A stretch of 64,000 nt of DNA from Pseudomonadota bacterium (lineage in GTDB: Bacteria > Pseudomonadota > Gammaproteobacteria > Burkholderiales > SG8-39). The position numbers were made by a program, and so were the translations under genes. Each line of letters starts with the position of its first letter. Within the stretch, counting starts at the first letter, position 1. Location of the stretch: positions 33,291 through 97,290 of the forward strand of contig JANXRZ010000223.1 in the NCBI GenBank assembly GCA_025352885.1, in the 5' to 3' direction. This document shows positions 1-64,000 of the stretch, one piece after another. Under the pieces are notes generated by a model. It ran no database searches. It saw only the letters and a program-made list of their open reading frames with translations, and was not told the DNA's origin.

Positions 1-1050
1 CAAGGATTCCAATTTCTGCAACCAGTCGATCGCCGTGTCGAGGGAAACCTGCAGATGCTTCTCGACCCCACGGGAAGTAATGATCGGATATTGGTAGAGC
101 AGTTTCAGGAGCGGCGCAGTACGCCGGCAGCCGGCAGTCAACTTTTCCATCTCATCCTGAAGGCTCTTGAGACGTTCGGACATCGATACGGCTTCCTTCG
201 CCGTCAATTCGATGCCGAGCAGCATGAATTTGACCCAGCCCTGCCAATCCCCCTGGGAGCGGACTGACATTAATCGCGCGTAATACTCCGCCCTGTTTTC
301 GAGCAGGTAAAGGCTTAGAAAAAGGAGCGGCTTCTCCAGTTTTTTCATCTGGTGAAGCATGAGTGCAATCAGGAGCCGTCCGATGCGGCCGTTGCCGTCC
401 GTGAACGGGTGAACCGTTTCGAATTGGGAATGAACAAGGGCGCAACGGACCAACGGGCTCATCGGGCTCTGGTATTCGTTGATGAAGTATTCGATATTCC
501 CAAGTCCCTGCAACATTTCCTGCGCGGGCGGCGGAACGAAATCGGCTTCGAAGATGCTCGCTCCCTTGCGGCCGATCCAGTTTTGCCGATCCCGGAACGC
601 TCCCGGATCCGCTTCGGGGTCACCCCCGAGGAGGATGGCATGAAGGGTCCTAAGCAGAGCAGGACTGAGTTTTTCAGTCGCCAGCCGCTCGCGGCCTGCG
701 TTATAAGCGCGTACGTAGTTGACCACCTGTGCCACATCTTCGTTGTGGCCCGGGCTCTTCCTGCCAGCCTCGTATTCCAGAACTTCGTCCAGCGTGCAGG
801 AGATATCCTCGATTTGCGAGCTGAGGACGGCCTCGCGTCGCAGGTACATTCCTGCAAACAGATCCGGGCTGGGGACTGCGTCCGCGATTTGTGCCAGCTT
901 GCCGAGATGAAATTCCGCGCTGGTCAGGGCAAGAACTCCCTCTGCATCCAGCGTGAACTCAGGGGTTGGCGGCAAGGGGCTTGGAATGAATGCCAGGTAC
1001 CCTTCCGGCATTTGTCGTGTCCTCCCCGCGGAGGACTGCATCGGGCTCAT
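1..1050 (-). CDS. Fic/Fido-domain protein (AMPylase type); the last ~25-30 codons lie beyond the left window edge
   Basis: Absent from the supplied ORF track because it has no stop inside the window. The minus strand from ATG at 1050 (GGAAGGAG 6 nt upstream) gives 350 uninterrupted codons down to position 1 (MSPMQSSAGRTRQMPEGYLAFIPSPLPP...). The canonical Fic motif HPFTDGNGRIGR is encoded at 376-411. A Fic_N-like helix EAVLSSQIEDIS lies upstream and a winged-helix-like tail (ITSRGVEKHLQVSLDTAIDWLQKLESL) downstream. Confidence 0.9.
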   Translation of the reverse strand, partial: MSPMQSSAGRTRQMPEGYLAFIPSPLPPTPEFTLDAEGVLALTSAEFHLGKLAQIADAVPSPDLFAGMYLRREAVLSSQIEDISCTLDEVLEYEAGRKSPGHNEDVAQVVNYVRAYNAGRERLATEKLSPALLRTLHAILLGGDPEADPGAFRDRQNWIGRKGASIFEADFVPPPAQEMLQGLGNIEYFINEYQSPMSPLVRCALVHSQFETVHPFTDGNGRIGRLLIALMLHQMKKLEKPLLFLSLYLLENRAEYYARLMSVRSQGDWQGWVKFMLLGIELTAKEAVSMSERLKSLQDEMEKLTAGCRRTAPLLKLLYQYPIITSRGVEKHLQVSLDTAIDWLQKLESL

Positions 1051-1087
1051 TTCGACTCCTTCCGGGAGCGTTTCGGCGGCAGAGTGC

Positions 1088-1199
1088 TCGATTAATGTAT
1101 CGCCGCCTGCTTATGCTAATCGTTGTTCTGTATAATTTGTCGATTAATTATCGATCGCCGGAAAATATTAATCGAATAAATCGTTTAAATTCGATTAAA
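1088..1199. promoter_or_regulatory. AT-rich divergent fic/mutS control region with a reiterated 9-mer TCGATTAAT
   Basis: Copies at 1088-1096 (+), 1140-1148 (+), 1167-1175 (inverted, ATTAATCGA) and 1191-1199 (TCGATTAAA). TCGATTAATTATCGA at 1140-1154 is an imperfect palindrome. A TATAAT hexamer at 1131-1136 faces mutS. Confidence 0.35.
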
Positions 1200-1243
1200 A
1201 TGCCTCCCAGCCCGCTCCAAGCGGCCCCCTAAAATAACGCTCG

Positions 1244-3820
1244 ATGAAGCTCGCCAGTCCCGCTGCAGCTGAAGGCGCAGTTTCGCCCTCCGCCTCGCAC
1301 ACGCCGATGATGCAGCAGTACCTGCGCATCAAGGCCGACCATCCCGACGTCCTGCTCTTCTATCGCATGGGCGATTTCTACGAGCTGTTCCACGACGATG
1401 CGGAGAAAGCCGCGCGGCTCATGGACATCACGCTCACCGCCCGTGGCGCATCGAACGGCAAGCCGATCCGCATGGCGGGCGTGCCCTTCCACGCGGTAGA
1501 GCAGTACCTCGCCAAGCTCGTGAAGTTGGGCGAATCGGTGGCGATCTGCGAGCAGATCGGCGATCCGGCGACGTCCAAGGGACCGGTCGAGCGCAAGGTG
1601 ACGCGCATCGTCACGCCCGGCACGCTCACCGATTCGGCTTTGCTCGACGAGAAGTCGGACAACATCCTTCTCGCGATGACGGCGGACAAGTCGGCGGTTG
1701 GACTTGCTTGGTTGTCCTTGGCCAGCGGCGAACTGCGAGCAGCCGAAATCTCGCCGCAGATCCTTGCGAGCGAGCTGCGCAGGATCGGACCAGCCGAAAT
1801 CCTGGTCGCCGACTCAAGCACCTTCATCGAAGAACTCGGCGGCTTCACGCTCACGCGCCTGCCCGAATGGAGCTTCGAATTCGAGTCGGGCAAGAAGAAA
1901 CTTCTCGAACAACTGGGTGCTGCGACGCTGGCGGGCTTCGGGTGCGAGGACCTGCAGCCGGCCGTCGGCGCCGCGGGCGCCCTGCTCGACTACGCCCGGA
2001 AAACCCAAGGGCAGGCGCTCGCGCACGTCGTGTCGATCAGCACCGAGCGGGCAGGCGAATACGTGCGCATGGACGCGGCCACGCGCCGAAACCTCGAACT
2101 GACCGAAACGCTGCGCGGCGAGCCGTCGCCCACCCTCTTCTCCCTCATGGACGAATGCGCGAGCGGCATGGGCAGCCGGTTGCTTCGCCATTGGCTGCAT
2201 CACCCGCTTCGAGACACGGCCGTGGTCGGCGCGCGCCAGGAAGCCGTCGGGTTGCTCATGGATGCGGCGACCGGACTGTATGGAACCCTGCGGCGGTTCT
2301 CGGATGTCGAGCGCATCGCTTCGCGTGTCGCCCTGAAGAATGCGCGTCCTCGGGATCTGTCCGCGTTGCGCGACAGCCTGGCCCTGCTGCCCGAGCTCGT
2401 GGCGCAGGTTCCGGACAGCGCCGCACTGTGCATCGATCTGAAAGCCGATCTTGCGACGCCCGAGGACTGCGCGACCCTCCTCACGCGCGCCATCGCGCCC
2501 GAACCTTCGGCGCGCGTCATGGATGGCGGCGTCATGGCCGACGGCTACTCGGCGGAACTCGATGAGCTTCGCAAGCTCCAGTCGAATGCGGGCGAATTCC
2601 TCGTCGAACTCGAAGTGCGCGAGCGCGCGCGCACGGGCATCGCGAACCTCAAGGTCGAGTACAACCGTGTGCATGGCTTCTACATCGAAGTCACGAATTC
2701 GCAGACCGATAAGGTGCCGGACGACTTCCGCCGCCGGCAAACTCTCAAGAACGCCGAGCGCTACATCACCCCGGAGCTCAAGGCGTTCGAGGACAAGGCG
2801 CTGTCGGCCAAGGATCGCGCGCTGGCGCTGGAGAAATCGCTCTACGAGGCGCTGCTCGACTCGCTAGGTGCGCACGTGGGCCACCTGCAAAAGATCGCCC
2901 GGGCCCTCGCGCAGCTCGACGTCCTCGTGTGCTTTTCGAATCTCGCGAGCCGCAACAGCTGGTCGCGCCCCGAATTCGTTGCCGAAACGGCGCTTGAATT
3001 CCAAGGCGGCCGGCATCCGGTGGTCGAGGCGCAGGTCGAGCACTTCATCCCGAACGACACGCGCCTCTCAGCGTCCCGGCAGTTCCTCCTCATCACCGGC
3101 CCGAACATGGGCGGCAAGTCGACCTACATGCGCCAGGTGGCGCTGATCACGCTCATGGCGCATGTCGGCAGCTTCGTGCCCGCCAAGGCGGCGCGCTTAG
3201 GACCGATCGACCAGATCTTCACGCGGATCGGCGCGGCGGACGACCTTGCCGGCGGACGCTCCACTTTCATGGTGGAGATGACCGAGTCGGCGAACATCCT
3301 GCACAACGCCACGGCGCACAGCCTCGTGCTCATGGACGAGGTCGGGCGCGGCACGTCCACTTTCGACGGCCTTGCGCTCGCCTGGGCCATTGCGCGGCAC
3401 CTCCTCGAGCGCAACCGCGCGCTGTCGCTGTTCGCAACTCACTATTTCGAGATGACGCGCATCGCGCTCGAATACAAGGAAGCGGCCAACGTCCACCTGG
3501 ACGCGGTCGAGCACAAGGACACGATCGTGTTCCTGCATGCGGTGGAGGAAGGCCCCGCCTCGCAAAGCTACGGATTGCAGGTGGCGGCCCTTGCCGGCGT
3601 GCCGAAGCCTGTGATCCGCACGGCACGCAAATATCTCCAGATGCTCGAGGACGCGAGCCTGGCCCGGGGCGGCCAAAGCGACCTCTTCGTCGCGGCGCAG
3701 GTGCAGCCCGAGCCCGAGCCCCGGGTCGACCCGCTTCGAGAATCGCTCGACCAGGTGAATCCCGACGACCTCTCGCCGCGCGAGGCGCTCGAACTCCTCT
3801 ACCGGCTCAAGAAACTGTGA
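1244..3820 (+). CDS. mutS: DNA mismatch repair protein MutS
   Basis: 858 aa. N-terminal mismatch-binding signature [30 protein letters not shown], Walker [18 protein letters not shown] and FATHYFE motifs. Confidence 0.97.
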
Positions 3821-4713
3821 TTCGCACGCTTCTTTCAGTCGCGCTCGCTTTGGCCGCCTCGCTCGCGCAGGCGCAGGTCGCCAACAGGACGCCGTTCGCG
3901 TTGCTCGGGGACGTGCCCTACTCCCAGCCGCACGCGAACCTGCTCGACGCGATGATCGACGAGATCAATGCCTCCAAGCCCGCCTTCAGCGTGCACCTGG
4001 GCGACATCACCGGCGGCAACGGCCCCTGCACCGACGAGTGGTTCGAGGCGCGGGTAAAGCAGTTTGCGCGGTTCCGCGCGCCATTCGTGCTCGTCGTTGG
4101 CGACAACGAGTGGACGGACTGCCATCGCACCGGGTTCGACCCCATGGAGCGGCTGGCGAAAATCCGCACCCTCTTCCATTCGCAACCCGTTGCGTTGCCC
4201 GGGTTCAGGCGGCAGTCCGCCGACTATCCCGAGCACGTGATGTGGACGCATGACGGCGCGCTGTTTGTCGGGCTCAACGTTCCCGGGAGCAACAACAACC
4301 TCGGCCGCACGCCGGAGATGGACGCGGAATACGCCGCGCGCATGAAGGCGGTGAGCGCCTGGATGGACGAGGCCGTCCGGTTGGCCGGGGCGCGCGAGAT
4401 CGAAACGCTCGTCGTGATGATGCAGGCGAACCCGAATTTCGAGAGCACCCGGCGCACGCCGCCCGGCCGCGACGGCTATGCGGAACTGCGCCGCCTGCTC
4501 GAATCGACCGCGGCAAAAATCGGCAAGCCGCTGGTCGTAGCGCATGGGGACACGCATCGCTTCAAGCACGACCGGCCGGTGGCGGGCGCGCCCAACCTCG
4601 TGCGCATCGAAGTCGACGGCTGGCCTTGGCTTGGCTGGGTGAAGGTCCGCCTGACGCCGGACCCGGCGAATCCTGCAGTCGTCGAGCGCTTCCTGAATCC
4701 GGCGACGAAGTAG
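3817..4713 (+). CDS. Secreted calcineurin-like metallophosphoesterase
   Basis: The GTG start overlaps the mutS stop (GTGA). Signal peptide [20 protein letters not shown]. Metallophosphoesterase motifs GDVPY, GDITGG, GDNEW and HGDTHRF. Confidence 0.75.
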
Positions 4714-4717
4714 CCGG

Positions 4718-5758
4718 TCAGCGCCCGGGCGCGCGCATCTCCGGGTGCACGACGTTGCCGTCCTCGAGGATCTGCACGCCGTCGAGCGTGACGCTGCAGC
4801 CTTTCATCGGCAGGTCCATGTGACAGGGCGTGTCGTTAGTGCCGCCCAACTCGGTGTTCGGCCCGGTGGAAAACAAAACATTGCCGTAAAAGGACAGCGC
4901 GTTCATCACGTGCTCGCTGGCAAGATGCCTGGTCGAGGCGAAGTGATGCCAGTTGGCGCGCTCATTGAGCCCCCAGCCAATGTGGGACACCGCATACCCG
5001 CGCGGGTCGTTGAAGCCTTCGATGTAGCTGCGCATGAGCGTGGCGTCCATGCCCTCGCCTTCGATTGCGGTCACGTAGCCTTTCGCAATGGTGAGGCGCA
5101 CCGGCGTCTGCACATAGCGCTTGAAAGCCGCGAAGATGTCGCCGGGCATCAGCACGACCTTCCCCTCGACCGATCCGTCGTTGCCCTGGGTAAACGAGAA
5201 CCCAGAGGGGAAATGGTCCCAGCGGCCCTTCTCGAACGTGTAGCCGTACTCCGAGATCACCGGGTACTGCGAGAGCTTGTAGCGCACGTCGGTGCCGCCC
5301 TTGGACGTGATGTGCAGGTCCTTGCCTTTCATGAGCAGGGCGCGGGCGTATTCCACCCGGCGGCGCAAATCCTCGGTCGGGAACATCTGCTTCAACACGT
5401 GGAAAGGCTCCATGACGCGCAGCACGCGCGCGCCGCCGGCCTGGATCTCCGCCTGCTCGCGTGAGAACAAGAGGCCCATCATGTCGATGACGAGGTCGGC
5501 TTTCTTCAACGTATCGAGCGCAGCCTGGTTGCCGACGAGCGGGTGGCGGCCCTGGACGCCGGCGACGTTCGCCTGGTTGCGCGGCACGTTGACGTTGAAC
5601 GCCGTGGCGCCGAGGCTTTGCGCCGCCAGCATGAAGGCCTGCGCGTAATCGGCCCATTCGGCGCCCGCGGTCAGCGTGACGACGACTTCGCCCTCGTGGA
5701 CCTTGCACAATTTGAGCTCGGCCGTGAAGAGCGCAAGCATCTCCGCATCGACCGCCAT
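4718..5758 (-). CDS. nicX: 2,5-dihydroxypyridine 5,6-dioxygenase (NicX-like, aminopeptidase-T fold)
   Basis: 346 aa. Long colinear resemblance to Pseudomonas putida NicX as I remember it: GRWDHFPSGF, FNDP..Y.VSHIGWGL, NVLFSTGPNTELGG, TPCHMDLP. This includes the His/His/Asp iron ligands (SHIGWG, CHMD). Confidence 0.85.
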   Translation of the reverse strand: MAVDAEMLALFTAELKLCKVHEGEVVVTLTAGAEWADYAQAFMLAAQSLGATAFNVNVPRNQANVAGVQGRHPLVGNQAALDTLKKADLVIDMMGLLFSREQAEIQAGGARVLRVMEPFHVLKQMFPTEDLRRRVEYARALLMKGKDLHITSKGGTDVRYKLSQYPVISEYGYTFEKGRWDHFPSGFSFTQGNDGSVEGKVVLMPGDIFAAFKRYVQTPVRLTIAKGYVTAIEGEGMDATLMRSYIEGFNDPRGYAVSHIGWGLNERANWHHFASTRHLASEHVMNALSFYGNVLFSTGPNTELGGTNDTPCHMDLPMKGCSVTLDGVQILEDGNVVHPEMRAPGR

Positions 5759-6945
5759 TACAGGACTTCCCCGTTGCCATGCAGCGCTTCGAGGTAGCGG
5801 TTGATCCGGTGATGGATCACCGATTCGAACTCATGCATGGGTCCGCGCACGAAATACTTGGAGTTGAGCCCGCGCTGGATCGCGCGCACGAGGTCGGAGT
5901 CCTCGTCGGCGAATTTGCGCACGAACTTGGCGAGGATGGCCACTTTCTCATCGAACACCGGGCTGCCGACGAAGGACTTCGGCAGGCAGGTCCAGCCGGT
6001 GACGCGCGTCTTGTGGGGGCCGAGCGGATAGCAGACGAACGGCTGCACCATGTCGGCCCGCGCGAACAGGTAGAAGTTCGGGCGCAGGAAAGCCGAAAAT
6101 GCGAACTGCTTGCCTTTCGGGTGGTCCTTGAGCCAGGGCGCGGGCCCGAAGAGCAGTTCGGCGTCCGGCGCCATCGTCCCGCTGACGTATTCCTTGTACC
6201 AGCCGTACTTGGTGAACACGAGCTCGGCCAGCGCCTTCTCGGGCTTGTAGGTGCTGCCGCCGAAGGAATTCCGGTGGATGACCTCGACGTGATAGACATC
6301 GGCAAGGTTCTCCGGGACGAGCTTCCAGTTGCAGTCGAGCTCATAGCTGTACGTGTCGACCAGCACCGTGTCCTCCGGGTGCACGTAGGCGACCGATTGC
6401 CGGTAGTCGTCGGCATCGAGGTAATCGGCGAGCGGTGGCGCCTTCTCGTCGAAGTTGATGAACACGAAGCCGCCCCAGGTCTCCAGGCGGATCGGCGGCA
6501 GCTGGCGCGTTTCCGGGCCGACCTTGATGCCGCGCGGACGTGAGGGCGAAACGAGCGCGCCGTCGAGGTCGTAGACCCACGCATGGTAAGGACAGAGGAA
6601 CTCTTTCGCGTTGCCCGAGCCGATCGCAACCGCAACGCCGCGGTGCCGGCAGACATTGGCGAAAGCCTTGAGCTCCCCTTTGGCATTGCGGCAGACCACG
6701 ACCGGCTCGTCGACAAGCTCGAACGCCCTGTAATCGCCCGGGTTCGGGAATTCCTCCACGCGGCCGACGATCAGCCAGTCCTTGTAGAAGAGCTTCTGCT
6801 TCTCGAGTTCGAAGATCTCGGGCGACGTGTAGTAGTAGGCCGGCAGGTGCCTGGCCTCGGTCACCGGCGCGCGCGTCTGCCTGAGCTCTTCGATGGTGTC
6901 CGGTGCCTCGCCGTTCAAAACCGGGTGTTCGGCGCCCATTCGCAT
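5758..6945 (-). CDS. Rieske [2Fe-2S] non-heme-iron oxygenase, alpha subunit only
   Basis: 395 aa. Rieske motif CRHRG-x16-CPYHAW. Mononuclear iron motif DVYHVEVIH. AAGGAG SD upstream. The stop overlaps the nicX ATG by 1 nt (TAATG). Confidence 0.85.
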   Translation of the reverse strand: MRMGAEHPVLNGEAPDTIEELRQTRAPVTEARHLPAYYYTSPEIFELEKQKLFYKDWLIVGRVEEFPNPGDYRAFELVDEPVVVCRNAKGELKAFANVCRHRGVAVAIGSGNAKEFLCPYHAWVYDLDGALVSPSRPRGIKVGPETRQLPPIRLETWGGFVFINFDEKAPPLADYLDADDYRQSVAYVHPEDTVLVDTYSYELDCNWKLVPENLADVYHVEVIHRNSFGGSTYKPEKALAELVFTKYGWYKEYVSGTMAPDAELLFGPAPWLKDHPKGKQFAFSAFLRPNFYLFARADMVQPFVCYPLGPHKTRVTGWTCLPKSFVGSPVFDEKVAILAKFVRKFADEDSDLVRAIQRGLNSKYFVRGPMHEFESVIHHRINRYLEALHGNGEVL

Positions 6946-6954
6946 CTCCTTGAA

Positions 6955-6968
6955 ACTAAATATTTAGT
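6955..6968. promoter_or_regulatory. Perfect 14-bp palindrome ACTAAATATTTAGT (candidate operator) abutting the Rieske gene RBS
   Basis: The sequence is its own reverse complement. It lies 3 nt upstream of the AAGGAG SD of the Rieske ORF and just downstream of the predicted -10 at 6976-6981. Confidence 0.4.
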
Positions 6969-6975
6969 GTCGTTG

Positions 6976-7003
6976 ATTATCCGCCGGCACCTGGGGCTGT
7001 CAA
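6976..7003 (-). promoter_or_regulatory. Sigma70-like promoter for Rieske-nicX inside the livF/Rieske gap
   Basis: On the minus strand: TTGACA (6998-7003), a 16-nt spacer, then GATAAT (6976-6981). Confidence 0.45.
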
Positions 7004-7011
7004 CCAAACGG

Positions 7012-7728
7012 CTAGCCAAGGTAGGCCTTGCGGACGGTCTCGTTTTCCATGAGTTCGGAGGCCTTTCCTTCGAGCACCACCGTCCCCGTGCTCAGCACAT
7101 ACACGCGGTCGGACGCATGCAACGCAAGGCGCGCGTTTTGCTCGACGATGACGATCGTCATTCCTCCGCGATGCAACGCCATGAGCTTGCGATACAACTC
7201 ATGCACGACGATAGGCGCAAGGCCCAGCGACAGCTCATCCACCAGCAGCAACTTCGGGTCGCCCATGAGCGCGCGGCCGACCGCCAGCATCTGCTGCTCG
7301 CCACCCGATAACGTTTCGGCGAGTTGGGAGGCGCGCTGCTTCAGGACCGGGAACAGCGTGTAGACCGCTTCAAAGCGCTCGCGGCGTCGCTGCGCGTTCC
7401 TGCTGACCAGGTAGCCGCCCATCGCGAGGTTTTCCTCGACCGTCATGGGTCCGAAGACCTGCCGTCCTTCGGGCACCAGCGCAATGCCCCGGCGGACGAT
7501 GTCGAGCGGGGCCATCTTCGAGATGTCCACGCCTTCGAACGTCAGGCTCCCCGCTTCGCGGTCGACCAGGCCGAGGATGGACTTGAGCAGCGTCGTCTTG
7601 CCCGCGCCGTTCGCGCCGATGACGCTGACCAGCTCTCCCGGGCGCACCTCGAGATCCACGCCCTTCAGCGCGACGATCCCGCCGTAGCGGCTCTTAAGCC
7701 CGGAGATCTGCAGCAAGGCTGGATTCAT
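7012..7728 (-). CDS. livF: Branched-chain-amino-acid-type ABC transporter ATP-binding protein (LivF family)
   Basis: Walker A GANGAGKTT, signature LSGGEQQML, Walker B LLLVDELSLGLAP. The ATG at 7728 (MNPALLQISGL) is preferred over the TTG at 7734. Confidence 0.85.
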   Translation of the reverse strand: MNPALLQISGLKSRYGGIVALKGVDLEVRPGELVSVIGANGAGKTTLLKSILGLVDREAGSLTFEGVDISKMAPLDIVRRGIALVPEGRQVFGPMTVEENLAMGGYLVSRNAQRRRERFEAVYTLFPVLKQRASQLAETLSGGEQQMLAVGRALMGDPKLLLVDELSLGLAPIVVHELYRKLMALHRGGMTIVIVEQNARLALHASDRVYVLSTGTVVLEGKASELMENETVRKAYLG

Positions 7729-8485
7729 CGCCAAGGTACGCGGCCACTACGGCCGGGTCGTTCTGGATCTGCGCGGGCGTCCCTTCCGCAAGGGACTGGC
7801 CGAAGTTGAGGACGAAGATTTCATCCGAAATATCCATGATGAGTTCCATGTGGTGCTCGACGAGCAGCACCGTCACGCCACCGTCGCGGATGCGCCGGAT
7901 GAAGCTGCCGAGCTGGGAGGCCTCGCCCGAATTCAGGCCGGCCGCAGGCTCGTCCAACAGCAACAGGGAAGGCTCGGTCGCAAGCGCGCGGGCGATTTCG
8001 AGCAGCCGCTGCTTACCGAAAGGCAGGTCGCCCGCGCGATCGTGCGCGTTGCCGAGCAGGCCCACTTCATCAAGCAGGCGCGCCGCATGCGCCTCGATCT
8101 CCGACTCCTCCGAGCGCGCACGCCCGGTGCGCAGCACGGCCGAAACGAGGCCCGCGTGCGTGCGGCTGTGCCGGCCGGCCATGACGTTCTCGAGCACCGA
8201 CATGTCCGCGAAGAGCTTGAGGTTCTGGAAAGTCCGCGCGACGCCAAGGCGAACGATCCGGTAGGGCTGCAGCAGGTCGATGCGATGGCCGTCGAACCCG
8301 ACTTGTCCGGAATCGAGGCGCTCCAGGCCCGTGATCAGGTTGATGAGGGTGGTCTTGCCGGCGCCGTTCGGCCCGATGATCGCCTTGATGCACCCGCGCG
8401 GCACGCCGAAGCTCACGCCGTCCACCGCCCGCAAGCCACCGAAGGCCTTGCGGATGTCACGCACGTCGAGGAGCGTTTCGGCCAC
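7694..8485 (-). CDS. livG: Branched-chain-amino-acid-type ABC transporter ATP-binding protein (LivG family)
   Basis: GTG start at 8485, 2 nt after the livM stop. GPNGAGKTT, LPFGKQRLLEIARAL, LLLLDEPAAGLN. The 491-aa ORF in the track is an out-of-frame upstream extension over livM. Confidence 0.85.
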   Translation of the reverse strand: MAETLLDVRDIRKAFGGLRAVDGVSFGVPRGCIKAIIGPNGAGKTTLINLITGLERLDSGQVGFDGHRIDLLQPYRIVRLGVARTFQNLKLFADMSVLENVMAGRHSRTHAGLVSAVLRTGRARSEESEIEAHAARLLDEVGLLGNAHDRAGDLPFGKQRLLEIARALATEPSLLLLDEPAAGLNSGEASQLGSFIRRIRDGGVTVLLVEHHMELIMDISDEIFVLNFGQSLAEGTPAQIQNDPAVVAAYLGDESSLAADLRA

Positions 8486-8487
8486 GC

Positions 8488-9465
8488 TCAGCCCGTCTGC
8501 TTCGCGAGCATGCGCTGCCGCAGGCGGTGCTCGATGCCGCCGCCTATGCCGCGAGGCAGGAACATGACGACGAGGATGACGATGGCGCCATAGATCAGCA
8601 CGTCGTAGTCCTTCATCACGCGCAGGTATTCGGGCAGCATCGTGAGGAGGATCGCGCCCAGCAAGCCGCCCCACACGCTGCCCGACCCGCCGACGATCAC
8701 CATCACCACGATCTCGATCGACAGCGTGAAGCCGAAGCTGTCGGGGCTCAGCACCGTCACGTAATGCGCATACAGGCTCCCAGCGAGGGACGCCATGCAG
8801 GCGCCGATCATGAATATCATGACCTTGGTGGCCCACGTGTTGACGCCAACGAGCGCGGCGGCCGTCTCGTCGCCCTGGATGGCGCGCAATGACCGTCCGA
8901 CGCGTGAATCGACCAGGTGAAAGGCGAAGAGCAGCATCGCCCCCACGACCGTCCACACGAGGTAGTAATACGGAAGGTCGCTTGCGATGCGCAGCGACCC
9001 GATCCTGAATTCCGGGATGCCCACCAGGCCCGAAGGCCCGCCGGTGAGCCACGCGAGTTCCACGAACAGGATGTAAAGGATGATGCCGAAGCCGAGTGTC
9101 GCCATGCTGAGGTAGTAGCCCTGCAGGCGCAGCGCAGCGGCACCGATCAGGCCGCTGATCACCGCGCAAATGAACACTGCGGCGATCATCGCAACCCAGG
9201 GATTGAAGCCGTACTTCGTCGTGAGCACGCCCGAGGCATACGCGCCCAGCCCATAGAACCCCGCGTGACCGAGCGAGACCTGCCCCGTGTAGCCCATGAC
9301 GAGGTTGAGGCCGAGCGCGAGCAGCGCATTGATGCCCGCGAGGATGAGGATGCTCAAGTAGTACTTGGTCGGCAGCACCAGCGGGAGCAACGCAATGATG
9401 CAGAGAAACACCGCGAGCGCCGTGCGGTGCGGCAGGCGGTCTACCTGCGAGCGGCTTTTCTTCAT
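8488..9465 (-). CDS. livM: ABC transporter permease (LivM family)
   Basis: 325 aa, strongly hydrophobic multi-pass protein. Position and order match LivH-LivM-LivG-LivF. Confidence 0.8.
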   Translation of the reverse strand: MKKSRSQVDRLPHRTALAVFLCIIALLPLVLPTKYYLSILILAGINALLALGLNLVMGYTGQVSLGHAGFYGLGAYASGVLTTKYGFNPWVAMIAAVFICAVISGLIGAAALRLQGYYLSMATLGFGIILYILFVELAWLTGGPSGLVGIPEFRIGSLRIASDLPYYYLVWTVVGAMLLFAFHLVDSRVGRSLRAIQGDETAAALVGVNTWATKVMIFMIGACMASLAGSLYAHYVTVLSPDSFGFTLSIEIVVMVIVGGSGSVWGGLLGAILLTMLPEYLRVMKDYDVLIYGAIVILVVMFLPRGIGGGIEHRLRQRMLAKQTG

Positions 9466-9466
9466 C

Positions 9467-10348
9467 TCAGGCGCGGCGGCGCGCCGCTTTGCCGAGCAGC
9501 CCCTGCGGGCGCACGAGCAGGACGACGATCAGGAGCAGGAAAGCGATCGCGTCCTTGTAGGCCGACGAGATGAACCCACCGCCGAGCGACTCGAGCACGC
9601 CGAGCAGGAGGCCGCCGACGACCGCTCCCGGGCTGCTGCCCATGCCCCCGAGCACCGCGGCGCTGAAGCCCTTGAGGCCGAGCATCGTGCCGCGATCGAA
9701 CTGCGTGAGCGCCACGGGCGTGATGATGATGCCGGCCACCGCGCCGACCGCCGCAGCCAGCGCGAACGAATAGGCGGTCATGGCCTTGACGTTGATGCCC
9801 ACCAGCGTGGCCGCGAAGCGGTTGGCGGCAACCGCCCGCATGGCTTGCCCGGTCGTCGTGCGATCGAAAAACGCGTGAACCAGCACGACCACGACCATCG
9901 CCGTCCCGATGATCCACAGCGCCTGCGGCAGGAAGCTCGCGCCGAGCACCCGGATCGGCGTATCGCCCGAAAACGACGGCAGGCCGGCCGCGTCCTTGCC
10001 CCACATCAGCATGGCCGAGCCCTTGAGGAAGATCGAGCCGCCGATCGTGATGATGATCATGTTGGTGAGCGACACATGGCGCAGCGGCGCGAGCGTCAGG
10101 CGCTCGAGGAGCAGGCCGATCACGGTGACGATTGCAACGGAACCGGCAAAGGCGGCGATCATCGGCAGCCCGGCGCCGAACAGTGCGACCGCCGTCATGC
10201 CGCCGAGCATCACGAATTCGCCCTGCGCGAAGTTGATCGCCTCGGTTGCCGTGTAGACGATCGTAAAACCCAGCGCGATCAGCGCATAGATGCTGCCCAC
10301 CATGAGCCCGGAGAAAACGAACTGCAGGAGCAGGTCGGTGGTGGTCAA
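9467..10348 (-). CDS. livH: ABC transporter permease (LivH family)
   Basis: 293 aa, hydrophobic. N-terminus LLQFVFSGLMVGSIYALIALGFTIVY is typical of LivH. The TTG start overlaps the stop of the upstream 2Fe-2S subunit gene (TTGA). Confidence 0.8.
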   Translation of the reverse strand: MTTTDLLLQFVFSGLMVGSIYALIALGFTIVYTATEAINFAQGEFVMLGGMTAVALFGAGLPMIAAFAGSVAIVTVIGLLLERLTLAPLRHVSLTNMIIITIGGSIFLKGSAMLMWGKDAAGLPSFSGDTPIRVLGASFLPQALWIIGTAMVVVVLVHAFFDRTTTGQAMRAVAANRFAATLVGINVKAMTAYSFALAAAVGAVAGIIITPVALTQFDRGTMLGLKGFSAAVLGGMGSSPGAVVGGLLLGVLESLGGGFISSAYKDAIAFLLLIVVLLVRPQGLLGKAARRRA

Positions 10349-10824
10349 GGCTTGTCTCTGAGGACCCTGGCCGCCGCCTTCACGGCTTCATGAATGGACA
10401 CGTACCCCGTGCAGCGGCACAAGTTGCCGCTCAACGCCTCGCGGATCTCGTCGTCGGTCGGGTCGGGGTTCTCTTCGAGGAACGCGGTGAGGCTCATGAG
10501 GAAGCCCGGCGTGCAGAAGCCGCATTGCAGGGCGTGCGCCTCGTGAAAAGCCTGCTGCAGCGGATGCAGCGTCTTGCCGTCCGCGAGCCCTTCCACCGTG
10601 CGGATGTCGCTGCCGTCGGCCTGCACCGCGTAAAGCAGGCATGAGCGGACCGCGACGCCATCCATGTGGATCGTGCAGGCGCCGCAGACGCCCTGCTCGC
10701 AGCCGATGTGCGTGCCCTTGAGGCCCAGGGTGTCGCGCAGGAAATCGGCGAGGCTGCGCCGAGGCTCGGCACTCGCCTCAAAGTCCTTGCCGTTCACCCG
10801 CAGGCGGATTGTCCTTTCGCTCAT
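10345..10824 (-). CDS. Molybdenum hydroxylase small subunit, [2Fe-2S]-binding (CoxS/XdhC-type)
   Basis: Starts at [12 protein letters not shown]. Cys clusters [10 protein letters not shown] and CGFCTPG...CRCTGY. ATGA overlap with the FAD subunit gene. Confidence 0.9.
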
Positions 10825-11696
10825 GCCGCTTCCTTTGCCCGGGCGCACGCCGTGCGCAGCGCGCGCACGACAAGAACGCCCGCCACTTCCTTGCGATACG
10901 TCGACGATGCATGCAGGTCGTCGCTCGGCTCGAGCGTGGACGCGATCTCCTGGCCAAGCGCTTCGAAGGCCTTGTCCGCCGGCATCGAGCCGACCAAGCG
11001 CTTTGCAAAGCTTGCCGCATCGAACGGGAAGGGCCCCACGCCGCCAAGCGCCAGCCTTGCCTCCGCAATGGTGCCGGCGGCAGAGAGCGTCACCTGCGCC
11101 CCGACCGCCACGAGCGCGAAATCGCCGTGCCTGCGGCTGACTTCGGCGAACTCGGCCCCGGTGCGCGCCGGCGCCACCGGGAACCGCACTTCGACAAGGA
11201 TCTCGTCCTCGGCGAGCGCCGTCGTGAGCAGGCCGACAAAGAATTTCGCCGCCGGGATCAGGCGCTCGCCGCGCGGGCTGCGAGCGACCATCGTCGCGCC
11301 CAGCGCGATCGCAACCACCGGCCATTCCGCCGCAGGGTCGGCATGCGACAGGCTGCCGCCGAGGGTGCCGCGGTTGCGAATCACAGCGTGCCCGATGCAC
11401 GGAACGGCACGCGCGATCAACGGGCAGCGTGCTTGCACGAGTCCGGATCGCTCGACGGCGCGGTGGCGCGTCATCGCGCCGATCGCAATCCCGCCGTCGC
11501 GCTCCGCGATGAAGCTGAGCGCGGCGATCCGGTTCAGGTCGACGACCACCTCGGGCCGCAGCACGCGGAAATTCGCCATGGGAACGAAGCTCTGGCCCCC
11601 GGCCAGCAGCTTGGCGCCCGTGCTGTGCTTGCCGAGCAAGGCAATCGCTTCATCGAGCGATTGGGGCGCGTAATAGTCGAAGGCGGCCGGTTTCAT
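10821..11696 (-). CDS. Molybdenum hydroxylase medium subunit, FAD-binding (CoxM-type)
   Basis: 291 aa. MKPAAFDYYAPQSLDEAIALL...LLAGGQSFVP is the typical FAD_binding_5 N-terminus. ATGA overlaps on both sides. Confidence 0.9.
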   Translation of the reverse strand: MKPAAFDYYAPQSLDEAIALLGKHSTGAKLLAGGQSFVPMANFRVLRPEVVVDLNRIAALSFIAERDGGIAIGAMTRHRAVERSGLVQARCPLIARAVPCIGHAVIRNRGTLGGSLSHADPAAEWPVVAIALGATMVARSPRGERLIPAAKFFVGLLTTALAEDEILVEVRFPVAPARTGAEFAEVSRRHGDFALVAVGAQVTLSAAGTIAEARLALGGVGPFPFDAASFAKRLVGSMPADKAFEALGQEIASTLEPSDDLHASSTYRKEVAGVLVVRALRTACARAKEAA

Positions 11697-14023
11697 TGGG
11701 TCGGCGTGTGGGACTGGGCGCGCAGCAGGTCGCGCAGCCGGTTGTGGGTCAGCGGCAGGGTGGTGATCTCGACCCCGAGCGGGGCGAGCGCATCGGCCAC
11801 CGCGTTCGACATGACGGCCGCCGCCGGGACAATGCCCCCTTCACCCGCGCCCTTGGCGCCGAGCGGATTGAGCTTCGAGGGATAGTCCTCGAGCAGGCGC
11901 ACGACGACTTCCTGCGGCAGTTCGCTCGCGGTCGGCACGAGGTAATCCATGAACGTCGTGGTGAGCAGCTGGCCCTGCTCGTCGAACACGAGTTCCTCCA
12001 TGAGCGCACCGCCGATTCCTTGCGCCATCGCGCCCACCAGTTGGCCCGTGACGATCTGCGGATTGATCGGACGGCCGACGTCCGAGGCAATGACGTACTT
12101 GAGAACCTTGACGGCGCCGGTCGCCGTGTCCACCTCTACGGCTGCAGCGGCGGTACCGAACGCATAAGTGGTTTGCGGCTGCCTGAAGGTGTGGGTCACG
12201 TCGAGCCCGCCTTCGAGTCCCGGCGGAAGCGGCGGGCCCGAAGCCACCGTGCGCGCCACCTGCTCGAGCGTGATCGACAGTTCGGGCTGGTCTTCCACGA
12301 AGATGCGCCCTTCGTCGAACACCAGCTTTTCCTTGGGCGTTTCCAGCCGCCATCCGGCCACGGCGAGAATCTTTTCGCGCAGTTCTTTAGAGGCGACATG
12401 CACCGCGCTTCCGCCCAGCACCGCAACCCGGCTGCCCCAGGCACCGACGCCCACAGGAATCACCGACGTATCGCCCCGGCTCACGGTTATGTCGTCGAAC
12501 GCGACACCGAGCGCGTCTGCGCATACTTGGGCGAGGGTCGTATCGACGCCCTGCCCGACCGATGCGGCGCCGGTGTAAACCGTCACGCGGCCCGTATCGC
12601 CGAGCGCGACCCGGGCGTATTCCCAAGCGCCCAGCCCGGAAGGTTCGCAGTAGGACGCGAAGCCGACGCCGATATAAGTTCCATTTTTGCGCTGCTCCGG
12701 CTGCCGGGCGCGAATCCCGACGTAATCGATTTCCTCGAGCGCGCGTGCGAGCGCCGCGCGATAGTCGCCACCGTCATAGACCACCTCGTGGCCATATTCG
12801 TAGGTGCCCACGGCGAACGGCATCTCTTCGGCGCCGATCATGTTGATGCGGCGGATCTCCGCCGGATCCATGCCGAGCCTGGCCGCAACCAGGTTCACCG
12901 CGCGTTCGCGCACGAAACACGCTTCGTACATGCCCGGACCCCGGTAGGACCCGTGCGGCGTCTTGTTCGTCATCACGCACCGCAGCTCGAACTCGAACGC
13001 AGGAAATTTATACGGGCCCGGAAGGCTCGAGACGGTGTGCGTCGGCGCGACCAGGCCGTTGGGCCGGATGTAGGCGCCCATGTCCATCATGATGCGGTCG
13101 CGGAACGCTAGGAATTTGCCTTCTGGTGAGAAGCCGATCTCCACGTCGTGCCACTGCTGGCGCGAATGGTTCGTCGCCATGAAATGTTCCTGGCGATCCT
13201 CGATCCAGCGCACGGGCTTGCCCAGGCGCATCGCAGCCCACGGGACGAGGAAATCCTCTGGGAAGAATTCACCCCGAAAGCCAAACCCGCCACCGACGTC
13301 CGGCTCGACGTAGCGGATGCTTTCTTCCGGCAGCTTGAGCAGGCCCGCCAGCACCTGGCGGGTGCGGTGGATCATCTTCGTGGGACCCCATACGGTCAGG
13401 AGGCCGCTCACCTTGTCATGCGAGGCCAGCAGGCCCCGCGTCTCCATGGTCACCCCGGTGTGGCGGTTGGTCGCGAACGAGGCCTTCAGCCGCAGCGGTG
13501 CTTCGCGCATGGCTTTTTCGACTTCGCCCCGCGCGCCGCCGAACTGGTCGGCCACGTTATTGGCCGCCGGCTCGTGAAGGATCGAAGTGCCTGCCTCCAG
13601 CGCCTTGCGCGCATCGACGAAGGCATCGAGCGTCTCGATTTCCACGTCGATCAGCTCGAGCGCGTCCTCGGCCACATAACGGTTCGTTGCGATGACGATC
13701 GCCAGCGGCTCGCCGACATACCGCACCTTGTCGCGCGCGAGCGGCTTCTGGAAAAAGCGCACCAGCTCGGGCTTGGGAATGATGGTGGTCGGGATGCCGT
13801 CGACGTCCCCGAGATCGGCCGCCGTGTAGACGGCCGCGACACCGGGCAGTGCTCGCGCCCTGGCCGCGTCGATGCTGACGATCCGGCCATGCGCGACGGA
13901 GCTGCGCAGCACGGCCGCCTCGAGCATGCCGGGCTGCGCGAGGTCGCCGACGAAGCGGCCCTCGCCCCGCAGCAGGCGCGCATCCTCCTTGCGCCCGACA
14001 GCCCGCCCTACGTAATTCGACAA
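11693..14023 (-). CDS. Molybdenum hydroxylase large subunit, molybdopterin-binding (xanthine dehydrogenase / CoxL family)
   Basis: 776 aa, TTG start. N-terminus VGRAVGRKEDARLLRGEGRFVGD. The active-site loop region reads GSYRGPG, not the AYRCSFR of true CO dehydrogenase. Confidence 0.9.
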   Translation of the reverse strand: MSNYVGRAVGRKEDARLLRGEGRFVGDLAQPGMLEAAVLRSSVAHGRIVSIDAARARALPGVAAVYTAADLGDVDGIPTTIIPKPELVRFFQKPLARDKVRYVGEPLAIVIATNRYVAEDALELIDVEIETLDAFVDARKALEAGTSILHEPAANNVADQFGGARGEVEKAMREAPLRLKASFATNRHTGVTMETRGLLASHDKVSGLLTVWGPTKMIHRTRQVLAGLLKLPEESIRYVEPDVGGGFGFRGEFFPEDFLVPWAAMRLGKPVRWIEDRQEHFMATNHSRQQWHDVEIGFSPEGKFLAFRDRIMMDMGAYIRPNGLVAPTHTVSSLPGPYKFPAFEFELRCVMTNKTPHGSYRGPGMYEACFVRERAVNLVAARLGMDPAEIRRINMIGAEEMPFAVGTYEYGHEVVYDGGDYRAALARALEEIDYVGIRARQPEQRKNGTYIGVGFASYCEPSGLGAWEYARVALGDTGRVTVYTGAASVGQGVDTTLAQVCADALGVAFDDITVSRGDTSVIPVGVGAWGSRVAVLGGSAVHVASKELREKILAVAGWRLETPKEKLVFDEGRIFVEDQPELSITLEQVARTVASGPPLPPGLEGGLDVTHTFRQPQTTYAFGTAAAAVEVDTATGAVKVLKYVIASDVGRPINPQIVTGQLVGAMAQGIGGALMEELVFDEQGQLLTTTFMDYLVPTASELPQEVVVRLLEDYPSKLNPLGAKGAGEGGIVPAAAVMSNAVADALAPLGVEITTLPLTHNRLRDLLRAQSHTPTQ

Positions 14024-14061
14024 TCGAGCCCCTTGCGCGCTTTAGCCTTGCCCGGCCCGGC

Positions 14062-15204
14062 TCACTTGGTTGCGAGCTTGAACGCCGCCTTCTCCACTAC
14101 GAGCATGCGCATGCTGTCGACGAGAAAGCCGTTGTGGTCGGCAGGCGACGTGGTGTAGATGCCCGCCGCGCCCAGGTGCCCCTTGAGGTTTTCGAGTCCT
14201 GCACGGATCTTGTCCTTGTCGTCGCCCACCTTGGCCATGATCGACGTGACCGCGGAAAACGCGTCGTAGACCAGCGCGCCGAAGGGGCTCGGAGCCTTGC
14301 CGAACTTCTTCTGGAACGAATCGCGGTAATCGAGGATGAGCTTTTTCTGCGGATCGCTGTTTGGGATCTGGTCGATCACGGCGAGCTTGTAGCCGGTGAT
14401 GAACACGCCCTCGATGGCCTCGCCCGAGAGCTGGATCATGCGCTGGCTCTGGAAGGCCGTCGAATGGATCTGGATCGCGTCGAGCCCGATCTGCCGCGCG
14501 TTTTTGACGATGATTGCGCTGGCAGGCGTCGCATTCCAGACGATCACGGCTCGCGCGCCGGCGGCCTTGATGCGCGACAGCTGCGAGGTCATGTCCGAAT
14601 CGCTCGGCCCGAAAGTTTCCCACGCGGCCACCTCGAAGCCCTTGCCGGGCGCCTGGCGTTCGAGCTCTTCCTTGCCACTGACGCCGTAGCCGGTCGAATC
14701 GGCGAGCATGGCGATCTTGGTGATGTTGCGGCCCTTGAGGAACTGGAGCGCAAGCGCGACGGACTGGACGTCGGTGTTGCAGTACTGGAACACCCACTCC
14801 TTGGGCGGCTGCGAGATCTTGCCGCTCGCGGCGGGCGCGAGCTGCGGGACGCGCGCCTTTTCGGTGAAGGGAATCATGGCCAGCACGTTGCCGCTGATGC
14901 CCCCGCCAATGACCGCCGTCACGTTGTCCTGCTCGTGCAGGCGGCGCAGCGCGGCCACCGCCTTGGTTGGGTCCGAGGCATCGTCATAGATGATCATCTC
15001 GACCTTGCGCCCGTTGATGCCGCCCCTGGCATTGAGCTGTTCGGTCATGAGTTCCAGCGTGCTGCGCTGGTCCTCGCCGATGAACGAAGCGCCGCCGGTG
15101 ATCGACAGCACGGCGCCCAACTTGTACGCCTGCTGGGCGAACGCGGGCGCCGACAGGCCGAAAAGCAGTGCGAAAAACGGCAGGATGAACGTAAATCGCT
15201 TCAT
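14062..15204 (-). CDS. Periplasmic ABC substrate-binding protein (LivK / Peripla_BP_6 type)
   Basis: Start taken at MKRFTFILPFFALLFGLSAPAFAQQ (signal peptide), in frame with the 417-aa track ORF. First gene of the SBP / Mo-hydroxylase / Liv permease run. Confidence 0.8.
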   Translation of the reverse strand: MKRFTFILPFFALLFGLSAPAFAQQAYKLGAVLSITGGASFIGEDQRSTLELMTEQLNARGGINGRKVEMIIYDDASDPTKAVAALRRLHEQDNVTAVIGGGISGNVLAMIPFTEKARVPQLAPAASGKISQPPKEWVFQYCNTDVQSVALALQFLKGRNITKIAMLADSTGYGVSGKEELERQAPGKGFEVAAWETFGPSDSDMTSQLSRIKAAGARAVIVWNATPASAIIVKNARQIGLDAIQIHSTAFQSQRMIQLSGEAIEGVFITGYKLAVIDQIPNSDPQKKLILDYRDSFQKKFGKAPSPFGALVYDAFSAVTSIMAKVGDDKDKIRAGLENLKGHLGAAGIYTTSPADHNGFLVDSMRMLVVEKAAFKLATK

Positions 15205-15417
15205 GGAAATCCCCTTGGCAGGCGCTTGAGAAAAGTGACTTGAAAGTTCGCGGATCCGCCACCCGGAAGGTGGCCCGGCATACATCGAATCGCCGACACA
15301 GAATATATCGGACATCCTGCATGTCCAGCAGTTCTTCGATGCGTATATCGCCTCGATTACCTCAAGGCTTATGCAAAAAGCGAATACCGGAAGATGGCCG
15401 GGTTTCGCCGAGGTGGC

Positions 15418-16242
15418 CTAGAACTCAACGCGCAGCACCGAACCGAGCGCGGCAAGAAACCCCTCGAGGTCATCGACCTGCATCTGGTGACCGGCGTTCT
15501 GGACCGTGCGGACATCGATCGCCGGCGCGAGGGTGCGGATTTCCTCGACATCGTTATCCAAAATCACGCCGCCTTTTCCGGCACGGATGAGCGCCATGGG
15601 GATCGTGATGCGGCCGAGATCGGCGTGAAGGTCCTCCTCGTGAAAGCCGCGATGCGCCTCGATGGCTGCGCGTTCGTCACACGTGTGCAGCCATTGCGCG
15701 CGAACACGCAGAAGCGCTTCCGGCCAGGCCGGCATGCCGGGCTTGCGTAACGCAGCCTCCGCTTCCCCACGATTCGCCGCGCGGAGCAATTCGATGACGG
15801 CCGGCAAGGGCGAGGGGTACGCGCGCCGCCCGGGGCCGCTCACCGGCGGGTCCGCGAGCACGATGCGCGAGAAGTCGGCTCCGGCCTTCCGGGCCGCGCG
15901 AACCGCAATGCGCGCCCCCATCGAATGGCCGAGCACGGTTGGCTTTTCCAAGAAGAGCGCTTTTGCGAATGCGCAAAGATCCTCCGCGCACGCTTCGAGG
16001 CCGTAGTCGAGGTGCGGGCCGCTTTCGGACAGTCCCCTCCCGCGTACATCGAGGATATGCGTATCGAAGGCCTTGCCGAGGCGCTCGCCTACGAATCCCC
16101 ACAGCGCGGCCGGGCTGACGATGCCCGGAACAACGATCAGTGCAGGAAGCGAATCGCCCGCGGCATAGCGAAGGTAGTGCTGGCGGATCCCGTTGGCACG
16201 GACGTGCGCGCCATAACGGTAAACGGACGAGCCTTCGGCCAT
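15418..16242 (-). CDS. nicD: N-formylmaleamate deformylase (NicD-like alpha/beta hydrolase)
   Basis: Start MAEGSSVYRYGAHVRANGIRQHYLRY. Colinear with remembered P. putida NicD: ANGIRQHYLRY, DVRGRGLS, GHSMGAR nucleophile elbow, DPPVSGPGRRAYPS, WLHTC. The ATG overlaps the nicF stop (TAATG). Confidence 0.85.
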   Translation of the reverse strand: MAEGSSVYRYGAHVRANGIRQHYLRYAAGDSLPALIVVPGIVSPAALWGFVGERLGKAFDTHILDVRGRGLSESGPHLDYGLEACAEDLCAFAKALFLEKPTVLGHSMGARIAVRAARKAGADFSRIVLADPPVSGPGRRAYPSPLPAVIELLRAANRGEAEAALRKPGMPAWPEALLRVRAQWLHTCDERAAIEAHRGFHEEDLHADLGRITIPMALIRAGKGGVILDNDVEEIRTLAPAIDVRTVQNAGHQMQVDDLEGFLAALGSVLRVEF

Positions 16243-16934
16243 TACCCGGGCGTCCGGATCGCGCCGAGCGCCTTGATTGCGTCGGCTGTTGGCATGACGT
16301 CGGCGTACTTGCTCGCCATGTCGAAAAGGTTGACCGCGTGCGAGGCCTGCGAGCGATCGTAGACCGCGTCTTCTGGCACGAGCGCCTTGAAGTTCAAGGA
16401 GCACGCATCGACGACCGAAGCGCGCACGCACCCGCTGGTCGTGCAGCCGGTAAACACCAATGAATCGACGTGCAGGCCGATCAGGTAACTCGCGAGTTGC
16501 GTGCCGAAAAACGCGCTGGCCTGGAATTTCGGCAGGAGGATGTCGCCCTTCACCGGGGCGATCTCGCGCACGAACTCGTACCCGGCCGCGGGAATGGTCA
16601 TCACGCCCGGCACCTTGCCTGCAAAGGCCCCCCGGTCGTAAGAGGACTTGGGCGCGATATGCGGGTAGAGCACCGGCCAGCCTTTCGCGCGGAAGAATGC
16701 AACCAGCTCCGCGATGCGCGCCACCGCTTTCCAGCCGACTTCGCCGCAGCTCGTCGGGTATTCCTTGAGCGCTTCGCGGATCGGCTTCGGCTGGTGGCCG
16801 ACGGTGCGATATTGCACGTCGATCACGAGCAGCGCGGGCCTTGTCCCGATGCCGGCCGGCGTGCCAAACCCCGCAAGCCGATACGTCTCGCGGTCTGATT
16901 CGGGGATGAGCGCATCCCAGGGGCGTGCGGTCAT
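16242..16934 (-). CDS. nicF: Maleamate amidohydrolase (NicF-like, isochorismatase family)
   Basis: Start MTARPWDALIP. Isochorismatase-family catalytic elements ALLVIDVQ (Asp), LLPKFQASAFFG (Lys) and TGCTTSGCVRAS (Cys). Confidence 0.8.
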   Translation of the reverse strand: MTARPWDALIPESDRETYRLAGFGTPAGIGTRPALLVIDVQYRTVGHQPKPIREALKEYPTSCGEVGWKAVARIAELVAFFRAKGWPVLYPHIAPKSSYDRGAFAGKVPGVMTIPAAGYEFVREIAPVKGDILLPKFQASAFFGTQLASYLIGLHVDSLVFTGCTTSGCVRASVVDACSLNFKALVPEDAVYDRSQASHAVNLFDMASKYADVMPTADAIKALGAIRTPG

Positions 16935-16956
16935 GTCGGCCTCTCCCAAGAAATCG

Positions 16957-18159
16957 TTAGACGGGAACCTGCGTCGCGTCGTAATCGTAAATCCAATCGT
17001 AGCGGGCGCGGGCCTTGCCGGGGTTCCATTGCGATTCGGCGTAGCCTGCCGCGGTCTTCGGGTCCCCGAGCGCCGGATGGTGGAACGTGCGCTGCATGTC
17101 GGCCGAGCCGGCGGCAATCCGCGTGGTCCGGTCGAGCCGCGCGTCCTGGTACTTCAGCAAGGCTTCGGCCGGGTCATTGTATTTTTCGAGGCAGCGCGCG
17201 ATCACGCATGCGTCCTCGATGGCCATGTTCACGCCCTGGCCGAGGTAGGGGACCATCGAATGGCAGGCATCGCCCAGCAGGCTCACGCGCCCGACCGACC
17301 AGCGCGGCAGCGGATCGCGCACGAAAAGCCCCCACTTATGCAGCGACTCCGTGTTCTCGATGATCTCGACCACGTCCGGATGCCAGCCCTTGAAGTCGTT
17401 CACGCACTCGGCCACCGAGCCCTTCTCGGACCACGATTCGAGCCGCCAGTCGCTGCGCTCGACCTGCCCGGAAAACGTCATGAGGTCGGTCGTCTGCCAG
17501 CGTGCCGGATAGACGGTGACATGCGCGGTCGGTCCGACCCACGTGGTGGCCGTGGCCGCCGTGCGGTGATGCCCGCCCAGCCTTTCCATCGGCACGAGGC
17601 CGCGCCACGCCAGCGCATTGGTGAAGCGCCCCGGCGTCTCGCCGAAGGCCTTTTCGCGGACCTTCGAATGCAGGCCGTCCGCGCCGATCATCACGTCACC
17701 AGTTGCAGTCGTTCCGTCGGCAAAGTCGAGGCGCACCTTTTCGCCTTCCTGCGCGAAGCCGGTGCACCGCTTGTTGAGCCGTATCACGCCGGGCTTAAGG
17801 CGGTTCACCTCGTCGATCAGGATTGCGTGCAGCTGCGCGCGCAGCATGACCAGCGGGGCATGCGCGCGGGGTGAACTGCCGCGCTTGTAGAGCGTCCATT
17901 TCTGGCCGGTGTCCCACAAGCGCACCGCGCGCTCTTCCGCTTCGAGGGTCGCCGCGCGCACCTGCGGCTCCAACCCGAGCCCGAACATGACGCGTGCTCC
18001 GTTGATCGAGAGCCACAGTCCCGCGCCGACCTCCTTCAGTTCCGCCGCTTGCTCGTAGACGTCGCAATCGATCCCGCGGGCGAGCAATGAAGCTGCGGCG
18101 GCCAGGCCGCCGATGCCGGCGCCCGCGATGAGGACATAGGGACGGTTCGTGTTTGGCAT
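16957..18159 (-). CDS. nicC: 6-hydroxynicotinate 3-monooxygenase-like class A flavoprotein (NicC-like)
   Basis: 400 aa. GAGIGGL dinucleotide fold. VRLDFADGT..D..IGADGLHSKVRE and LLGDACHSMVPYLGQGVNMAIEDA closely track remembered P. putida NicC. Context is upstream of nicF-nicD. Confidence 0.8.
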   Translation of the reverse strand: MPNTNRPYVLIAGAGIGGLAAAASLLARGIDCDVYEQAAELKEVGAGLWLSINGARVMFGLGLEPQVRAATLEAEERAVRLWDTGQKWTLYKRGSSPRAHAPLVMLRAQLHAILIDEVNRLKPGVIRLNKRCTGFAQEGEKVRLDFADGTTATGDVMIGADGLHSKVREKAFGETPGRFTNALAWRGLVPMERLGGHHRTAATATTWVGPTAHVTVYPARWQTTDLMTFSGQVERSDWRLESWSEKGSVAECVNDFKGWHPDVVEIIENTESLHKWGLFVRDPLPRWSVGRVSLLGDACHSMVPYLGQGVNMAIEDACVIARCLEKYNDPAEALLKYQDARLDRTTRIAAGSADMQRTFHHPALGDPKTAAGYAESQWNPGKARARYDWIYDYDATQVPV

Positions 18160-18200
18160 TCTCAGGAGCGCAGTGCGAAGGATGGAAGGGAGCGTTCTGG

Positions 18201-18221
18201 AGAATATAGTATACTTTATTA
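18201..18221. promoter_or_regulatory. Divergent nicC / Mo-hydroxylase control element with palindrome AGTATACT (GntR-type GT-N-AC operator candidate)
   Basis: AGTATACT at 18208-18215 is a perfect palindrome inside TATAGTATACTTTA (12/14 symmetric). It overlaps TATAGT/TATACT -10-like hexamers on both strands in a 62-nt divergent gap. Confidence 0.4.
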
Positions 18222-20498
18222 ATGGATTCAGCCAAGCACCTCTACAGCGCGCACGAGATTCGCAGCGACCTGCTCGAAAAGGTCACGGGCTCCGCCGAGT
18301 TCGCAAGTGACGTCGTCGTCCCCGGCATGCTTCACGGCCGCATCCTGCGCAGCCCACTCCCGCATGCGGTCATCAAGAGCATCGACGTCTCCGCCGCGCT
18401 CGCCATGCCCGGCGTGATCGCGGTACTCACCGGCGCCGACCTTGCAGGCATGAACGCGCACTGGGGCCTTTACCTGCGCGACCGCCCCCTCATCGCGATC
18501 GACCGTGTGCGCTATGTGGGCGATCCGGTTGCCGCGGTGGCCGCGGTCGATGAATTCACCGCTGAAGAAGCTCTCGACGCAATCCTCGTCGACTACGAAC
18601 CGCTGCCGCATGTGACCGACGCCGAAGCGGCCATGGCGCCCGATGCGCCGCTGGTCCACGACAAGATGGACAAGATCACCGATTTCTACTTCAAGGGCGG
18701 CACGAACGCGGTCGAGGGCACGAACATCTTCCAGCACTACCAGTACGCGCACGGCGATGTGGACGCCGCCTTCGCGACGGCGCACCGCGTGTTCGAGGAC
18801 CGCTTCAAGTTCCCCATGGTCGTCCACGCGTTCATGGAGCCGCACGTGGTGATCGCCGACTATCGCGCCGATTCGATCACCTTGTGGAGCGGCGCGCAGT
18901 CGCCGACGACGGTTCAGAAAGCGCTCTCGAAGCTGTTCGAGATCGACATCGCGAAGATCCGCGTGATCACGCCGTATGTGGGCGGCGGCTTCGGCGGCAA
19001 GTCTTCGGTGAAGATCGATCCCCTTGTGACGGCTTTGTCCTGGAAAGCTAAGCGTCCTGTTCGCGTCTGCCTGTCGGTATCCGAATCGATGCTGACCTGC
19101 CGGCGCCTGAGCGCGGACATCGAACTCAAAACGGCGGTGGACGCAGAGGGAAAGCTTCTCGGCAAGTCGGTGCGCGTGATCATGAACGGCGGCGCGTATG
19201 CCGACACAGGCCCCGCGGTCGCGGTGAAAGCCGCAACGCGCGCCATCGGCCCCTATCACCTGCCGAACCTCAAGCTGGAGTCGTACGCCGTCTACACGAA
19301 CACTGTCCCCGGCGCGGCGTTCCGTTCGATCGGCGGCCCGCCGGCCGTCTGGGCCACCGAATCCCAGATGGACATCATCGCCGACGCGATGGGCCTCGAT
19401 GCGGTCGAGTTTCGCATGCGCAACCTGCTCCCCAGGGGCGGCTCGGTGCGCCCGGACCTGCGCCCGATCGATGTCGACATGGCCACCATGCTCAAGCGCG
19501 GCCTGGCGGAGATGGACGCAGCCGGCGGCAATTCGAAGACGAGCGGCGTGGCCGTCGCCGCGAGCGACCCCGGCATCCATGCACTCGGCTCGGCGATCGT
19601 GCGCCTCAAGATCGACTGCTCGGTGCTCGTGCTCACAAACACCATCGAACTCGGCCAGGGCGCCCACGGCGTATTGCGCGCGGTTGCCTCGCGGGTCCTC
19701 GGCCAGCCGCTTCCCCGCATCAAGGTGGCCACGCCGGACACCGACCTCGCGCCCTACGACTGGGTGACCGGTGCCAGCCGTTCCACCGTCATCATGGGCC
19801 TCGCGGTCGAGGAAGCCTGCGCCGAGATCTCGCGCGAGGTCCGCGCGCTGGCCGCCGACCTGTACGGCGGCGACGCTGCGGCTTACGTGCTCGCTGACGG
19901 CGGCGTGGCAGGCCCCTCGGGCTTCACAAGCCTGCGCGACCTCATGGTCAAGGCGAACGGCATCGACAGTGGCGAATTCGTGGGGCTGGGCAAGATCACG
20001 CCGCGCTACCGGAACGGAGACTTTGCCCGAGCGCCCCTCTTCTGGGAAACGGCCGTGGGCGTGGGCGAAACGAAGGTCGACGAGGAGACCGGCGAAGTGC
20101 GGCTCACGCGCTACATAAGCGTGGCCGACGTCGGCCGCGTGCTCAACCGGAAGTCGGCCGAGGGCCAGGATGAAGGCGCCGCCATCCAGGCGCTGGGGCA
20201 CTCGCTCTATGAAGAACTCGTGTACGAGGACGGCCAGCCCATCAATGCGAGCATGATCGACTATCACGTGCCCTCGATCGACGAGTCGCCGCGCGAATTC
20301 CACACTGTGCTGATCGAGAACGGCGACGGGCCTGGGCCGAGCGGTGCGCGCGGCATGGGCGAAGGCGCGATCCTGCCGATGGCCCCGGTCGTTTCGAACT
20401 CGCTCGCGCGCCAGTTCGGCGTGCGCGTGCGTGAGCTTCCGCTGACGCCCGAGCGCGTCTGGCGCGCCCTGCGCGACGCAAAGGCCGGGCGCAAATGA
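18222..20498 (+). CDS. Molybdenum hydroxylase large subunit, molybdopterin-binding (xanthine dehydrogenase / aldehyde oxidase family), second paralogue
   Basis: 758 aa. N-terminus EIRSDLLEKVTGSAEFASDVVVPGMLHGRILRSPLPHAVIKSID is typical of the family. No SD precedes the ATG. Confidence 0.9.
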   Translation: MDSAKHLYSAHEIRSDLLEKVTGSAEFASDVVVPGMLHGRILRSPLPHAVIKSIDVSAALAMPGVIAVLTGADLAGMNAHWGLYLRDRPLIAIDRVRYVGDPVAAVAAVDEFTAEEALDAILVDYEPLPHVTDAEAAMAPDAPLVHDKMDKITDFYFKGGTNAVEGTNIFQHYQYAHGDVDAAFATAHRVFEDRFKFPMVVHAFMEPHVVIADYRADSITLWSGAQSPTTVQKALSKLFEIDIAKIRVITPYVGGGFGGKSSVKIDPLVTALSWKAKRPVRVCLSVSESMLTCRRLSADIELKTAVDAEGKLLGKSVRVIMNGGAYADTGPAVAVKAATRAIGPYHLPNLKLESYAVYTNTVPGAAFRSIGGPPAVWATESQMDIIADAMGLDAVEFRMRNLLPRGGSVRPDLRPIDVDMATMLKRGLAEMDAAGGNSKTSGVAVAASDPGIHALGSAIVRLKIDCSVLVLTNTIELGQGAHGVLRAVASRVLGQPLPRIKVATPDTDLAPYDWVTGASRSTVIMGLAVEEACAEISREVRALAADLYGGDAAAYVLADGGVAGPSGFTSLRDLMVKANGIDSGEFVGLGKITPRYRNGDFARAPLFWETAVGVGETKVDEETGEVRLTRYISVADVGRVLNRKSAEGQDEGAAIQALGHSLYEELVYEDGQPINASMIDYHVPSIDESPREFHTVLIENGDGPGPSGARGMGEGAILPMAPVVSNSLARQFGVRVRELPLTPERVWRALRDAKAGRK

Positions 20499-20947
20499 AC
20501 TTCCACATGGACCTCGCCCTGCCCGCGCCGCGCGAGGCGATCTGGCCGATCTTCTTCGATGTGGCGCGCATCGCAAGGCTGATTCCCGGCTGCGAGCAGG
20601 TCGAGGAGATCGAGCCGCTGGCCCTCTACAGCGCAGTCATGAAGCAAAAGATCGGGCCGTTCAAGCTCGAAGTGCCTACCGAGGTGAGGGTCGAGGCCGT
20701 CCTCGCGCCGGAGCGCGTGCGGTCCCGGGCGAAAGGCCGCGACAAGTTCACCGGCACGACGCTCGATGTGCTCCTCGATGTCGTGCTTGCGAAAGCGGAA
20801 AACGACTCGACGCGCCTGACGGTCGACTCGACGCTGCAAGTGGCGGGACGCCTCGCCGCGCTCGGGTACCCCATCGTAAAGAAGAAGACCGAGGAGATCT
20901 TCATCGAATTCGAAAAGCGCCTGCGCGCCGAACTGGGCGTGGCCTGA
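20495..20947 (+). CDS. SRPBCC / CoxG-family subunit
   Basis: 150 aa. MNFHMDLALPAPREAIWPIFFDVARIARLIPGCEQVEEI is the CoxG (PF06240-like) N-terminus. ATGA overlap upstream, TGATG overlap downstream. Confidence 0.8.
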   Translation: MNFHMDLALPAPREAIWPIFFDVARIARLIPGCEQVEEIEPLALYSAVMKQKIGPFKLEVPTEVRVEAVLAPERVRSRAKGRDKFTGTTLDVLLDVVLAKAENDSTRLTVDSTLQVAGRLAALGYPIVKKKTEEIFIEFEKRLRAELGVA

Positions 20948-21819
20948 TGCTGCCGAAACGATTCCGGCTGCACCGGCCCGAGCGCCTCGCGGATGCGCTG
21001 GGCCTGCTTGCCGAGCACGGCGACGATGCCAGTCCCTACGCCGGCGGCACGGAGCTTTTGATCGCCATGAAGGCGCGCGTGCTGAGCTACAAGCACATCG
21101 TCGACCTGAAGGGGATCGCGGCCTTGCGCGGTGTTTCGCAGCGCAAGGATGGCGGCCTGTCGATCGGCGCCCTGTCGACGCACCACGAACTGGCGAACCA
21201 TGCGCTTGTGCGCGCACGCTTGCCGGCCTATGCCGCGTTGAGCGGCAACGTGGCGAACATCCGCGTGCGCTCGAGCGGAACGCTTGGCGGCAACCTGTGC
21301 TTCGCCGAGCCGCACGCCGATCCGCCGGCAATGCTCTGTGCGCTGGGCGCGGAACTTGTCCTCGCGAGCCCCGGTGTCGAGCGGCGCATGGATCTGGCCG
21401 ACTTCATCCTGGGCGAGCTTTCGACCGCTCGCGCCACGGACGAGGTGCTCAAGACGATCGAGGTACCCGGCCTGGCCACCGGAACGCTCGCGGCCTACCG
21501 CGCGTTCGGCCATCTTGAGCGCCCGGCAGTGGGCGTGGCCGCCGTGGCCGTGCCCCTTGCGAAGGGTTATGACTGGCGGCTCTGGGTCGGCTCGGTCTGC
21601 GGCCGTCCGACGGCGATGACCGGCCTTGCAGGCGCGATGCGAGGATTGCCGGCCCGGGATGCGCTCGCCGTTCTCGTTGCCGGAGCCGGAGAAGCCGCCT
21701 CCAAGGTCGAGGCCGACGACGACTTGCGCGGCAGCGCCGAATACAAGCGCCACCTTGTGGGCGTGCTCGCGCGCCGTGCGGCGCAGGCCGCGCTCGGGCT
21801 GGAGGAAGCGGCGGCATGA
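20947..21819 (+). CDS. Molybdenum hydroxylase FAD-binding subunit (CoxM-type)
   Basis: 290 aa. PERLADALGLLAEHGDDASPYAGGTELL. Translationally coupled on both sides. Confidence 0.88.
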   Translation: MLPKRFRLHRPERLADALGLLAEHGDDASPYAGGTELLIAMKARVLSYKHIVDLKGIAALRGVSQRKDGGLSIGALSTHHELANHALVRARLPAYAALSGNVANIRVRSSGTLGGNLCFAEPHADPPAMLCALGAELVLASPGVERRMDLADFILGELSTARATDEVLKTIEVPGLATGTLAAYRAFGHLERPAVGVAAVAVPLAKGYDWRLWVGSVCGRPTAMTGLAGAMRGLPARDALAVLVAGAGEAASKVEADDDLRGSAEYKRHLVGVLARRAAQAALGLEEAAA

Positions 21820-22346
21820 ACGGGACCGGAATGAACGAAACGATCGAAACCATCGAAGTGGCCTTCTCGCTGAACACGAAGCCGGCCAGCGCGTCGTTCG
21901 AGCCGCGCGAGCTGCTGATCGACGTGCTGCGCGAAAAGTTCGGCCTGCGCGGGGCCAAGCGGTCCTGCGACCTCGGTGTGTGCGGGGCCTGCACCGTGCT
22001 GGTCGACGGCCTGCCCTGCTCCAGCTGCTCGACCCTTGCAGCCGACGTGGCCGGCCGGAAGGTCACGACCATCGAAGGCCTCGGCACGCCGCAGGCGCTC
22101 GACCCGATCCAGCAGGCCTTCATCGACCACGGCGCCCTGCAATGCGGTTTCTGCACGCCGGGCATGGTGCTGGCCGTGAAAGCGCTGCTCGCCTCCAACG
22201 AGTCGCCGACCGAAGACGAGGTCCGCCACTACCTGCACGGCAACGTCTGCCGCTGCACCGGTTACGTCAAGATCATCGAAGCCGTAATGGGCCTCGCAAA
22301 AAAACGCGGGGTCGACACTAAAACCATAGAGGGAAATTCCGCATGA
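21816..22346 (+). CDS. Molybdenum hydroxylase [2Fe-2S] subunit (CoxS-type)
   Basis: 176 aa. CDLGVCGACT and CGFCTPG...CRCTGY clusters. Confidence 0.9.
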   Translation: MNGTGMNETIETIEVAFSLNTKPASASFEPRELLIDVLREKFGLRGAKRSCDLGVCGACTVLVDGLPCSSCSTLAADVAGRKVTTIEGLGTPQALDPIQQAFIDHGALQCGFCTPGMVLAVKALLASNESPTEDEVRHYLHGNVCRCTGYVKIIEAVMGLAKKRGVDTKTIEGNSA

Positions 22347-23311
22347 AAACGACCAGCAAACTGTTTGCAGCGCTCCTTTTCGCAGTCGGGTTCGGCAGCG
22401 CCGCGGCGCAGGAGTATCCGACCAAGCCCATCCGCCTCATCGTCCCGTACGCAGCCGGCGGCGCCACCGACATCCTCGCCCGCCAGATTGCCCCCGGCAT
22501 GGCCGAGCAGCTCGGCCAGCAGATCGTGATCGAGAACAAGCCCGGCGCCGGCGGCGGCATCGGGACCGCATTCGTCGCGAAGGCGGCGCCCGACGGCTAC
22601 ACGCTCGTGTTCGGCAATATCGGCCCGAACGCGATCTTCCCTGCGATCTACCCGAACCTGACTTACGACCCGGAGAAGGACTTCGCGCCGATCTGCAATG
22701 TGGTCAACACGCCCCTGATCCTCGTGACCCGTCCGCAGACGCCGGTGAAGAACGTGCGCGAGCTGATCGCCTACGGCAAGGCCAACGCGGGCAAGGTGTT
22801 CTACGGCTCGGTCGGCATCGGCGCCATGTCGCATGTGGCAAGCGAGCTGTTCAACCTCATGGCGGGCACCAAGTTCATCCACGTGCCGTACAAGGGGAGC
22901 GCGCCCGCCAGCATCGGCGCCATCTCCGGGGAAACGACGATGTATTTCGGCACCGGACCGGAGATCACCTCGCACATCAAATCGGGCACGCTGAGGGCGC
23001 TTGCCATCAGCACTTCCACGCGCAACCCGGCCTCGCCCGACCTGCCCACTGTCGCGGAGTCGGGTCTTCCCGGGTTTGCGGTCGATGTCTGGTTCGGCCT
23101 GCTCGCGCCGGCCGGCACGCCCCGCCCGATCGTCGACAAGATCTATCGCGCAGTGGGCGTCGTGGTGAACACGCCCGACGTGCGCAAGCGCTTCATCGAC
23201 AACAATGCCGTCCCGGCCTACAACAGTCCCGACGAATTCGCCGCGATGATCAAGTCCGACATCGTGAAGTGGGGCAAGGTGGTGCGCGATGCCGGCATCA
23301 AGGCCGAATAG
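22343..23311 (+). CDS. Tripartite tricarboxylate transporter substrate-binding protein (Bug/TctC family)
   Basis: 322 aa. Signal peptide, then the Bug signature EYPTKPIRLIVPYAAGGATD. ATGA overlap with the preceding gene. Confidence 0.88.
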   Translation: MKTTSKLFAALLFAVGFGSAAAQEYPTKPIRLIVPYAAGGATDILARQIAPGMAEQLGQQIVIENKPGAGGGIGTAFVAKAAPDGYTLVFGNIGPNAIFPAIYPNLTYDPEKDFAPICNVVNTPLILVTRPQTPVKNVRELIAYGKANAGKVFYGSVGIGAMSHVASELFNLMAGTKFIHVPYKGSAPASIGAISGETTMYFGTGPEITSHIKSGTLRALAISTSTRNPASPDLPTVAESGLPGFAVDVWFGLLAPAGTPRPIVDKIYRAVGVVVNTPDVRKRFIDNNAVPAYNSPDEFAAMIKSDIVKWGKVVRDAGIKAE

Positions 23312-23323
23312 GCGAGCACGCCG

Positions 23324-24715
23324 ATGAACAGGCCCGCCGCTGCCCTTTCCGAGCCTGCCTCCGAGCCGGCCTTCGCGCTTGCCGAAGGCGTCGCGGCGCT
23401 GCGATACGAGCAGCTCCCCAAGGCGACGGTCTCGTCGGCGCAGCGCCTCGTGCTCGATTCGTTGGCCGTGGCGCTCGCAGGCCGCGGCTGCAAGGATGTG
23501 GAGGCGCTCTACGCGCTCGCAACGGAGTGGGGCGGCCATCCGCAGGCCGCCATAATCGGCTCGCGGTCCCGCGTGCCCGCCCCGGTCGCCGCGCTGGTGA
23601 ATGGCACGATGATCCAGGCGCTCGACTTCGACGACACGCATGATCCGACGGCTGCGCATACCGCATCGACAGTGCTCGCCTCCGCGCTTGCGGTGTGCGA
23701 GTTGCGCGGCCGCTCGGGCAAGGACCTCATCGCCGCGACGACCGCGGGCATCGAAATGGCCGCGCGCGTCGGCCTCGCCTGCACCGACACGATCGGCTGG
23801 ACCAGCACGGCGATCTACGGGGCCTTTGGCGCCGCCGCCGCCGCGGCCCATGCGCTGGGGCTCGACGCGGAAAAAACCCGCCACACGTTCGGCATCGTGA
23901 TCAGCCAGACCGCGGGGACGACCCAGACGGCGGTCGATTGGCCGCTTTCAAAGCACATGCAATCGGGCTTTTCTGCGCGGGCGGGCGTCCTGTCGGCCCT
24001 CCTCGCGGAAAAAGGCGTGACGGGCGTCGAGAATGTGTTCGAAGGGAAGTTCGGGTTTTTCCGGCTTTACAAGGCCGACCGGTACACGACCGCACCGCTC
24101 TTCGCGCCGTGGTGGAAAACGTTCCACATCGATGATCTCGCGCTGAAGCCTTATCCCTCGTGCCGGGCCACCCACGCGCCCGTCGATGCGGCGCTTGCGC
24201 TCTCACGGGACGTGGACGCTCGAGAGATCGCCGACATCCGTATCGTCGTGCCGCCGGTCGCGCGGCAACTGGCCGGAAAGAAATTCACCGAAGGCGACAA
24301 CCCCATGATCTCGGCGCAGTTCAGCATCGAGTACACGGTCGCCACCGCCCTGCTCCGCCGCAGCTTGTCGCTTGCGCACTTCAACCTGGAGGCGATCCGC
24401 GATCCCGCGATTCACGCGCTCATGCAACGCATGCGCATCGAGACCGGGGAAGGATCGGACTTCGCGCCGGCGACGATCGAACTCACCACCACGTCCGGGA
24501 GGAAACTGGCGCACACCGCATCGGCGCTCAAGGGCGATCGCGCGTCCCCGTTGTCGGAGGCCGAGCTTGCGGCAAAAATCCGGGACTGCTTAGCCTTCGC
24601 GCCGCATGGTGCCACCAGCCTCGACGCCGGGGGCTTGCAACGCGCGGTCGAAACCTTGCCCGAATCCGATACCAAGTCGCTGATCGCCGCACTTACTCCC
24701 GGGGGGGATCCATGA
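23324..24715 (+). CDS. MmgE/PrpD-family protein (2-methylcitrate dehydratase superfamily)
   Basis: 463 aa. Typical family N-terminus (LRYEQLP...LVLDSLAVALAG, NGTMIQALDFDDTH). Confidence 0.8.
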   Translation: MNRPAAALSEPASEPAFALAEGVAALRYEQLPKATVSSAQRLVLDSLAVALAGRGCKDVEALYALATEWGGHPQAAIIGSRSRVPAPVAALVNGTMIQALDFDDTHDPTAAHTASTVLASALAVCELRGRSGKDLIAATTAGIEMAARVGLACTDTIGWTSTAIYGAFGAAAAAAHALGLDAEKTRHTFGIVISQTAGTTQTAVDWPLSKHMQSGFSARAGVLSALLAEKGVTGVENVFEGKFGFFRLYKADRYTTAPLFAPWWKTFHIDDLALKPYPSCRATHAPVDAALALSRDVDAREIADIRIVVPPVARQLAGKKFTEGDNPMISAQFSIEYTVATALLRRSLSLAHFNLEAIRDPAIHALMQRMRIETGEGSDFAPATIELTTTSGRKLAHTASALKGDRASPLSEAELAAKIRDCLAFAPHGATSLDAGGLQRAVETLPESDTKSLIAALTPGGDP

Positions 24716-25425
24716 ACGCTGCCGTGAACGTCGCGCAAGCCGAGCCCGAAGCGCCGCAGTCGAACCTGCACCGCGTTCCCAAGGTCGATCACGCGCAAAA
24801 CCTGCCGGGCCATGTGCAGCAGATGCTCCTCGAGGCGATCCTCACCCGTGTGCTCGTGCCGGGCGAAAGGCTGCTCATCGACGAGATCGCCGCGCATTTC
24901 GGCATCAGCAAGATTCCGGTGCGGGAAGCCGTCAAGGCGCTGGTCGCGAGCGGGTGGCTGGAATCGCAGCCGCGGCGCGGAACCTACGTCCCGACGCTTT
25001 CCGAACAAGAGCTGCGCGAAGTGTTCGAAATGCGCCGCATGCTCGAGCCCTACGCCGCCCGCAAGGCGGCCGAGCGGCGAACGGATGCGCAGCTCGCGGA
25101 GTTGCGCGTGCTGATCGCGGAGGGCACCGAATCGATCAAGCAGCGCGACATCCTCATGAATTCGCGCATCAACACCCGCTTTCATACCGTTATCGCCGAG
25201 GCCGTGGGAAACCGCATCATCTGCGAGTCGCTCAAGGATCTCCAGTCGCGCATCCGGCGCTACTACGTCGAGATCGACTGGAAGATCCGGCGCGATTCCT
25301 TTGCCGAGCACAAGCGGCTCTTCGAGGCGATCCGCGACCGGGATGGCGACCTCGCGGAGAAACTGACGAACGAGCACCTCGATCACGCCGAGTCTTTTGC
25401 CGAGCGGCCCACGAATGGAGCATGA
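24712..25425 (+). CDS. GntR-family transcriptional regulator with FCD ligand domain
   Basis: The ATG at 24712 overlaps the PrpD stop (ATGA). wHTH IAAHFGISKIPVREAVKAL. FCD-like C-terminal half (MRRMLEPYAARKAA...FHTVIAEAVGN...H..LFEAI). Confidence 0.88.
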   Translation: MNAAVNVAQAEPEAPQSNLHRVPKVDHAQNLPGHVQQMLLEAILTRVLVPGERLLIDEIAAHFGISKIPVREAVKALVASGWLESQPRRGTYVPTLSEQELREVFEMRRMLEPYAARKAAERRTDAQLAELRVLIAEGTESIKQRDILMNSRINTRFHTVIAEAVGNRIICESLKDLQSRIRRYYVEIDWKIRRDSFAEHKRLFEAIRDRDGDLAEKLTNEHLDHAESFAERPTNGA

Positions 25426-25429
25426 AAAA

Positions 25430-26398
25430 ATGAAGTCCTGGCTGAAGGCCGTCCTGCTGGCCGCGCTCTGCGCATCTGCGTTCGGCGCGCGCGCCCAGGA
25501 GTACCCCTCGAAGGTCATCACCATCGTCGCGCCTTACCCGGCCGGGGGCAGCATCGACCTCGTCGCCCGGATCATCGGCAAGCGGCTCAGCGAAAACCTG
25601 GGGCAAGCCGTCATCGTGAAGAACATCCCGGGCGCGGGTGGCACCGTAGGCACGACGGCCGTGGCGAAGTTGCCGGCCGACGGCTATACGCTGCTGCTTG
25701 GGAGCAACGGGCCCAACACGATGGCCCCGAGCCTTTACACAACTCTCGGTTACGACGGGGAAAAGGATTTCGCGCCGATCACGCTGCTTGCCGTGCAGCC
25801 GATGATGTTCTGCGTCGACACCGGATCGCCCCTCAAGTCGGTGCGCGATCTCATTGCGCTCGGGAAGACGAAGGACAAGAAGGCGGTCTATGGGACGGCG
25901 GGCGTCGGGTCGGCCGCGCATCTCACCGGCGAGCTCTTCAACTCGATGTCCGGCGCGGCGCTCGCCCACGTTCCTTACAAGGGCACGGCGCCCCTGACGC
26001 TGGCAATCATCAGCGGGGAAATCCCGGTGGGCATCATCTCGGCCATCGACGCAGTCCCGCAACTCAAGGGCGGCAAGCTGCGCGTGCTGGCCGTTTCGAC
26101 TTCAAAGCGCTCGCCCGCGGCGCCTGAAGCGCCCACCATCGCAGAGGCCGGCGTGCCGGGATTTCACATGGATGTCTGGTACGGCCTCATGGCGCCCGCC
26201 AACACGCCCAAGGCCATCGTCGACCGGCTGAACAAGGAAACCGTCGCCATCCTTGCCGAGCCCGCCATCCGCGCGCGCCTGCTCGAGTTGGGCGCCGAGG
26301 CCAGCCCCAACACGCCGGAGCAATTTACCGCGCTGGTTAAAAGCGATATCGCGAAGTACGCCCCGATCGTCAAGATGTCCGGGGCCAAGGCCGAGTGA
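25430..26398 (+). CDS. Bug/TctC-family substrate-binding protein
   Basis: Start MKSWLKAVLLAALCASAFGARAQEYPSKVITIVAPYPAGGS, i.e. signal peptide plus Bug signature. Confidence 0.88.
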   Translation: MKSWLKAVLLAALCASAFGARAQEYPSKVITIVAPYPAGGSIDLVARIIGKRLSENLGQAVIVKNIPGAGGTVGTTAVAKLPADGYTLLLGSNGPNTMAPSLYTTLGYDGEKDFAPITLLAVQPMMFCVDTGSPLKSVRDLIALGKTKDKKAVYGTAGVGSAAHLTGELFNSMSGAALAHVPYKGTAPLTLAIISGEIPVGIISAIDAVPQLKGGKLRVLAVSTSKRSPAAPEAPTIAEAGVPGFHMDVWYGLMAPANTPKAIVDRLNKETVAILAEPAIRARLLELGAEASPNTPEQFTALVKSDIAKYAPIVKMSGAKAE

Positions 26399-26426
26399 AA
26401 GGCCGCCTGGCGCGCGGCGCCGGCGC

Positions 26427-27368
26427 CTAGGCCAGCAGGCTCTTGTCCACCATCGCGTGGATGCCCTTGAAGCCATCCACCAGCTGCGTCACCCGCAGAT
26501 CGCAGGCGAGGCTGCAGAAGGTATAGGCGTCTTCAGGCGCCCAGCCCTTGAGCTCGCCGAGCCACTTGATCATCTCGCGCAGCGCCTGCTTGGCCGCGTC
26601 GTCGAGGTCCGGGTCGGTGCCCATCGAGATGTAGTGCGTGGGGGTAACAGCGCGAGGAAAGGTCAGCGACTTGCCCTTGTGCAGGATGAGCTCGAAGGTC
26701 CCGCTCATCGCGGTCTCCAGCGCCATCAGGTTCACTTCGCCGTCGCCCTGCACGGCATGCCCGTCACCGGCTGAGAACAGCGCGCCGTCGGCCCAGACCG
26801 GCAGGAACAGCGTCGTGCCCGCAACCAGTTCCTTGCAATCGATATTGCCGCCGAACTCGCGCGGCTCCACTGACGACACCGCGCCATATTCCGGCCGCGG
26901 CGCCACGGCCATGATCCCGAAGAACGGTTTCAACGGAATCGTCGGGCCGAACGGCAGCTTCGCGGTCATCTTCTCGCGGTCGAGCGGGATCTGCAGGATG
27001 CGCAGTATCGGGAAATCTTCCGGCAGCGTGCCGCGCAGCGGCTTGATGCCGTTGTAGGACCAGTCGGTGCGCAGCTCGACTTTTTTGATGCGCACTTCGA
27101 GCGTGTCGCCCCTTTTCGCCCCGCGCACTGCAACGGGCCCCGTGAGGATGTGCGGCCCGAGATAGGGCTTCACCTTGTCGAGGATCGCGCGGTGCTCAGG
27201 CAGGAGGTCCGTGCGATGGCCGACTTCGCCGGGCCCGCCCGACACGCAGTTCAACGTTACGGTCTCGCCCGAGTCGATCGTGAGGTGGGGTTTGAGCTTT
27301 GCGTCGAAGAATCCCCAGTGGACATTTTCGGGCGATGCGGTGAGCGTGTGGTGTGCGGTCATGGACAT
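26427..27368 (-). CDS. Acetamidase/formamidase-family (FmdA/AmdA) amidohydrolase
   Basis: Start MSMTAHHTLTASPENVHWGFFD with GGAG SD upstream. LFSAGDGHAVQGDGEV and TGPVAVRGAKRGDTLEV are family-typical. Confidence 0.8.
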   Translation of the reverse strand: MSMTAHHTLTASPENVHWGFFDAKLKPHLTIDSGETVTLNCVSGGPGEVGHRTDLLPEHRAILDKVKPYLGPHILTGPVAVRGAKRGDTLEVRIKKVELRTDWSYNGIKPLRGTLPEDFPILRILQIPLDREKMTAKLPFGPTIPLKPFFGIMAVAPRPEYGAVSSVEPREFGGNIDCKELVAGTTLFLPVWADGALFSAGDGHAVQGDGEVNLMALETAMSGTFELILHKGKSLTFPRAVTPTHYISMGTDPDLDDAAKQALREMIKWLGELKGWAPEDAYTFCSLACDLRVTQLVDGFKGIHAMVDKSLLA

Positions 27369-27448
27369 TTTTCTCCGACTGAATTCTCTTGCGTGGATGC
27401 TACCATCGCCGCCCGCATGCAGCCTTCGATCCCAACGGACCCCCAAGC

Positions 27449-28330
27449 GTGAGCGACAAGAAAATCTATCTCGACTACGACCAGGCCGGGCTCGACGCGC
27501 AGTACAACAATCGACTGCGCTGGCCGGACTACAAGGAGCACTTCGCGAACTGGCGCAAGTGGAGCGAGGAATCCTGTGCGAAGCTTCCCTGCCATCGCGA
27601 TCTCGCCTTTGGGCCGGGCCCGATGGAGAAGCTCGACATCCTCCCGGCGGAAAAACAAAATGCAGCGATCGTCGTCTTCATCCACGGCGGTTACTGGTAT
27701 TCGCTCGACAAGGCCGACTACAGCTACGTAGCCGAAGGCCTGCGCCCGCACGGCATAATAACGGCGGTCAACAATTTCGGCCTCGCGCCGGATACGTCCA
27801 TGGACGAGATCGTTCGCCAGAATCGCGCAGCCCTCGCCTGGCTCTGGCGCAATGCGCGCACCTACGGAGCGGACCCGGATCGGATCTATGTATGCGGCCA
27901 CTCGGCCGGCGGCCACCTGGCCGTCATGCTCCTCGCGACCGACTGGCCCGCGTTCGAGCCGGGACTGCCGAAGGATCTCGTCAAAGGCGCGTGCTCCATT
28001 GGCGGGCTCTTCGACATGGAGGCGATCCGCCTGTCCTACCTGAACAAGACGTTGAAGATGAGCGAAGAGGAAGCGCGGCGAAACGAGCCGCTCTCGCAAG
28101 CCTATCCGGTGAAGGCCCCGCTTTCGCTCGTCGTGGCGATCGACGAAACCCCCGAGTACCACCGCCAGTCCGAAGCCATGGCGAAGCTCTGGAAAGGGCT
28201 CGGGTACCCTGTGGACTTGCTGGTTCCGCCGGGCGTCAACCATTTCGATGTGGTGAACCAGCTGCGCGACCCGAACTGCGAGCTCGTGAAAGTCATGCTC
28301 GCGGAAATGCGGAAAGCTTTTAAGCACTAA
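27449..28330 (+). CDS. Alpha/beta hydrolase, arylformamidase / esterase-lipase (HGG) type
   Basis: HGGYW oxyanion motif and GHSAGGHL nucleophile elbow. The start is uncertain: GTG 27449 or TTG 27389, neither with a clear SD. Confidence 0.7.
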   Translation: MSDKKIYLDYDQAGLDAQYNNRLRWPDYKEHFANWRKWSEESCAKLPCHRDLAFGPGPMEKLDILPAEKQNAAIVVFIHGGYWYSLDKADYSYVAEGLRPHGIITAVNNFGLAPDTSMDEIVRQNRAALAWLWRNARTYGADPDRIYVCGHSAGGHLAVMLLATDWPAFEPGLPKDLVKGACSIGGLFDMEAIRLSYLNKTLKMSEEEARRNEPLSQAYPVKAPLSLVVAIDETPEYHRQSEAMAKLWKGLGYPVDLLVPPGVNHFDVVNQLRDPNCELVKVMLAEMRKAFKH

Positions 28331-28343
28331 CGAAGGAGAAGCC

Positions 28344-29312
28344 ATGACGAAAACCATTCTCGCCCTGACTGCGGCGCTGCTCGCTGCGCCCTGGGTTCAC
28401 GCCCAGGACGCCTACCCGTCGAAGCCCGTCACCGTGGTCGTGCCGTTCTCGCCGGGCGGCATCTCGGACGTGATCGGGCGCCCCTTCGCGCATTCGCTCG
28501 GCAAGGCGCTCAAGCAGAGCTTCATCATCGAGAACCGCCCGGGCGCCGGAGGCGGCGTCGGCATGGCGTACGCCGCGCGCGCCAAGCCGGACGGCTATAC
28601 GGTCATGGTGGCCCTCTCGAGCATTTCCGCCATCCCTGCGTCCGACCGGTTGTTCGGCCGACCGCCCTCGTACGAGATCAAGCAGTTCGCGCCCATCGCC
28701 CTCATCAGCGCCGACCCCGCCTTCATCGTGGTGCGGGGCGACAGCCCGTGGAAATCCGTCAAGGACCTCGTTGACGCTGCGAAGGCGAAACCCGGCGCGA
28801 TCCCCTACGGCTCGACCGGCAACTACGGCACGATGCACGTGGGCATGGAGATGTTCACCAACGCCGCGGGCATCAAGATGAATCACATCCCGTACGGCGG
28901 CGGGGGCCAGCAGGTGGCCGCGATCCTCGGCAGCCAGGTCGAGGCCATCACGCAATTGCCCGCCACGCTCGCCGGGCACATCGCCGGCGGGAAGCTCCGT
29001 CCGCTTGCGACTTTCGCGCCGGCACGCGTCCCGGCCTACCCGGACGTGCCGACGATGAAGGAGCTTGGCTACGCGGACGTGGAGTACTTCGTGTGGACCG
29101 GCTTCTTTGCCCCCGTGGGCGTGCCGGCCGACGTGCTTGCAACGTTACGACGGGGCGCGCGCGACGCGGCGCAGGATCCCGAGTTCAGGAGCGCCATGGA
29201 GAAGCTGAAGGCGCCCGTCGTGTACAAGGATGCGGACGAGTTTGCCGCTTATCTCGACGCGGACGCCAAGCGCCTGGGCACCGTCATCCAGAAAATCGGC
29301 AAGGTGGAATAA
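28344..29312 (+). CDS. Bug/TctC-family substrate-binding protein
   Basis: 322 aa. Signal peptide, then DAYPSKPVTVVVPFSPGG. Confidence 0.88.
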   Translation: MTKTILALTAALLAAPWVHAQDAYPSKPVTVVVPFSPGGISDVIGRPFAHSLGKALKQSFIIENRPGAGGGVGMAYAARAKPDGYTVMVALSSISAIPASDRLFGRPPSYEIKQFAPIALISADPAFIVVRGDSPWKSVKDLVDAAKAKPGAIPYGSTGNYGTMHVGMEMFTNAAGIKMNHIPYGGGGQQVAAILGSQVEAITQLPATLAGHIAGGKLRPLATFAPARVPAYPDVPTMKELGYADVEYFVWTGFFAPVGVPADVLATLRRGARDAAQDPEFRSAMEKLKAPVVYKDADEFAAYLDADAKRLGTVIQKIGKVE

Positions 29313-29336
29313 GCGCGGCGAACGCCCAAGCAGTGC

Positions 29337-30326
29337 ATGAACCGAATCGCCTACGTCACCGGCAGTAACGGCTTTCTCGGCCTCAACTTGTGTGAGGCGC
29401 TCCTCGAACGCGGCTGGCGAGTGCTCGCGCTGCACCGGGCGACTTCCAATACGAGATACCTCAAGTGCCTTGCCGTCGAACCGGTCGAGGGCGACATCAA
29501 CGACCGGGCCTCGCTCGCGCGCACGTTGCCAAACGCAGTGGATGCGGTGTTTCATGTCGCCGGCAGCACTAACCTGTGGTCGAAAAGAAATGCCGAGCAG
29601 GACCGCATCAACGTCGAGGGCACCCGCAACGTCGTGGCAGCGGCGCTTGCGGCAGGCGCCAAACGATTCGTGCACACCTCGAGCATTTCGGCGTGGGGCA
29701 TGCGATCGGGCACGATCGACGAAACCGACGAGCAACTCGGCCACGTGTCGCCGGTGAACTACCAGCGCTCCAAGCACCTTGCCGAAAAAGAGGTGCTCGC
29801 AGGCATCACAAGGGGACTCCAGGCAGTCATTGTCTGCCCGGCTGCGATCATCGGTCCCTACGACACTGCAACTTATGCGCGCCTGTTCCGCATGGTCCAC
29901 GCCGACAAGCTGCCCGGAGTGCCGCCGGGTTCGCTGTCCTTCTGCGACGTTCGTGAAGTGGCGAAGGCCCACATTGCAGCGGCGGAGCGCGGCCGGGTCG
30001 GTGAGCGCTACCTGCTCGGCGGCGAAGATGCGAGTTACATGGACCTGGTCAGGATCATCTGCGAGATCGCCGGAAGGCAGGCTCCGAGCCGCGCAACGCC
30101 CGCATGGCTGCTCAAGACGATCGGGTCGCTCGCCGAGTCCGTTGCATCGCTCTCAGGAAAAGAACCGACGATGACCCGCGACGCCGCCACCATGGTGACG
30201 CGCAAGCTGTTCTGCAACTGTGAAAAGGCGCAGCGCGAACTCGGTTTCCGGCCGGTGCCGCTCAGGAAGATGGCGGAGGACTGCTACACCTGGATGAAGG
30301 TGGAAGGACATCTTGAAATAGCGTAA
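29337..30326 (+). CDS. NAD-dependent epimerase/dehydratase-family (extended SDR) oxidoreductase
   Basis: 329 aa. VTGSNGFLG Rossmann motif and a YxxxK region (YQRSKHLAEK). Confidence 0.8.
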   Translation: MNRIAYVTGSNGFLGLNLCEALLERGWRVLALHRATSNTRYLKCLAVEPVEGDINDRASLARTLPNAVDAVFHVAGSTNLWSKRNAEQDRINVEGTRNVVAAALAAGAKRFVHTSSISAWGMRSGTIDETDEQLGHVSPVNYQRSKHLAEKEVLAGITRGLQAVIVCPAAIIGPYDTATYARLFRMVHADKLPGVPPGSLSFCDVREVAKAHIAAAERGRVGERYLLGGEDASYMDLVRIICEIAGRQAPSRATPAWLLKTIGSLAESVASLSGKEPTMTRDAATMVTRKLFCNCEKAQRELGFRPVPLRKMAEDCYTWMKVEGHLEIA

Positions 30327-30352
30327 TCATGAACATCCACTTTCGTAGATCG

Positions 30353-30367
30353 GCCCGCCAAGCGGGC
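30353..30367. terminator. GC hairpin between convergent genes (GCCCGC-caa-GCGGGC)
   Basis: 6-bp GC stem with a 3-nt loop in the 87-nt gap between the SDR stop (30326) and the MscS stop (30414). No clear U-tract. Confidence 0.3.
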
Positions 30368-30413
30368 GTCCTGACAGCTCGTATATAAGAAAAGGTATAA
30401 ACTCTACCAGCCC

Positions 30414-31937
30414 TCAGGTGGCGAGGCTGAAGAAGTTGCGGATGCGCGCGAGCAGGTCGCGGTGATCGTTGCCATGGTCGGCCGCTGCAGCCGCCGCGTT
30501 AGTGAGCTCGTTGTCGTGCTTGCGTGAAGCGACGATCCGGCTGATGTCCTCCGCGATCTGCGGCCGCGACGTAAGCAACCCCTGGAACGAGGCCTTGTCC
30601 AGCCGGTAGCACTCGACGTCCGTAGTGGCGATCACCGTCGCGGTGCGCGGCTCGCCGGTCAAGAGCCCCATCTCGCCGAAGAACCCGCCTGCCTTCACCA
30701 GGCCCACGCGAAGGCGGCTGCCCTCCGGGCGATCGTGGACGATCTCGGCCTCACCCGACACGATGATGTAGAGCCAGTGGGACGTCTTCCCTTGCCGCGT
30801 AATGACGTCGCCCGCGGCAAACGGCGCGTACTGCAGCCGTTCGACCACCGCCGTACGCTCCTCCTCCGACAGGCTCGCGAACAGGTCCACGCCCTTCACG
30901 GCCTCGAGCCGGCGCTGCGTGTCACGCTTGCGGACGGCCTGCGCATGCGCTTCATCCTCCTCGACCAGGTGCACCGTCTGCTGCGGCTCGGCGATGCGGA
31001 TCCCGATCCGCTGGAACGCGGTGAAGAGGTGGATGCGCACCCTCGAATCGGTCGGATCGTCCTCGGCCAGGTTGGTGAGGAAATAGCGCAGGGCGTACCG
31101 CAGGTTGCCCTCCTGGAAGCCGAGCAGGACGCAGGACGGCTTGGGCACTTGCGAGACATCCGCGATTTCGGACTCGCGAATCGCTCCTTCGGCGGCGGCG
31201 ACGACCCGCGCAGGCGGCACGCCCGCATCGACCTGGAAGGCGATCCAGCGCCGCCATTGCAGCGGCCCGCCTTCGCGCTTGCCCAGAACCTGGAACTTGC
31301 CCTTCATGAGGACACTGTTCGGGATGACGACGGTTTCCCAATTGCGCGTCTCGACCGAGGTGAAGCGCCACCGGATGTCCGCCACCCGCCCGATCACGTC
31401 ATCGACCTTGATCCAGTCGCCGACACGGATCGAGTTGTCCAGCTGGAGCGCGAGTCCCCCGAGAACGTTGCCCAAGGTGTCCTGCATCGCGAATGCAAGC
31501 ACTGCGGTGACCACGGCGGAGGTGGCGAGGATCCCGCCGAGCTCCAGCCCGAACCCTCGAAGGTGGACCAGCGCGAGCACCACATAAGCGCCGGCGATGA
31601 CCAGGTCCTCGACGATGCGCGGCGTGCGCAGGTGCACGAGCGGCAGCAACAGCCGGAACACCGCGAACCCGAACAGCCTAACCACCGCCACGGAGGTGAG
31701 GACGACAAACACGGCGAACAGCACCTCGGCCACGCGCGGGTAGTCCATCGTCTGCACCGAGGCACTCGCAAACTGCCCCGCCATGCCGAACACGAAGAGT
31801 GCGAGCGTGTTGAAGTAGGCCGAGCGCTCGTGCGGGCGGAAGCGGGCCAGCAGCACGACGAGGACCAGCACGAGGCCCACGAGCCACGGCGTCTCGGGAC
31901 GCCAGAACTGGCGGAGCGTCTCGTTCATCCCGTTCAT
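30414..31937 (-). CDS. Mechanosensitive (MscS-family) channel with C-terminal cyclic-nucleotide-binding domain (bCNG type)
   Basis: 507 aa. N-terminal TM helices. MscS core LGNVLGGLALQLDNSIRVGDWIKVDD..GRV..I. cNMP phosphate-binding cassette FFGEMGLLTGEPRTATV. Confidence 0.85.
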   Translation of the reverse strand: MNGMNETLRQFWRPETPWLVGLVLVLVVLLARFRPHERSAYFNTLALFVFGMAGQFASASVQTMDYPRVAEVLFAVFVVLTSVAVVRLFGFAVFRLLLPLVHLRTPRIVEDLVIAGAYVVLALVHLRGFGLELGGILATSAVVTAVLAFAMQDTLGNVLGGLALQLDNSIRVGDWIKVDDVIGRVADIRWRFTSVETRNWETVVIPNSVLMKGKFQVLGKREGGPLQWRRWIAFQVDAGVPPARVVAAAEGAIRESEIADVSQVPKPSCVLLGFQEGNLRYALRYFLTNLAEDDPTDSRVRIHLFTAFQRIGIRIAEPQQTVHLVEEDEAHAQAVRKRDTQRRLEAVKGVDLFASLSEEERTAVVERLQYAPFAAGDVITRQGKTSHWLYIIVSGEAEIVHDRPEGSRLRVGLVKAGGFFGEMGLLTGEPRTATVIATTDVECYRLDKASFQGLLTSRPQIAEDISRIVASRKHDNELTNAAAAAADHGNDHRDLLARIRNFFSLAT

Positions 31938-33139
31938 CCGCGCGCACCGGCAGAAAGCACGACGCGCCCAGCTGCGAACTTCGCGATCTCCGCCGTCGAG
32001 TAGCCGGCTTCGGAGAGGATCTCTCCGGTGTGCTGGCCGAGCAGCGGCGCGGGCAGCCTTACGTCCGCGGGGGTTGCCGAGAACCGCGTAGACGGCTTCA
32101 CGTAACGGATCGGGCCTTCGCTCGGGTGCTCGCCTCGCTCGAAGAGCCCGACGGCCTTGAGGTGAGGATGCTCGGGCAGGTCATCCAGCGTGTAGATCGG
32201 CGTCGCCGGAATGTCGAGCTCTGCGCAGAGGCGAACCCACTCGGCGGTCGTGCGCTTCCCCGTCGCTTCGGCCATGTCGCGGTACATCTCCACGATGAGC
32301 GCGTTACGCGACTGGCGGTCGCCTGCCCCGTATTTTTCCGCGAGGTCTTCCCGACCGGCCGCCTTGAAGAATGCACGCCAGTGATCGGCTGTGTACGGCA
32401 ACAGCGCGATGTGGCCGTCGAGCGTGGGCGCGGGCTTGCGCCCACCCGAGAGGAGCCGCGCGTAGCCCGCCTTGGCCGGCGCCGGTTCGAACGTGAGCCC
32501 GCCGAGATGCTCGGCGAGCATGAAAGCCGCCATCGTCTCGAGCATCGGCACTTCGACGTACTGCCCCTCGCCGCTTCGCTCGCGATGAAAGAGCGCCGCC
32601 AGCACCGCATTCACCAGGGCCATGCCGGTCGTCTTGTCCGCGATCAGGCTGGGCACATAGCCCGGCGAGTCACGCCCTTCGCTCGCCAGGCTTGCAAGGC
32701 CGCACGCGGCCTGGATGACGTCGTCGAAGGCCGGCTTGTCGGCATCCGGCCCGCCTTCGCCAAAGCCCGTCGCGGCGCAGTACACGATGTCCGGCTTCAG
32801 CTTCGACACTTCGCCATAGCCGAACCCCAGCTTCTCGATTGCCGAAACCCGCATGTTGTGGACCAGCACGTCCGCGCCACCGATCAAGCGGCCCAGAACC
32901 GCCTTGCCGTCCGCATTCTTCAGGTCGAGCGCAATGGAGCGCTTGTTGCGGTTGATCGCAAGGAAGACCGAGCTCATGCCCGCATGCAGGCTCACGCCGT
33001 TCGAGCGCATGAGGTCGCCCTCGAGCGTCTCGACCTTGATCACATCCGCGCCGTAGTCCCCGAGGATCTGCGTGGCGAGCGGGCCGAGCACCACGGAGGT
33101 GAGGTCGAGCACCTTCACCCCGGCCAGCGGGCCGCTCAT
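31934..33139 (-). CDS. Family III CoA-transferase (CaiB/BaiF type)
   Basis: 401 aa. GPLAGVKVLDLTSVVLGPLATQILGDYGADVIKVE is the family N-terminus. ATGA overlaps at both ends. Confidence 0.88.
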   Translation of the reverse strand: MSGPLAGVKVLDLTSVVLGPLATQILGDYGADVIKVETLEGDLMRSNGVSLHAGMSSVFLAINRNKRSIALDLKNADGKAVLGRLIGGADVLVHNMRVSAIEKLGFGYGEVSKLKPDIVYCAATGFGEGGPDADKPAFDDVIQAACGLASLASEGRDSPGYVPSLIADKTTGMALVNAVLAALFHRERSGEGQYVEVPMLETMAAFMLAEHLGGLTFEPAPAKAGYARLLSGGRKPAPTLDGHIALLPYTADHWRAFFKAAGREDLAEKYGAGDRQSRNALIVEMYRDMAEATGKRTTAEWVRLCAELDIPATPIYTLDDLPEHPHLKAVGLFERGEHPSEGPIRYVKPSTRFSATPADVRLPAPLLGQHTGEILSEAGYSTAEIAKFAAGRVVLSAGARG

Positions 33140-34134
33140 TCGGGTTTGATGCCGGCCGCCTCGGCGATCCGGCGAAAGCGCTCCAGTTCCTCGCGCTGGT
33201 ATTTCTGCATCGCGGCCGGCGGATAGGGCATCAGCTCTCCGCTGACCGACTTGATGTAGTCACGCGTCTCGCTGGACGCCAGCACTTTTTGCAGCGCGTC
33301 CGCGAGCCTGGCGGTGATGTCGTCAGGCGTTTCCGCCCGCACGTAGAACGAGGTCCAGCTGTACGTCACGTACTCGGGGAAGCCGCTTTCCTTGAGCGTG
33401 GGTACATTCGGGAATTCGTCATGGCGCCGCTCGCCGGAGACCGACACGGCCCGCAGCCGGCCCGACTTGATGAGCGACGCCGCGCCGCCGAGGTCCACGA
33501 TCCCGGCGTCGAGCTGGCGGCCCATCACGTCGGTAAAGACTTGCGCGCCGCCCTTGTACGGCACGTTCGTGTACTTGAAGCCTGCCAGTCCCGCAAACCA
33601 TTCCACCGCGAGGTGATAGCCGGCCGAGTAAGTGCCGATGCTCACGGGCTTCGCACCCTTCTTGGCAATCGACACGAAATCGGCGACCGAGCCGATCGGG
33701 CCGTCCGGCGCCGTGACGAAAGCGTTCATGCCGCGCGAGAGCCCGGACAAGGGACGCAGGTCCTTCGCCGGGTCGTAGGGCAGATCCTTGATCACCACCG
33801 GGTTGACGGCGAGCGGCGAATTGCTCGCCAGCAGGATCATGTGCCCATCGGCCGGCGCGTTCTTGACGATCATCACCGACACGACGCCGCTGGCGCCCGG
33901 CCGGTTCTCCACGACGAAGGGCTGGCCGATCAGCGGCGAAAGCTTCTCGCCGAAAAACCGCGCGCTGGTGTCCGAGCCGCTGCCCGCGGTAAACGGGACG
34001 ATCACGCGGATCGGCCGGTTGGGGAACTCCTTCTGCGCTTGTGGGAACGCCGGTGCCGCGTAACCTGCCGCGTAACCAATGGCGACGGGAAGGAGCGCGT
34101 AAACCAGGTGCCGGATCCTCCTCGAGGCACCCAT
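33136..34134 (-). CDS. Bug/TctC-family substrate-binding protein
   Basis: Start MGASRRIRHLVYALLPVAIG..., then EFPNRPIRVIVPFTAGSGSD. The 461-aa track ORF is an upstream extension over the neighbouring gene. Confidence 0.85.
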   Translation of the reverse strand: MGASRRIRHLVYALLPVAIGYAAGYAAPAFPQAQKEFPNRPIRVIVPFTAGSGSDTSARFFGEKLSPLIGQPFVVENRPGASGVVSVMIVKNAPADGHMILLASNSPLAVNPVVIKDLPYDPAKDLRPLSGLSRGMNAFVTAPDGPIGSVADFVSIAKKGAKPVSIGTYSAGYHLAVEWFAGLAGFKYTNVPYKGGAQVFTDVMGRQLDAGIVDLGGAASLIKSGRLRAVSVSGERRHDEFPNVPTLKESGFPEYVTYSWTSFYVRAETPDDITARLADALQKVLASSETRDYIKSVSGELMPYPPAAMQKYQREELERFRRIAEAAGIKPE

Positions 34135-34135
34135 C

Positions 34136-35197
34136 TCAGCCGCCCGTGAGCGTCGGCCAAAGAGCATCCGCGCCCTTGGCGGCCACCATCCGGCCCAGCC
34201 GCGTCTGCCAGAACGTTTCGTTTCCGAATTCGTCTCGCCAGGACCACAGGCGCCGCGTGACGTAGTGCAGGTTGTGCTCCCGGGTGTAGCCCATCGCGCC
34301 ATGAACTTGGTGCGCGATCTCCGCGCTTTTTCCGGCCGCTTCACCGATGCGCGCCTTGGCCACGGCGACCATGAATTCATCGGCGGCAGGGTCTGAGGAC
34401 TCGACCGCGGCATCCGCAGCCGCACCCGATGCGGCGACCTGCCCTGCCAGCACGGCCAGCATGTGCTGGATCGCCTGGAACTTGCCGATCGGACGCCCGA
34501 ACTGCACTCGCTCGTTGGCATAGTTGATCGAATATTCGAGCGCCCGTTCGAGCGAGCCGGCCATTTGCACGCTGCGCACCAGCGCGCCCTCGGCGAGCAC
34601 GCGCATCGACGCGTCCTCGAATTTTTCCGACGCGACTACGGCGCTGCCCTTGAACTGCAGCACGGTCCTCGGCTCGCCCGCAAGATTCAGCTCGGTAGCG
34701 CCGGCGGCGCCTTCAGTCCTGACGAGTGTGAGCACCTCTTTTCCATCCGCTTCGGCGACGACCAGCGCGTGCTTGCACTGCGCGCCCCAAGGCACGCGCG
34801 CAACGATGCCGGCGAGTTTTCCGCCGGAAAGCCTGAGCTTGTCGCCTCCTATGGTCGAGGCGACGGTAATGGCGCCTTCAGGGACCCTGATGCCTGCCGC
34901 GGCCAGCAGGCGGCTCGCAAGCATGGTCTCGGCCAGCGGTACCGGCGCCGCGTGATACGCCGTGCGGCGCAGGGCAAACATCGCATCGCCGAACGCGAGG
35001 CCCAGGCCCCCTGCGCTTTCGGGAAGCGCCGCCATCGGCAGCCCCACCTCGTCGAGCGCCCCCCACAAGCCGGCCGGCCACTCGCCCTTCTCCGCGGACT
35101 CGCGAGCCGGCTTCGCGCAGTGCGTTTCGAATACGCGGTCGATCGTCTTGGCGAGGTCGTCCCGCATGCCGGCGTCCGCATTCATCTGCGTGCTCAC
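34136..35197 (-). CDS. Acyl-CoA dehydrogenase-family protein (short, 353 aa)
   Basis: The GTG start overlaps the upstream ACAD stop (GTGA). C-terminal ACAD signature RVQFGRPIGKFQAIQHMLA and HGAMGYTREHNLHY..RRL. Confidence 0.8.
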   Translation of the reverse strand: MSTQMNADAGMRDDLAKTIDRVFETHCAKPARESAEKGEWPAGLWGALDEVGLPMAALPESAGGLGLAFGDAMFALRRTAYHAAPVPLAETMLASRLLAAAGIRVPEGAITVASTIGGDKLRLSGGKLAGIVARVPWGAQCKHALVVAEADGKEVLTLVRTEGAAGATELNLAGEPRTVLQFKGSAVVASEKFEDASMRVLAEGALVRSVQMAGSLERALEYSINYANERVQFGRPIGKFQAIQHMLAVLAGQVAASGAAADAAVESSDPAADEFMVAVAKARIGEAAGKSAEIAHQVHGAMGYTREHNLHYVTRRLWSWRDEFGNETFWQTRLGRMVAAKGADALWPTLTGG

Positions 35198-36342
35198 CGC
35201 AACCCCAGCCCGCGGGCGATGATGCCGCGCAGGATCTCGCGCGTGCCGCCCCGGATCGTGAAGCCGGGCGCGCGCAGCATCGTCATGCCGAGCAGTTCGG
35301 CGTAGCTCTCGCCGCGCGCAAGCGTCGGCTCCGTCGGGATCAGGTGACGGAAGACTTCAGGGACTTCGCGCTCGAAAGTCGTGCCGACATCCTTGACGAG
35401 CGCGGCTTCGACAGCGGGCTGCGCGCCTTTCTGCAGCTGGCCGGCGATCGAGCTCGACATACGCCGAAGCGTCGCGAGGTGCGCGACGAACCGGCCGATT
35501 TCATTTGCCGCACGGTCGTCCGGCTTGGGACCGAGTTCACGGATCGACTGCGCGAGCAGCTGGTAGGTCGAGAGGAACCGGTCCGGCCCCGAGCGCTCGA
35601 AGGCAAGCTCGCCCGTGACCATCTTCCAGCCCATGCCGACGCCGCCCATGACCATGTCGTCCGGGACGAAGTACTCGTCGAACACGGTTTCGTTGAAATC
35701 GTGGCCGCCGTAAAGGTTGTAGATCGGCCGCACGGTGACGCCGGGCTTGGAGAGATCGACGATGAACTGCGTGAGGCCCGCATGGCGATCCTCTTCCTTG
35801 GGCGCGGTGCGGGCGAGCGCAATCAGGTAGTGCGAGCGATGCGCATTGCTGGTCCACACCTTGGTGCCGGTGATCTTCCATCCGCCCTCGGCCTTGACCG
35901 CGCGAGTGCGGACAGCCGCGAGATCCGAGCCTGAATCCGGCTCGCTCATGCCGATCGCGAAGTAGCAAACGCCAGCGCAGATCTTCGGAAGGATTTCCGC
36001 CTTTGCGCGATCGCTGCCGTTGCGCAGGATCTGGTTGCCGCTCTGCCGGTCCGCGACCCAGTGCCCGCCCACGGGCGCGCCCCCGGCCAGCATCTCCTCG
36101 GTCATCACGAATCGCTCGAGCGCCGTGCGCTCGTGCCCGCCGTATTTCTTCGGCCACACCATGCCGATGAAACCGCGCTCGCCGCATTTCTTGCTGAAGG
36201 CGGCATCGAACGAGGACCACGAATTCTTGCTCGGCGTGAAGGCGCCGCTCGCAACCTCGCCTGCGATGAAGTCACGGACCTCGCGCCGCACCGCAACTGC
36301 GGCCGGTGGCAGCCGGACCGGTTCGAAATTGAATTGGTGCAT
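35194..36342 (-). CDS. Acyl-CoA dehydrogenase-family protein (382 aa)
   Basis: Start MHQFNFEPV. GMSEPDSGSDLA, KVWTSNAH and C-terminal TIRGGTREILRGIIAR. Confidence 0.85.
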   Translation of the reverse strand: MHQFNFEPVRLPPAAVAVRREVRDFIAGEVASGAFTPSKNSWSSFDAAFSKKCGERGFIGMVWPKKYGGHERTALERFVMTEEMLAGGAPVGGHWVADRQSGNQILRNGSDRAKAEILPKICAGVCYFAIGMSEPDSGSDLAAVRTRAVKAEGGWKITGTKVWTSNAHRSHYLIALARTAPKEEDRHAGLTQFIVDLSKPGVTVRPIYNLYGGHDFNETVFDEYFVPDDMVMGGVGMGWKMVTGELAFERSGPDRFLSTYQLLAQSIRELGPKPDDRAANEIGRFVAHLATLRRMSSSIAGQLQKGAQPAVEAALVKDVGTTFEREVPEVFRHLIPTEPTLARGESYAELLGMTMLRAPGFTIRGGTREILRGIIARGLGLR

Positions 36343-36468
36343 GGTGCCTCCCTCGCTTTTTCTCCGAGCGCTTCTCCGGATGGCCCAATATAGCCGAGAA
36401 TCCGGGAGGACAGCGGCGGGGCCTCGGCCACACCATCGAACCAAACACTAGAACGCGAAGGAGAAGGC

Positions 36469-37266
36469 ATGAGCGAGGCAGTGCTTTACCAACAGGACGG
36501 CGGCGTGGTCACCCTTACGCTGAACGAGCCGGACACACGCAATGCGATTTCGGCGGCCATCGTCGATGCGCTCGTCGGATACGTCGACCGCATCAACGCC
36601 GACCTTACCGTCGGCTGCGTGATCCTCACCGGCGCGGGCGAAGGGTTCTCGTCAGGCGGCAACGTGAAGAACATGAAGGAGCGCGCGGGCCTGTTTGCGG
36701 GCAGCCCGGCCGAGATCCGCCGCGGCTATCACTCGGGCATCCAGCGCATCCCGCTGGCGCTTTACAACCTCGAGGCGCCCTCCATCGCCGCGGTCAACGG
36801 CGCAGCGGTCGGCGCAGGCTGCGACTTGTCGACGATGTGCGACATCCGCATCGCGGGGCGCAGCGCTAAGTTTGCCGAGAGCTTCCTGCGCGTGGGCCTC
36901 GTTTCAGGCGATGGCGGCGCGTGGTTCCTGCCCAAGGCCGTCGGGATGTCGAAGGCCTACGAGATGACTTTCACCGGAGATTTCCTCGATGCGGAAGAAG
37001 CTGCGCGCATCGGCCTCGTGTCGAGGGTCGTGGACGACGACCAGCTCATGATCGAAGCGCGCAAGCTCGCAGGCAAGATTGCGGCGCAGCCCGTTCACTC
37101 GCTGCGCCTCACCAAGCGCCTGCTGCGCGATTCGCAGCAGGTGGCGTTGCCCATTGCGCTGGAGCTCGCCTCGAACATGCAGGCACTGGTGCAGCACACC
37201 AAGGACCAGCACGAGGCGGTCCTTGCCTTCAACGAGCGGCGCAAGCCCAAGTTCGAGGGCCGTTAG
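36469..37266 (+). CDS. Enoyl-CoA hydratase/isomerase (crotonase) family protein
   Basis: 265 aa. LTLNEPDTRNA, GAGEGFSSGGN, AAVNGAAVGAGCDL. Confidence 0.88.
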   Translation: MSEAVLYQQDGGVVTLTLNEPDTRNAISAAIVDALVGYVDRINADLTVGCVILTGAGEGFSSGGNVKNMKERAGLFAGSPAEIRRGYHSGIQRIPLALYNLEAPSIAAVNGAAVGAGCDLSTMCDIRIAGRSAKFAESFLRVGLVSGDGGAWFLPKAVGMSKAYEMTFTGDFLDAEEAARIGLVSRVVDDDQLMIEARKLAGKIAAQPVHSLRLTKRLLRDSQQVALPIALELASNMQALVQHTKDQHEAVLAFNERRKPKFEGR

Positions 37267-38435
37267 TGCGCACGGGCGTCTACAGCTACCCGGCCACTCG
37301 CCGGATCTCATACGGCACCGGGTTCGAGGATGCGCTTGCGCGGGAGCTCGAAACGGAACCGTCGCGCAAAGTCTTCGTGCTTGCGAGCGGCACCCTGGAA
37401 CGCGAAACGGACCTCGTTCGCCGCGTCGAGAAAGTGCTGGGCGCCCGGTTTGCGGGGCTGCATGCACGAATCGGCGCCCACACGCCAAGAACCGATGTTG
37501 TCGCCGCAGCGAATGCGGCCCGCGCGGCGGGGGCCGACCTGCTGCTCACGCTCGGCGGCGGTTCGGTGACCGATGCTTCCAAGATGGTCGCCATCTGCCT
37601 GGCGAACGACGTCACTGAAGCAGCGCACCTCGACGCCTTGCGCGTGAAGGTCGGCGCGGACGGCAAGCAGGTGCGGCCCACCTACAAGGCGCCAACGGTG
37701 GATTCGGTGACCATCCCGACGACGCTGTCTGCCGGCGAATTCTCGGCTATTGCAGGGTGCACCGACACGGTTCGCCACGTGAAAGAGGTGTTTGCGCATC
37801 CCAAGGCGGCGCCGCGCACGGTGATCCTCGACCCTGCGCTCACCGTGCACACGCCGGAGTGGCTCTGGCTCTCGACCGGCATCCGGGCGGTCGATCACGC
37901 GGTCGAGGACCTGTGCTCGTCAAGCGCCAAGCCGTTTTCCGATGGGACGTCCTTCCATGCGCTGCGGCTGCTCGGAAAAGGATTGCGCGCCGTGAAAGCC
38001 GATCCCGGCAATCTCGAAGCGCGCCTCGACTGCCAGCTCGGGTGCTGGATGTCCATCGTCGGCAGCAGCGCAGGGGTCGAGAAAGGGGCGAGCCACGGGA
38101 TTGGCCACGTGCTGGGCGGCACCGCGGGTGTACCGCACGGCTACACGTCCTGCGTGATGCTCCCGCACGTGCTGCGATTCAATGCGCCGGTGAATGCGGA
38201 GCGTCAGAAGCTTGTAAGCGAAGCGCTCGGGCGTGCGGACGTGCCTGCGGCAGAAGTGCTTGCCGACCTGATTGCCGAGCTCGGGCTTCCACGCACTCTG
38301 CGCGAGGTGAACGTCCAGCCGAACCTCCTCGACCGCATCGCCGAGGAATCCATGCACGACCGCTGGATCCACACGAACCCCCGCAAGATCGAGGGACCGC
38401 AAGTGGTTCGCCAGTTGCTGGACGCCGCCTGGTAA
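37266..38435 (+). CDS. Iron-containing alcohol dehydrogenase-family oxidoreductase (maleylacetate-reductase-like)
   Basis: The GTG at 37266 overlaps the crotonase TAG by 1 nt. GGGSVTDASK dinucleotide motif. His-rich metal region SHGIGHVLGG. Confidence 0.8.
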   Translation: MRTGVYSYPATRRISYGTGFEDALARELETEPSRKVFVLASGTLERETDLVRRVEKVLGARFAGLHARIGAHTPRTDVVAAANAARAAGADLLLTLGGGSVTDASKMVAICLANDVTEAAHLDALRVKVGADGKQVRPTYKAPTVDSVTIPTTLSAGEFSAIAGCTDTVRHVKEVFAHPKAAPRTVILDPALTVHTPEWLWLSTGIRAVDHAVEDLCSSSAKPFSDGTSFHALRLLGKGLRAVKADPGNLEARLDCQLGCWMSIVGSSAGVEKGASHGIGHVLGGTAGVPHGYTSCVMLPHVLRFNAPVNAERQKLVSEALGRADVPAAEVLADLIAELGLPRTLREVNVQPNLLDRIAEESMHDRWIHTNPRKIEGPQVVRQLLDAAW

Positions 38436-38558
38436 GCAGTTTGGCTGTAGGTCGATTCCTACAAACATCAGCTTTCCGTCCTACAGCGGTTGACGCGTGG
38501 CCATGGAATATTTACACACCGGACCCCTCGGCCCGGCGGCCACCGTGGGAGCGACGTC

Positions 38559-38903
38559 ATGAACACCCAAGCGTATGAATCGATTGCGCAGTTTTGTGTA
38601 GAGCAATACGGCAATTTCGATCCCCAAGCCTGGAAGCGACGCAGCGCCGCCGACCGGAAGCTGGTCGCGGTGACGGCCAAGTACCTCTCGATGACAAGCT
38701 GGTTCGGGTACGGCTCGGAGCTTGAGGACATCGCGAAGGAGATCGACGAGGCGCTCGTCGACAACACCGAATTCAACCGCGAGCTGGGCGCCATCGGCCT
38801 GGACCTGGCCCTGTTCTCGGCGTCCGTGCGCTGCGGGATCGCCGCCCGCAAAGGGCCTGCCTCGCTCAAGGCGCGACCGGAACGCCCGGCGTTGCACGCG
38901 TAG
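38559..38903 (+). CDS. Hypothetical protein (114 aa), no recognisable motif
   Basis: The ATG at 38559 with GGGAG 6 nt upstream is preferred over the TTG at 38490. MNTQAYESIAQFCVEQYGNFDPQAWKRR... Confidence 0.55.
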   Translation: MNTQAYESIAQFCVEQYGNFDPQAWKRRSAADRKLVAVTAKYLSMTSWFGYGSELEDIAKEIDEALVDNTEFNRELGAIGLDLALFSASVRCGIAARKGPASLKARPERPALHA

Positions 38904-38924
38904 AGCGAACCAAAGGAGACCGTC

Positions 38925-39320
38925 ATGTCCAGCACGCTGGATCCCGATAGCTTCTCGGAGAAGAACACGCCGCCCCTCAAAGGACACGACATCCGCTCGC
39001 TCGGGCCGAGCGACAGTTCGGATTCCGGATCGGACCTCGCCGGCCAGGAGTCTGAGGACGGCGTGCCGGTGGATGCGGACACCGACCGCTATGGCACCGG
39101 CGAGCGCGTTTCGGTAGCCGAGGGTGCACCCGACTCTGGAGACGTCAACGCGGACATTGCGCCCGACCGCATCGTGACTGCACAGGAAGCGGGCCTGGGC
39201 GGTGGTCTTGACCAGGCGGAGGAAGCGCAGCTGGGCATCACGGACGAAGAGCTTTTCGACAACCCGGACGACGACGAGTCCATGCTGCCGGATCCGAAGA
39301 CGAGCAAATCCAGGCGGTAA
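38925..39320 (+). CDS. Hyper-acidic, Ser/Asp-rich, probably disordered protein (131 aa)
   Basis: AAGGAG SD 7 nt upstream. By hand count 32 Asp+Glu versus 10 Lys+Arg. Motif LGPSDSSDSGSD. Basic tail KTSKSRR. Confidence 0.6.
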   Translation: MSSTLDPDSFSEKNTPPLKGHDIRSLGPSDSSDSGSDLAGQESEDGVPVDADTDRYGTGERVSVAEGAPDSGDVNADIAPDRIVTAQEAGLGGGLDQAEEAQLGITDEELFDNPDDDESMLPDPKTSKSRR

Positions 39321-39387
39321 ACGTACCGTTACCGGTACATAAACTGGCTTGAGACCCGCCCGGCGCTTAGGTCTACGAAAACGATTT

Positions 39388-40206
39388 TCAGGGATTCTCG
39401 GCTTGGCCGAAGCGAAAGCTCGACGCCGTGACACCGCCGAAAAGGTTGTCTTCGTGGTAGACCACGTCGGCCTTCTCGTTCTCCGCCGCTCCCACCGCAA
39501 CCATCAGCGGCACCAGGTGATCCTCCTGCGGATGCGCTTGCCGCGCGGCGGGCGCCTCTTCCCAACGCAGCAAACGGTTCACTCGCTGTTGGGGATCCGA
39601 GCCCACGAGTGTTTCCTGCAGCCACTTGTCGAAAGTGCTGGACGGATACCTGGCGCCTGGGCCGAACGCGCGCAGGTTGTGATAACTCAGGCCGCTGCCC
39701 ACGATGAGGACGCCTTCGTCCCGCAACGGCGCGAGCGCGCGCCCGAGCGCCAAATGCTCGGCCGGGTCGTAGCCCGACTTGAGGGACACCTGCACGAGCG
39801 GCACGTCGGCTTGCGGGTACATCACGACCATCGGGGTAAACGTGCCGTGGTCGAACCCCTGCTGCGGGTCCAGCCGCGCCTGCATGCCGGCCGCGGTGAT
39901 GAGGTCGCACGCGCGCGTTGCCAATTCAGGCGAACCCGGCGCGCTGTATTTCACGTGATAGGTGTGCTCGGGAAAGCCCGAGTAGTCGTACACCATCGGC
40001 GGATTTAGGCTGGCCATTACGCTGAACTGGTTCTCTTCCCAGTGGCCCGAGATCATCAGCACGGCCTTGGGCACGGTGCCGATCTGGCGCGGGATGTCCT
40101 TGAGCGACGCCTCGAGCACATGCAGCGCCTTGCGCCGGTCTTCCATGTACGGCCACGGCCCGCCGCCGTGCGAGATGAAGTAAGTGGGAAGTCGGGACGA
40201 GGCCAT
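39388..40206 (-). CDS. Class III extradiol ring-cleavage dioxygenase, LigB/DODA (4,5-DOPA dioxygenase-like) family
   Basis: Start MASSRLPTYFISHGGGPWPYM. DHGTFTP and GSGLSYHNL motifs. Confidence 0.8.
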   Translation of the reverse strand: MASSRLPTYFISHGGGPWPYMEDRRKALHVLEASLKDIPRQIGTVPKAVLMISGHWEENQFSVMASLNPPMVYDYSGFPEHTYHVKYSAPGSPELATRACDLITAAGMQARLDPQQGFDHGTFTPMVVMYPQADVPLVQVSLKSGYDPAEHLALGRALAPLRDEGVLIVGSGLSYHNLRAFGPGARYPSSTFDKWLQETLVGSDPQQRVNRLLRWEEAPAARQAHPQEDHLVPLMVAVGAAENEKADVVYHEDNLFGGVTASSFRFGQAENP

Positions 40207-40255
40207 GAAGTGCTCCAAGGAGATCTTTACCAGATTGTGCTCAAAGCCCGTGAAA

Positions 40256-41569
40256 TCAAGGCCGGGCCGGTTGAGCTTTCGTAGCCGCTCGCCTTTCCTG
40301 ACCTCGCCCAAGCGCCAGGGCCAGCGCGAGCCACACGGCGCTGACCGGGACTGTCAGGAACGAGATGGCAGAGAGTTCCAGGCCGAGGCCGCGCAGCGCT
40401 GAGAACAGCCACCCGCTTGCCGCGTCCGCGCCGCGGAACACGACGATGTCGATCACGTTCTTCGCCTTGTACTTCTCTTCCCGGTCGAGCACGGTGAACA
40501 GCACTTCGCGTGCGGGATTGGACAACGCGAAATTCGTGGCCCGCTGGACGGCCTGGAAAGCGATCACGACGAAAAGCGCAGGCGTCAGGGAAAGCGCGAT
40601 GAACCCCAGCACGAACACGAACGGCAACGCCGCCGCGGCCTTGCCCACGCCAAAGCGCGCAATGAGGCGCCCGGTCGCGAAGAACTGCACGAGGATCGTG
40701 AGGATGCCGATCGCAAGGTCGATGGTCGCGAAGATCCGCGTCCTCACGGCCGGATCGTCCGAAGCCGCTGCCACGATGTTGGCCTGCTGGAAATACAGGA
40801 AGGTGCCGGCAAGCGACAAGAGCGAAACCCAAAGCGCGATGCCACCGAGATAGGGTGAGCGCAGCACCATGGCAATGCCGGAGAGCCATCCGCCACCAAT
40901 CACGCCCGACTCCTTCCCGCGCACGTCCGCCGAAACTTTTGGCGCTGCGGCCTCCAGGCGATGCGCGCACACCACCGCGAGTTCCAGCAAAACCGCCGCG
41001 ACGATCAACAGGTTCACCGGTCCGAGCGGCACGGCAAGGCCGACGGTGACGAGCGGTCCGAGCAGCGCGCCGGCCGAGCCGCCCGCCGCGATGAACCCGA
41101 ACAGGCGCTTGCCCTGCTCGCTCACCCACAGGTCGGCCATGAAAGACCAGAACACGGAGACCGCGAAAAGGTTGAACACGCTGATCCACACGAAGAACAC
41201 GCGGGCCACGTGCACTTTCTCGATGTTGAGGGTGAGCAGCACCCAGAACACGGCAATGTTCAGCACGAAGAAGTGGTACACGAGCGGCACGAAGCGCTTC
41301 CTCGGCAGCCGCGCAACCACCGCCCCGAAGACGGGCACGGCCGCGAGCATGACGACGAACGTCGCCGTGAACAGCCACTGGAGGTTCTTTACGCCGCCTG
41401 CGATCCCCATCTCGTCACGCAGCGGCCGCAGGACGTAATACCCGGCGAGGAGGCAGAAGAAATATGCGAACGACCAAAGAAGCGCGCGAGCCTCGCCGGG
41501 CCGCACGTTGACCATGCGGGCGAGCCAGCGCTCAAGAGGCGCTCGAGCAGCGTCGGTCGGGTCGGGCAC
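40256..41569 (-). CDS. MFS-type transporter of the ATP/ADP-translocase-like (TLC/Npt) family
   Basis: 437 aa, GTG start, about 12 hydrophobic segments. N-terminal FFCLLAGYYVLRPLRDEMG resembles the Y..LR..KD signature of TLC-family carriers. Confidence 0.65.
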   Translation of the reverse strand: MPDPTDAARAPLERWLARMVNVRPGEARALLWSFAYFFCLLAGYYVLRPLRDEMGIAGGVKNLQWLFTATFVVMLAAVPVFGAVVARLPRKRFVPLVYHFFVLNIAVFWVLLTLNIEKVHVARVFFVWISVFNLFAVSVFWSFMADLWVSEQGKRLFGFIAAGGSAGALLGPLVTVGLAVPLGPVNLLIVAAVLLELAVVCAHRLEAAAPKVSADVRGKESGVIGGGWLSGIAMVLRSPYLGGIALWVSLLSLAGTFLYFQQANIVAAASDDPAVRTRIFATIDLAIGILTILVQFFATGRLIARFGVGKAAAALPFVFVLGFIALSLTPALFVVIAFQAVQRATNFALSNPAREVLFTVLDREEKYKAKNVIDIVVFRGADAASGWLFSALRGLGLELSAISFLTVPVSAVWLALALALGRGQERRAATKAQPARP

Positions 41570-41642
41570 TTGCGGATCTCCGTAGGGGCAGCGTAAGGGG
41601 CTGGCCTCCTACAGTAACAAAACCCGGCCGCGTTCCGTCCTG

Positions 41643-42260
41643 CTATTTCATCGAGTAGGAGAAGTCGTCGAACAGGGTGACGCTGTCGGCCTTGGTCCAG
41701 ACGCCCACCGCGCCGGCTTCCTTGATATGGGTGTCGTCCTCGACGATCCAGAGTTTCCCATCGAGGATTACGCGAATCCTGGTTCCGGAAAATTCCGCGC
41801 GAAGCGTGTGCCATGCATTGCCGGCGACCGGGGCATCCACGTACTTGATCGTTGTCCGGATGCCCTGCTTCGTATAGTAGAGCGACACATTGTTTTCGTT
41901 GGCGTTGGCGCGTGCTACGTAATACGTCTTCGCGTCCTTCCACCGCCACACCACGCCTCCGGCCTGGTCCTGCTTTCCCGACACCGGCTTGAATTTGGTT
42001 TCGACAAAGCCGTCTGCAAACGACACGTCCTTCTTCACTGCCCAGGGATAAGTGCCCGCCCCGGACTGCTTGAGGACGTTAGGCTTGCTCGGCGCGGTCG
42101 GGTCGGCGACAACGGCCCACTTGGGCGAACCCATCCCGGTTACGCCGGCTTCCCAGCCGGGCGGCAGGGTGCCAACCGGCACGGTGTCGAAACTCTCGTT
42201 CTGCGCAATCGCGGTCATGGGCGCGAGGCCAAGCGAGAACCACAAGATGAAATTACGCAT
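41643..42260 (-). CDS. Secreted DUF1080-like (concanavalin-type / 3-keto-disaccharide hydrolase-like) domain protein
   Basis: Start MRNFILWFSLGLAPMTAIAQ (signal peptide). The beta-rich body (VVWRWKDAKTYYVARANANENNVSLYY) resembles DUF1080 proteins from memory. Confidence 0.55.
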   Translation of the reverse strand: MRNFILWFSLGLAPMTAIAQNESFDTVPVGTLPPGWEAGVTGMGSPKWAVVADPTAPSKPNVLKQSGAGTYPWAVKKDVSFADGFVETKFKPVSGKQDQAGGVVWRWKDAKTYYVARANANENNVSLYYTKQGIRTTIKYVDAPVAGNAWHTLRAEFSGTRIRVILDGKLWIVEDDTHIKEAGAVGVWTKADSVTLFDDFSYSMK

Positions 42261-42287
42261 GGATTGACCTCTCTCATGATTTGGCGA

Positions 42288-42302
42288 ACAACGCTGCGTT
42301 GT
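42288..42302. promoter_or_regulatory. 7-1-7 palindrome ACAACGC-T-GCGTTGT upstream of the DUF1080-like gene
   Basis: Perfect arms. Lies 28 nt upstream of the ATG at 42260 and 72 nt downstream of the chrB stop. Confidence 0.3.
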
Positions 42303-42373
42303 GGACTTCGGCCCGAGCCGACCTGATCCACGCGTACAAGGCAGCATTTGAATTTGCCGTGTCCATGAATCCC

Positions 42374-43318
42374 CTAGGTCTTTTCCTGCGAGTAAGCGGA
42401 ATAGAACATGTCCATGATGCGCATTGCCTCAGACAACAGCGCATCGTCGTTGCGTGCCCTCTCCTTTGCACCTTTCAGGATCGTCTCGAGCCCCCTGGCG
42501 TCGGGAACAGGAATGCCGCCGACGTCGAGGAAATGAATGGCACCGGCGATCAAGGCAAGGCCGGAATTGCCTTCCAGCCCGAAGCTGGTCATGAGGACCT
42601 CGAACGTGACCCGGTTGTCGACGTGCGTGAATTCGGCCCCGTCGAAATCGAACCCGACCGCGCGACGTGGGCAATCCTTCGGCCGTGCCAGCCACAGGAA
42701 TTTCGCTTCCCGATCGATGAACCGCTTGATGAGCCACGCGCTGGCGATCCGGTCGACCCAAAGGTCCTGCCGCGTCGCCCAGGTCCGCTTCTGGAATTTG
42801 GCCCGGTCGAGTTGGCGCAAGCGTCTTTTGGATGCGCGCGGCTCGGTGCCCGAGTAAGTCTCGTCGTACGTGCGGATCAATGCGCCGACCGCTTCGGCCG
42901 CCTGCAGCTTGCCTTGCCCGGGGAAAAAATCGATCTCGCCGAGCCTGGCGACGGCACGCTCGAAGCGGTCGATGGCCGTCTTGGCTTTTCGCGCGCCCAG
43001 CCGCGGCAAGTCCTTCTTTGCCGCCGCCACCTTCTGGACGAGCGCCCCGTAGTCCTGCGTACGGTCGAAAAGCTTACGGATGTCCTCCGATTGCTCGGCC
43101 GTCTTCGGTTTGAGCTCGACTGTCATGGCGAATCCGCCGGCCGAACGGATCTCCGATTCGAGCGACGCCAGCCCCGCGCTCCCGGGCGTCCCGGACGGCA
43201 GCACATACAAGCCGTCGCGCAGCACGCCGCAGCCGGTCTCCTTCAGCGCACGCCATACGCGCATGCGCATAGTCGAATTGCGCGTAGGGAGGCTCAGCAC
43301 GAGGGCGTCGAAAACCAT
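42374..43318 (-). CDS. chrB: Chromate-resistance regulator-like protein ChrB
   Basis: Start MVFDALVLSLPTRNSTMRMRVWRALKETGCGVLRDGLYVLP (ChrB N-terminal domain). The C-terminal Chrome_Resist-like region reads WVDRIASAWLIKRFIDREAKFLWL. Confidence 0.8.
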   Translation of the reverse strand: MVFDALVLSLPTRNSTMRMRVWRALKETGCGVLRDGLYVLPSGTPGSAGLASLESEIRSAGGFAMTVELKPKTAEQSEDIRKLFDRTQDYGALVQKVAAAKKDLPRLGARKAKTAIDRFERAVARLGEIDFFPGQGKLQAAEAVGALIRTYDETYSGTEPRASKRRLRQLDRAKFQKRTWATRQDLWVDRIASAWLIKRFIDREAKFLWLARPKDCPRRAVGFDFDGAEFTHVDNRVTFEVLMTSFGLEGNSGLALIAGAIHFLDVGGIPVPDARGLETILKGAKERARNDDALLSEAMRIMDMFYSAYSQEKT

Positions 43319-43366
43319 GGTCTTGTTATATATATCACATAGAAGTGACATAAAAACATATTTTTG

Positions 43367-43395
43367 TTGACACCACGAAATCGCCGGCGTAACGT
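43367..43395 (+). promoter_or_regulatory. Sigma70-like promoter facing the ornithine cyclodeaminase operon
   Basis: TTGACA (43367-43372), a 17-nt spacer, then TAACGT (43390-43395), in the AT-rich chrB/OCD divergent gap. Confidence 0.35.
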
Positions 43396-43520
43396 TCGGT
43401 CCGTGAGTTGTTCCGGCCGGCATGGGCGGTGCAACCAGCCGGGTCAATGCACGCACCCGGCACGCCAAGACGCATCCCGTCTCAAGCGCTGCTCCTGATC
43501 CCTCGCGGGAAGGAGTCGCT

Positions 43521-44525
43521 TTGAGCACCGCAGTCGCACCCAATCCAACGTTGCTGTTGTCGCGGTCCCAGGTGGAACGCCTGCTGACGCCCGACCGCTG
43601 CATCGCCGCCGTGGAAGACGCATTCCGTCGGCATGCGCTTGGCGAAGCGCCCGCCCCCGGCATCCTGGGCATGCATCAGGGTGAAGGAAGTTTTCACGTC
43701 AAGGCGGCTTTCCTCGACGCCGACCGTCCTTACTTCGCCGCGAAGATCAACGCGAACTTTCCGCAGAACGGAGTCCGCCACGGGCTTCCCACGATCCAAG
43801 GCGCGCTTGTGCTCTTCGACGCGGAAACCGGCGTGCCGCTTGCCATCATGGACTCGATGGCCATCACCGCGCTGCGAACGGCCGCCGCGACCGCAGTCGC
43901 CGCAAAGTGGCTTGCGAGAGAAAACGCCGCAACGGCCTTGATCTGCGGGTGCGGAGGCCAGGCCGCCGCGCAGTTGCGTGCGCTGCTCGGGGTCCGCAAC
44001 CTGACGCAAATCAGCGTGTACGACCAGGACGCGCAGAAGGCGGTGAAGTTTGCCAGCGCACTTTCCAGCGAAACGGGGCGTTCAGTTACACCGATCGCCG
44101 AACTATGCGCAGCGGTTGAGAACAGCGACATCGTTGTCACCTGCACCACCTCGGACAAGTACTTCATAGAGAGGCGGATGGTTCGCCCTGGCACTTTCGT
44201 CGCCGGAGTGGGCGCGGACAACGAAAACAAGCAGGAACTCGATCCGCAGCTTCTTGCGCACAGCAAGCTGGTGACCGACCTTACGGCGCAGTGCTCGAAG
44301 ATCGGCGACCTCCATCACGCCCTCGACGCCGGGGCGATGTCCGCAAGCGACGTTCATGCGGAACTCGGGCAGGTCGTTGCCGGACTCAAGCCCGGCCGCG
44401 AGAGCGCAACCGAAATTACCGTGTTCGATTCAAGCGGCACCGCGCTGCAGGACGCAGCTGCGGCCATCGCCGTGTACCAACGCGCGCTCGCAGCCAGCGG
44501 CGCGACCTTCAAGCTCGATTCCTGA
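43521..44525 (+). CDS. Ornithine cyclodeaminase / mu-crystallin family protein
   Basis: A TTG start with GGAAGGAG 6 nt upstream is preferred to the ATG at 43422. LLSRSQVERLL...AVEDAFR, ITALRTAAATAVAAKWLA and GCGGQAAAQ Rossmann motif. Confidence 0.82.
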   Translation: MSTAVAPNPTLLLSRSQVERLLTPDRCIAAVEDAFRRHALGEAPAPGILGMHQGEGSFHVKAAFLDADRPYFAAKINANFPQNGVRHGLPTIQGALVLFDAETGVPLAIMDSMAITALRTAAATAVAAKWLARENAATALICGCGGQAAAQLRALLGVRNLTQISVYDQDAQKAVKFASALSSETGRSVTPIAELCAAVENSDIVVTCTTSDKYFIERRMVRPGTFVAGVGADNENKQELDPQLLAHSKLVTDLTAQCSKIGDLHHALDAGAMSASDVHAELGQVVAGLKPGRESATEITVFDSSGTALQDAAAAIAVYQRALAASGATFKLDS

Positions 44526-44549
44526 ACCACCCCACGAAATGGAGAACCC

Positions 44550-45503
44550 ATGTCCTACCAACTGAAACAGATCTATTGCCGTCCCTGGACCCTCAACGGC
44601 CTTTCGCTGAAACTGATCGAGAGCCACTACGAGAATAATTACGGCGGGGCGATGCGGCGCCTGAACGCCCTCACCGAGGAGCTGGCCGCAACGGACTTCG
44701 AGAAGGCCCCGGGCCATGTGATCAACGGCCTGAAGCGCGAGGAACTCATTGCGCTCAACTCGACGCTGCTTCATGAGCTGTACTTCGCCTGCCTCGGCGG
44801 CGAAGGCCACATTACGCCCGGCATGAGCGCGGCGCTTGCCCGCGATTTCGGCTCATACCAGAAATGGAAGGCTCAGTTCCGCGGGATGGCCTGCGCGCTC
44901 GGAGGCGGCTCAGGCTGGGTGCTTCTCAGCTATGTGCCGCGCGACGGTCGGCTCATCAACCAATACGCATCCGACCACAGCCAAGGGATCGCAGGCGCGA
45001 TCCCCATCCTCGCGATCGACATGTACGAGCATGCGTATCACATCGACTTCGGCGCGAACGCGCCGGCATACGTCGACACGTTCTTTCGAAACCTCGACTG
45101 GTCCGCAGTCGAAGGCCGGCTGGAAGACGCAACGCAGGTGGCCCCGCCGCGCCCACTCATCCAGAAGGAATTCGGCGACCTGCCGGGTCTCGGCGTGGAG
45201 GAAGTGCGCGAGATGATGCGCGAGGGCAAACCCGTGCAGCTGGTCGACGCGAGGCCACGGCATTTCGTGTCGCGGCAGCAGGACATCGCGGACGGTGCGA
45301 CCTGGCGCGATCCGGAGCGCGTGCAGGAGTGGATGGGGGAACTGTCCAAAACCGATCCGGTGATCGTGTACTGCGCCTATGGATTCCACGTTGGATGCAA
45401 GACCGCCATCACCCTTCGCGATGCGGGGTTCGACGCGAGCTACATGAAAGTCGGCCACTCGGGATGGAGGGCGGCCGGCGCGCCGACCAAGATGTTCAAG
45501 TAA
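44550..45503 (+). CDS. Fe/Mn superoxide dismutase-like domain fused to a C-terminal rhodanese domain
   Basis: 317 aa. SOD ligand-bearing motifs ESHYENNY, LHELYF and DMYEHAYH in residues ~1-195. The rhodanese module (VQLVDARPRH...VIVYCAYGFHVGCK) has its active-site Cys loop in residues ~215-317. Confidence 0.8.
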   Translation: MSYQLKQIYCRPWTLNGLSLKLIESHYENNYGGAMRRLNALTEELAATDFEKAPGHVINGLKREELIALNSTLLHELYFACLGGEGHITPGMSAALARDFGSYQKWKAQFRGMACALGGGSGWVLLSYVPRDGRLINQYASDHSQGIAGAIPILAIDMYEHAYHIDFGANAPAYVDTFFRNLDWSAVEGRLEDATQVAPPRPLIQKEFGDLPGLGVEEVREMMREGKPVQLVDARPRHFVSRQQDIADGATWRDPERVQEWMGELSKTDPVIVYCAYGFHVGCKTAITLRDAGFDASYMKVGHSGWRAAGAPTKMFK

Positions 45504-45516
45504 GAAAGTGCACTGT

Positions 45517-45547
45517 GGGCCGGCCTTGGCAATCGCAAGGCCGGCCC
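45517..45547 (+). terminator. Strong GC hairpin after the SOD::rhodanese gene
   Basis: GGGCCGGCCTTG-gcaatcg-CAAGGCCGGCCC, a 12-bp perfect stem 14 nt after the stop. No U-tract follows. Confidence 0.45.
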
Positions 45548-45627
45548 AGCCGGGTCAAGCTCCAGACACCCGGTCCGAAAGACGATCTCGTCCAAGCGCT
45601 GTTCTTTTTCAAAAGGAAGGTGTGTTC

Positions 45628-46212
45628 ATGGACATGATCTACGGCAGGCGAATGATTGGAAACGTGCTTTTATCGGTGACGCTTTCGGCCATGGCCGGAT
45701 GCGATTCAGGTCGAATGACGGGCATGCACCAGGAAACTGGGGCGCCAACCCAAGCCGAGTCCGCGTTGATGAACTCCCGCATCGACGAGTCCCGTGGCCG
45801 TTTGTGGGTGCTGACCACCGAGGGCGTCGATCTTTATGAATCGCGCCAGCGTCGCAAGCTCGCGCATTTCGACATCCCGAACTGGATCTGGGCACGACAG
45901 CCTTATGCCTGCCCGCCGGACCTCGCGCTGAGCCCTACGGGCGAAGTGCTGATTACGAGCAACGTTGTACCCACGGTGTGGCGGCTCGATCCGTCGATTC
46001 CGGTCATCACCCGGCACGAGCTCGTTCTTATGGATACGCCAGGGCAGGAATTCGGGTTCACTTCGCTCGAGTACTCCAAGGCACAGGAGGCCTTTATCGG
46101 CGTCAGTTCGGTAGGCGGCTCGGTTTGGCGTGTCGACTCGCTCCTGCGGGAAGCGAGCCGGATGCCCGAGGCGCAGGCGCTCTCCAAGGCGTGCGGATCC
46201 AAGGCGGGTTAA
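45628..46212 (+). CDS. Hypothetical lipoprotein
   Basis: Start MDMIYGRRMIGNVLLSVTLSAMAGC (lipobox LSAMAG-C) with AAGGAAGG SD. No recognisable catalytic motif. Confidence 0.6.
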   Translation: MDMIYGRRMIGNVLLSVTLSAMAGCDSGRMTGMHQETGAPTQAESALMNSRIDESRGRLWVLTTEGVDLYESRQRRKLAHFDIPNWIWARQPYACPPDLALSPTGEVLITSNVVPTVWRLDPSIPVITRHELVLMDTPGQEFGFTSLEYSKAQEAFIGVSSVGGSVWRVDSLLREASRMPEAQALSKACGSKAG

Positions 46213-46222
46213 CCTCGGGAAA

Positions 46223-47434
46223 ATGGCTTTGCACACTTCATCGCACGTCAACCGCCTGCTCGTCGCCAAGGGCCTTCGCGCTTTTGGCGACGGCTTCGTG
46301 AGCCTGCTGCTGCCGCTCTACCTGCTGGAGCTTGGCTTCAGCGCCCTCGAGGTGGGCGTGATCGCAACGACGACGCTCTTCGGGTCCGGCCTCCTGACCC
46401 TCATCGTCGGGCTGCATGCCTACCGCTTCCATTACCGGACGCTCCTGCTCGCAGCCACCGTGCTCATGGCGGCCACGGGACTCGGGTTTGCTTCGCTCAC
46501 CGGCTTCTGGCCGCTGCTGCTGGTGGCGCTGATCGGCACGCTCAATCCGTCGAGCGGCGATGTGAGCGTTTTCCTGCCGCTCGAACATGCGGTTCTCTCG
46601 CGCGTGGTCGAAGCGAAGAATCGGACCAGGGTTTTCGCCCGCTACAGCGTCGTCGGGTCGCTCGTTGCGGCTTTCGGGTCGCTGGCCGTCGGCTTTCCGC
46701 AGGCGCTCGCAGGCAAGGCCGGGCTCTCGTCGATCGCGGCGATGCAATGCATGTTCGTCCTGTACGCGGTGCTCGCAGGCGCGTCTGCGCTTGTATACCG
46801 GGGCCTTCCCAAGGCGCTCTCGGGCGACGAGCACAAAGCGCCGGCACCGCTGGGAAAATCGAAGAAGATCGTCTACACGCTCGCCGCGCTCTTCAGCCTG
46901 GATGCGTTCGGCGGCGGCTTCGTCGTGCAGTCCATGGTGGCGCTCTGGCTGTATCAGCGCTTCGACATGTCGCTCGCTGCGGCAGGCGTCGTGTTTTTCT
47001 GGACCGGCCTGCTCTCCGCGCTCTCTTACCTCGCCGCGGTGCGCATCGCCGACCGGTTTGGCCTCGTCAACACGATGGTGTTCACGCACATCCCGGCCAA
47101 CCTGTGCCTGGTCGCGATCCCTTTCGTGCCGAGCCTCGAATGGGCGGTGGCCCTGCTCTTCATCCGCAGCGCGCTTTCGCAGATGGACGTGCCGACGCGC
47201 AGTTCGTACGTAATGGCAATCGTATCGCCCGAAGAGAGGCCGGCGGCCGCGAGCATTACGTCCGTGCCGCGCAGTCTTGCCTCGGCTGCCAGCCCGTTTC
47301 TCGCCGGGTACTTGTTAGGACTCTCGCCTTTCGGCTGGCCGCTGATCGCCGCCGGCGGCCTGAAGATCGTCTACGACCTGCTGCTGCTCGCGATGTTCAG
47401 CAAGATACGGCCGCCCGAAGAGGATTCACGCTAA
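46223..47434 (+). CDS. MFS transporter
   Basis: Start MALHTSSHVNRLLVAKGLRAFGDGF. About 12 hydrophobic segments. The 3' end overlaps the convergent LLM gene by 9 nt. Confidence 0.8.
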   Translation: MALHTSSHVNRLLVAKGLRAFGDGFVSLLLPLYLLELGFSALEVGVIATTTLFGSGLLTLIVGLHAYRFHYRTLLLAATVLMAATGLGFASLTGFWPLLLVALIGTLNPSSGDVSVFLPLEHAVLSRVVEAKNRTRVFARYSVVGSLVAAFGSLAVGFPQALAGKAGLSSIAAMQCMFVLYAVLAGASALVYRGLPKALSGDEHKAPAPLGKSKKIVYTLAALFSLDAFGGGFVVQSMVALWLYQRFDMSLAAAGVVFFWTGLLSALSYLAAVRIADRFGLVNTMVFTHIPANLCLVAIPFVPSLEWAVALLFIRSALSQMDVPTRSSYVMAIVSPEERPAAASITSVPRSLASAASPFLAGYLLGLSPFGWPLIAAGGLKIVYDLLLLAMFSKIRPPEEDSR

Positions 47435-48427
47435 GCCGAAAGCCTGGGCGAGCAGCTCGTACGAGCGATGCCTCGGCGCCGTGTCGAACGTCCAGGTCAC
47501 GACGACCAGTTCGTCGAGCTCGAGGCGCCTCGCGAGCTCGTTCAGCTTGTCCCGGACCTGCGCACCGGTGCCGACGAACGCTTTCGATCGGAGGCGTTCG
47601 ACGACCGAGCGGTCCGCATCGGTATACGGATACGCCGCGGCTTCCTCTGGCGAAACCAGCGGCGTGCGCAGCCCTTTCTCGAAGCCGATGCGCCAGTGCT
47701 CGCGCGTCTGCAAGAGCCTGCGAGCCTCTTCTTCGGTGTCCGCCGCCAGCGCCCACACGCAGATCGTGGCTTGCGGCTTCGGATGGTCGATGCTCGGCCG
47801 ATAATTTTTCCGGTACAGGTCCAGCGCCTGTTCCACCCCGCGCCCATCCGTAAAGAAGTAGGCGAAGGCATACGGCAGGCCGAAATGCGCCGCGAGCTGC
47901 GCGCCATAGTCGGAGCTGCCGAGGATCCAGAGTTCCGGCCGAGTCGGCCCGAGCGGATGCGCCTTGATCGCGCGAAACGGGTGGCCCTCCTGCAGCGGCA
48001 CGCCCCGCAGCCACGCCTGCAGGTCGATCACCTGCTGCGGAAATTCGTCCGCCGCGTTCGCATAAGGATTCAGCGCCATCGCAGTGAGCCGGTCCGAGCC
48101 CGGTGCGCGCCCGACGCCAAGGTCGATCCGCCCCGGGGCAATGCCCTCGAGTACGCGGAACTGCTCGGCCACTTTCAGCGCGGAGTAGTGCGGCAGCATC
48201 ACCCCCGCGCTGCCAACGCGGATGCGCTCGGTCGTTGCCCCGATTGCGGCGATGAGGATCTCGGGCGCCGTGCCGACGATGCTGTCGCTGTTGTGGTGCT
48301 CGGACACCCAATAGCGGTGGTAGCCGAGGCGGTCGCAGTGCTGCGCGAGCTCAATGCTCTCGCGGATGGCCGCGCTTTGCGGGCGGTTGTTCGAGCTGGT
48401 GGATTGGTCGAGGACAGAAAGTTTCAT
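47426..48427 (-). CDS. LLM-class (luciferase-like) flavin-dependent oxidoreductase
   Basis: Start MKLSVLDQS. GYHRYWVSEHHN, MLPHYSALKVAEQF and GRIDLGVGRAPG are typical of the YhbW-like LLM group. Confidence 0.85.
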   Translation of the reverse strand: MKLSVLDQSTSSNNRPQSAAIRESIELAQHCDRLGYHRYWVSEHHNSDSIVGTAPEILIAAIGATTERIRVGSAGVMLPHYSALKVAEQFRVLEGIAPGRIDLGVGRAPGSDRLTAMALNPYANAADEFPQQVIDLQAWLRGVPLQEGHPFRAIKAHPLGPTRPELWILGSSDYGAQLAAHFGLPYAFAYFFTDGRGVEQALDLYRKNYRPSIDHPKPQATICVWALAADTEEEARRLLQTREHWRIGFEKGLRTPLVSPEEAAAYPYTDADRSVVERLRSKAFVGTGAQVRDKLNELARRLELDELVVVTWTFDTAPRHRSYELLAQAFGLA

Positions 48428-48467
48428 AAGGGGGTAAGTGTAAACTGCCCGCACACAGGAGAACCGC

Positions 48468-50495
48468 ATGGCCACAGTGAAGCGAAGCGTCTGTCCTCTC
48501 GACTGCCCGGACACGTGCAGCCTTTCGGTCACCGTCGAAAACGACCAGGTGACCGCCGTGCGGGGGTCGGATGCCAATCCCCTCACCCATGGCGCCGTCT
48601 GCGCGAAGGTCACCAACTACTATCCGGAATTCGTGCACGGGGCCAACCGGCTGCGCCACCCATTGAAGCGCATCGGCGCCAAGGGCGAGGGCAAATTCGC
48701 GCGCATTTCCTGGGACGAGGCGCTCGGCCTCATCCATGACCGCGTACGCGGCGTGATTGCAAAGCATGGCCCGCAAGCCGTGCTGCCGCTGAACTACGCG
48801 GGCCCCCACGGCATGCTCGCGGGCGATTCGATGTCGCTGCGCTTCTTTCACCGCTTAGGCGCTTCCCTGCTCAGCCGCCGCCCATTGTGCGGCGGGGTTC
48901 GCGGCGAAGCCTACGCGGGCACGTTTGGCGCCACGCCCGGCACGCCGCTCCAGCAGGTGAGCCTCTCCAAGCTCATCATCGTGTGGGGCAACAATGCGAC
49001 GGCCTGCAACCTGCACCTGATGCGCCATATCAATGTGGCGAAGCGTGCGGGCGCCAAGCTCGTCGTCATCGATCCGAAGCGGGTCAAGGTCGCCGAGCAG
49101 GCACACCTGCACCTGGCGGTTCTGCCGGGAACCGATGTGGTGCTTGCGTGGGCTCTCGCAGTTGAACTCGAGCGCCTCGGCGCCATCGACCAGGCGTTCG
49201 TCCAGCAACATGTGCTGGGGTTCGAAAGCTTCATGAAGAGCGCGCGTGAATACCCGCCGGAAGTCGCCGCCGGGATCTGCGGCGTGACGGCCGAAGAGAT
49301 CCGCACGCTCGCCCGCTGGTATCACGAGGCCTCCCCTGCGGTCATAGCGTGGGGCAACGGCCTGGAGCGCAACCAGAACGGCGGCTCGGGGTTGCGCGCC
49401 ATCGCAGCACTGCCCGCGCTCGCCGGAAAATTCGGCGTCTCGGGCGGCGGCCTGGTTGGCGGCGCCGGCAATGCCTTCCCCAAGACGGGTGACGCCCTCG
49501 CCCGGCCGGACCTCGTACCGCCTGGCACGCGCACGCTCAACATCATCGACGTGGCCGGCGCGATCCTCGATGACAAGCTCGACCCGCCGCTCAAGGCGCT
49601 TTTCATCTACAACCACAACCCGGTGATCGTGCACCCGGACCAGAACCGCATGAAGCGGGCGCTCGCGCGCGAAGACGTGTTCGTCGTGGGGATCGAGGTC
49701 GCGATGACGGACAGCATGGCTTATGCCGATGTCGTCCTTCCGGCCTGCACGCACTTCGAGCACGCGGACGTCTACGCCGCCTACGGGCAGCAGTACCTGC
49801 AGCGGGCGGACGCCGTCATTCCTCCGGTCGGCGAGAGCCTGCCGAACACGGAGATCTTCCGCAGGCTGGCCTTGCGCTTCGGGTACGACGATGCCGCCTT
49901 CAAGGCCGATGACCCCGCTCTCATGGATGCCGCGCTCGACCGGGCCGATCCACGCATGAAAGGACTGCGCCCGAGCGAGCTCCCGACCGATTCGGCGCTG
50001 CGCATGGAATACGGTGGCGAGGAACCGGTGCTCTTCGGCAACGTGCTGCCGCGCACGCCGAGCGGCAAGATAGAGCTCGAGTCTGCGGTGCTGGGGGCGC
50101 GCTACGGCTCGCCGCTGCCGACTTTCCGGCCGGTGACCTCCGCGTTTGCACTCACGCTGATCACGCCTGCGTCGGATAAGCGCACGACTTCGACCTTCGG
50201 CGGGCTTGCGGCGAACGACGCGACGCCGGCGCTCGAGATGCATCCGGACGACGCCAAGGCGCGCGGCCTGCTTCAGGGTGCCTGGGTAAAAGTGTGGAAC
50301 GACCTGGGCGAAGTCCACCTGCCGCTCGAGATCACGGATGCGATCCGTCGCGGAGTGGTCTGCTCGGAGAAGGGCGCTTGGTTCAAGACCAGCCGCAACG
50401 GCCAGACGGTGTCGGCGCTCGCCCCGACTCACAAGGCGGACTTGTCCGAGGGCGCCTGCTACAACGATGCGCGGGTCGAAGTGGCTGCGCTCTAG
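48468..50495 (+). CDS. Molybdopterin (bis-MGD) oxidoreductase, cytoplasmic, DMSO-reductase superfamily
   Basis: 675 aa. N-terminal FeS Cys cluster CPLDCPDTCSL. No Tat signal. Confidence 0.8.
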   Translation: MATVKRSVCPLDCPDTCSLSVTVENDQVTAVRGSDANPLTHGAVCAKVTNYYPEFVHGANRLRHPLKRIGAKGEGKFARISWDEALGLIHDRVRGVIAKHGPQAVLPLNYAGPHGMLAGDSMSLRFFHRLGASLLSRRPLCGGVRGEAYAGTFGATPGTPLQQVSLSKLIIVWGNNATACNLHLMRHINVAKRAGAKLVVIDPKRVKVAEQAHLHLAVLPGTDVVLAWALAVELERLGAIDQAFVQQHVLGFESFMKSAREYPPEVAAGICGVTAEEIRTLARWYHEASPAVIAWGNGLERNQNGGSGLRAIAALPALAGKFGVSGGGLVGGAGNAFPKTGDALARPDLVPPGTRTLNIIDVAGAILDDKLDPPLKALFIYNHNPVIVHPDQNRMKRALAREDVFVVGIEVAMTDSMAYADVVLPACTHFEHADVYAAYGQQYLQRADAVIPPVGESLPNTEIFRRLALRFGYDDAAFKADDPALMDAALDRADPRMKGLRPSELPTDSALRMEYGGEEPVLFGNVLPRTPSGKIELESAVLGARYGSPLPTFRPVTSAFALTLITPASDKRTTSTFGGLAANDATPALEMHPDDAKARGLLQGAWVKVWNDLGEVHLPLEITDAIRRGVVCSEKGAWFKTSRNGQTVSALAPTHKADLSEGACYNDARVEVAAL

Positions 50496-50504
50496 CCGCC
50501 CCTC

Positions 50505-50527
50505 GTTATACGAGTTTTGTTATACGA
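50505..50527. repeat. Direct repeat GTTATACGA x2 with 14-nt period
   Basis: Copies at 50505-50513 and 50519-50527, in the 84-nt AT-richer gap between the convergent Mo-oxidoreductase and thrC genes. Confidence 0.9.
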
Positions 50528-50579
50528 ACTCCCCGGAGCGCCGCTCGCTGATTGGCTCTACGGAAATGAATTCCATAGA

Positions 50580-51986
50580 TTAGGTGCGCACTGCGATGTA
50601 GGCCTTGACCTTGGCTGCATCCGCATCGATCACCTCGAAGCGCTGGGGAAGCGACTCAATGTTCTCGTAACCGGCCGGCCGGTCGGGCTCCCGCCCGAGC
50701 GCTTCCTGGATCGTCTCGGAGAACTTGGCCGGCTGCGCGGTCTCGAGGCAGATGAGCGGCACGCCCTCCTCCCGGTACTGCAGGCCGACCTTGATGCCAT
50801 CGGCCGTGTGCGTGTCGACGATGACGCCGTAGTCCTCGTGCAGGCCACGGATCGTGGAGATGCGGTCGGCATGCGTGCTCGAGCCCGAGCTGAAGCCGGT
50901 GGCCGCGATCATGTCGCGGAATTTGTCGCCCGAAAGGTCGAACGAGCCGTCCGAACCCAGCTGCGCCCATAGCGCATTCAATCGGGTGCTGTTACCGCCG
51001 AGGATGTCGCTCACGTACCGCTCGAAATTCGACGCCTTGGAGATGTCCATCGACGGGCTGGAGGTCGCATGCACCTCGCTGCTCTTCCTCACGCGATAGC
51101 GCCCCGTGCGCATGAACTCGTCGAGCACGTTGTTCTCGTTCGTGGCGAGGATCAGCCGCTTGATCGGCAGGCCCATGCTGCGCGCAATGTGGCCCGCGTA
51201 GATGTTGCCGAAGTTACCCGACGGCACCGAAAACGTGACGACCTCGTCATTGGTCTTCGTCGCGGCAAAGTAACCCTTGAAGTAATACACGACCTGTGCG
51301 GCGACGCGCGCCCAGTTGATCGAGTTCACCGTGCCGATGCGGTGCTTCGTCTTGAAGGCGGCATCGTTCGAGACGGCCTTGACCATGTCCTGGCAGTCGT
51401 CGAACACGCCTTTGACGGCGAGGTTGAAGATGTTGGCGTCGTGCAAGGAAAACATCTGCGCGGTCTGGAAGGGACTCATGCGCTGGTGCGGCGAGAGCAT
51501 GAAAACGCGGATGCCTTTCTTGCCGCGCATCGCGTACTCGGCTGCGGACCCGGTGTCCCCGGAGGTCGCGCCAAGGATGTTGAGCTCCCTGCCCTCCTTC
51601 GCCAGCACGTACTCGAACAGATTGCCCAGCAGCTGCATCGCCAGGTCCTTGAACGCGAGCGTCGGGCCGTTGGACAGGCCGAGGATGTGCAGCCCCGGCT
51701 CGAGCGTGCGCAGCGGCGTGATGTCTTCGCTGCGGAAGATGTCCTTGGTATACGTGCGGTTGACCATGGCTTCCAGGTCGGCCGCAGGAATGTCGCCCGC
51801 GAACTTTGACAGGAGCGCGAACGCCAGCTGCGGATAGCTCATCGCCCGCATGGCCTTCAGTTCCGGCAGCAGGATGACCGGATACCGCTCGGGAACGAAC
51901 AGGCCGCCGTCCGGCGCGAGCCCTTCGAGCAGGATCGAAGTGAAGCTGCGCGGGTTTCCGCCCCCGCGGGTGCTGACGTAGCGCAT
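50580..51986 (-). CDS. thrC: Threonine synthase
   Basis: 468 aa. [35 protein letters not shown]-lysine region PTLAFKDLAMQ. Confidence 0.95.
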   Translation of the reverse strand: MRYVSTRGGGNPRSFTSILLEGLAPDGGLFVPERYPVILLPELKAMRAMSYPQLAFALLSKFAGDIPAADLEAMVNRTYTKDIFRSEDITPLRTLEPGLHILGLSNGPTLAFKDLAMQLLGNLFEYVLAKEGRELNILGATSGDTGSAAEYAMRGKKGIRVFMLSPHQRMSPFQTAQMFSLHDANIFNLAVKGVFDDCQDMVKAVSNDAAFKTKHRIGTVNSINWARVAAQVVYYFKGYFAATKTNDEVVTFSVPSGNFGNIYAGHIARSMGLPIKRLILATNENNVLDEFMRTGRYRVRKSSEVHATSSPSMDISKASNFERYVSDILGGNSTRLNALWAQLGSDGSFDLSGDKFRDMIAATGFSSGSSTHADRISTIRGLHEDYGVIVDTHTADGIKVGLQYREEGVPLICLETAQPAKFSETIQEALGREPDRPAGYENIESLPQRFEVIDADAAKVKAYIAVRT

Positions 51987-53308
51987 TACAGGAGCTCTTC
52001 TAGGCGGATGCGCGTGACCTTGCCGACCACCGTGCCGAGCTGCTCGATTTTCTGGATCGCGCCGTCGACGTTCTTTTCGATTGCACGATGCGTGAGGAGG
52101 ACGATGTCGACGCGGCTCTCGCCTTCGGCGGGCTCCTTCTGGACCATCGCTTCGATCGAGATCGAAGCGTCCGCAAGGATGCGCGTGAGGTCCGCCAGCA
52201 CGCCGGGCTTGTCGACGACGCGCATGCGCAGGTAATAGGACGTTTCGACTTCGCCCATCGGCAGGATCGGGATGTCGGACAGCTGGTCCGGCTGGAAGGC
52301 GAGGTGCGGCACGCGGTGCTCCGGGTCCGCGGTGATCAGGCGAGTCACGTCGACGAGATCGGCAACGACGGCACTGGCGGTCGGCATGCTGCCTGCACCT
52401 GCGCCGTAATAGAGCGTCGGCCCGACGGCATCGCCTTTGACGAGGATCCCGTTCATCACGCCTTCCACGTTCGCAATCAGTCTCTTTGTGGGGACGAGGG
52501 TCGGGTGCACGCGCAGCTCGATGCCGGCCTTGACGCGCTTAGTGATGCCGAGGAGCTTGATCCGGTAGCCGAGCTGTTCGGCGTAGCGGATGTCATCCGC
52601 TGTCAGCTTAGAGATGCCCTCGGTGTAAGCCTTGGAGAATTGCATCGGAATTCCGAACGCGATGGCCGACATGATCGTGAGCTTGTGCGCGGCATCGACG
52701 CCCTCGATGTCGAAGGTCGGGTCGGCTTCCGCATAGCCTCGCTTCTGCGCTTCGGCCAAGACTTTGGCGAAGGGCAGGCCCTTGTCCCGCATCTCGGAGA
52801 GGATGAAGTTGGACGTGCCGTTGATGATCCCTGCGATCCACTCGATGCGGTTGGCCGCCAGGCCTTCCCTCAGCGCCTTGATGATCGGCACGCCGCCCGC
52901 GACCGCCGCCTCGAAAGCCACCATCACGCCCCTCTTCTGCGCCTCGGCGAAGATCTCGTTGCCATGCGTGGCGAGCAGCGCCTTGTTCGCGGTGACGACG
53001 TGCTTGCCGTTGCGGATGGCCTCGAGCACGAGCTCCTTGGCCACCGTATACCCGCCGATCAGCTCGATCACGATGTCCACATCCTTCGAGCGCACAACTT
53101 CGAAGGCGTCGCCGATGACCTTGGCCTTGTCCTTTACGATGCCGCGCGCATGGTCCGCAGCCTTGTCGGCAACGACCGTGATCTCGATTGCGCGCCCGGC
53201 GCGGCGCTTGATCTCGTCGGCATTGCGGCCGAGCACTTCCCATACCCCGCCGCCGACCGTCCCGATGCCAAGCAAACCGACGCGGATAGGTTTCAGTGCA
53301 GCTTTCAT
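51986..53308 (-). CDS. hom: Homoserine dehydrogenase
   Basis: Start [22 protein letters not shown] (ATGA overlap with the aminotransferase stop). C-terminal ACT domain. TAATG overlap with thrC. Confidence 0.93.
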
Positions 53309-54492
53309 TTGATGAGCCCGTCTTTTTTGAACATTTCGCGCACGCCGCGCACGGCCTGCCGCAGGCGGTGCTCGTTTTCGATGAGGGCGATCCTCACGTG
53401 GTCGTCCCCGTAGTCGCCGAACCCGATGCCCGGGGACACGGCGATCTTGGCGTCCTCCAGGAGCTTTTTGGCGAATTCGAGCGACCCCATGGCCGCATAC
53501 GCCTCGGGGATCTTCGCCCAGACGTACATCGAGGCCTTGGGGTTCTCGACCATCCAGCCGATGTCGTGAAGGCCCTTCACCATCACGTCGCGGCGCTTCT
53601 GGTACTTGAGCCGGATCTCTTCCACGCACTCCTGGGGCCCGTCGAGCGCCACGATGGAGGCGATCTGGATCGGGGCGAAGGTGCCGTAGTCGTGGTAGCT
53701 CTTCATGCGGCCCAGCGCGTGGACGAGCTCCTTGTTGCCGACCATGAACCCGATCCGCCACCCGGCCATGTTGTAGCTCTTCGACATCGTGAAGAACTCC
53801 ACCGCGACGTCGCGCGCGCCGGGCACCTGCATGATGGAGGGCGCCTTGTAGTCGTCGAACGTGATGTCGGCATAGGCGAGGTCGTGCACCACCAGGATGT
53901 CGTGCCGCTTGGCCAGGGCCACGATGCGCCCAAAGAACTCGAGTTCGACGCACATCGCCGTCGGGTTCGAGGGGAACCCGAGCACCAGCATCTTGGGCTT
54001 GGGGATCAGCTCACGGATCGCGCGCTCCGCCTCGGCGAAGAAGTCCACGCCCGGCGTCATTCTCACCGAGCGGATGTCCGCGCCGGCGATGATCGCGCCG
54101 TAGATATGGATCGGGTACGAGGGATTCGGCACCAGCACCGTGTCGCCGCGCTCGAGCGTCGCGAGCATCAGGTGGGCCAGGCCCTCCTTCGAGCCGATCG
54201 TGACGATGGCCTCGGAATCGGGATCGAGCTCCACGCCGTAGCGGCGCGCGTACCAGTCGCAGATGGCGCGGCGCAATCGCGGGATGCCTTTCGACACCGA
54301 ATATCCGTGCGTGTCCTGGCGCTGGGTTGCCTCGACCATCTTGTCGACGATGTGCTGGGGGGTAGGGCCGTCCGGGTTGCCCATCGAAAGGTCGATGATG
54401 TCTTCGCCGCGCCGCCGTGCCGCCATCTTGAGCTCGGCGGTGATGTTGAACACGTACGGCGGCAGACGCTTGATCCTGCTGAACTCTCGCAT
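53305..54492 (-). CDS. Class I/II PLP aminotransferase (AlaC-like alanine/glutamate-pyruvate transaminase)
   Basis: 395 aa. [21 protein letters not shown]-Lys motif [13 protein letters not shown]. Conserved position upstream of hom-thrC. Confidence 0.88.
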
Positions 54493-54574
54493 GGCGATCC
54501 CGGGGCTTAAACCACTGAAAAAAAGATAGAATTCTACGCGACCGGGGTCCCTCCCTCAATTCGCGGATCGCTTC

Positions 54575-54943
54575 TTGAAGCTGCATGCATCAGGCCTCAC
54601 CAGCCTCAACACCTTTACCGGCTACGGCGCCGGATTCGTCCTGGTCAACGACGTCCGCCACGAGGCGAACATCGTCGTGCTGCCGGAGCTTCTCGTGCCG
54701 TGGGACGCTCCTGGCTTCGCAAGTCTCGAGGCAAAGCACTTCGAAGCGATCGCGGCGCTGAAACCGGAGGTCGTCCTGCTCGGCACCGGGGAGAAACTGC
54801 GCTTTCCCCATCCCCGCCTGTCGCGCGCGCTGGCGGAGGCGCGCATCGGCCTCGAGGTGATGGACATCCAGGCGGCTTGCCGCACCTACAACATTCTCAT
54901 GGCCGAGGAGCGCAAGGTGGCTGCCGCCCTGCTCTTCCAGTAG
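54575..54943 (+). CDS. Mth938-like (DUF498) domain protein
   Basis: 122 aa, TTG start. EVVLLGTGEKLRFPHP...GLEVMDIQAACRTYNIL is typical of the family. Confidence 0.7.
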   Translation: MKLHASGLTSLNTFTGYGAGFVLVNDVRHEANIVVLPELLVPWDAPGFASLEAKHFEAIAALKPEVVLLGTGEKLRFPHPRLSRALAEARIGLEVMDIQAACRTYNILMAEERKVAAALLFQ

Positions 54944-54948
54944 ACAAC

Positions 54949-55692
54949 ATGACCGATTCGCTCGGGTTTCGCCGCAAGTTCGCCGTTCTCATCCCGTCCA
55001 CCAACACGAGCGTACAGCCCGAGTTCGATGGCATGCGGCCGCCCGGGGTCACCAACCACGTAAGCCGCATCAAGATCCCGAACGATCCGCTGCATAACGA
55101 CGAGGATTTCAGGAAGCTCGTCGAGAACATCGCCGCCGCGCAGCTCGAAGCGGTCGACAGCGCGATGAGCTGCGAGCCGGACCACATCGTGCTTGGCATT
55201 TCCGTGGAGACGTTCTGGGGCGGCCTCACCGCGAGCCGCAAGCTGAACGCGGAGCTCGAAGCGCATACGAAGCTCGGCGTCACCGGCGGCGCCGAGGCCT
55301 GCGCGACCGCGTTTTCGAAGCTCGGCGTCAAGCGCATAGCCGTGATCACGCCCTACTTCCCCGTCGGGGACAAGAACGTAAAGCAGTTCTTCGAGGAGTC
55401 CGGGTACGAGGTGAAAAGGCTCAAGGGACTCAAATGCGCGTCACCGGTGTTGATTGCGCATGTGCAGCCTGAGGAACTGAGGGCTGCGGTTGAAGAGGTG
55501 GACGCAGACGATGTGGATGCGGTGATCCAGGTGGGAACGAACCTGGCGTTTGGCGCGCTAGCGGCGAAGATGGAAGCCGAGAGAAAAAAACCGATCCTTG
55601 CGATCAATACGGCGATTTACTGGCATGCGCTCAGGAAGAACGGGATTGGGGATAAGGTGAGCGGGTGGGGACGTTTACTGGAAGAATTTTGA
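54949..55692 (+). CDS. Asp/Glu/hydantoin racemase-superfamily protein (maleate isomerase / arylmalonate decarboxylase-like)
   Basis: Start MTDSLGFRRKFAVLIPSTNTSVQPEF. RIAVITPYFP and VDAVIQVGTNL align with maleate-isomerase blocks. Ser/Thr sit where the two catalytic Cys normally are. Confidence 0.7.
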   Translation: MTDSLGFRRKFAVLIPSTNTSVQPEFDGMRPPGVTNHVSRIKIPNDPLHNDEDFRKLVENIAAAQLEAVDSAMSCEPDHIVLGISVETFWGGLTASRKLNAELEAHTKLGVTGGAEACATAFSKLGVKRIAVITPYFPVGDKNVKQFFEESGYEVKRLKGLKCASPVLIAHVQPEELRAAVEEVDADDVDAVIQVGTNLAFGALAAKMEAERKKPILAINTAIYWHALRKNGIGDKVSGWGRLLEEF

Positions 55693-55751
55693 GTGATCCA
55701 TCCTACGAAAAGCAGGCTCCATTGAAACTCAACGATTAAGAGAAAAGCACC

Positions 55752-56309
55752 ATGACCCGCAGATTCAAGGACCTCTCCCCCTCCGAAATGACCGATGCCC
55801 AGCGCAAGGCTTACGACGCCATCGTCTCAGGCCCGCGCGGCGGCGCCCGCGGCCCCTTCAACGCGCTTTTGCGAAGCCCTGATTTAGCAGACCGCGTGCA
55901 GCGGGTCGGCGAATATGTGCGCTTCAACAGCTCGCTCCCGGCACCCCTGAACGAGCTTGCAATCCTCGTCGTCGCGCGCCACTGGAGCGCGCAATACGAG
56001 TGGTACGCGCACAGCAAACTCGCGCTGGCCGCGGGACTCAGCGCAACGATCGTCGACGCGATCTCGCAGGGCAAGCGCCCATCGGCCATGCAAGCCGACG
56101 AATCGGCGGTCTACGAATTTTGCAAGGAGCTGCACGAGACCAAGGCCGTGAGCGATGCAACGTACGCAAAGGCGCTTGCGCAATTTGGCGAGGCGGGCGT
56201 GGTCGACCTGCTGGGCGTGTCGGGGTATTACACGCTGGTGTCGATGATCCTCAACGTCGATCGCCACCCGTTGCCCGAGGGCGCAAAGCCGTTGCCCCCA
56301 TTGGAATGA
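55752..56309 (+). CDS. Carboxymuconolactone decarboxylase (AhpD-like) family protein
   Basis: 185 aa. RELAILVVARHWSAQYEWYAH-type CMD core. Confidence 0.75.
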   Translation: MTRRFKDLSPSEMTDAQRKAYDAIVSGPRGGARGPFNALLRSPDLADRVQRVGEYVRFNSSLPAPLNELAILVVARHWSAQYEWYAHSKLALAAGLSATIVDAISQGKRPSAMQADESAVYEFCKELHETKAVSDATYAKALAQFGEAGVVDLLGVSGYYTLVSMILNVDRHPLPEGAKPLPPLE

Positions 56310-56463
56310 AGCCCTCGGGATTCTAGAATGAATTCCTCGGCCGATCAGCGGTCTGCATCACGAAAAGGAAATATTTGCCGCGGAGGCTTGCGGTCCCGAA
56401 TAAAAATGGGTCCAATGAACTCATCGCAAGCCAACTGCAACGAGGGGTTTCGAGTAACCAGGC

Positions 56464-56919
56464 ATGCTAGGTAAACCCGTCAAGGATTTCACCCTGCCAT
56501 CGACCGGTGGCGCGACTTTCAAGCTGTCCGAGCACAAAGGCAACAAGCTGGTGCTCTACTTCTACCCCAAGGACAACACGCCCGGCTGCACCACGCAGGG
56601 CATGGGCTTTCGCGACCACTTCAAGGACTTCCGAAAGTCCGGCTGCGAGATCTTCGGCATCTCGCGCGACTCCGTTAAGTCCCACGAAGGGTTCAAAACG
56701 AAGCTGGGGCTGCCTTTCGAGCTGTTGTCGGACGCGGATGAAGCGGCCTGCGCCCAGTTCGACTCCATCAAGATGAAAAACATGTACGGCAAGAAGGTCC
56801 GCGGCATCGTGCGGAGCACGTTCGTCATCGATCCCAAAGGCGTGCTCGTGCGCGAATGGCGCGGTGTGAAAGTCCCAGGCCACGTTGAGGAGGTACTCAG
56901 TTTTGTTAAAACCCTATGA
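56464..56919 (+). CDS. bcp: Thioredoxin-dependent thiol peroxidase (peroxiredoxin Bcp)
   Basis: 151 aa. YFYPKDNTPGCTTQ peroxidatic-Cys motif. Confidence 0.92.
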   Translation: MLGKPVKDFTLPSTGGATFKLSEHKGNKLVLYFYPKDNTPGCTTQGMGFRDHFKDFRKSGCEIFGISRDSVKSHEGFKTKLGLPFELLSDADEAACAQFDSIKMKNMYGKKVRGIVRSTFVIDPKGVLVREWRGVKVPGHVEEVLSFVKTL

Positions 56920-58435
56920 CCGCAGAACCAGCGCCGACGAAAGCCCCACACCCCAGGACGATGTTCATAGCGAGTCAGAAGCCTCCACTCCCCCCTCTCC
57001 CTTGACCAAGAAACCTTCCCGCACCGCCCGCAAGACCGTCCCGAGCAAGCTGTTCGTGCTCGACACAAACGTGCTGATGCACGATCCCTCGAGCCTCTTT
57101 CGCTTCGAGGAGCACGACGTCTACCTGCCGATCGGCACGCTGGAGGAACTCGACAACCACAAGAAAGGCCTGTCGGACGTCTCGCGCAATGCGCGCCAGG
57201 CGAGCCGCTTCCTCGACGAGATCATCTCGACGATGGCCGGCGGCACGGCAGGTGACATCAGCAAAGGCATCCCGCTGACGCCGAAGGCCGGCGAGGCACC
57301 GGCCGGGCGCCTGTTCCTGCAGACGGAAGCGATCTCGGCGGACCTTCCCGTCACGCTCCCGATGGGCAAGACGGACAACCAGATCCTCGCCGTCGTCAGC
57401 CACCTGCAGAAAGCCAATCCGCGGCGCGAGGTGATCCTCGTGTCCAAGGACATCAACATGCGGATCAAGGCGCGGGCGCTTGCGCTCGCCGCCGAGGATT
57501 ATTCGAACGACAAGGTCCTGGAGGACACGGATCTCCTCTTCACCGGCATCACGAAGCTGCCGGCAGACTTCTGGGACACGCACGGCAAGGACATGGAATC
57601 CTGGAAGAAGGACGGCCACACCTTCTACCGGGTGCGGGGCCCGTTGGTGCCGCAGCTCTACGTGAACCAGTTCGTGTACGACGAGTCGGGCGAGCGCCCC
57701 CTGTATGCGATGGTCAAGGAAAAGAGCGGGCGCATGGCGGTGATCGAGACGCTGCGCGACTACTCGCATGCCAAGAATTCCGTGTGGGGCATCACCTCGC
57801 GCAACCGCGAGCAGAACTTCGCCCTGAACCTGCTCATGAACCCGTCCGTGGATTTCGTGACCCTGCTCGGGCAGGCGGGCACCGGCAAGACGCTGCTGGC
57901 CCTTGCCGCGGGCCTCACGCAGGTGCTGGACGAAAAGCGCTACACCGAGATCATCGTCACACGCGTGACCGTGCCAATCGGCGAGGACATCGGCTTTCTG
58001 CCCGGCACCGAAGAGGAAAAGATGACGCCCTGGATGGGCGCGTTCGAGGACAACCTCGAGGTGCTGAATACGACGGACGATTCGGGCGGCGAATGGGGCC
58101 GCGCCGCGACCCGCGACCTGGTGCGCTCGCGCATCAAGATCAAGTCGCTCAACTTCATGCGCGGCCGCACTTTCATCAACAAATTCCTGATCATCGACGA
58201 GGCGCAGAACCTGACGCCCAAGCAGATGAAGACGCTGATCACCCGGGCCGGCCCGGGCACCAAGGTGCTGTGCCTGGGCAACGTTGCCCAAATCGACACG
58301 CCATACCTCACCGAAGGTTCGTCGGGCCTCACCTACGTAGTGGACCGCTTCAAGGGATGGGGGCACTCCGGGCATGTCACCCTGGCGCGCGGGGAGCGCT
58401 CTCGCCTCGCCGATCATGCCGCAGAGGTGTTGTAA
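56903..58435 (+). CDS. PIN-domain / PhoH-like ATPase fusion protein (PhoH2/YlaK type)
   Basis: PIN N-terminus LFVLDTNVLMHDP. PhoH Walker A GQAGTGKTLLALAAG and IIDEAQNLT. No in-frame ATG: the TTG at 56903 has GAGGAGG 8 nt upstream, and the track start TTG 56885 is the alternative. Confidence 0.85.
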   Translation: MLKPYDRRTSADESPTPQDDVHSESEASTPPSPLTKKPSRTARKTVPSKLFVLDTNVLMHDPSSLFRFEEHDVYLPIGTLEELDNHKKGLSDVSRNARQASRFLDEIISTMAGGTAGDISKGIPLTPKAGEAPAGRLFLQTEAISADLPVTLPMGKTDNQILAVVSHLQKANPRREVILVSKDINMRIKARALALAAEDYSNDKVLEDTDLLFTGITKLPADFWDTHGKDMESWKKDGHTFYRVRGPLVPQLYVNQFVYDESGERPLYAMVKEKSGRMAVIETLRDYSHAKNSVWGITSRNREQNFALNLLMNPSVDFVTLLGQAGTGKTLLALAAGLTQVLDEKRYTEIIVTRVTVPIGEDIGFLPGTEEEKMTPWMGAFEDNLEVLNTTDDSGGEWGRAATRDLVRSRIKIKSLNFMRGRTFINKFLIIDEAQNLTPKQMKTLITRAGPGTKVLCLGNVAQIDTPYLTEGSSGLTYVVDRFKGWGHSGHVTLARGERSRLADHAAEVL

Positions 58436-58483
58436 GCTTCGATTTCCCCACCCCTGCCTACGGCTCACCTCTTGAGGATTGAA

Positions 58484-59317
58484 ATGAAAACGTTGCGCGT
58501 GCTTGCCTTTGCGGCGGTTGCCGCTTTTGTCTCCGATCCCTCGCTTGCACAATCCGGCAAGCCTTACGAGCCGCAGGTCGGCCAGCAGGGCAAGGACGTG
58601 ATCTGGGTGCCCACGCCGGACGAGATCGTCGAACGCATGCTGCGCATGGCCCAGGCGACTTCGAACGACTACGTGGTCGACCTCGGCGCCGGGGACGGCA
58701 AGATCGCGATCATGGCGGCCAAGAAATTCGGCGCGAAAAGCATGGGGATCGAATACAACCCCGAAATGGCCAAGCACGCGCAGTCCAATGCCGAAAAGGC
58801 CGGCGTGGCGGACAAGGCCCGCATCGTCCAGGGCGACATCTTCGCCTCGGACTTCAAGACGGCAACCGTCGTGACCATGTACCTGCTGCCGGCGCTCAAT
58901 CTCAAGCTGCGCCCGACTATCCTGTCGATGAAGCCGGGCACGCGCGTGGTGTCCCACTCGTTCACTATGGATGACTGGGAAGCCGACGAGATTTCGAGCG
59001 TCGACGGGCGCAGGGCATATTTCTGGATAGTGCCCGCGAACGTGCAAGGCACCTGGCGCATTACCTTGCCGGGTGGCGCGATCCAGGAAGTGACGTTCGA
59101 CCAGCGCTACCAGAAGATCGAAGGTCACGTTCAGCTCGGCACGGTCCAGGGCGGCCTGCGTGAAGCGCGCCTCTCGGGGCAGAACATCGCCTTTGCCTAT
59201 GTGGATGCGGCCGGCGTTCGGCGGGCCTTCAATGGCCGCGTCAATGGCACCGCGATGGAAGGGATGGTTCGCCCGGACGGCGGCGCGGAAGCCCGCTGGA
59301 TCGCGGCCAAGCAGTAA
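58484..59317 (+). CDS. Class I SAM-dependent methyltransferase with N-terminal signal/anchor sequence
   Basis: Start MKTLRVLAFAAVAAFVSDPSLAQ. SAM motif I VVDLGAGDGKI. Post-I and II blocks GIEYNPE, IVQGDIF, VVTMYLLP. Confidence 0.75.
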   Translation: MKTLRVLAFAAVAAFVSDPSLAQSGKPYEPQVGQQGKDVIWVPTPDEIVERMLRMAQATSNDYVVDLGAGDGKIAIMAAKKFGAKSMGIEYNPEMAKHAQSNAEKAGVADKARIVQGDIFASDFKTATVVTMYLLPALNLKLRPTILSMKPGTRVVSHSFTMDDWEADEISSVDGRRAYFWIVPANVQGTWRITLPGGAIQEVTFDQRYQKIEGHVQLGTVQGGLREARLSGQNIAFAYVDAAGVRRAFNGRVNGTAMEGMVRPDGGAEARWIAAKQ

Positions 59318-59344
59318 GGGTAAAAAGGCGGGCGGGCTACCGGT

Positions 59345-60757
59345 TCAGTAGCTGCCCTCGCGCGCACCGTTCTCGAAACGGGTGTGCTGCCCCAGGAACG
59401 TCAGGTTGACTGTGCCGATCGGCCCGTTTCGCTGCTTGCCGATGATCACTTCCGCCTTGCCTCGCGACTCGGGCTTGTCCTTGAAATAAACCTCATCCCG
59501 GTAGATGAACAGGATGACATCCGCGTCCTGCTCGATGGCGCCCGATTCCCGCAGGTCGGACATCATCGGGCGCTTGTCGTTGCGCTGCTCGAGCGCACGA
59601 TTCAGCTGTGAAAGGGCGACCACGGGCACGTCAAGTTCCTTGGCAAGGGCCTTGAGGCCGCGCGATATCTCGGAGATTTCCGTTGCCCGGTTCTCGGCCC
59701 CCGCCTGGGACGAGCCGGACATGAGCTGCAGGTAGTCGATGACGATGAGGCCGAGCTTGCCGCACTGGCGGTGCAGGCGCCTTGCGCGCGAGCGCAGCTC
59801 GAGCGCATTCAATGCCGCGGTTTCGTCGATGAAGATGGGCGCGTCGTTCAGTCTGCCCATCGCCGTGGCGAGCTTTGCCCACTCTTCGTCGTTCAGCCTG
59901 CCGGTGCGCATGCGATGCTGGTCCACGCGCGAAATAGATCCGAGCAACCTCATCGCCAATTGCGTGCCGCCCATCTCCATGCTGAAGATGGCGACCGGCA
60001 GGCCGTTGTCCACGGCGACGTGCTCGGCAATGTTCAATGCAAAAGCCGTCTTGCCCATCGAGGGTCGGCCTGCGACGACTATCAGGTCTTTCGGCTGGAG
60101 CCCCGCGGTCTCCCTGTCCAGGTCGATGAACCCGGTGGCCACCCCGGTGACATCCGATGGGTTGTCGCGGTGGTAGAGCTCGTCGATCCTTTGCATCACG
60201 CGCGCAAGCACCGGCTGGATTTCCTCGAAGCCGCTGCGGTTGCGCGCGCCGGCCTCGCCTATTTCGAGGATGCGCGTCTCCGCCTCGTCGAGCAGCTGCT
60301 TCACGTCCTTGCCCGAGGGGCTGAGCGCAACCTCTGCAATTTCCGTGGCGACTCTCGCGAGCTTTCTTTGGACGGCGCGCTCCCGGACGATCTCCGCGTA
60401 GCGGCGGATGTTCAGCGCGCTTGGCGTGTTCTGCGAGAGCGACCCGAGATAGGCGACGCCGCCCGTCTTGTCCTTGTCGTCGCTCGCCTCGATCGACTCC
60501 AGGACCGTGACCACGTCGGCCGGCCGGTTCATTTCGATCAGCTTGCCGATGTGCTTGAAGATCCGGCGGTGGTCGTCGCGATAGAAATCGTCGATGGACA
60601 CGAGGTCCGCGACTTTTTCCCACGCCTGGTTGTCCAGGAGCAGCCCGCCGAGGAGCGACTGTTCAGCTTCGACCGAGTGCGGCGGGACGCGCAGCGCGAG
60701 CACCTGCGGATCGACCGGCTCGACATTGAATGCTGCGTTCTGGGGTGCGCGGGCCAT
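59345..60757 (-). CDS. dnaB: Replicative DNA helicase DnaB
   Basis: PPHSVEAEQSLLGGLLLD and Walker A GRPSMGKTAF. The ATG at 60757 (MARAPQ) is preferred to the TTG at 60766. Confidence 0.95.
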   Translation of the reverse strand: MARAPQNAAFNVEPVDPQVLALRVPPHSVEAEQSLLGGLLLDNQAWEKVADLVSIDDFYRDDHRRIFKHIGKLIEMNRPADVVTVLESIEASDDKDKTGGVAYLGSLSQNTPSALNIRRYAEIVRERAVQRKLARVATEIAEVALSPSGKDVKQLLDEAETRILEIGEAGARNRSGFEEIQPVLARVMQRIDELYHRDNPSDVTGVATGFIDLDRETAGLQPKDLIVVAGRPSMGKTAFALNIAEHVAVDNGLPVAIFSMEMGGTQLAMRLLGSISRVDQHRMRTGRLNDEEWAKLATAMGRLNDAPIFIDETAALNALELRSRARRLHRQCGKLGLIVIDYLQLMSGSSQAGAENRATEISEISRGLKALAKELDVPVVALSQLNRALEQRNDKRPMMSDLRESGAIEQDADVILFIYRDEVYFKDKPESRGKAEVIIGKQRNGPIGTVNLTFLGQHTRFENGAREGSY

Positions 60758-60783
60758 GGGGAGCAAGCATGCTACACAAAAGG

Positions 60784-60807
60784 AAAAGGCCTGTCGCCAG
60801 GCCTTTT
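60784..60807 (-). terminator. Rho-independent terminator/attenuator between rplI and dnaB
   Basis: AAAAGGCCTG-tcgc-CAGGCCTTTT, a 10-bp stem flanked by A/T runs. On the minus strand it is followed by TTTTCCTTTT. Confidence 0.7.
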
Positions 60808-60854
60808 CCCATTTTCATAAGCTACGGATCACATTGCTTTTCTTGCAGCCGTTC

Positions 60855-61304
60855 TTACGTTTCTCCGAGGACCGAGACCGTGATGTTGACGACGACGTCC
60901 GAATGCAGCGCGATCGCGATCACCGTGTCGCCGACCTGCTTGATCGGGCCAGCAGGCATGCGCACTTGCGAGCGCTCGACTTCGAAGCCCTGCTTCTGCA
61001 GCGCTTCGACGATGTCGGTGTTGGTGACCGACCCGAACAGGCGTCCGTCCACGCCGGCCTTCTGCGCGATCTGCACCATGAGGCCGTCGAGCTTCGAGCC
61101 GCGCTCCTGCGCCTGCGCGAGCTGGTCGGCCTGCGCCTTCTCGAGCTCGGCGCGCTTGGCCTCGAACACCTTGAGGTTGCTTTCCGTAGCCCGCTTGGCC
61201 TTGCCGTGCGGGATCAGGAAGTTGCGCGCATAACCGTCCTTGACCTTGACCACGTCGCCGAGGCCGCCCAGGTTGACGACTTTTTCCATGAGGATGATTT
61301 GCAT
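60855..61304 (-). CDS. rplI: 50S ribosomal protein L9
   Basis: [36 protein letters not shown]. Confidence 0.97.
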
Positions 61305-61313
61305 GTCCGCTCC

Positions 61314-61601
61314 TTAGTGCAGGTCGGTGTAGGGCAGCAGCGCAAGGAACCGCGCGCGCTTGATCGCCACCGACAACTGGCGCTGGAAGCCAGAAGTCGT
61401 GCCCGTGATGCGGGCCGGGATGATCTTGCCGTTCTCGTTGACGAAATCCTTGAGGACATCGACTTCCTTGAAGTCGACCCACTCCACCTTCTCGGCGGTG
61501 AAGCGACAGAACTTGCGGCGCCGGAAGAGCGCCTTCTGCCCGCGGTCCTTCTTGTCTTTCCCCTTGCCCTTGCCTTTAGCCTTGCCACGTCCGAAAGCCA
61601 T
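61314..61601 (-). CDS. rpsR: 30S ribosomal protein S18
   Basis: [42 protein letters not shown]. Confidence 0.97.
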
Positions 61602-61919
61602 TTAAAGTGCTCCTTCCATGAATTCGATTTTGGTTACGTGCAGCACGACCTTCGCGCTGCGCTGGCTCTTTGCCGCCAGGAATCCGTTTGCCGTGAGCGC
61701 GCTGCCCAATCCAGCCGATGCGACCTGCCTTGCAACGGTGTCGAACGCAATTGCCGGCATTTCTGCACGCACAACGCGTTCGGTTCCCGCCTCGGTGATC
61801 GAAGACTCGTGACTGATGCGGAATTCCACGGCCGGCAATCCAGCCGGTGTGTACCGCAGTGCGCCGAGTTCCACGAGTGTTCCGCTCAAGGCGACGTGAT
61901 TGGCGTTTGCTTCGCCCAA
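61602..61919 (-). CDS. priB: Primosomal replication protein N (PriB)
   Basis: 105-aa OB-fold protein (NHVALSGTLVELGALRYTPAGLPAVEF) between rpsF and rpsR. TTG start. Confidence 0.88.
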   Translation of the reverse strand: MGEANANHVALSGTLVELGALRYTPAGLPAVEFRISHESSITEAGTERVVRAEMPAIAFDTVARQVASAGLGSALTANGFLAAKSQRSAKVVLHVTKIEFMEGAL

Positions 61920-61925
61920 CGGCGC

Positions 61926-62378
61926 TTAAGCTTCGGCCCTGGCCTGCGGCGCTTCGGCTGCCGGCACCGGCGCACCTTCGCCCGCCGGCTTGTCGCCGCG
62001 CTCGCCCCGCTGTTCACCACGCTGTTCACCCCGCTGGTCACCCATCAACGAGCGCGACTTCTCTTCCTTCATCATCGGCGAGGGCGTCGTATGGGCCTTG
62101 TCCATCTTGACCACCAGGTGGCGAAGAACGGCGTCGTTGAACTTGAAGGAGTGCTCGAGCTCGGTGAGCGTTTCGGCGTCGCACTCGATGTTCATGAGCA
62201 CGTAATGCGCCTTGTGCATCTTGGCGATCGGGTAGGTCATCTGGCGACGACCCCAGTCCTCCAACCGATGGACCACGCCGCTTCGCGTGGCGACGAGCGC
62301 CTTGTAGCGCTCGACCATGCCCGGAACCTGCTCGCTCTGGTCCGGATGGACGATAAAGACCACTTCGTAATGTCGCAT
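61926..62378 (-). CDS. rpsF: 30S ribosomal protein S6 with repetitive charged C-terminal extension
   Basis: [26 protein letters not shown]. The tail reads [23 protein letters not shown]... Confidence 0.96.
61996..62043. repeat. 12-nt tandem repeat x4 (CGCTGTTCACCM consensus on + strand) inside the rpsF 3' region
   Basis: Units at 61996-62007 (degenerate), 62008-62019, 62020-62031 and 62032-62043. Together they encode (G-E/D-Q/R-R)n. Confidence 0.9.
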
Positions 62379-62485
62379 GCAGTTCTCCTTGTGGGTTTGT
62401 GAGCCGCCCGCTCATGCGTAAGGGGTGCGGCAAGGACGCGCCCTAAAAACTCTAGCCGGTTAGGCCGGGCTGCGGAAAGCTTTGA

Positions 62486-62515
62486 ATTATATCCTGAAAC
62501 TCACCTCGGTCTCAA
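62486..62515 (-). promoter_or_regulatory. Near-consensus sigma70 promoter of the rpsF operon
   Basis: On the minus strand: TTGAGA (62510-62515), an 18-nt spacer, then TATAAT (62486-62491). This leaves a leader of about 100 nt before the rpsF ATG at 62378. Confidence 0.55.
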
Positions 62516-63453
62516 GCCGAGGGCAAGTCGCGGGCAAACGCCGCCAGGTTGTGGAATGCCGTGCCGAAATAAAGCTCGTAACCGTCCTGCTCGACGTACC
62601 CGAGGTGGGGCGTGCAGACGGCATTGCCCAAGCTGAGCAGCGGGTGCGAAGCGCCCAGCACCGGCTCCTCTTCGTACACGTCGACGGCGGCGAATCCCGG
62701 GCGGCCGGCGCCGAGTGCTGAGACCAAAACCCCGGGCGCCACGAGTTCGGCGCGGCTGGTGTTTACGAAAACCGCATCAGGCTTCATTTGCGCGAGGTCC
62801 TGTGCAGTAACCAAGCCCCGGGTCTCGGGAGCCAACCGGACATGCAGGGACACCACGTCGCTCGTTGAAAAGAACCCCTCGCGGCTGCCCGCGGCCTCAT
62901 GGCCGGCCTCTTTCGCACGGCTAAGACTGCCTTCGCGCCCCCAGACCTGCACCTTCATGCCGAAGGCCTTGCCGTAGCCGGCTACCACAGCGCCGATGCG
63001 CCCGTACCCGAAGATCCCGAGGGTTCGCCCGCGAAGGCCGCGGCCCACGCTCTGCTGCCAACCGCCTTTCTTGAGGTTCTCGACTTCCTGGGGAATGCGC
63101 CGCATCGAGGCGATGACCAGTCCCCAGGTCAGTTCAGCGGTCGCATACGGCGACCCGGAGCCTTCGAGGATGGCGATGCCCAGGCGCTTGCAGGTCGCTA
63201 CGTCGATATGCGGACCGGCCTTGCCGGTCTGGCTCAGGGCGCGCAGTGAAGGAAGGCGCTCAAGCACCGAGGCCGTCAGCCGGGTGCGCTCGCGGATCAG
63301 GACGAGACCCTCGAATCCCTTGAGCCGCTCGACGAGCGCGTCTTCGTCCTTGAGCGTGTCCCGGAAAACGGTGACGTCATGACCGGCCAGCTTTTTCCAC
63401 GCATCGAGCGTGCGGCAGGCGTCCTGGTAGTCGTCGAGGATTGCAATCTTCAT
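62512..63453 (-). CDS. D-isomer-specific 2-hydroxyacid dehydrogenase family protein
   Basis: Start MKIAILDDY (ATGA overlap with the rlmB stop). NAD motif [13 protein letters not shown]. Catalytic-His region CTPHLGY. Confidence 0.88.
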
Positions 63454-64000
63454 TTTTTCTTCTCCTGGGCCTGTCGCCGGCGCACCGATTCGAAGAGCAC
63501 GATGCCTGCCGCGACGGAAACGTTGAGGCTTTCCACCATTCCCTGCATCGGGATGCGCACGAGGAAATCGCAGTGCTCGCGCGTGAGGCGCCGCATCCCT
63601 TCGCCCTCCGAGCCGAGCACCCAGGCCACCGCATCCGGGAAGTCGGCGGCGAACAAGTCGTCCTCTGCGCCTTCGTCGGTTCCGACGATCCAGATGCTGC
63701 GCTCTTTCAACTCGCGCAGCGTCCTCGCAAGATTCGTCACCGGAAAATAAGGCACGGTCTCCGCTGCGCCACTGGCGACCTTTGAAGCGGTCGCATTCAG
63801 GCCGACGGCGCGGTCTTTGGGCGCGACAACCGCGTGGACGCCGGCCGCATCCGCCACGCGCAGGCACGCGCCAAGGTTATGCGGATCCTGGATCCCATCG
63901 AGCACGAGCAACAGCGGCGGCCCGACGACGGCATCCAGCGTGTCATCCAGGCTGTGGCTCTTTTTGGTTTCGGCGATCTGCGCCACCACGCCCTGGTGGC
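63450..64000 (-). CDS. rlmB: 23S rRNA (guanosine-2'-O)-methyltransferase RlmB (SpoU/TrmH family), N-terminus beyond the right edge
   Basis: SpoU motifs [27 protein letters not shown] and [18 protein letters not shown]. The frame stays open to position 64000. Confidence 0.88.

Follow-up and report, generated by a model that had tools for sequence, protein, structure and literature searches.

The window, as we call the whole 64-kb stretch of DNA analyzed here, carries a nicX gene that is separated from nicD, nicF and a nicC-like gene by genes for an importer, a Mo hydroxylase and a Rieske oxygenase, and it raises the question of how this split layout relates to the pathway that the genes encode. 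Comparison with about 90 related loci offers an explanation, in that the locus appears to be a fusion of two modules, A and B, each of which recurs independently elsewhere. We consider it rather probable that the region 4718-26398 is a 2,5-dihydroxypyridine (2,5-DHP; maleamate-pathway) locus in which two independent upper-pathway modules supply one common lower pathway. This agrees with the initial annotation, which had proposed both the pathway and the convergence of more than one upper route on it. The genes form an uninterrupted series, with overlaps at many of the junctions. Pfam, NCBIfam and PDB sequence searches found every gene of the initial annotation in its place, with refined starts for nicF (16934), nicD (16242), livK (15204), tctC2 (25430) and abh (27449):

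4718-5758, minus: nicX, 2,5-dihydroxypyridine 5,6-dioxygenase, common to both modules (match to 7cn3)
5758-6945, minus: alpha-only Rieske non-haem-iron oxygenase, module B (Pfam Rieske, Ring_hydroxyl_A)
6946-7011, minus: 66-nt gap upstream of the Rieske gene, with TTGACA (6993-7003 region) and GATAAT (6976-6981)
7012-10348, minus: livHMGF, permease and ATPase parts of a HAAT-family ABC importer, module B (Pfam BPD_transp_2, ABC_tran, BCA_ABC_TP_C); livF 7012-7728, livG 7694-8485, livM 8488-9465, livH 9467-10348
10345-14023, minus: three-subunit xanthine-dehydrogenase-family Mo hydroxylase, module B (Pfam domains as expected); coxS1 10345-10824, coxM1 10821-11696, coxL1 11693-14023
14062-15204, minus: livK-type periplasmic binding protein, module B (Pfam Peripla_BP_6, 1e-58)
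15418-16242, minus: nicD-like alpha/beta hydrolase, predicted N-formylmaleamate deformylase, module A (Pfam Abhydrolase_1, Abhydrolase_6)
16242-16934, minus: nicF-like isochorismatase-family amidohydrolase, predicted maleamate amidohydrolase, module A (Pfam Isochorismatase)
16957-18159, minus: NicC-family group A FAD monooxygenase, module A (PDB matches 8rqh, 5eow)
18204-18219: 16-bp palindrome ATATAGTATACTTTAT, predicted GntR/FadR operator, in the 62-nt nicC-coxL2 divergent region
18222-22346, plus: four-component Mo hydroxylase, module A (Pfam domains as expected); coxL2 18222-20498, SRPBCC/CoxG subunit 20495-20947, FAD subunit 20947-21819, 2Fe-2S subunit 21816-22346
22343-23311, plus: tctC1, TTT-family periplasmic receptor, predicted for the module A substrate (Pfam TctC, 3e-73)
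23324-24715, plus: MmgE/PrpD-family protein (Pfam MmgE_PrpD_N, MmgE_PrpD_C)
24712-25425, plus: GntR/FadR-type (FCD) transcriptional regulator (Pfam GntR, FCD)
25430-26398, plus: tctC2, second TTT-family receptor (Pfam TctC, 4e-62)
26427-27368, minus: fmdA, FmdA/AmdA-family amidase (family assignment)
27449-28330, plus: abh, HSL-type alpha/beta hydrolase (HGG and GHSAG motifs)
28344-30326, plus: tctC3 and an extended SDR/epimerase-type oxidoreductase (family assignments)

The proposed common lower pathway

The Nic-like products match solved Nic proteins in PDB sequence searches: NicX matches Pseudomonas putida NicX (7cn3, E = 3e-84), the NicF-like protein Bordetella bronchiseptica 3ot4/3uao (1e-28) and the NicC-family enzyme 8rqh (5e-62) and 5eow (5e-59). 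NicX keeps all four Fe ligands (His265, Ser302, His318 and Asp320) together with Glu177 and His189, and has Phe in place of His105; the H105F variant of NicX is active (PMC7910607). In the NicX tree the window copy groups with those of L003 and L005 from the same mutS-proximal site. The NicD-like hydrolase displays a GHSMG nucleophile elbow, and its gene is syntenic in L003-L006, L055, L001, L002, L025, L026, L034 and L040, while the NicF-like protein carries the conserved Cys motif GCTTSGCVRA. NicX would open the ring of 2,5-DHP to give N-formylmaleamate, from which NicD would remove formate, and NicF would convert maleamate to maleate and ammonia.

The architecture of the locus differs both from that of the P. 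putida nic cluster and from that given for the Alcaligenes faecalis pic cluster in the pic paper, and no characterized identical cluster was found in the searchable literature, which covers few subscription-journal papers. A Pfam scan of long ORFs in the window recovered no NicAB-type cytochrome-c hydroxylase, maleate isomerase, MarR-/TetR-type (NicR/NicS-type) regulator or porin, as the initial annotation had noted for the first three. The lack of a local NicE is what Alcaligenaceae 2,5-DHP clusters normally show, maiA being encoded at another place in the genome, and the hpa cluster, with its Liv-type importer for 5-hydroxypicolinate and no local maleate isomerase, is a precedent for both features here. 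The host is an uncultured, Bordetella-like bacterium of soil or sediment, recorded from rock and sediment metagenomes only.

Module A and its regulator

Module A comprises TctC, a four-subunit Mo hydroxylase in which SRPBCC is a separate subunit, the NicC-family monooxygenase, NicF, NicD and NicX, with one clade adding MmgE/PrpD and a GntR/FadR regulator. In the window it is represented by nicC-nicF-nicD (minus strand), nicX, and the divergent operon 18222-26398 (plus strand), which encodes the Mo large subunit, CoxG/SRPBCC, FAD and 2Fe-2S subunits, TctC, MmgE/PrpD, GntR/FCD and a second TctC. The four-component hydroxylase was recognized correctly in the initial annotation, with its subunit order now corrected to L-SRPBCC-FAD-FeS; these four genes occur in identical order in at least 40 loci, in most of them alongside a TctC gene. 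Variovorax plasmids carry a compact operon of TctC, the four-component hydroxylase, an FAD monooxygenase, an isochorismatase, a hydrolase and NicX, and the same operon is present in the environmental Bordetella species B. petrii, B. muralis, B. tumbae and B. sputigena. Usitatibacter (L006) and L055 have the version that also includes mmgE, gntR and another tctC, and a TctC gene follows gntR in L005 too. In the CoxL2 tree the nic-associated large subunits form one beta/gamma-proteobacterial clade (support 100/100), and the nic label needs 3 changes against 13.1 with labels shuffled. Large-subunit homologs in Alphaproteobacteria (60-65% identity) lack nic neighbors at distances up to 10 kb, and those of R. 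palustris sit among F420-biosynthesis and luciferase-like genes, which suggests that the hydroxylase family as such is not tied to pyridines.

The free SRPBCC subunit has a precedent in HpdA of Ensifer adhaerens HP1, the one characterized Mo hydroxylase in which this subunit is separate, and 3hpd-like clusters are reported mainly in Burkholderiales. Hence, the enzyme could be imagined to be an HpdA-type 3-hydroxypyridine dehydrogenase making 2,5-DHP directly, leaving the NicC-like enzyme for another substrate. [quoted passage not shown]

Module A is better read as a route from a carboxylate through its own monooxygenase. The latter, called NicC in the initial annotation, belongs to the NicC family and is not a canonical NicC, in that Trp49 occupies the position of P. 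putida NicC His47, within a motif GAGLW[LI]S present in all 15 module A orthologs whose alignment covers the site. Equivalents of His211 and Tyr215 are retained, and the enzyme is predicted to be a decarboxylating hydroxylase giving 2,5-DHP. With His47 missing, it is uncertain whether the enzyme uses 6-hydroxynicotinate; PGAP labels the Variovorax orthologs only as 'FAD-dependent monooxygenase'. The most likely substrate of the module as a whole would be nicotinate.

The MmgE/PrpD protein has IDS epimerase (4e-43) and IRG1/CAD as its nearest PDB relatives, and its gene holds the corresponding position in L003, L004, L006 and L055. Identification as PrpD itself was rejected (33 bits against NCBIfam cut-offs of 575-950). 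Members of this family use cis-unsaturated di- and tricarboxylates, cis-aconitate and 2-methyl-cis-aconitate among them. Such substrates raise the possibility that it performs the last step, hydrating or isomerizing maleate in place of NicE, with no upper-pathway role; moreover, it is the sole unassigned enzyme in the module A of L006 and L055, maleate isomerization is the sole unassigned step, and a second MmgE/PrpD gene in L055 adjoins a D-2-hydroxyacid dehydrogenase gene. This is nevertheless unlikely, given compact module A operons that lack MmgE/PrpD, the usual location of maleate isomerase elsewhere in Alcaligenaceae genomes, and 58-59% identical orthologs in loci without NicX, NicF or NicD. 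The last observation likewise weakens the earlier proposal that the protein feeds the pathway, the gene itself being confirmed.

The GntR regulator is 87-90% identical in L003-L005. The palindrome at 18204-18219 contains the sole GTATAC within positions 1-46 kb of the window and is kept as ATAAAGTATACT(T/A)TAT in all GntR-bearing relatives, L003, L004, L005, L006 and L055 (in L005 as ATATAGTATACTTTAT). It was not found in any of the seven checked loci without the GntR gene (L001, L002, L025, L040, L009, L012 and L043). The A. faecalis regulator DipR, of the GntR/FadR type, recognizes GTATAC, and the regulator here may act as a repressor controlling both divergent operons via this palindrome.

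Beyond the operon, the genes at 26427-30326 named in the initial annotation are present, with their place in the pathway less secure. Near the cluster, about 3.3-3.6 kb beyond gntR, L004 carries both fmdA and abh, and L003 carries fmdA as well (92% and 86%), and this neighborhood, conserved in two close relatives only, makes their membership possible. Homologs of abh (38-41%) adjoin a second NicX type in L011, L012, L043, L057, L058, L086 and L087. The tctC3 and SDR genes were not found in any related nic-type locus.

Module B and its probable entry into the locus

Module B consists of livK-coxL1M1S1-livHMGF and the alpha-only Rieske oxygenase, and lies between nicX and nicD as a block of 9,659 bp (5759-15417), with a 213-nt intergenic region (15205-15417) preceding livK. 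LivK has 3sg0, 4dqd, 3tx6, 3ukj and 4jb0 as nearest PDB entries. The best NCBIfam match of the Mo hydroxylase falls below its cut-off (673 against 950 bits), and inspection of motifs revealed no CO-dehydrogenase active-site signature. The Rieske protein has intact CRH-X17-CPYH and DVYHVEVIH motifs, and no reductase or ferredoxin gene for it was found among the window ORFs scanned. A palindrome ACTAAATATTTAGT (6955-6968) lies in the 66-nt gap upstream of its gene, and the elements of this gap are not conserved upstream of the L056 and L059 Rieske genes.

In other genomes module B stands as a separate cluster that has NicX and NicF of its own. In L059, nicF, gntR and the Rieske gene are followed by a divergent livK-coxLMS-livHMGF-nicX operon, with module B proteins 80-95% identical to those of the window (livK 95%; livHMGF 84-93%, in identical order). 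Orthologs of the Mo hydroxylase stand beside a Rieske gene in L059 (87%), L056 (86%) and L085 (62%), the latter two loci also having NicF plus NicD or NicX. Rieske orthologs (66-80% identity) adjoin NicX in six of nine loci and share a cluster with it in eight, the window included in both counts; at the ninth the contig is cut short, with NicF and NicD still present. Rieske orthologs that are more distant immediately precede NicX, and no Mo enzyme accompanies them.

These associations bear on whether module B could be a cassette for taking up and oxidizing amino acids or quaternary amines, unrelated to pyridines and present by chance. Liv-type importers and GbcA/CntA-like Rieske enzymes do usually handle amino acids and betaines, and relatives lack the block. 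However, with Rieske orthologs clustered with NicX, NicF or a hydrolase at eight of the nine loci, the L059 importer-hydroxylase operon ending in nicX, and the hpa importer as a characterized Liv-type system for a pyridine, we judge this highly improbable. We favor a pyridine needing two ring hydroxylations as the most likely substrate of module B.

The Rieske stop codon overlaps the nicX start (TAATG). This translational coupling, the contiguity and overlaps of the genes, the N-demethylating or C-N-cleaving activity of the nearest solved Rieske relatives (CntA, GbcA type, Stc2) and a decarboxylase among the MmgE/PrpD relatives would all suit a single linear pathway acting on one compound that is more heavily substituted, for example a pyridine dicarboxylate or an N-methylated pyridine carboxylate. 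Yet other genomes contain each module in full and without its partner, equipped with lower-pathway genes of its own; the closest relatives keep module A without the block; and the modules differ in importer and, elsewhere, in regulator. A single pathway thus seems unlikely beside the two-module reading.

The neighborhood comparison also bears on the history of the fusion. Since nicX lies directly beside nicD in L003 and L005, which bracket the window in the CoxL2 tree, the block is most simply explained as an insertion between these genes. Its proteins are nearer to L059 (84-95%) than is the window NicX (77%). Two precise losses in the relatives could instead account for the pattern, and deletions do occur at the locus, as nicF was not found at the orthologous site in L003 and L004.

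Two proposed feeder routes to 2,5-dihydroxypyridine

We accordingly envisage that the TctC receptor of module A would deliver a pyridine carboxylate, most simply nicotinate, that the four-component hydroxylase, replacing NicAB, would hydroxylate the carbon adjoining the ring nitrogen, and that the Trp-type NicC-family flavoenzyme would yield 2,5-DHP by decarboxylating hydroxylation. Module B, having probably entered this lineage as the 9.66-kb block, would import a second pyridine compound by its ABC system, hydroxylate it with its own Mo enzyme and use the Rieske monooxygenase to introduce the other hydroxyl group, which would likewise lead to 2,5-DHP. While the pathway type is already known, neither feeder set has been studied before, and each may convert a different pyridine compound to 2,5-dihydroxypyridine.

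Gene content and the lower pathway

Every gene that the initial annotation had named was confirmed by a six-frame ORF listing of the window combined with Pfam, NCBIfam and PDB sequence searches. The host is a betaproteobacterium of 65% G+C whose nearest relatives in the genome collection are metagenome-assembled genomes (MAGs) labelled Alcaligenaceae or Bordetella, and the window DNA was found in rock and sediment metagenomes only. We distinguish a module A (nicC-nicF-nicD, a four-subunit Mo hydroxylase with large subunit CoxL2, TctC and nicX, with MmgE/PrpD and GntR genes in some versions) and a module B (livK-coxL1M1S1-livHMGF and a Rieske alpha gene).

Genes of the pyridine cluster
18159-16957, minus strand: NicC-family FAD monooxygenase
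16934-16242, minus strand: isochorismatase-family amidohydrolase (nicF-like)
16242-15418, minus strand: alpha/beta hydrolase (nicD-like)
15204-14062, minus strand: LivK-type binding protein, separated from the nicD-like gene by a 213-nt gap
14023-10345, minus strand: CoxL/M/S-type Mo hydroxylase subunits
10348-7012, minus strand: LivH/M/G/F
6945-5758, minus strand: Rieske alpha subunit, separated from livF by a 66-nt gap
5758-4718, minus strand: nicX, its start overlapping the Rieske stop
18222-22346, plus strand: Mo large subunit, 150-aa CoxG/SRPBCC protein, FAD subunit and 2Fe-2S subunit, beginning 62 nt from nicC
to 26398, plus strand: TctC, MmgE/PrpD, GntR/FCD regulator and second TctC

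The NicX protein matches the Pseudomonas putida NicX structure (7cn3) with an E-value of 3e-84, and an alignment to this structure showed that it keeps the Fe(II) ligands His265, Ser302, His318 and Asp320 and the substrate contacts Glu177 and His189 (PMC7910607). The position of His105 is occupied by Phe, and an H105F variant of NicX stays active (PMC7910607). As judged from these residues, its predicted function as the 2,5-dihydroxypyridine (2,5-DHP) 5,6-dioxygenase is secure. The NicF-like protein has the isochorismatase fold and Cys motif and recovers Bordetella bronchiseptica NicF (3ot4/3uao; 1e-28) and N-carbamoylsarcosine amidohydrolase (6e-30) equally well; the genomic context favors its identification as NicF. 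The NicD-like protein displays Abhydrolase_1 and Abhydrolase_6 domains, a GHSMG motif and conserved synteny. Both NicF and NicD are thus supported at the family level by catalytic motifs and synteny, a level at which sequence alone does not distinguish paralogs. A second, deeply divergent type of NicX, 39-44% identical to that of the window, is regularly paired in related loci (L011, L012, L043, L057, L058, L086, L087) with an Abhydrolase_3/HSL-type hydrolase and not with a NicD-type enzyme, which suggests that this partner is probably a non-homologous N-formylmaleamate deformylase.

No NicE or other maleate isomerase was found at the cluster. The sole candidate in the window for a maleate-isomerase-like enzyme is an ORF of the Asp/Glu-racemase superfamily at 54700-55692 on the plus strand (probable start 54949), which matches Pfam Amdase (1.6e-17) and, below the cut-off, NCBIfam EutA (8e-19). 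The EutA and arylmalonate-decarboxylase matches are weak and the protein reads VGTNL where maleate isomerases bear the second catalytic Cys; hence it is probably not NicE.

Among the genes to the right of the cluster, which the initial annotation had listed with the super-cluster, fmdA and the HSL-type hydrolase (27449-28330) are conserved near it in relatives, and nothing ties tctC3 or the SDR to it. In relatives, these two genes lie about 3.3-3.6 kb past gntR, with fmdA found in the nearest loci L003 and L004 (92%) and the hydrolase in L004 (86%). The second NicX type is consistently accompanied by homologs of this hydrolase (38-41% identity), and a tie of both genes to the pyridine pathway is plausible from such neighborhoods. 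Just right of the pyridine cluster, a separate carboxylate/CoA catabolic unit (31934-37266) encodes a family III CoA-transferase, a TctC protein, two acyl-CoA dehydrogenase-like proteins and an enoyl-CoA hydratase, and is adjoined by a gene for a cNMP-binding MscS-type channel at 30414-31937.

Two separable upper modules

A scan for CoxL2 across one genome per species yielded 52 loci, and we mapped the window proteins onto these and two plasmid loci. Module A recurs in two forms. The first is a compact operon of TctC, large subunit, SRPBCC, FAD subunit, FeS subunit, monooxygenase and isochorismatase, with hydrolase and NicX genes adjoining, found on large Variovorax plasmids and in Bordetella petrii, B. 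muralis, B. tumbae and B. sputigena; the regulators of this form are of the IclR type, and MmgE/PrpD is lacking. The second, seen in Usitatibacter (L006) and a JGI metagenome contig (L055), has nicD-nicF-nicC divergent from genes for L-SRPBCC-FAD-FeS followed by tctC-mmgE-nicX-gntR-tctC, and the window is of this form with nicX on the other side. In L055 (1-2173) a second MmgE/PrpD gene and then a D-2-hydroxyacid dehydrogenase gene lie immediately upstream of nicD. The NicC-family monooxygenase accompanies the four-component hydroxylase in every nic-type locus. In a maximum-likelihood tree the nic-associated large subunits form a single beta/gamma-proteobacterial clade with 100/100 support, and the nic association requires 3 changes on this tree, against 13.1 in shuffles. 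The four-component type as such has no pyridine specificity, because no nic genes lie within 10 kb of the alphaproteobacterial homologs of its large subunit (60-65% identity). One such homolog (60% identity), in Rhodopseudomonas palustris 2.1.18 (L049, 1-19100), is surrounded by genes for TctC/TctA, two luciferase-like oxidoreductases, a creatinase/M24 protein, a PLP enzyme and F420 biosynthesis (a CofH-type radical-SAM protein, CofC and CofD), an unrelated context that is apparently undescribed.

The enzyme annotated initially as NicC is indeed of the NicC family (5e-59 to P. putida NicC in the PDB sequence search), but it scores about equally against tropone 2-monooxygenase (5e-62) and has Trp49, within GAGLWLS, in place of His47 of NicC, while keeping the equivalents of His211 and Tyr215. 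Its family is that of the decarboxylating group A flavoproteins. The active-site pair His47/Tyr215 is reportedly important in NicC, and the PDB entries 8uiq and 5eow differ solely by His/Gln at the His47 position. As the motif GAGLW[LI]S is kept in all 15 module A orthologs whose alignment reaches the site, from Variovorax to Usitatibacter, these sequences point to a distinct, conserved subfamily that is no canonical NicC; PGAP names the Variovorax copies merely "FAD-dependent monooxygenase".

NicAB is reported to have two subunits, the large one with cytochrome c domains, and no FAD subunit. Neither hydroxylase of the window is of this type: Pfam searches showed a separate FAD_binding_5 subunit in each and a cytochrome c domain in neither. 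Aerobic CO dehydrogenases carry an active-site loop of the form AYXCSFR (form I) or AYRGAGR (form II) in CoxL; this loop is present in neither large subunit of the window, with coxL1 reading SYRGPGMYE, and the NCBIfam CODH models score below cut-off. The 150-aa COXG/SRPBCC ORF lies between the large and FAD subunit genes of module A and overlaps both. By analogy with CoxG, this free subunit may tether the hydroxylase to the membrane, and such tethering may stand in for the respiratory link given by the cytochrome c domains of NicB.

Module A would convert nicotinate by hydroxylation at C6 and decarboxylating hydroxylation at C3 to 2,5-DHP. With the compact set of enzymes 2,5-DHP could be reached in this way from nicotinate but not from isonicotinate or picolinate, a monooxygenase would be superfluous for 3-hydroxypyridine, and a TctC receptor would be compatible with a carboxylate. 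For these reasons nicotinate is the simplest candidate substrate, to which we give roughly an even chance, our doubt stemming mainly from the replacement of His by Trp in the monooxygenase. The PDB matches of the first TctC protein did not discriminate among ligands, as BugE-like, BugD, Bug27 and terephthalate-binding proteins score alike.

The MmgE/PrpD protein is not PrpD (33 bits against NCBIfam equivalog cut-offs of 575 and 950), and its nearest solved relatives are IDS epimerase and the cis-aconitate decarboxylase IRG1/CAD. About 40 clusters of orthologs at 46% identity or more make up a small clade, which stems exclusively from metagenomes or MAGs. The gene neighbors of two orthologs (58-59%) encode other Mo hydroxylases, NMT1-type importers and either an amidohydrolase or an FAA-family hydrolase, and no NicX is encoded at either locus. 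Given this company we slightly favor a role in the upper pathway over one in handling maleate. For example, the protein might act as a decarboxylase of a hydroxylated pyridine dicarboxylate, forming for instance 6-hydroxynicotinate from 6-hydroxyquinolinate, with the second TctC serving this substrate.

Module B likewise recurs on its own. Orthologs of its Rieske protein at 66-80% identity are many and all derive from metagenomes or MAGs, and tblastn of the plasmid collection with Rieske, CoxL1 and MmgE recovered distant matches only (at most 38%, 44% and 36%, respectively). At the nine Rieske loci examined, window included, the gene lies directly upstream of NicX in six and inside a NicX cluster in eight, the ninth being a truncated contig on which NicF and NicD are still visible. 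The closest versions share the Mo hydroxylase of the window: 1) in L059, the module B relative, nicF, gntR and the Rieske gene are followed by a divergent livK-coxL-coxM-coxS-livHMGF-nicX, with proteins 80-95% identical to those of the window; 2) in L056, CoxL (86%) is divergent from Rieske (79%), followed by GntR, NicF and NicD; 3) in L085, Rieske (76%) is divergent from CoxL-CoxM-CoxS-NicX-NicF. In five more distant loci (L057, L058, L086, L087, L088) Rieske-NicX is followed by a Liv importer, NicF, an Abhydrolase_3-type hydrolase and GntR, and no Mo enzyme was found; L088 also has an Amidohydro_2 gene. This recurrent pairing identifies the Rieske oxygenase, at the level of gene neighborhoods, as a dedicated partner of NicX, and the Liv importer joined to the Mo hydroxylase likewise appears as a conserved unit. 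The livG/livF overlap of about 35 nt, which is unusually long, is kept in both the window (7694-7728) and L059 (16296-16330).

Where no Mo enzyme is encoded, the imported compound would have to become the substrate of NicX through the Rieske enzyme alone, and the versions with CoxLMS imply one extra hydroxylation ahead of this step. In the simplest scheme, CoxLMS1 would hydroxylate a pyridine next to the nitrogen and the Rieske monooxygenase would then act at the para position, for example converting a 2-hydroxypyridine-type intermediate to 2,5-DHP. Among solved structures, those closest to the module B binding protein are Rhodopseudomonas aromatic-acid receptors. The source of electrons for the lone alpha subunit might lie within the module itself. 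No ferredoxin or reductase gene was found among the window ORFs scanned or in the annotated parts of L059, where the importer-hydroxylase stretch is annotated only through homology to the window genes, and none accompanies the CoxL neighbor in L056, whose contig ends inside the CoxL gene; of the five versions that lack CoxLMS, two have an operonic Rieske ferredoxin (L086) or ferredoxin reductase (L057). This pattern prompts the idea that the FeS/FAD subunits of CoxLMS1 reduce the Rieske subunit, such that the two electrons from the water-derived first hydroxylation would pay for the second, O2-dependent one in a redox-neutral tandem dihydroxylation of pyridine to 2,5-DHP without NAD(P)H. The pattern is weakened by L085, where a reductase gene and the Rieske gene lie about 5 kb apart, and we consider such coupling improbable.

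Origin of the split and regulation

The split super-cluster reported initially resolves into these two modules, each of which recurs alone elsewhere, and comparison of gene neighborhoods showed that the 9,659-bp block of module B (5759-15417) is absent from L003 and L005. In DNA alignments L003 (about 79% nucleotide identity overall, 87% CoxL2 identity) is colinear with the window from mutS through nicX and then proceeds straight to nicD, the joints being window 5759 = L003 7867 and window 15458 = L003 7920. In L005, nicX likewise adjoins nicD. Since the window lies between L005 and the L003/L004 pair in the CoxL2 tree, so that loci without the block bracket it, one gain of the block is more parsimonious than two precise losses. 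The NicX of the window groups with those of L003 and L005, apart from that of L059, and the block proteins are 84-95% identical to L059; these relationships would fit the uptake of a module B that resembled the one in L059 but lacked its NicX. A search around the block revealed no flanking repeats, transposases or other mobile-element signatures and no compositional break.

Other changes have affected the same site. Both L003 (8696-8714) and L004 (7841-7919) lack nicF at the orthologous position, and L004 also lacks nicX, while the hydroxylase, monooxygenase, MmgE and GntR genes are retained; either the missing genes lie elsewhere or the pathway is decaying there. L005 (1-9900, from a MAG labelled Bordetella parapertussis) has an extra NicC-like gene, with Gln at the His47 site, and a TctC gene between nicD and nicF, and a further CoxL/TctC/CoxS/CoxM set beyond nicX. 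The mutS-proximal locus thus looks like a hot spot for the addition of upper-pathway modules.

The 62-nt divergent region of module A contains the palindrome ATATAGTATACTTTAT at 18204-18219, and GTATAC occurs nowhere else in the first 46 kb. A 16-bp GTATAC-centered palindrome occupies the same intergenic site in all five GntR-bearing relatives, as ATATAGTATACTTTAT in L005, ATAAAGTATACTATAT in L003 and L004, and ATAAAGTATACTTTAT in L006 and L055, and is absent from all seven checked loci without a GntR gene. In the window and L006 it ends 2-3 nt ahead of the hydroxylase ATG, leaving no room for a Shine-Dalgarno sequence. Pfam searches identified GntR and FCD domains in the regulator of the window, and DipR, the GntR/FadR repressor of the Alcaligenes faecalis dipicolinate cluster, binds a GTATAC core (PMC11472048). 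As the site tracks the GntR gene across loci and DipR binds the same core, we infer that the GntR/FCD protein may repress both module A operons from this palindrome. The gaps within module B contain promoter-like sequence and no GTATAC site. In L056 and L059, module B comes with another GntR-family regulator, which is longer and was not acquired by the window, and no convincing common operator was found upstream of Rieske or livK in the window, L056 and L059.

Comparison with characterized pathways

The mismatch with the nic and pic clusters noted initially holds: the upper modules fit neither (there is no NicAB, PicB-type Rieske system or PicC), nor do they fit 3hpd or hpa. 1) The P. putida KT2440 nic cluster shares with the window a homologous lower pathway of NicX, NicD-like and NicF-like proteins and the logic of Mo hydroxylase, NicC-family flavin monooxygenase and ring cleavage. 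In the window, however, the two-subunit cytochrome-c enzyme NicAB is replaced by a four-subunit enzyme with FAD and free SRPBCC, His47 of NicC by Trp, NicT/NicP by TctC receptors and NicR/NicS by a GntR/FadR regulator; a local NicE is lacking and an MmgE/PrpD gene is added. 2) HpdA1A2A3A4 of Ensifer adhaerens HP1 (bioRxiv 10.1101/2020.01.08.898148) is, like the module A enzyme, a four-component Mo hydroxylase with separate SRPBCC, and its 3hpd cluster similarly links NicX/D/F-type genes, a GntR regulator and an ABC importer. This likeness is known from descriptions and not from comparison of HpdA sequences, and the order of the subunit genes differs. [quoted passage not shown] 3) The 5-hydroxypicolinate (hpa) cluster of A. 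faecalis JQ135 (bioRxiv 10.1101/171595) has a Liv-type importer, which imports 5-hydroxypicolinate, in an operon with NicD/X/F homologs and a NicC-related decarboxylating flavoenzyme, and like the window cluster it lacks a local maleate isomerase, which is encoded elsewhere in JQ135. Unlike the window it has neither a Mo hydroxylase nor a Rieske oxygenase, and its regulator is of the TetR type. 4) The picolinate (pic) pathway of the same strain (bioRxiv 10.1101/530550) resembles module B in reaching 2,5-DHP by a Mo hydroxylase and Rieske-type hydroxylation, and has the same lower pathway. However, PicB is a classical four-component Rieske system (alpha, beta, ferredoxin, reductase), against the lone alpha subunit of the window, PicA has its SRPBCC domain fused to the FeS subunit, and the PicC decarboxylase (amidohydrolase_2) has no counterpart: genes for beta subunit, ferredoxin, reductase and amidohydrolase_2 were not found among the window ORFs scanned. 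These differences led us to reject the Rieske protein with CoxLMS1 as a PicB-like 6-hydroxypicolinate monooxygenase. [quoted passage not shown]

The individual features all have precedents: the free SRPBCC, the Liv-type importer, the GntR/FadR regulator with GTATAC and the maleate isomerase encoded elsewhere. No identical characterized cluster was found in the literature searched, which covered few subscription-journal articles, so that a paper on module A may have been missed. The locus is hence a well-supported, uncharacterized pair of feeder modules and a clean case of modular pathway assembly.

Pyridine rings occur in NAD, nicotinate, picolinate, dipicolinate, alkaloids and many agrochemicals, and the 2,5-DHP route is the main path of their aerobic mineralization, for which only a handful of feeder enzymes have been characterized. 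This locus, together with its relatives, defines two feeder modules, hitherto unstudied and widespread among Betaproteobacteria both cultured and uncultured. In one, a four-subunit hydroxylase independent of NicAB goes with a Trp-type NicC clade; in the other, NicX is linked to a Mo hydroxylase and its Rieske partner. The existence of cultured carriers of module A, such as those of the Variovorax plasmids, Variovorax sp. SRS16 or V. boronicumulans EBFNA2, makes the module A hypothesis directly testable. With an entire second upper pathway inserted between two lower-pathway genes, the cluster provides a natural example of how a catabolic funnel is assembled.

Follow-up and report, generated by a model that had tools for sequence, protein, structure and literature searches.

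A beta-less Rieske oxygenase gene overlapping nicX, and a clade of Rieske genes linked to NicX-type ring-cleavage dioxygenases

In the nic pathway of Pseudomonas putida, the 6-hydroxynicotinate 3-monooxygenase NicC makes 2,5-dihydroxypyridine for NicX after Mo-dependent 6-hydroxylation. To our knowledge, every route to 2,5-dihydroxypyridine characterised so far relies on flavin monooxygenases (NicC, HpaM, HspB), Mo dehydrogenases (HpdA), a diiron enzyme (HpdABCDE), or PicB with a decarboxylase. OxoO (2-oxo-1,2-dihydroquinoline 8-monooxygenase, PDB 1z01) is an alpha-only Rieske monooxygenase that acts ahead of ring cleavage; it hydroxylates the lactam that the Mo hydroxylase quinoline 2-oxidoreductase makes, and it has a dedicated reductase, OxoR. 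Among other Rieske enzymes, Stc2 and GbcA demethylate betaines. The picolinate route of Alcaligenes faecalis JQ135 runs from PicA (Mo) through PicB (Rieske) and PicC (Amidohydro_2) to PicD (NicX-like) (10.1101/530550). PicB, a 6-hydroxypicolinate 3-monooxygenase, hydroxylates para to the first hydroxyl in pyridine-carboxylate catabolism, ahead of PicC, and requires four linked genes (large and small subunits, ferredoxin and reductase) that are 35-45% identical to the BphA/HcaE/AndA type (10.1101/530550).

The Rieske gene described here (P0001) resembles PicB in its setting between a three-subunit Mo hydroxylase (PicA in JQ135) and a NicX homologue (PicD). Unlike the PicB locus, taken from its published description, that of P0001 has a single alpha-only gene, without linked partners or a PicC-like gene in the cluster; none of the three PicB partner genes (small subunit, ferredoxin, reductase) has a counterpart in the window, the whole 64-kb stretch of DNA that was analysed. 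NicC occupies the pathway position proposed for P0001 but is a single-component flavoprotein, and OxoO follows the same pathway logic.

The Rieske-nicX pair and its gene cluster

The pair and the genes upstream of it lie on the minus strand:

4718..5758, minus strand: NicX homologue (2,5-dihydroxypyridine 5,6-dioxygenase type, P0002), 346 aa, matching PDB 7cn3
5758..6945, minus strand: Rieske non-heme-iron oxygenase, alpha subunit only (P0001), 395 aa, from ORF and Pfam
6955..6968, no strand: perfect 14-bp palindrome ACTAAATATTTAGT, between promoter and ribosome-binding site
6976..7003, minus strand: sigma-70-like promoter TTGACA-16-GATAAT (11/12 match), within the 66-nt gap that precedes the Rieske gene
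7012..10348, minus strand: HAAT/Liv-type ABC importer (Pfam ABC_tran, BCA_ABC_TP_C, BPD_transp_2)
7012-7734, 7694-~8490, 8488-9465 and 9467-10348, minus strand: its LivF, LivG, LivM and LivH genes, in that order
10345..14023, minus strand: three-subunit Mo hydroxylase (Pfam)
~10345-10830, minus strand: CoxS-type 2x[2Fe-2S] subunit (Fer2/Fer2_2)
10821-11696, minus strand: CoxM-type FAD subunit (FAD_binding_5/CO_deh_flav_C)
11693-14023, minus strand: CoxL-type Mo subunit (MoCoBD_1/2)
14062..15315, minus strand: periplasmic solute-binding protein of the importer (Peripla_BP_6, Pfam 1.2e-58)
15418..18159, minus strand: upstream maleamate-pathway genes (Pfam)
15418-16431, minus strand: NicD-like alpha/beta hydrolase (Pfam)
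~16242-17012, minus strand: NicF-like isochorismatase-family amidohydrolase
16957-18159, minus strand: NicC-like FAD monooxygenase (best match 3-hydroxybenzoate 6-monooxygenase, below cut-off)

P0001 contains the Pfam domains Rieske (PF00355, 1e-18) and Ring_hydroxyl_A (PF00848, 5e-25). Its Rieske motif, C99-R-H101-R-G followed by C118-P-Y-H121-A-W with 16 residues between H101 and C118, conforms to the [2Fe-2S] pattern CXH-X(15-17)-CXXH. The motif D216-V-Y-H219-V-E-V-I-H224, with D349 as the carboxylate ligand, gives the 2-His-1-carboxylate iron site and the bridging Asp (D216-x2-H219-x4-H224, D349). C99, H101, C118, H121, H219, H224 and D349 are invariant across 55 homologues of P0001, and D216 is retained in at least 90% of them. 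The original prediction of a Rieske reading frame with intact motifs is thus borne out by the domains and by the invariant ligands.

The family of P0001 was assigned from HMM scores, a PDB sequence search and a fold search. The top structural matches of its AF2 model (pLDDT 92.6) are the stachydrine demethylase Stc2 (3vca/4qur), the carnitine monooxygenase CntA (6y8j) and 3n0q, with TM 0.72-0.79, all of them alpha3 enzymes; CntA is also the best match in the PDB sequence search. The best NCBIfam match is GbcA (NF058607), scoring 156.7 bits where the family cut-off is 670. P0001 is therefore modelled as a beta-less alpha3-type fold like those of Stc2, CntA and GbcA, with the oligomer predicted from the fold, and its lack of a beta subunit is unremarkable because this is normal for the fold class. 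The identity to Stc2 and CntA is 23-26%, and the sequence similarity is confined to residues 30-225. The nearest structures are N-demethylases or C-N-cleaving enzymes acting on quaternary amines and serve betaine catabolism, whereas the genomic context of P0001 is pyridine-ring cleavage. D216 aligns with the Glu of CntA NYMECYH, which we take to be the inter-subunit bridging residue, so that P0001 has Asp where CntA has Glu. OxoO (1z01) was not among the 50 PDB sequence matches of P0001 (E <=0.001), and no relation closer than the superfamily is detectable. NdmA (E 4e-6) and NdmB (7e-4) match only about 90-100 residues of the Rieske region (67-166) rather than the full length. Protein-atlas matches of P0001 carry generic Rieske names only, and its protein clusters yielded no names.

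P0002 aligns with PDB 7cn3 (E 3e-84) over residues 4-341. Of the NicX residues listed in PMC7910607 (NicX numbering), it keeps all four Fe ligands (H265, S302, H318, D320) as well as E177 and H189, which contact the substrate. H105 is replaced by Phe and C76 by Gln, the alignment being gapped around C76; in P. putida NicX, H105F is still active and C76Q is inactive (PMC7910607). The stop codon TAA of the Rieske gene and the ATG of nicX have base 5758 in common, and the coding strand reads GTCCTGTAATGGCG. The 1-nt overlap was thus described correctly at the outset. The term "translationally fused" holds in the sense of translational coupling through the overlap, but there is no fusion protein. 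The Mo hydroxylase had also been called adjacent, whereas the four transporter genes and the 66-nt gap with its promoter-like site intervene.

The rest of the cluster has counterparts at related loci. LivF, LivM and LivH are 84-93% identical and syntenic in L091, where the solute-binding protein is 85% identical, and the NicF-like gene is 55-62% identical to isochorismatase genes of L091 and L093. The Mo hydroxylase subunits score below every NCBIfam equivalog cut-off; their sizes and domains are ordinary.

A clade of Rieske genes linked to NicX

A tree was made of 149 P0001 homologues among the matches listed, of which only L091-L094 are close relatives; the neighbourhood data omit many homologues of 55-80% identity. 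P0001 belongs to a clade with 27 members (support 100, stem 0.71), with the 122 others outside. The 18 linked genes of the tree, 12 with NicX and 6 with c5, are all members of this clade, and no linked gene occurs among the 122 outside it, c5 being a distant NicX-like gene without a Pfam domain (BLASTP 7e-5 to NicX). NicX or c5 is found 9-160 bp downstream in most homologues that are at least 37% identical and in none below 37%. Mo hydroxylase genes are present within 10 kb at 10/27 clade loci compared with 4/122 outside.

When the NicC-like protein of the window was used as query, no such gene was found at the 24 best-matching loci searched, which cover 26/27 clade members, nor at any of 160 loci in a second search. 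Among the loci searched, that of the window is the only clade locus with both a NicC-like and a Rieske gene. This leaves the Rieske enzyme as the only candidate for making the NicX substrate at the other clade loci. Beta-subunit homologues are beside 0/27 clade members and FNR-type reductases within 10 kb of 0/27; tblastn with the six FNR-type proteins of the source genome placed such a gene near four distant, non-clade homologues only.

Dedicated partners were seen, among the matches listed, at L093 (FdR and Rieske ferredoxin) and at L021 (ferredoxin only). At L093, where the Rieske protein is 74% identical, an FdR gene (Pyr_redox_2+Reductase_C) is divergent from an operon Rieske-NicX-SBP-LivHMGF-isochorismatase-hydrolase-Rieske ferredoxin-GntR, and no Mo hydroxylase is present on the 14-kb contig. 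In the L093 NicX, the residues equivalent to C76, L104, H105 and E177 are Q, D, R and Q. These differences at substrate-contact positions suggest that substrates may vary within the clade. No Cox genes and no redox-partner genes were found in the flanks of L098 (10 kb each side) and L136 (10 kb upstream, 3.5 kb downstream) or on the short L095 contig (6.7 kb). At L091 the Rieske gene is transcribed divergently from the cox operon.

Clade loci are assigned to Alpha-, Beta- and Gammaproteobacteria, Binatia and Acidimicrobiales, and some come from marine metagenomes. No clade member was found in samples of 400 same-order and 400 same-phylum genomes; reference genomes rarely contain one. Our literature search found no characterised Rieske-NicX system besides PicB and no paper on the clade. 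Though uncharacterised, the clade is widespread, and the genes around its members, which nearly always include NicX, indicate a dedicated genomic link to NicX-type ring-cleavage dioxygenases.

Redox partners and candidate reactions

The whole genome was searched for partners with the NAD_binding_1, Reductase_C, Fer2 and Ring_hydroxyl_B profiles, and the sequences of a ferredoxin reductase and of Rieske ferredoxins were run against it by tblastn. There is no beta-subunit, ferredoxin or reductase gene within the window, in agreement with the original prediction; the family searches located only the two CoxS genes in the window part of contig C274, and Ring_hydroxyl_B (PF00866) had no match on this contig. 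About 20 other Rieske genes in the source genome likewise have no linked reductase, and only the paralogue on C186 has one. The absence at P0001 is therefore not special, since unlinked is the rule in this genome. The genome-wide search, which had been called for to find an unlinked reductase, found an orphan Rieske ferredoxin of the naphthalene/biphenyl-dioxygenase type (C203:23746-24084) and unlinked Fer2+FNR reductases on C144 and C195, but no Reductase_C-type ferredoxin reductase by profile search, so the orphan ferredoxin has no assigned reductase. Weak "ferredoxin reductase" matches were lipoamide dehydrogenase-like, glutathione-reductase-like, a membrane-anchored disulfide reductase and NirB, and were rejected as partners. 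Most likely, the electron-donor genes for P0001 are encoded elsewhere rather than replaced by the Mo enzyme. Rieske oxygenases often use shared redox partners encoded elsewhere, and P0001 illustrates this.

With moderate confidence, we propose that P0001 is the oxygenase of a multicomponent Rieske monooxygenase that hydroxylates a pyridine or pyridone intermediate into the substrate of NicX. The confinement of NicX/c5 linkage to one clade, together with the Mo hydroxylase enrichment, makes a pyridone intermediate the most likely substrate. A Rieske hydroxylase making the nicX substrate had been put forward from the window alone, and it gains support from the linkage that defines the whole clade. 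Electrons from NAD(P)H would pass through partners encoded elsewhere to the Rieske cluster (C99, H101, C118, H121) and cross the subunit interface through D216 to the mononuclear iron (H219, H224, D349). There O2 would be activated and the intermediate, in the window most likely what the upstream Mo hydroxylase yields by 6-hydroxylation, would be converted to 2,5-dihydroxypyridine or a close analogue. The co-translated NicX would cleave this unstable product at once, and the NicD-like and NicF-like enzymes would complete the maleamate pathway. Candidate substrates are 6-hydroxynicotinate (decarboxylating, NicC-like), 2- or 3-hydroxypyridine, and 6-hydroxypicolinate (PicB-like). Several points weigh against this proposal: no clade member is characterised, the NicC-like flavin monooxygenase would make a NicC-like role redundant in the window, the closest enzymes of known structure have quaternary amines rather than rings as substrates, and dedicated partners occur at only one clade locus (L093), or two with the ferredoxin of L021, among the matches listed. 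If the proposal is right, a separate beta-less Rieske lineage provides another way into the maleamate pathway. The presence of the clade probably points to pyridine substrates in soil and sea that have yet to be characterised.

The family matches to GbcA, CntA, Stc2 and 3n0q would fit a different reaction, demethylation at the nitrogen of either an N-methylpyridone or a trigonelline- or homarine-type N-methylpyridinium carboxylate, which would feed the Mo hydroxylase, NicC-like enzyme and NicX. With a Mo hydroxylase and NicC-, NicX-, NicD- and NicF-like genes already in the window, the Rieske gene looks like an extra front-end step. Such betaines are common in marine settings, from which some clade loci come. 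We nevertheless consider N-demethylation unlikely. The GbcA score is far below cut-off and covers residues 30-225 only, identity to Stc2 and CntA is low, and the bridging Glu of CntA is replaced by Asp; the scanned neighbours included no gene linked to folate or to the handling of formaldehyde, and the near-constant NicX adjacency and the absence of NicC at the other loci searched fit a step just before ring cleavage better than a first step. In a version of the main proposal modelled on the established PicA-PicB-PicC-PicD route (10.1101/530550), P0001 would 3-hydroxylate 6-hydroxypicolinate from the Mo hydroxylase and an unlinked Amidohydro_2 decarboxylase would yield 2,5-dihydroxypyridine. 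Amidohydro_2 genes adjoin the c5-type clade members L012, L015 and L016, and one lies divergent from the orphan ferredoxin on C203; the best PDB matches of this C203 gene, to which it is only distantly related (E ~1e-14), are decarboxylases of gamma-resorcylate and 5-carboxyvanillate. Yet the window cluster has no Amidohydro_2 gene, the L012 query found none in the canonical-NicX subclade (L091, L093, L095-L098, L136, L011), and PicB is an alpha/beta enzyme of the BphA/HcaE kind whose four components are encoded together, whereas P0001 is alpha-only and Stc2/CntA-like, so we regard a PicB-like step as quite improbable.

The original prediction had also raised a redox loop, in which the two electrons from Mo hydroxylation would reach the Rieske cluster straight from the FeS clusters of CoxS and the FAD of CoxM, with no need for an NAD(P)H reductase. 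The Mo hydroxylase enrichment and the lack of nearby FNR-type reductases at clade loci would agree with it, as would the fact that L093, the sole locus with dedicated FdR and ferredoxin, is without Mo hydroxylase; the 2e-/2e- stoichiometry would match. For clade members without dedicated partners, it would make the two ring hydroxylations (water, then O2) redox-neutral and NAD(P)H-free. The comparative data do not support the loop, however, and we hold it to be very improbable. L093 has a classical reductase-ferredoxin chain for this enzyme family, the L098 and L136 flanks and the L095 contig have neither Cox genes nor partners, and a linked reductase is missing from nearly all other Rieske genes of the genome too. 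Consecutive pathway steps account for the enrichment just as well, and CoxS, CoxM and CoxL show nothing out of the ordinary in size or domains. The Rieske-nicX pair is 3.4 kb from coxS with a promoter-like site of its own, and the L091 Rieske gene is divergent from cox. We know of no precedent for such a loop.

The upstream region of the Rieske-nicX pair

One sigma-70-like site was found upstream of the Rieske gene, compared with 0.3 expected in shuffles. The 14-bp palindrome at 6955..6968 is a possible operator. A search for further copies, aimed at a co-regulated reductase gene, found none in the 4.88-Mb genome with up to 1 mismatch. Another upstream motif, GTCGACAGAT(A/T)(A/G)TATA, of which the source genome has no convincing copy, is common to L091, L092 and L093.

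The Rieske-NicX gene pair

The Rieske oxygenase under study (P0001, 395 aa) is encoded with a downstream NicX homologue (P0002) in the following arrangement.

Genes and spacers of the window, in minus-strand order, and the divergent neighbour
16957-18159, minus: NicC-like FAD monooxygenase, first in order
~16242-17012, minus: NicF-like isochorismatase-family gene
15418-16431, minus: NicD-like hydrolase
213-nt spacer between the NicD-like gene and the solute-binding-protein gene
14062-15315, minus: solute-binding protein
10345-14023, minus: CoxL, CoxM and CoxS (Mo hydroxylase)
7012-10348, minus: LivH, LivM, LivG and LivF
66-nt gap between LivF and the Rieske gene: 11/12 sigma-70-like promoter and palindrome
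5758-6945, minus: Rieske gene (P0001)
4718-5758, minus: NicX (P0002)
from 18222, divergent: second Mo hydroxylase with CoxG-like subunit

The coding-strand junction of the pair reads GTC CTG TAA / ATG GCG, with the final A common to both genes. The translational fusion to nicX described in the original prediction holds as a 1-base stop/start overlap with 4718-5758; the genes are translationally coupled and the proteins are not fused. The pair is real and intact. Four ABC-transporter genes and the 66-nt gap stand between the Rieske gene and the Mo hydroxylase, which had been called adjacent.

P0001 contains the Pfam Rieske (1e-18) and Ring_hydroxyl_A catalytic (5e-25) domains, confirming the intact Rieske and mononuclear-iron motifs predicted in 5758-6945. 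Among 55 aligned homologues (42-79% identity), the cluster ligands C99, H101, C118 and H121 and the iron ligands H219 and H224, plus D349, are invariant. The bridging D216, which aligns with a Glu in CntA, is conserved in at least 90% of them. The AlphaFold model is confident (pLDDT 92.6) and its best structural matches are the beta-less alpha3 enzymes Stc2, CntA and 3n0q (TM 0.72-0.79, 23-26% identity), with alpha/beta dioxygenases ranking close behind. Absence of a beta subunit is thus normal for this fold. The nearest database proteins are just 79-80% identical and are unnamed or generically named. The nearest NCBIfam model, GbcA (157 bits vs. a cut-off of 670), and the nearest PDB sequence, CntA (E 2e-37), aligned with residues ~30-225 only, and GbcA/CntA membership was rejected on this score and partial alignment. 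NdmA/B and OxoO were rejected by PDB sequence search; P0001 is a member of none of these families.

P0002 had no match in Pfam or NCBIfam. It aligned over nearly its full length with Pseudomonas putida NicX (PDB 7cn3; E 3e-84). Of the residues listed in PMC7910607, it retains all four ligands of the iron, and also the substrate residues E177 and H189. Phe replaces His105 of the P. putida enzyme in P0002 and in NicX of loci L011, L015, L091, L095-L098 and L136. Gln occupies the Cys76 position in P0002, whose alignment is gapped there, and in L091; the change of Cys76 to Gln was reported to inactivate P. putida NicX (PMC7910607). NicX of L093 has Q, D, R and Q at the equivalents of 76, 104, 105 and 177. 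Substrate positioning in the NicX partners of the clade may differ from that in the P. putida enzyme.

A NicX-linked clade and its substrate

At least 160 homologue loci from species-representative genomes and JGI metagenomes were compared with the window proteins. In a tree of 149 full-length P0001 homologues drawn from the matches listed, one clade of 27 (support 100, stem 0.71) holds all 12 NicX-linked homologues and all six homologues with a distant NicX-like gene. The NicX or NicX-like gene is usually 9-160 bp downstream of the Rieske gene, and all 122 homologues that fall outside the clade lack one. Of the 27 clade loci, 10 have Mo hydroxylase genes no more than 10 kb away, vs. 4 of the 122 others, and maleamate-pathway genes for amidases (isochorismatase-type or signature) and alpha/beta hydrolases recur nearby. 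No NicC-like flavoprotein was found outside the window, either in 26 of the 27 clade members or then in all 160 loci searched. The NicX linkage across the clade, the Mo hydroxylase enrichment, the maleamate-pathway neighbours and the scarcity of NicC argue that the clade Rieske enzyme acts directly before ring cleavage, supplying the NicX substrate. P0001 belongs to an uncharacterised, NicX-dedicated lineage of Rieske oxygenases. PicB is a known case of a Rieske oxygenase feeding the maleamate pathway, and the P0001 lineage would be a variation on the same theme.

The clade is rare; a sample of 800 genomes from the order and the phylum of the window contained no member. Its loci come from marine metagenomes and from MAGs that carry the labels Alpha-, Beta- and Gammaproteobacteria, Binatia and Acidimicrobiales. 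In some clade members the NicX-like family (~345 aa, no Pfam domain; 26% identity to the C-terminal half of NicX, BLASTP E 7e-5) stands in for NicX immediately downstream of the Rieske gene, often accompanied by Amidohydro_2, amidase and alpha/beta hydrolase genes.

NicX-like genes
L012:7056-8117
L016:11165-12208
L021:11136-12182
L022:11131-12159
L024:11098-12126

No decarboxylase (Amidohydro_2, searched with the L012 protein) or flavin hydroxylase was found at the loci of the canonical-NicX subclade (L091, L093, L095-L098, L136, L011), which suggests that its Rieske enzyme should give 2,5-dihydroxypyridine in one step. This product could arise by NicC-like decarboxylating ipso-hydroxylation of 6-hydroxynicotinate or by hydroxylation of 2- or 3-hydroxypyridine at the para position. 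That the importer is of HAAT type hints that the substrate is a carboxylate. The Rieske enzyme could also act like PicB, together with a decarboxylase encoded at an unlinked site, and Amidohydro_2 genes are present at loci where the NicX-like gene replaces NicX. A NicC-like Rieske role would be redundant in the window because a NicC-like gene is already there. This redundancy leaves room for an N-demethylase role of P0001, which we nevertheless consider unlikely.

Electron supply

Family searches found no beta subunit, FNR-type reductase, glutathione-reductase-type ferredoxin reductase or ferredoxin in the window, as originally noted, and its only Fer2 matches are two CoxS genes. Likewise, no FNR-type reductase was found in the flanks (up to 10 kb) of the 27 clade loci, and no beta-subunit gene beside clade members. 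A Rieske ferredoxin lies near the clade Rieske gene of L021. In L093, a 74%-identical orthologue, the Rieske gene and a gene for a Pyr_redox_2+Reductase_C ferredoxin reductase diverge, and the operon runs Rieske, NicX, ABC importer, isochorismatase, hydrolase and a 104-aa Rieske ferredoxin. At least one close relative in the family therefore runs on a classical three-component chain. The 14-kb L093 contig has no Mo hydroxylase.

The original prediction proposed that electrons of the Mo hydroxylase reach the Rieske enzyme via CoxS/CoxM. The enrichment of Mo hydroxylase genes near the clade fits this loop, and so does the 2e-/2e- count of the paired hydroxylations, but consecutive pathway steps predict the enrichment equally well. 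The classical chain of L093 argues against the loop, as does the lack of Cox genes or partners in L098 (10 kb each side), L136 (10 kb upstream, 3.5 kb downstream) and the short L095 contig. L091 (80% identity) has the same SBP-CoxLMS-LivH/LivM/LivF-NicX operon as the window (LivG left out of the comparison), but there the Rieske gene and this operon are divergent, and the window Rieske gene has its own sigma-70-like promoter. These two features also speak against the loop, as does the ordinary size and domain content of the Cox subunits. The loop is unsupported by these data and we regard it as highly improbable.

The window's own genome (4.88 Mb, 294 contigs, 99.8% complete, 5.2% contamination) has 21 Rieske-domain matches (about 20 genes) and eight beta-subunit genes. 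Just one of its six NAD_binding_1 proteins, on contig C186, adjoins a Rieske oxygenase, and there are only four Fer2+FNR reductases. The proposed genome-wide search for an unlinked cognate reductase yielded Fer2+FNR proteins with no linked oxygenase on C144 and C195, and no Reductase_C match. Rieske genes here normally have no linked reductase, so the "orphan" state is ordinary and does not call for an unusual electron donor. From this gene content, the redox partners must presumably each serve many oxygenases, or else belong to an unrecognised type.

A lone Rieske ferredoxin of naphthalene/biphenyl-dioxygenase type (112 aa) is encoded at C203:23746-24084, on a contig with no Rieske oxygenase. 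Its gene and an Amidohydro_2 gene, which belongs to the non-oxidative decarboxylase family, are divergent; the two span C203:22502-24084 (L171:8503-10085) and adjoin a TctC gene and two genes for FAD_binding_2 flavoproteins. In the marine loci L098 (6342-13047) and L136 (8386-12932), the Rieske-NicX pair has no FeS partner, and its neighbours encode a PNPOx-like FMN-binding protein, an EamA transporter and a small NAD(P)H-binding (NAD_binding_10) protein. These might be unconventional reductants.

Upstream elements and further NicX paralogues

The palindrome ACTAAATATTTAGT upstream of the window Rieske gene is single-copy in its own genome, with no second copy as a pointer to a co-regulated gene. 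The motif GTCGACAGAT(A/T)(A/G)TATA occurs directly upstream of the Rieske gene in the orthologues L091:9950-10000, L092:700-730 and L093:2835-2860; the window lacks it and has the palindrome instead. A degenerate form of the motif, GCCGACACAGAATATA, occurs at window 15292-15307, close to where the gene for the binding protein starts. A GntR-FCD regulator gene is present in L091 and L093, and L092 is too short to judge.

At window 26427-28330, an FmdA/AmdA-type formamidase is divergent from a BD-FAE/Abhydrolase_3 hydrolase with 37% identity to the hydrolase of the L093 Rieske-NicX operon. This hydrolase may be an alternative N-formylmaleamate deformylase.

A second module of Rieske and NicX-like genes, unrelated to the first, was found on the 5-kb contig C74 (L178:2146-5145, minus strand), in the order alpha/beta hydrolase, NicX paralogue (35% identity to P0002), Rieske oxygenase with a LigXa-type C-terminal domain, 171-aa unknown ORF and ODP/metallo-beta-lactamase-like protein. 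A third NicX paralogue (34% identity) on C279 (L179:2701-7216, minus strand) shares its operon with an alpha/beta hydrolase, an acyl-CoA-dehydrogenase-like protein and an AMP-binding ligase.
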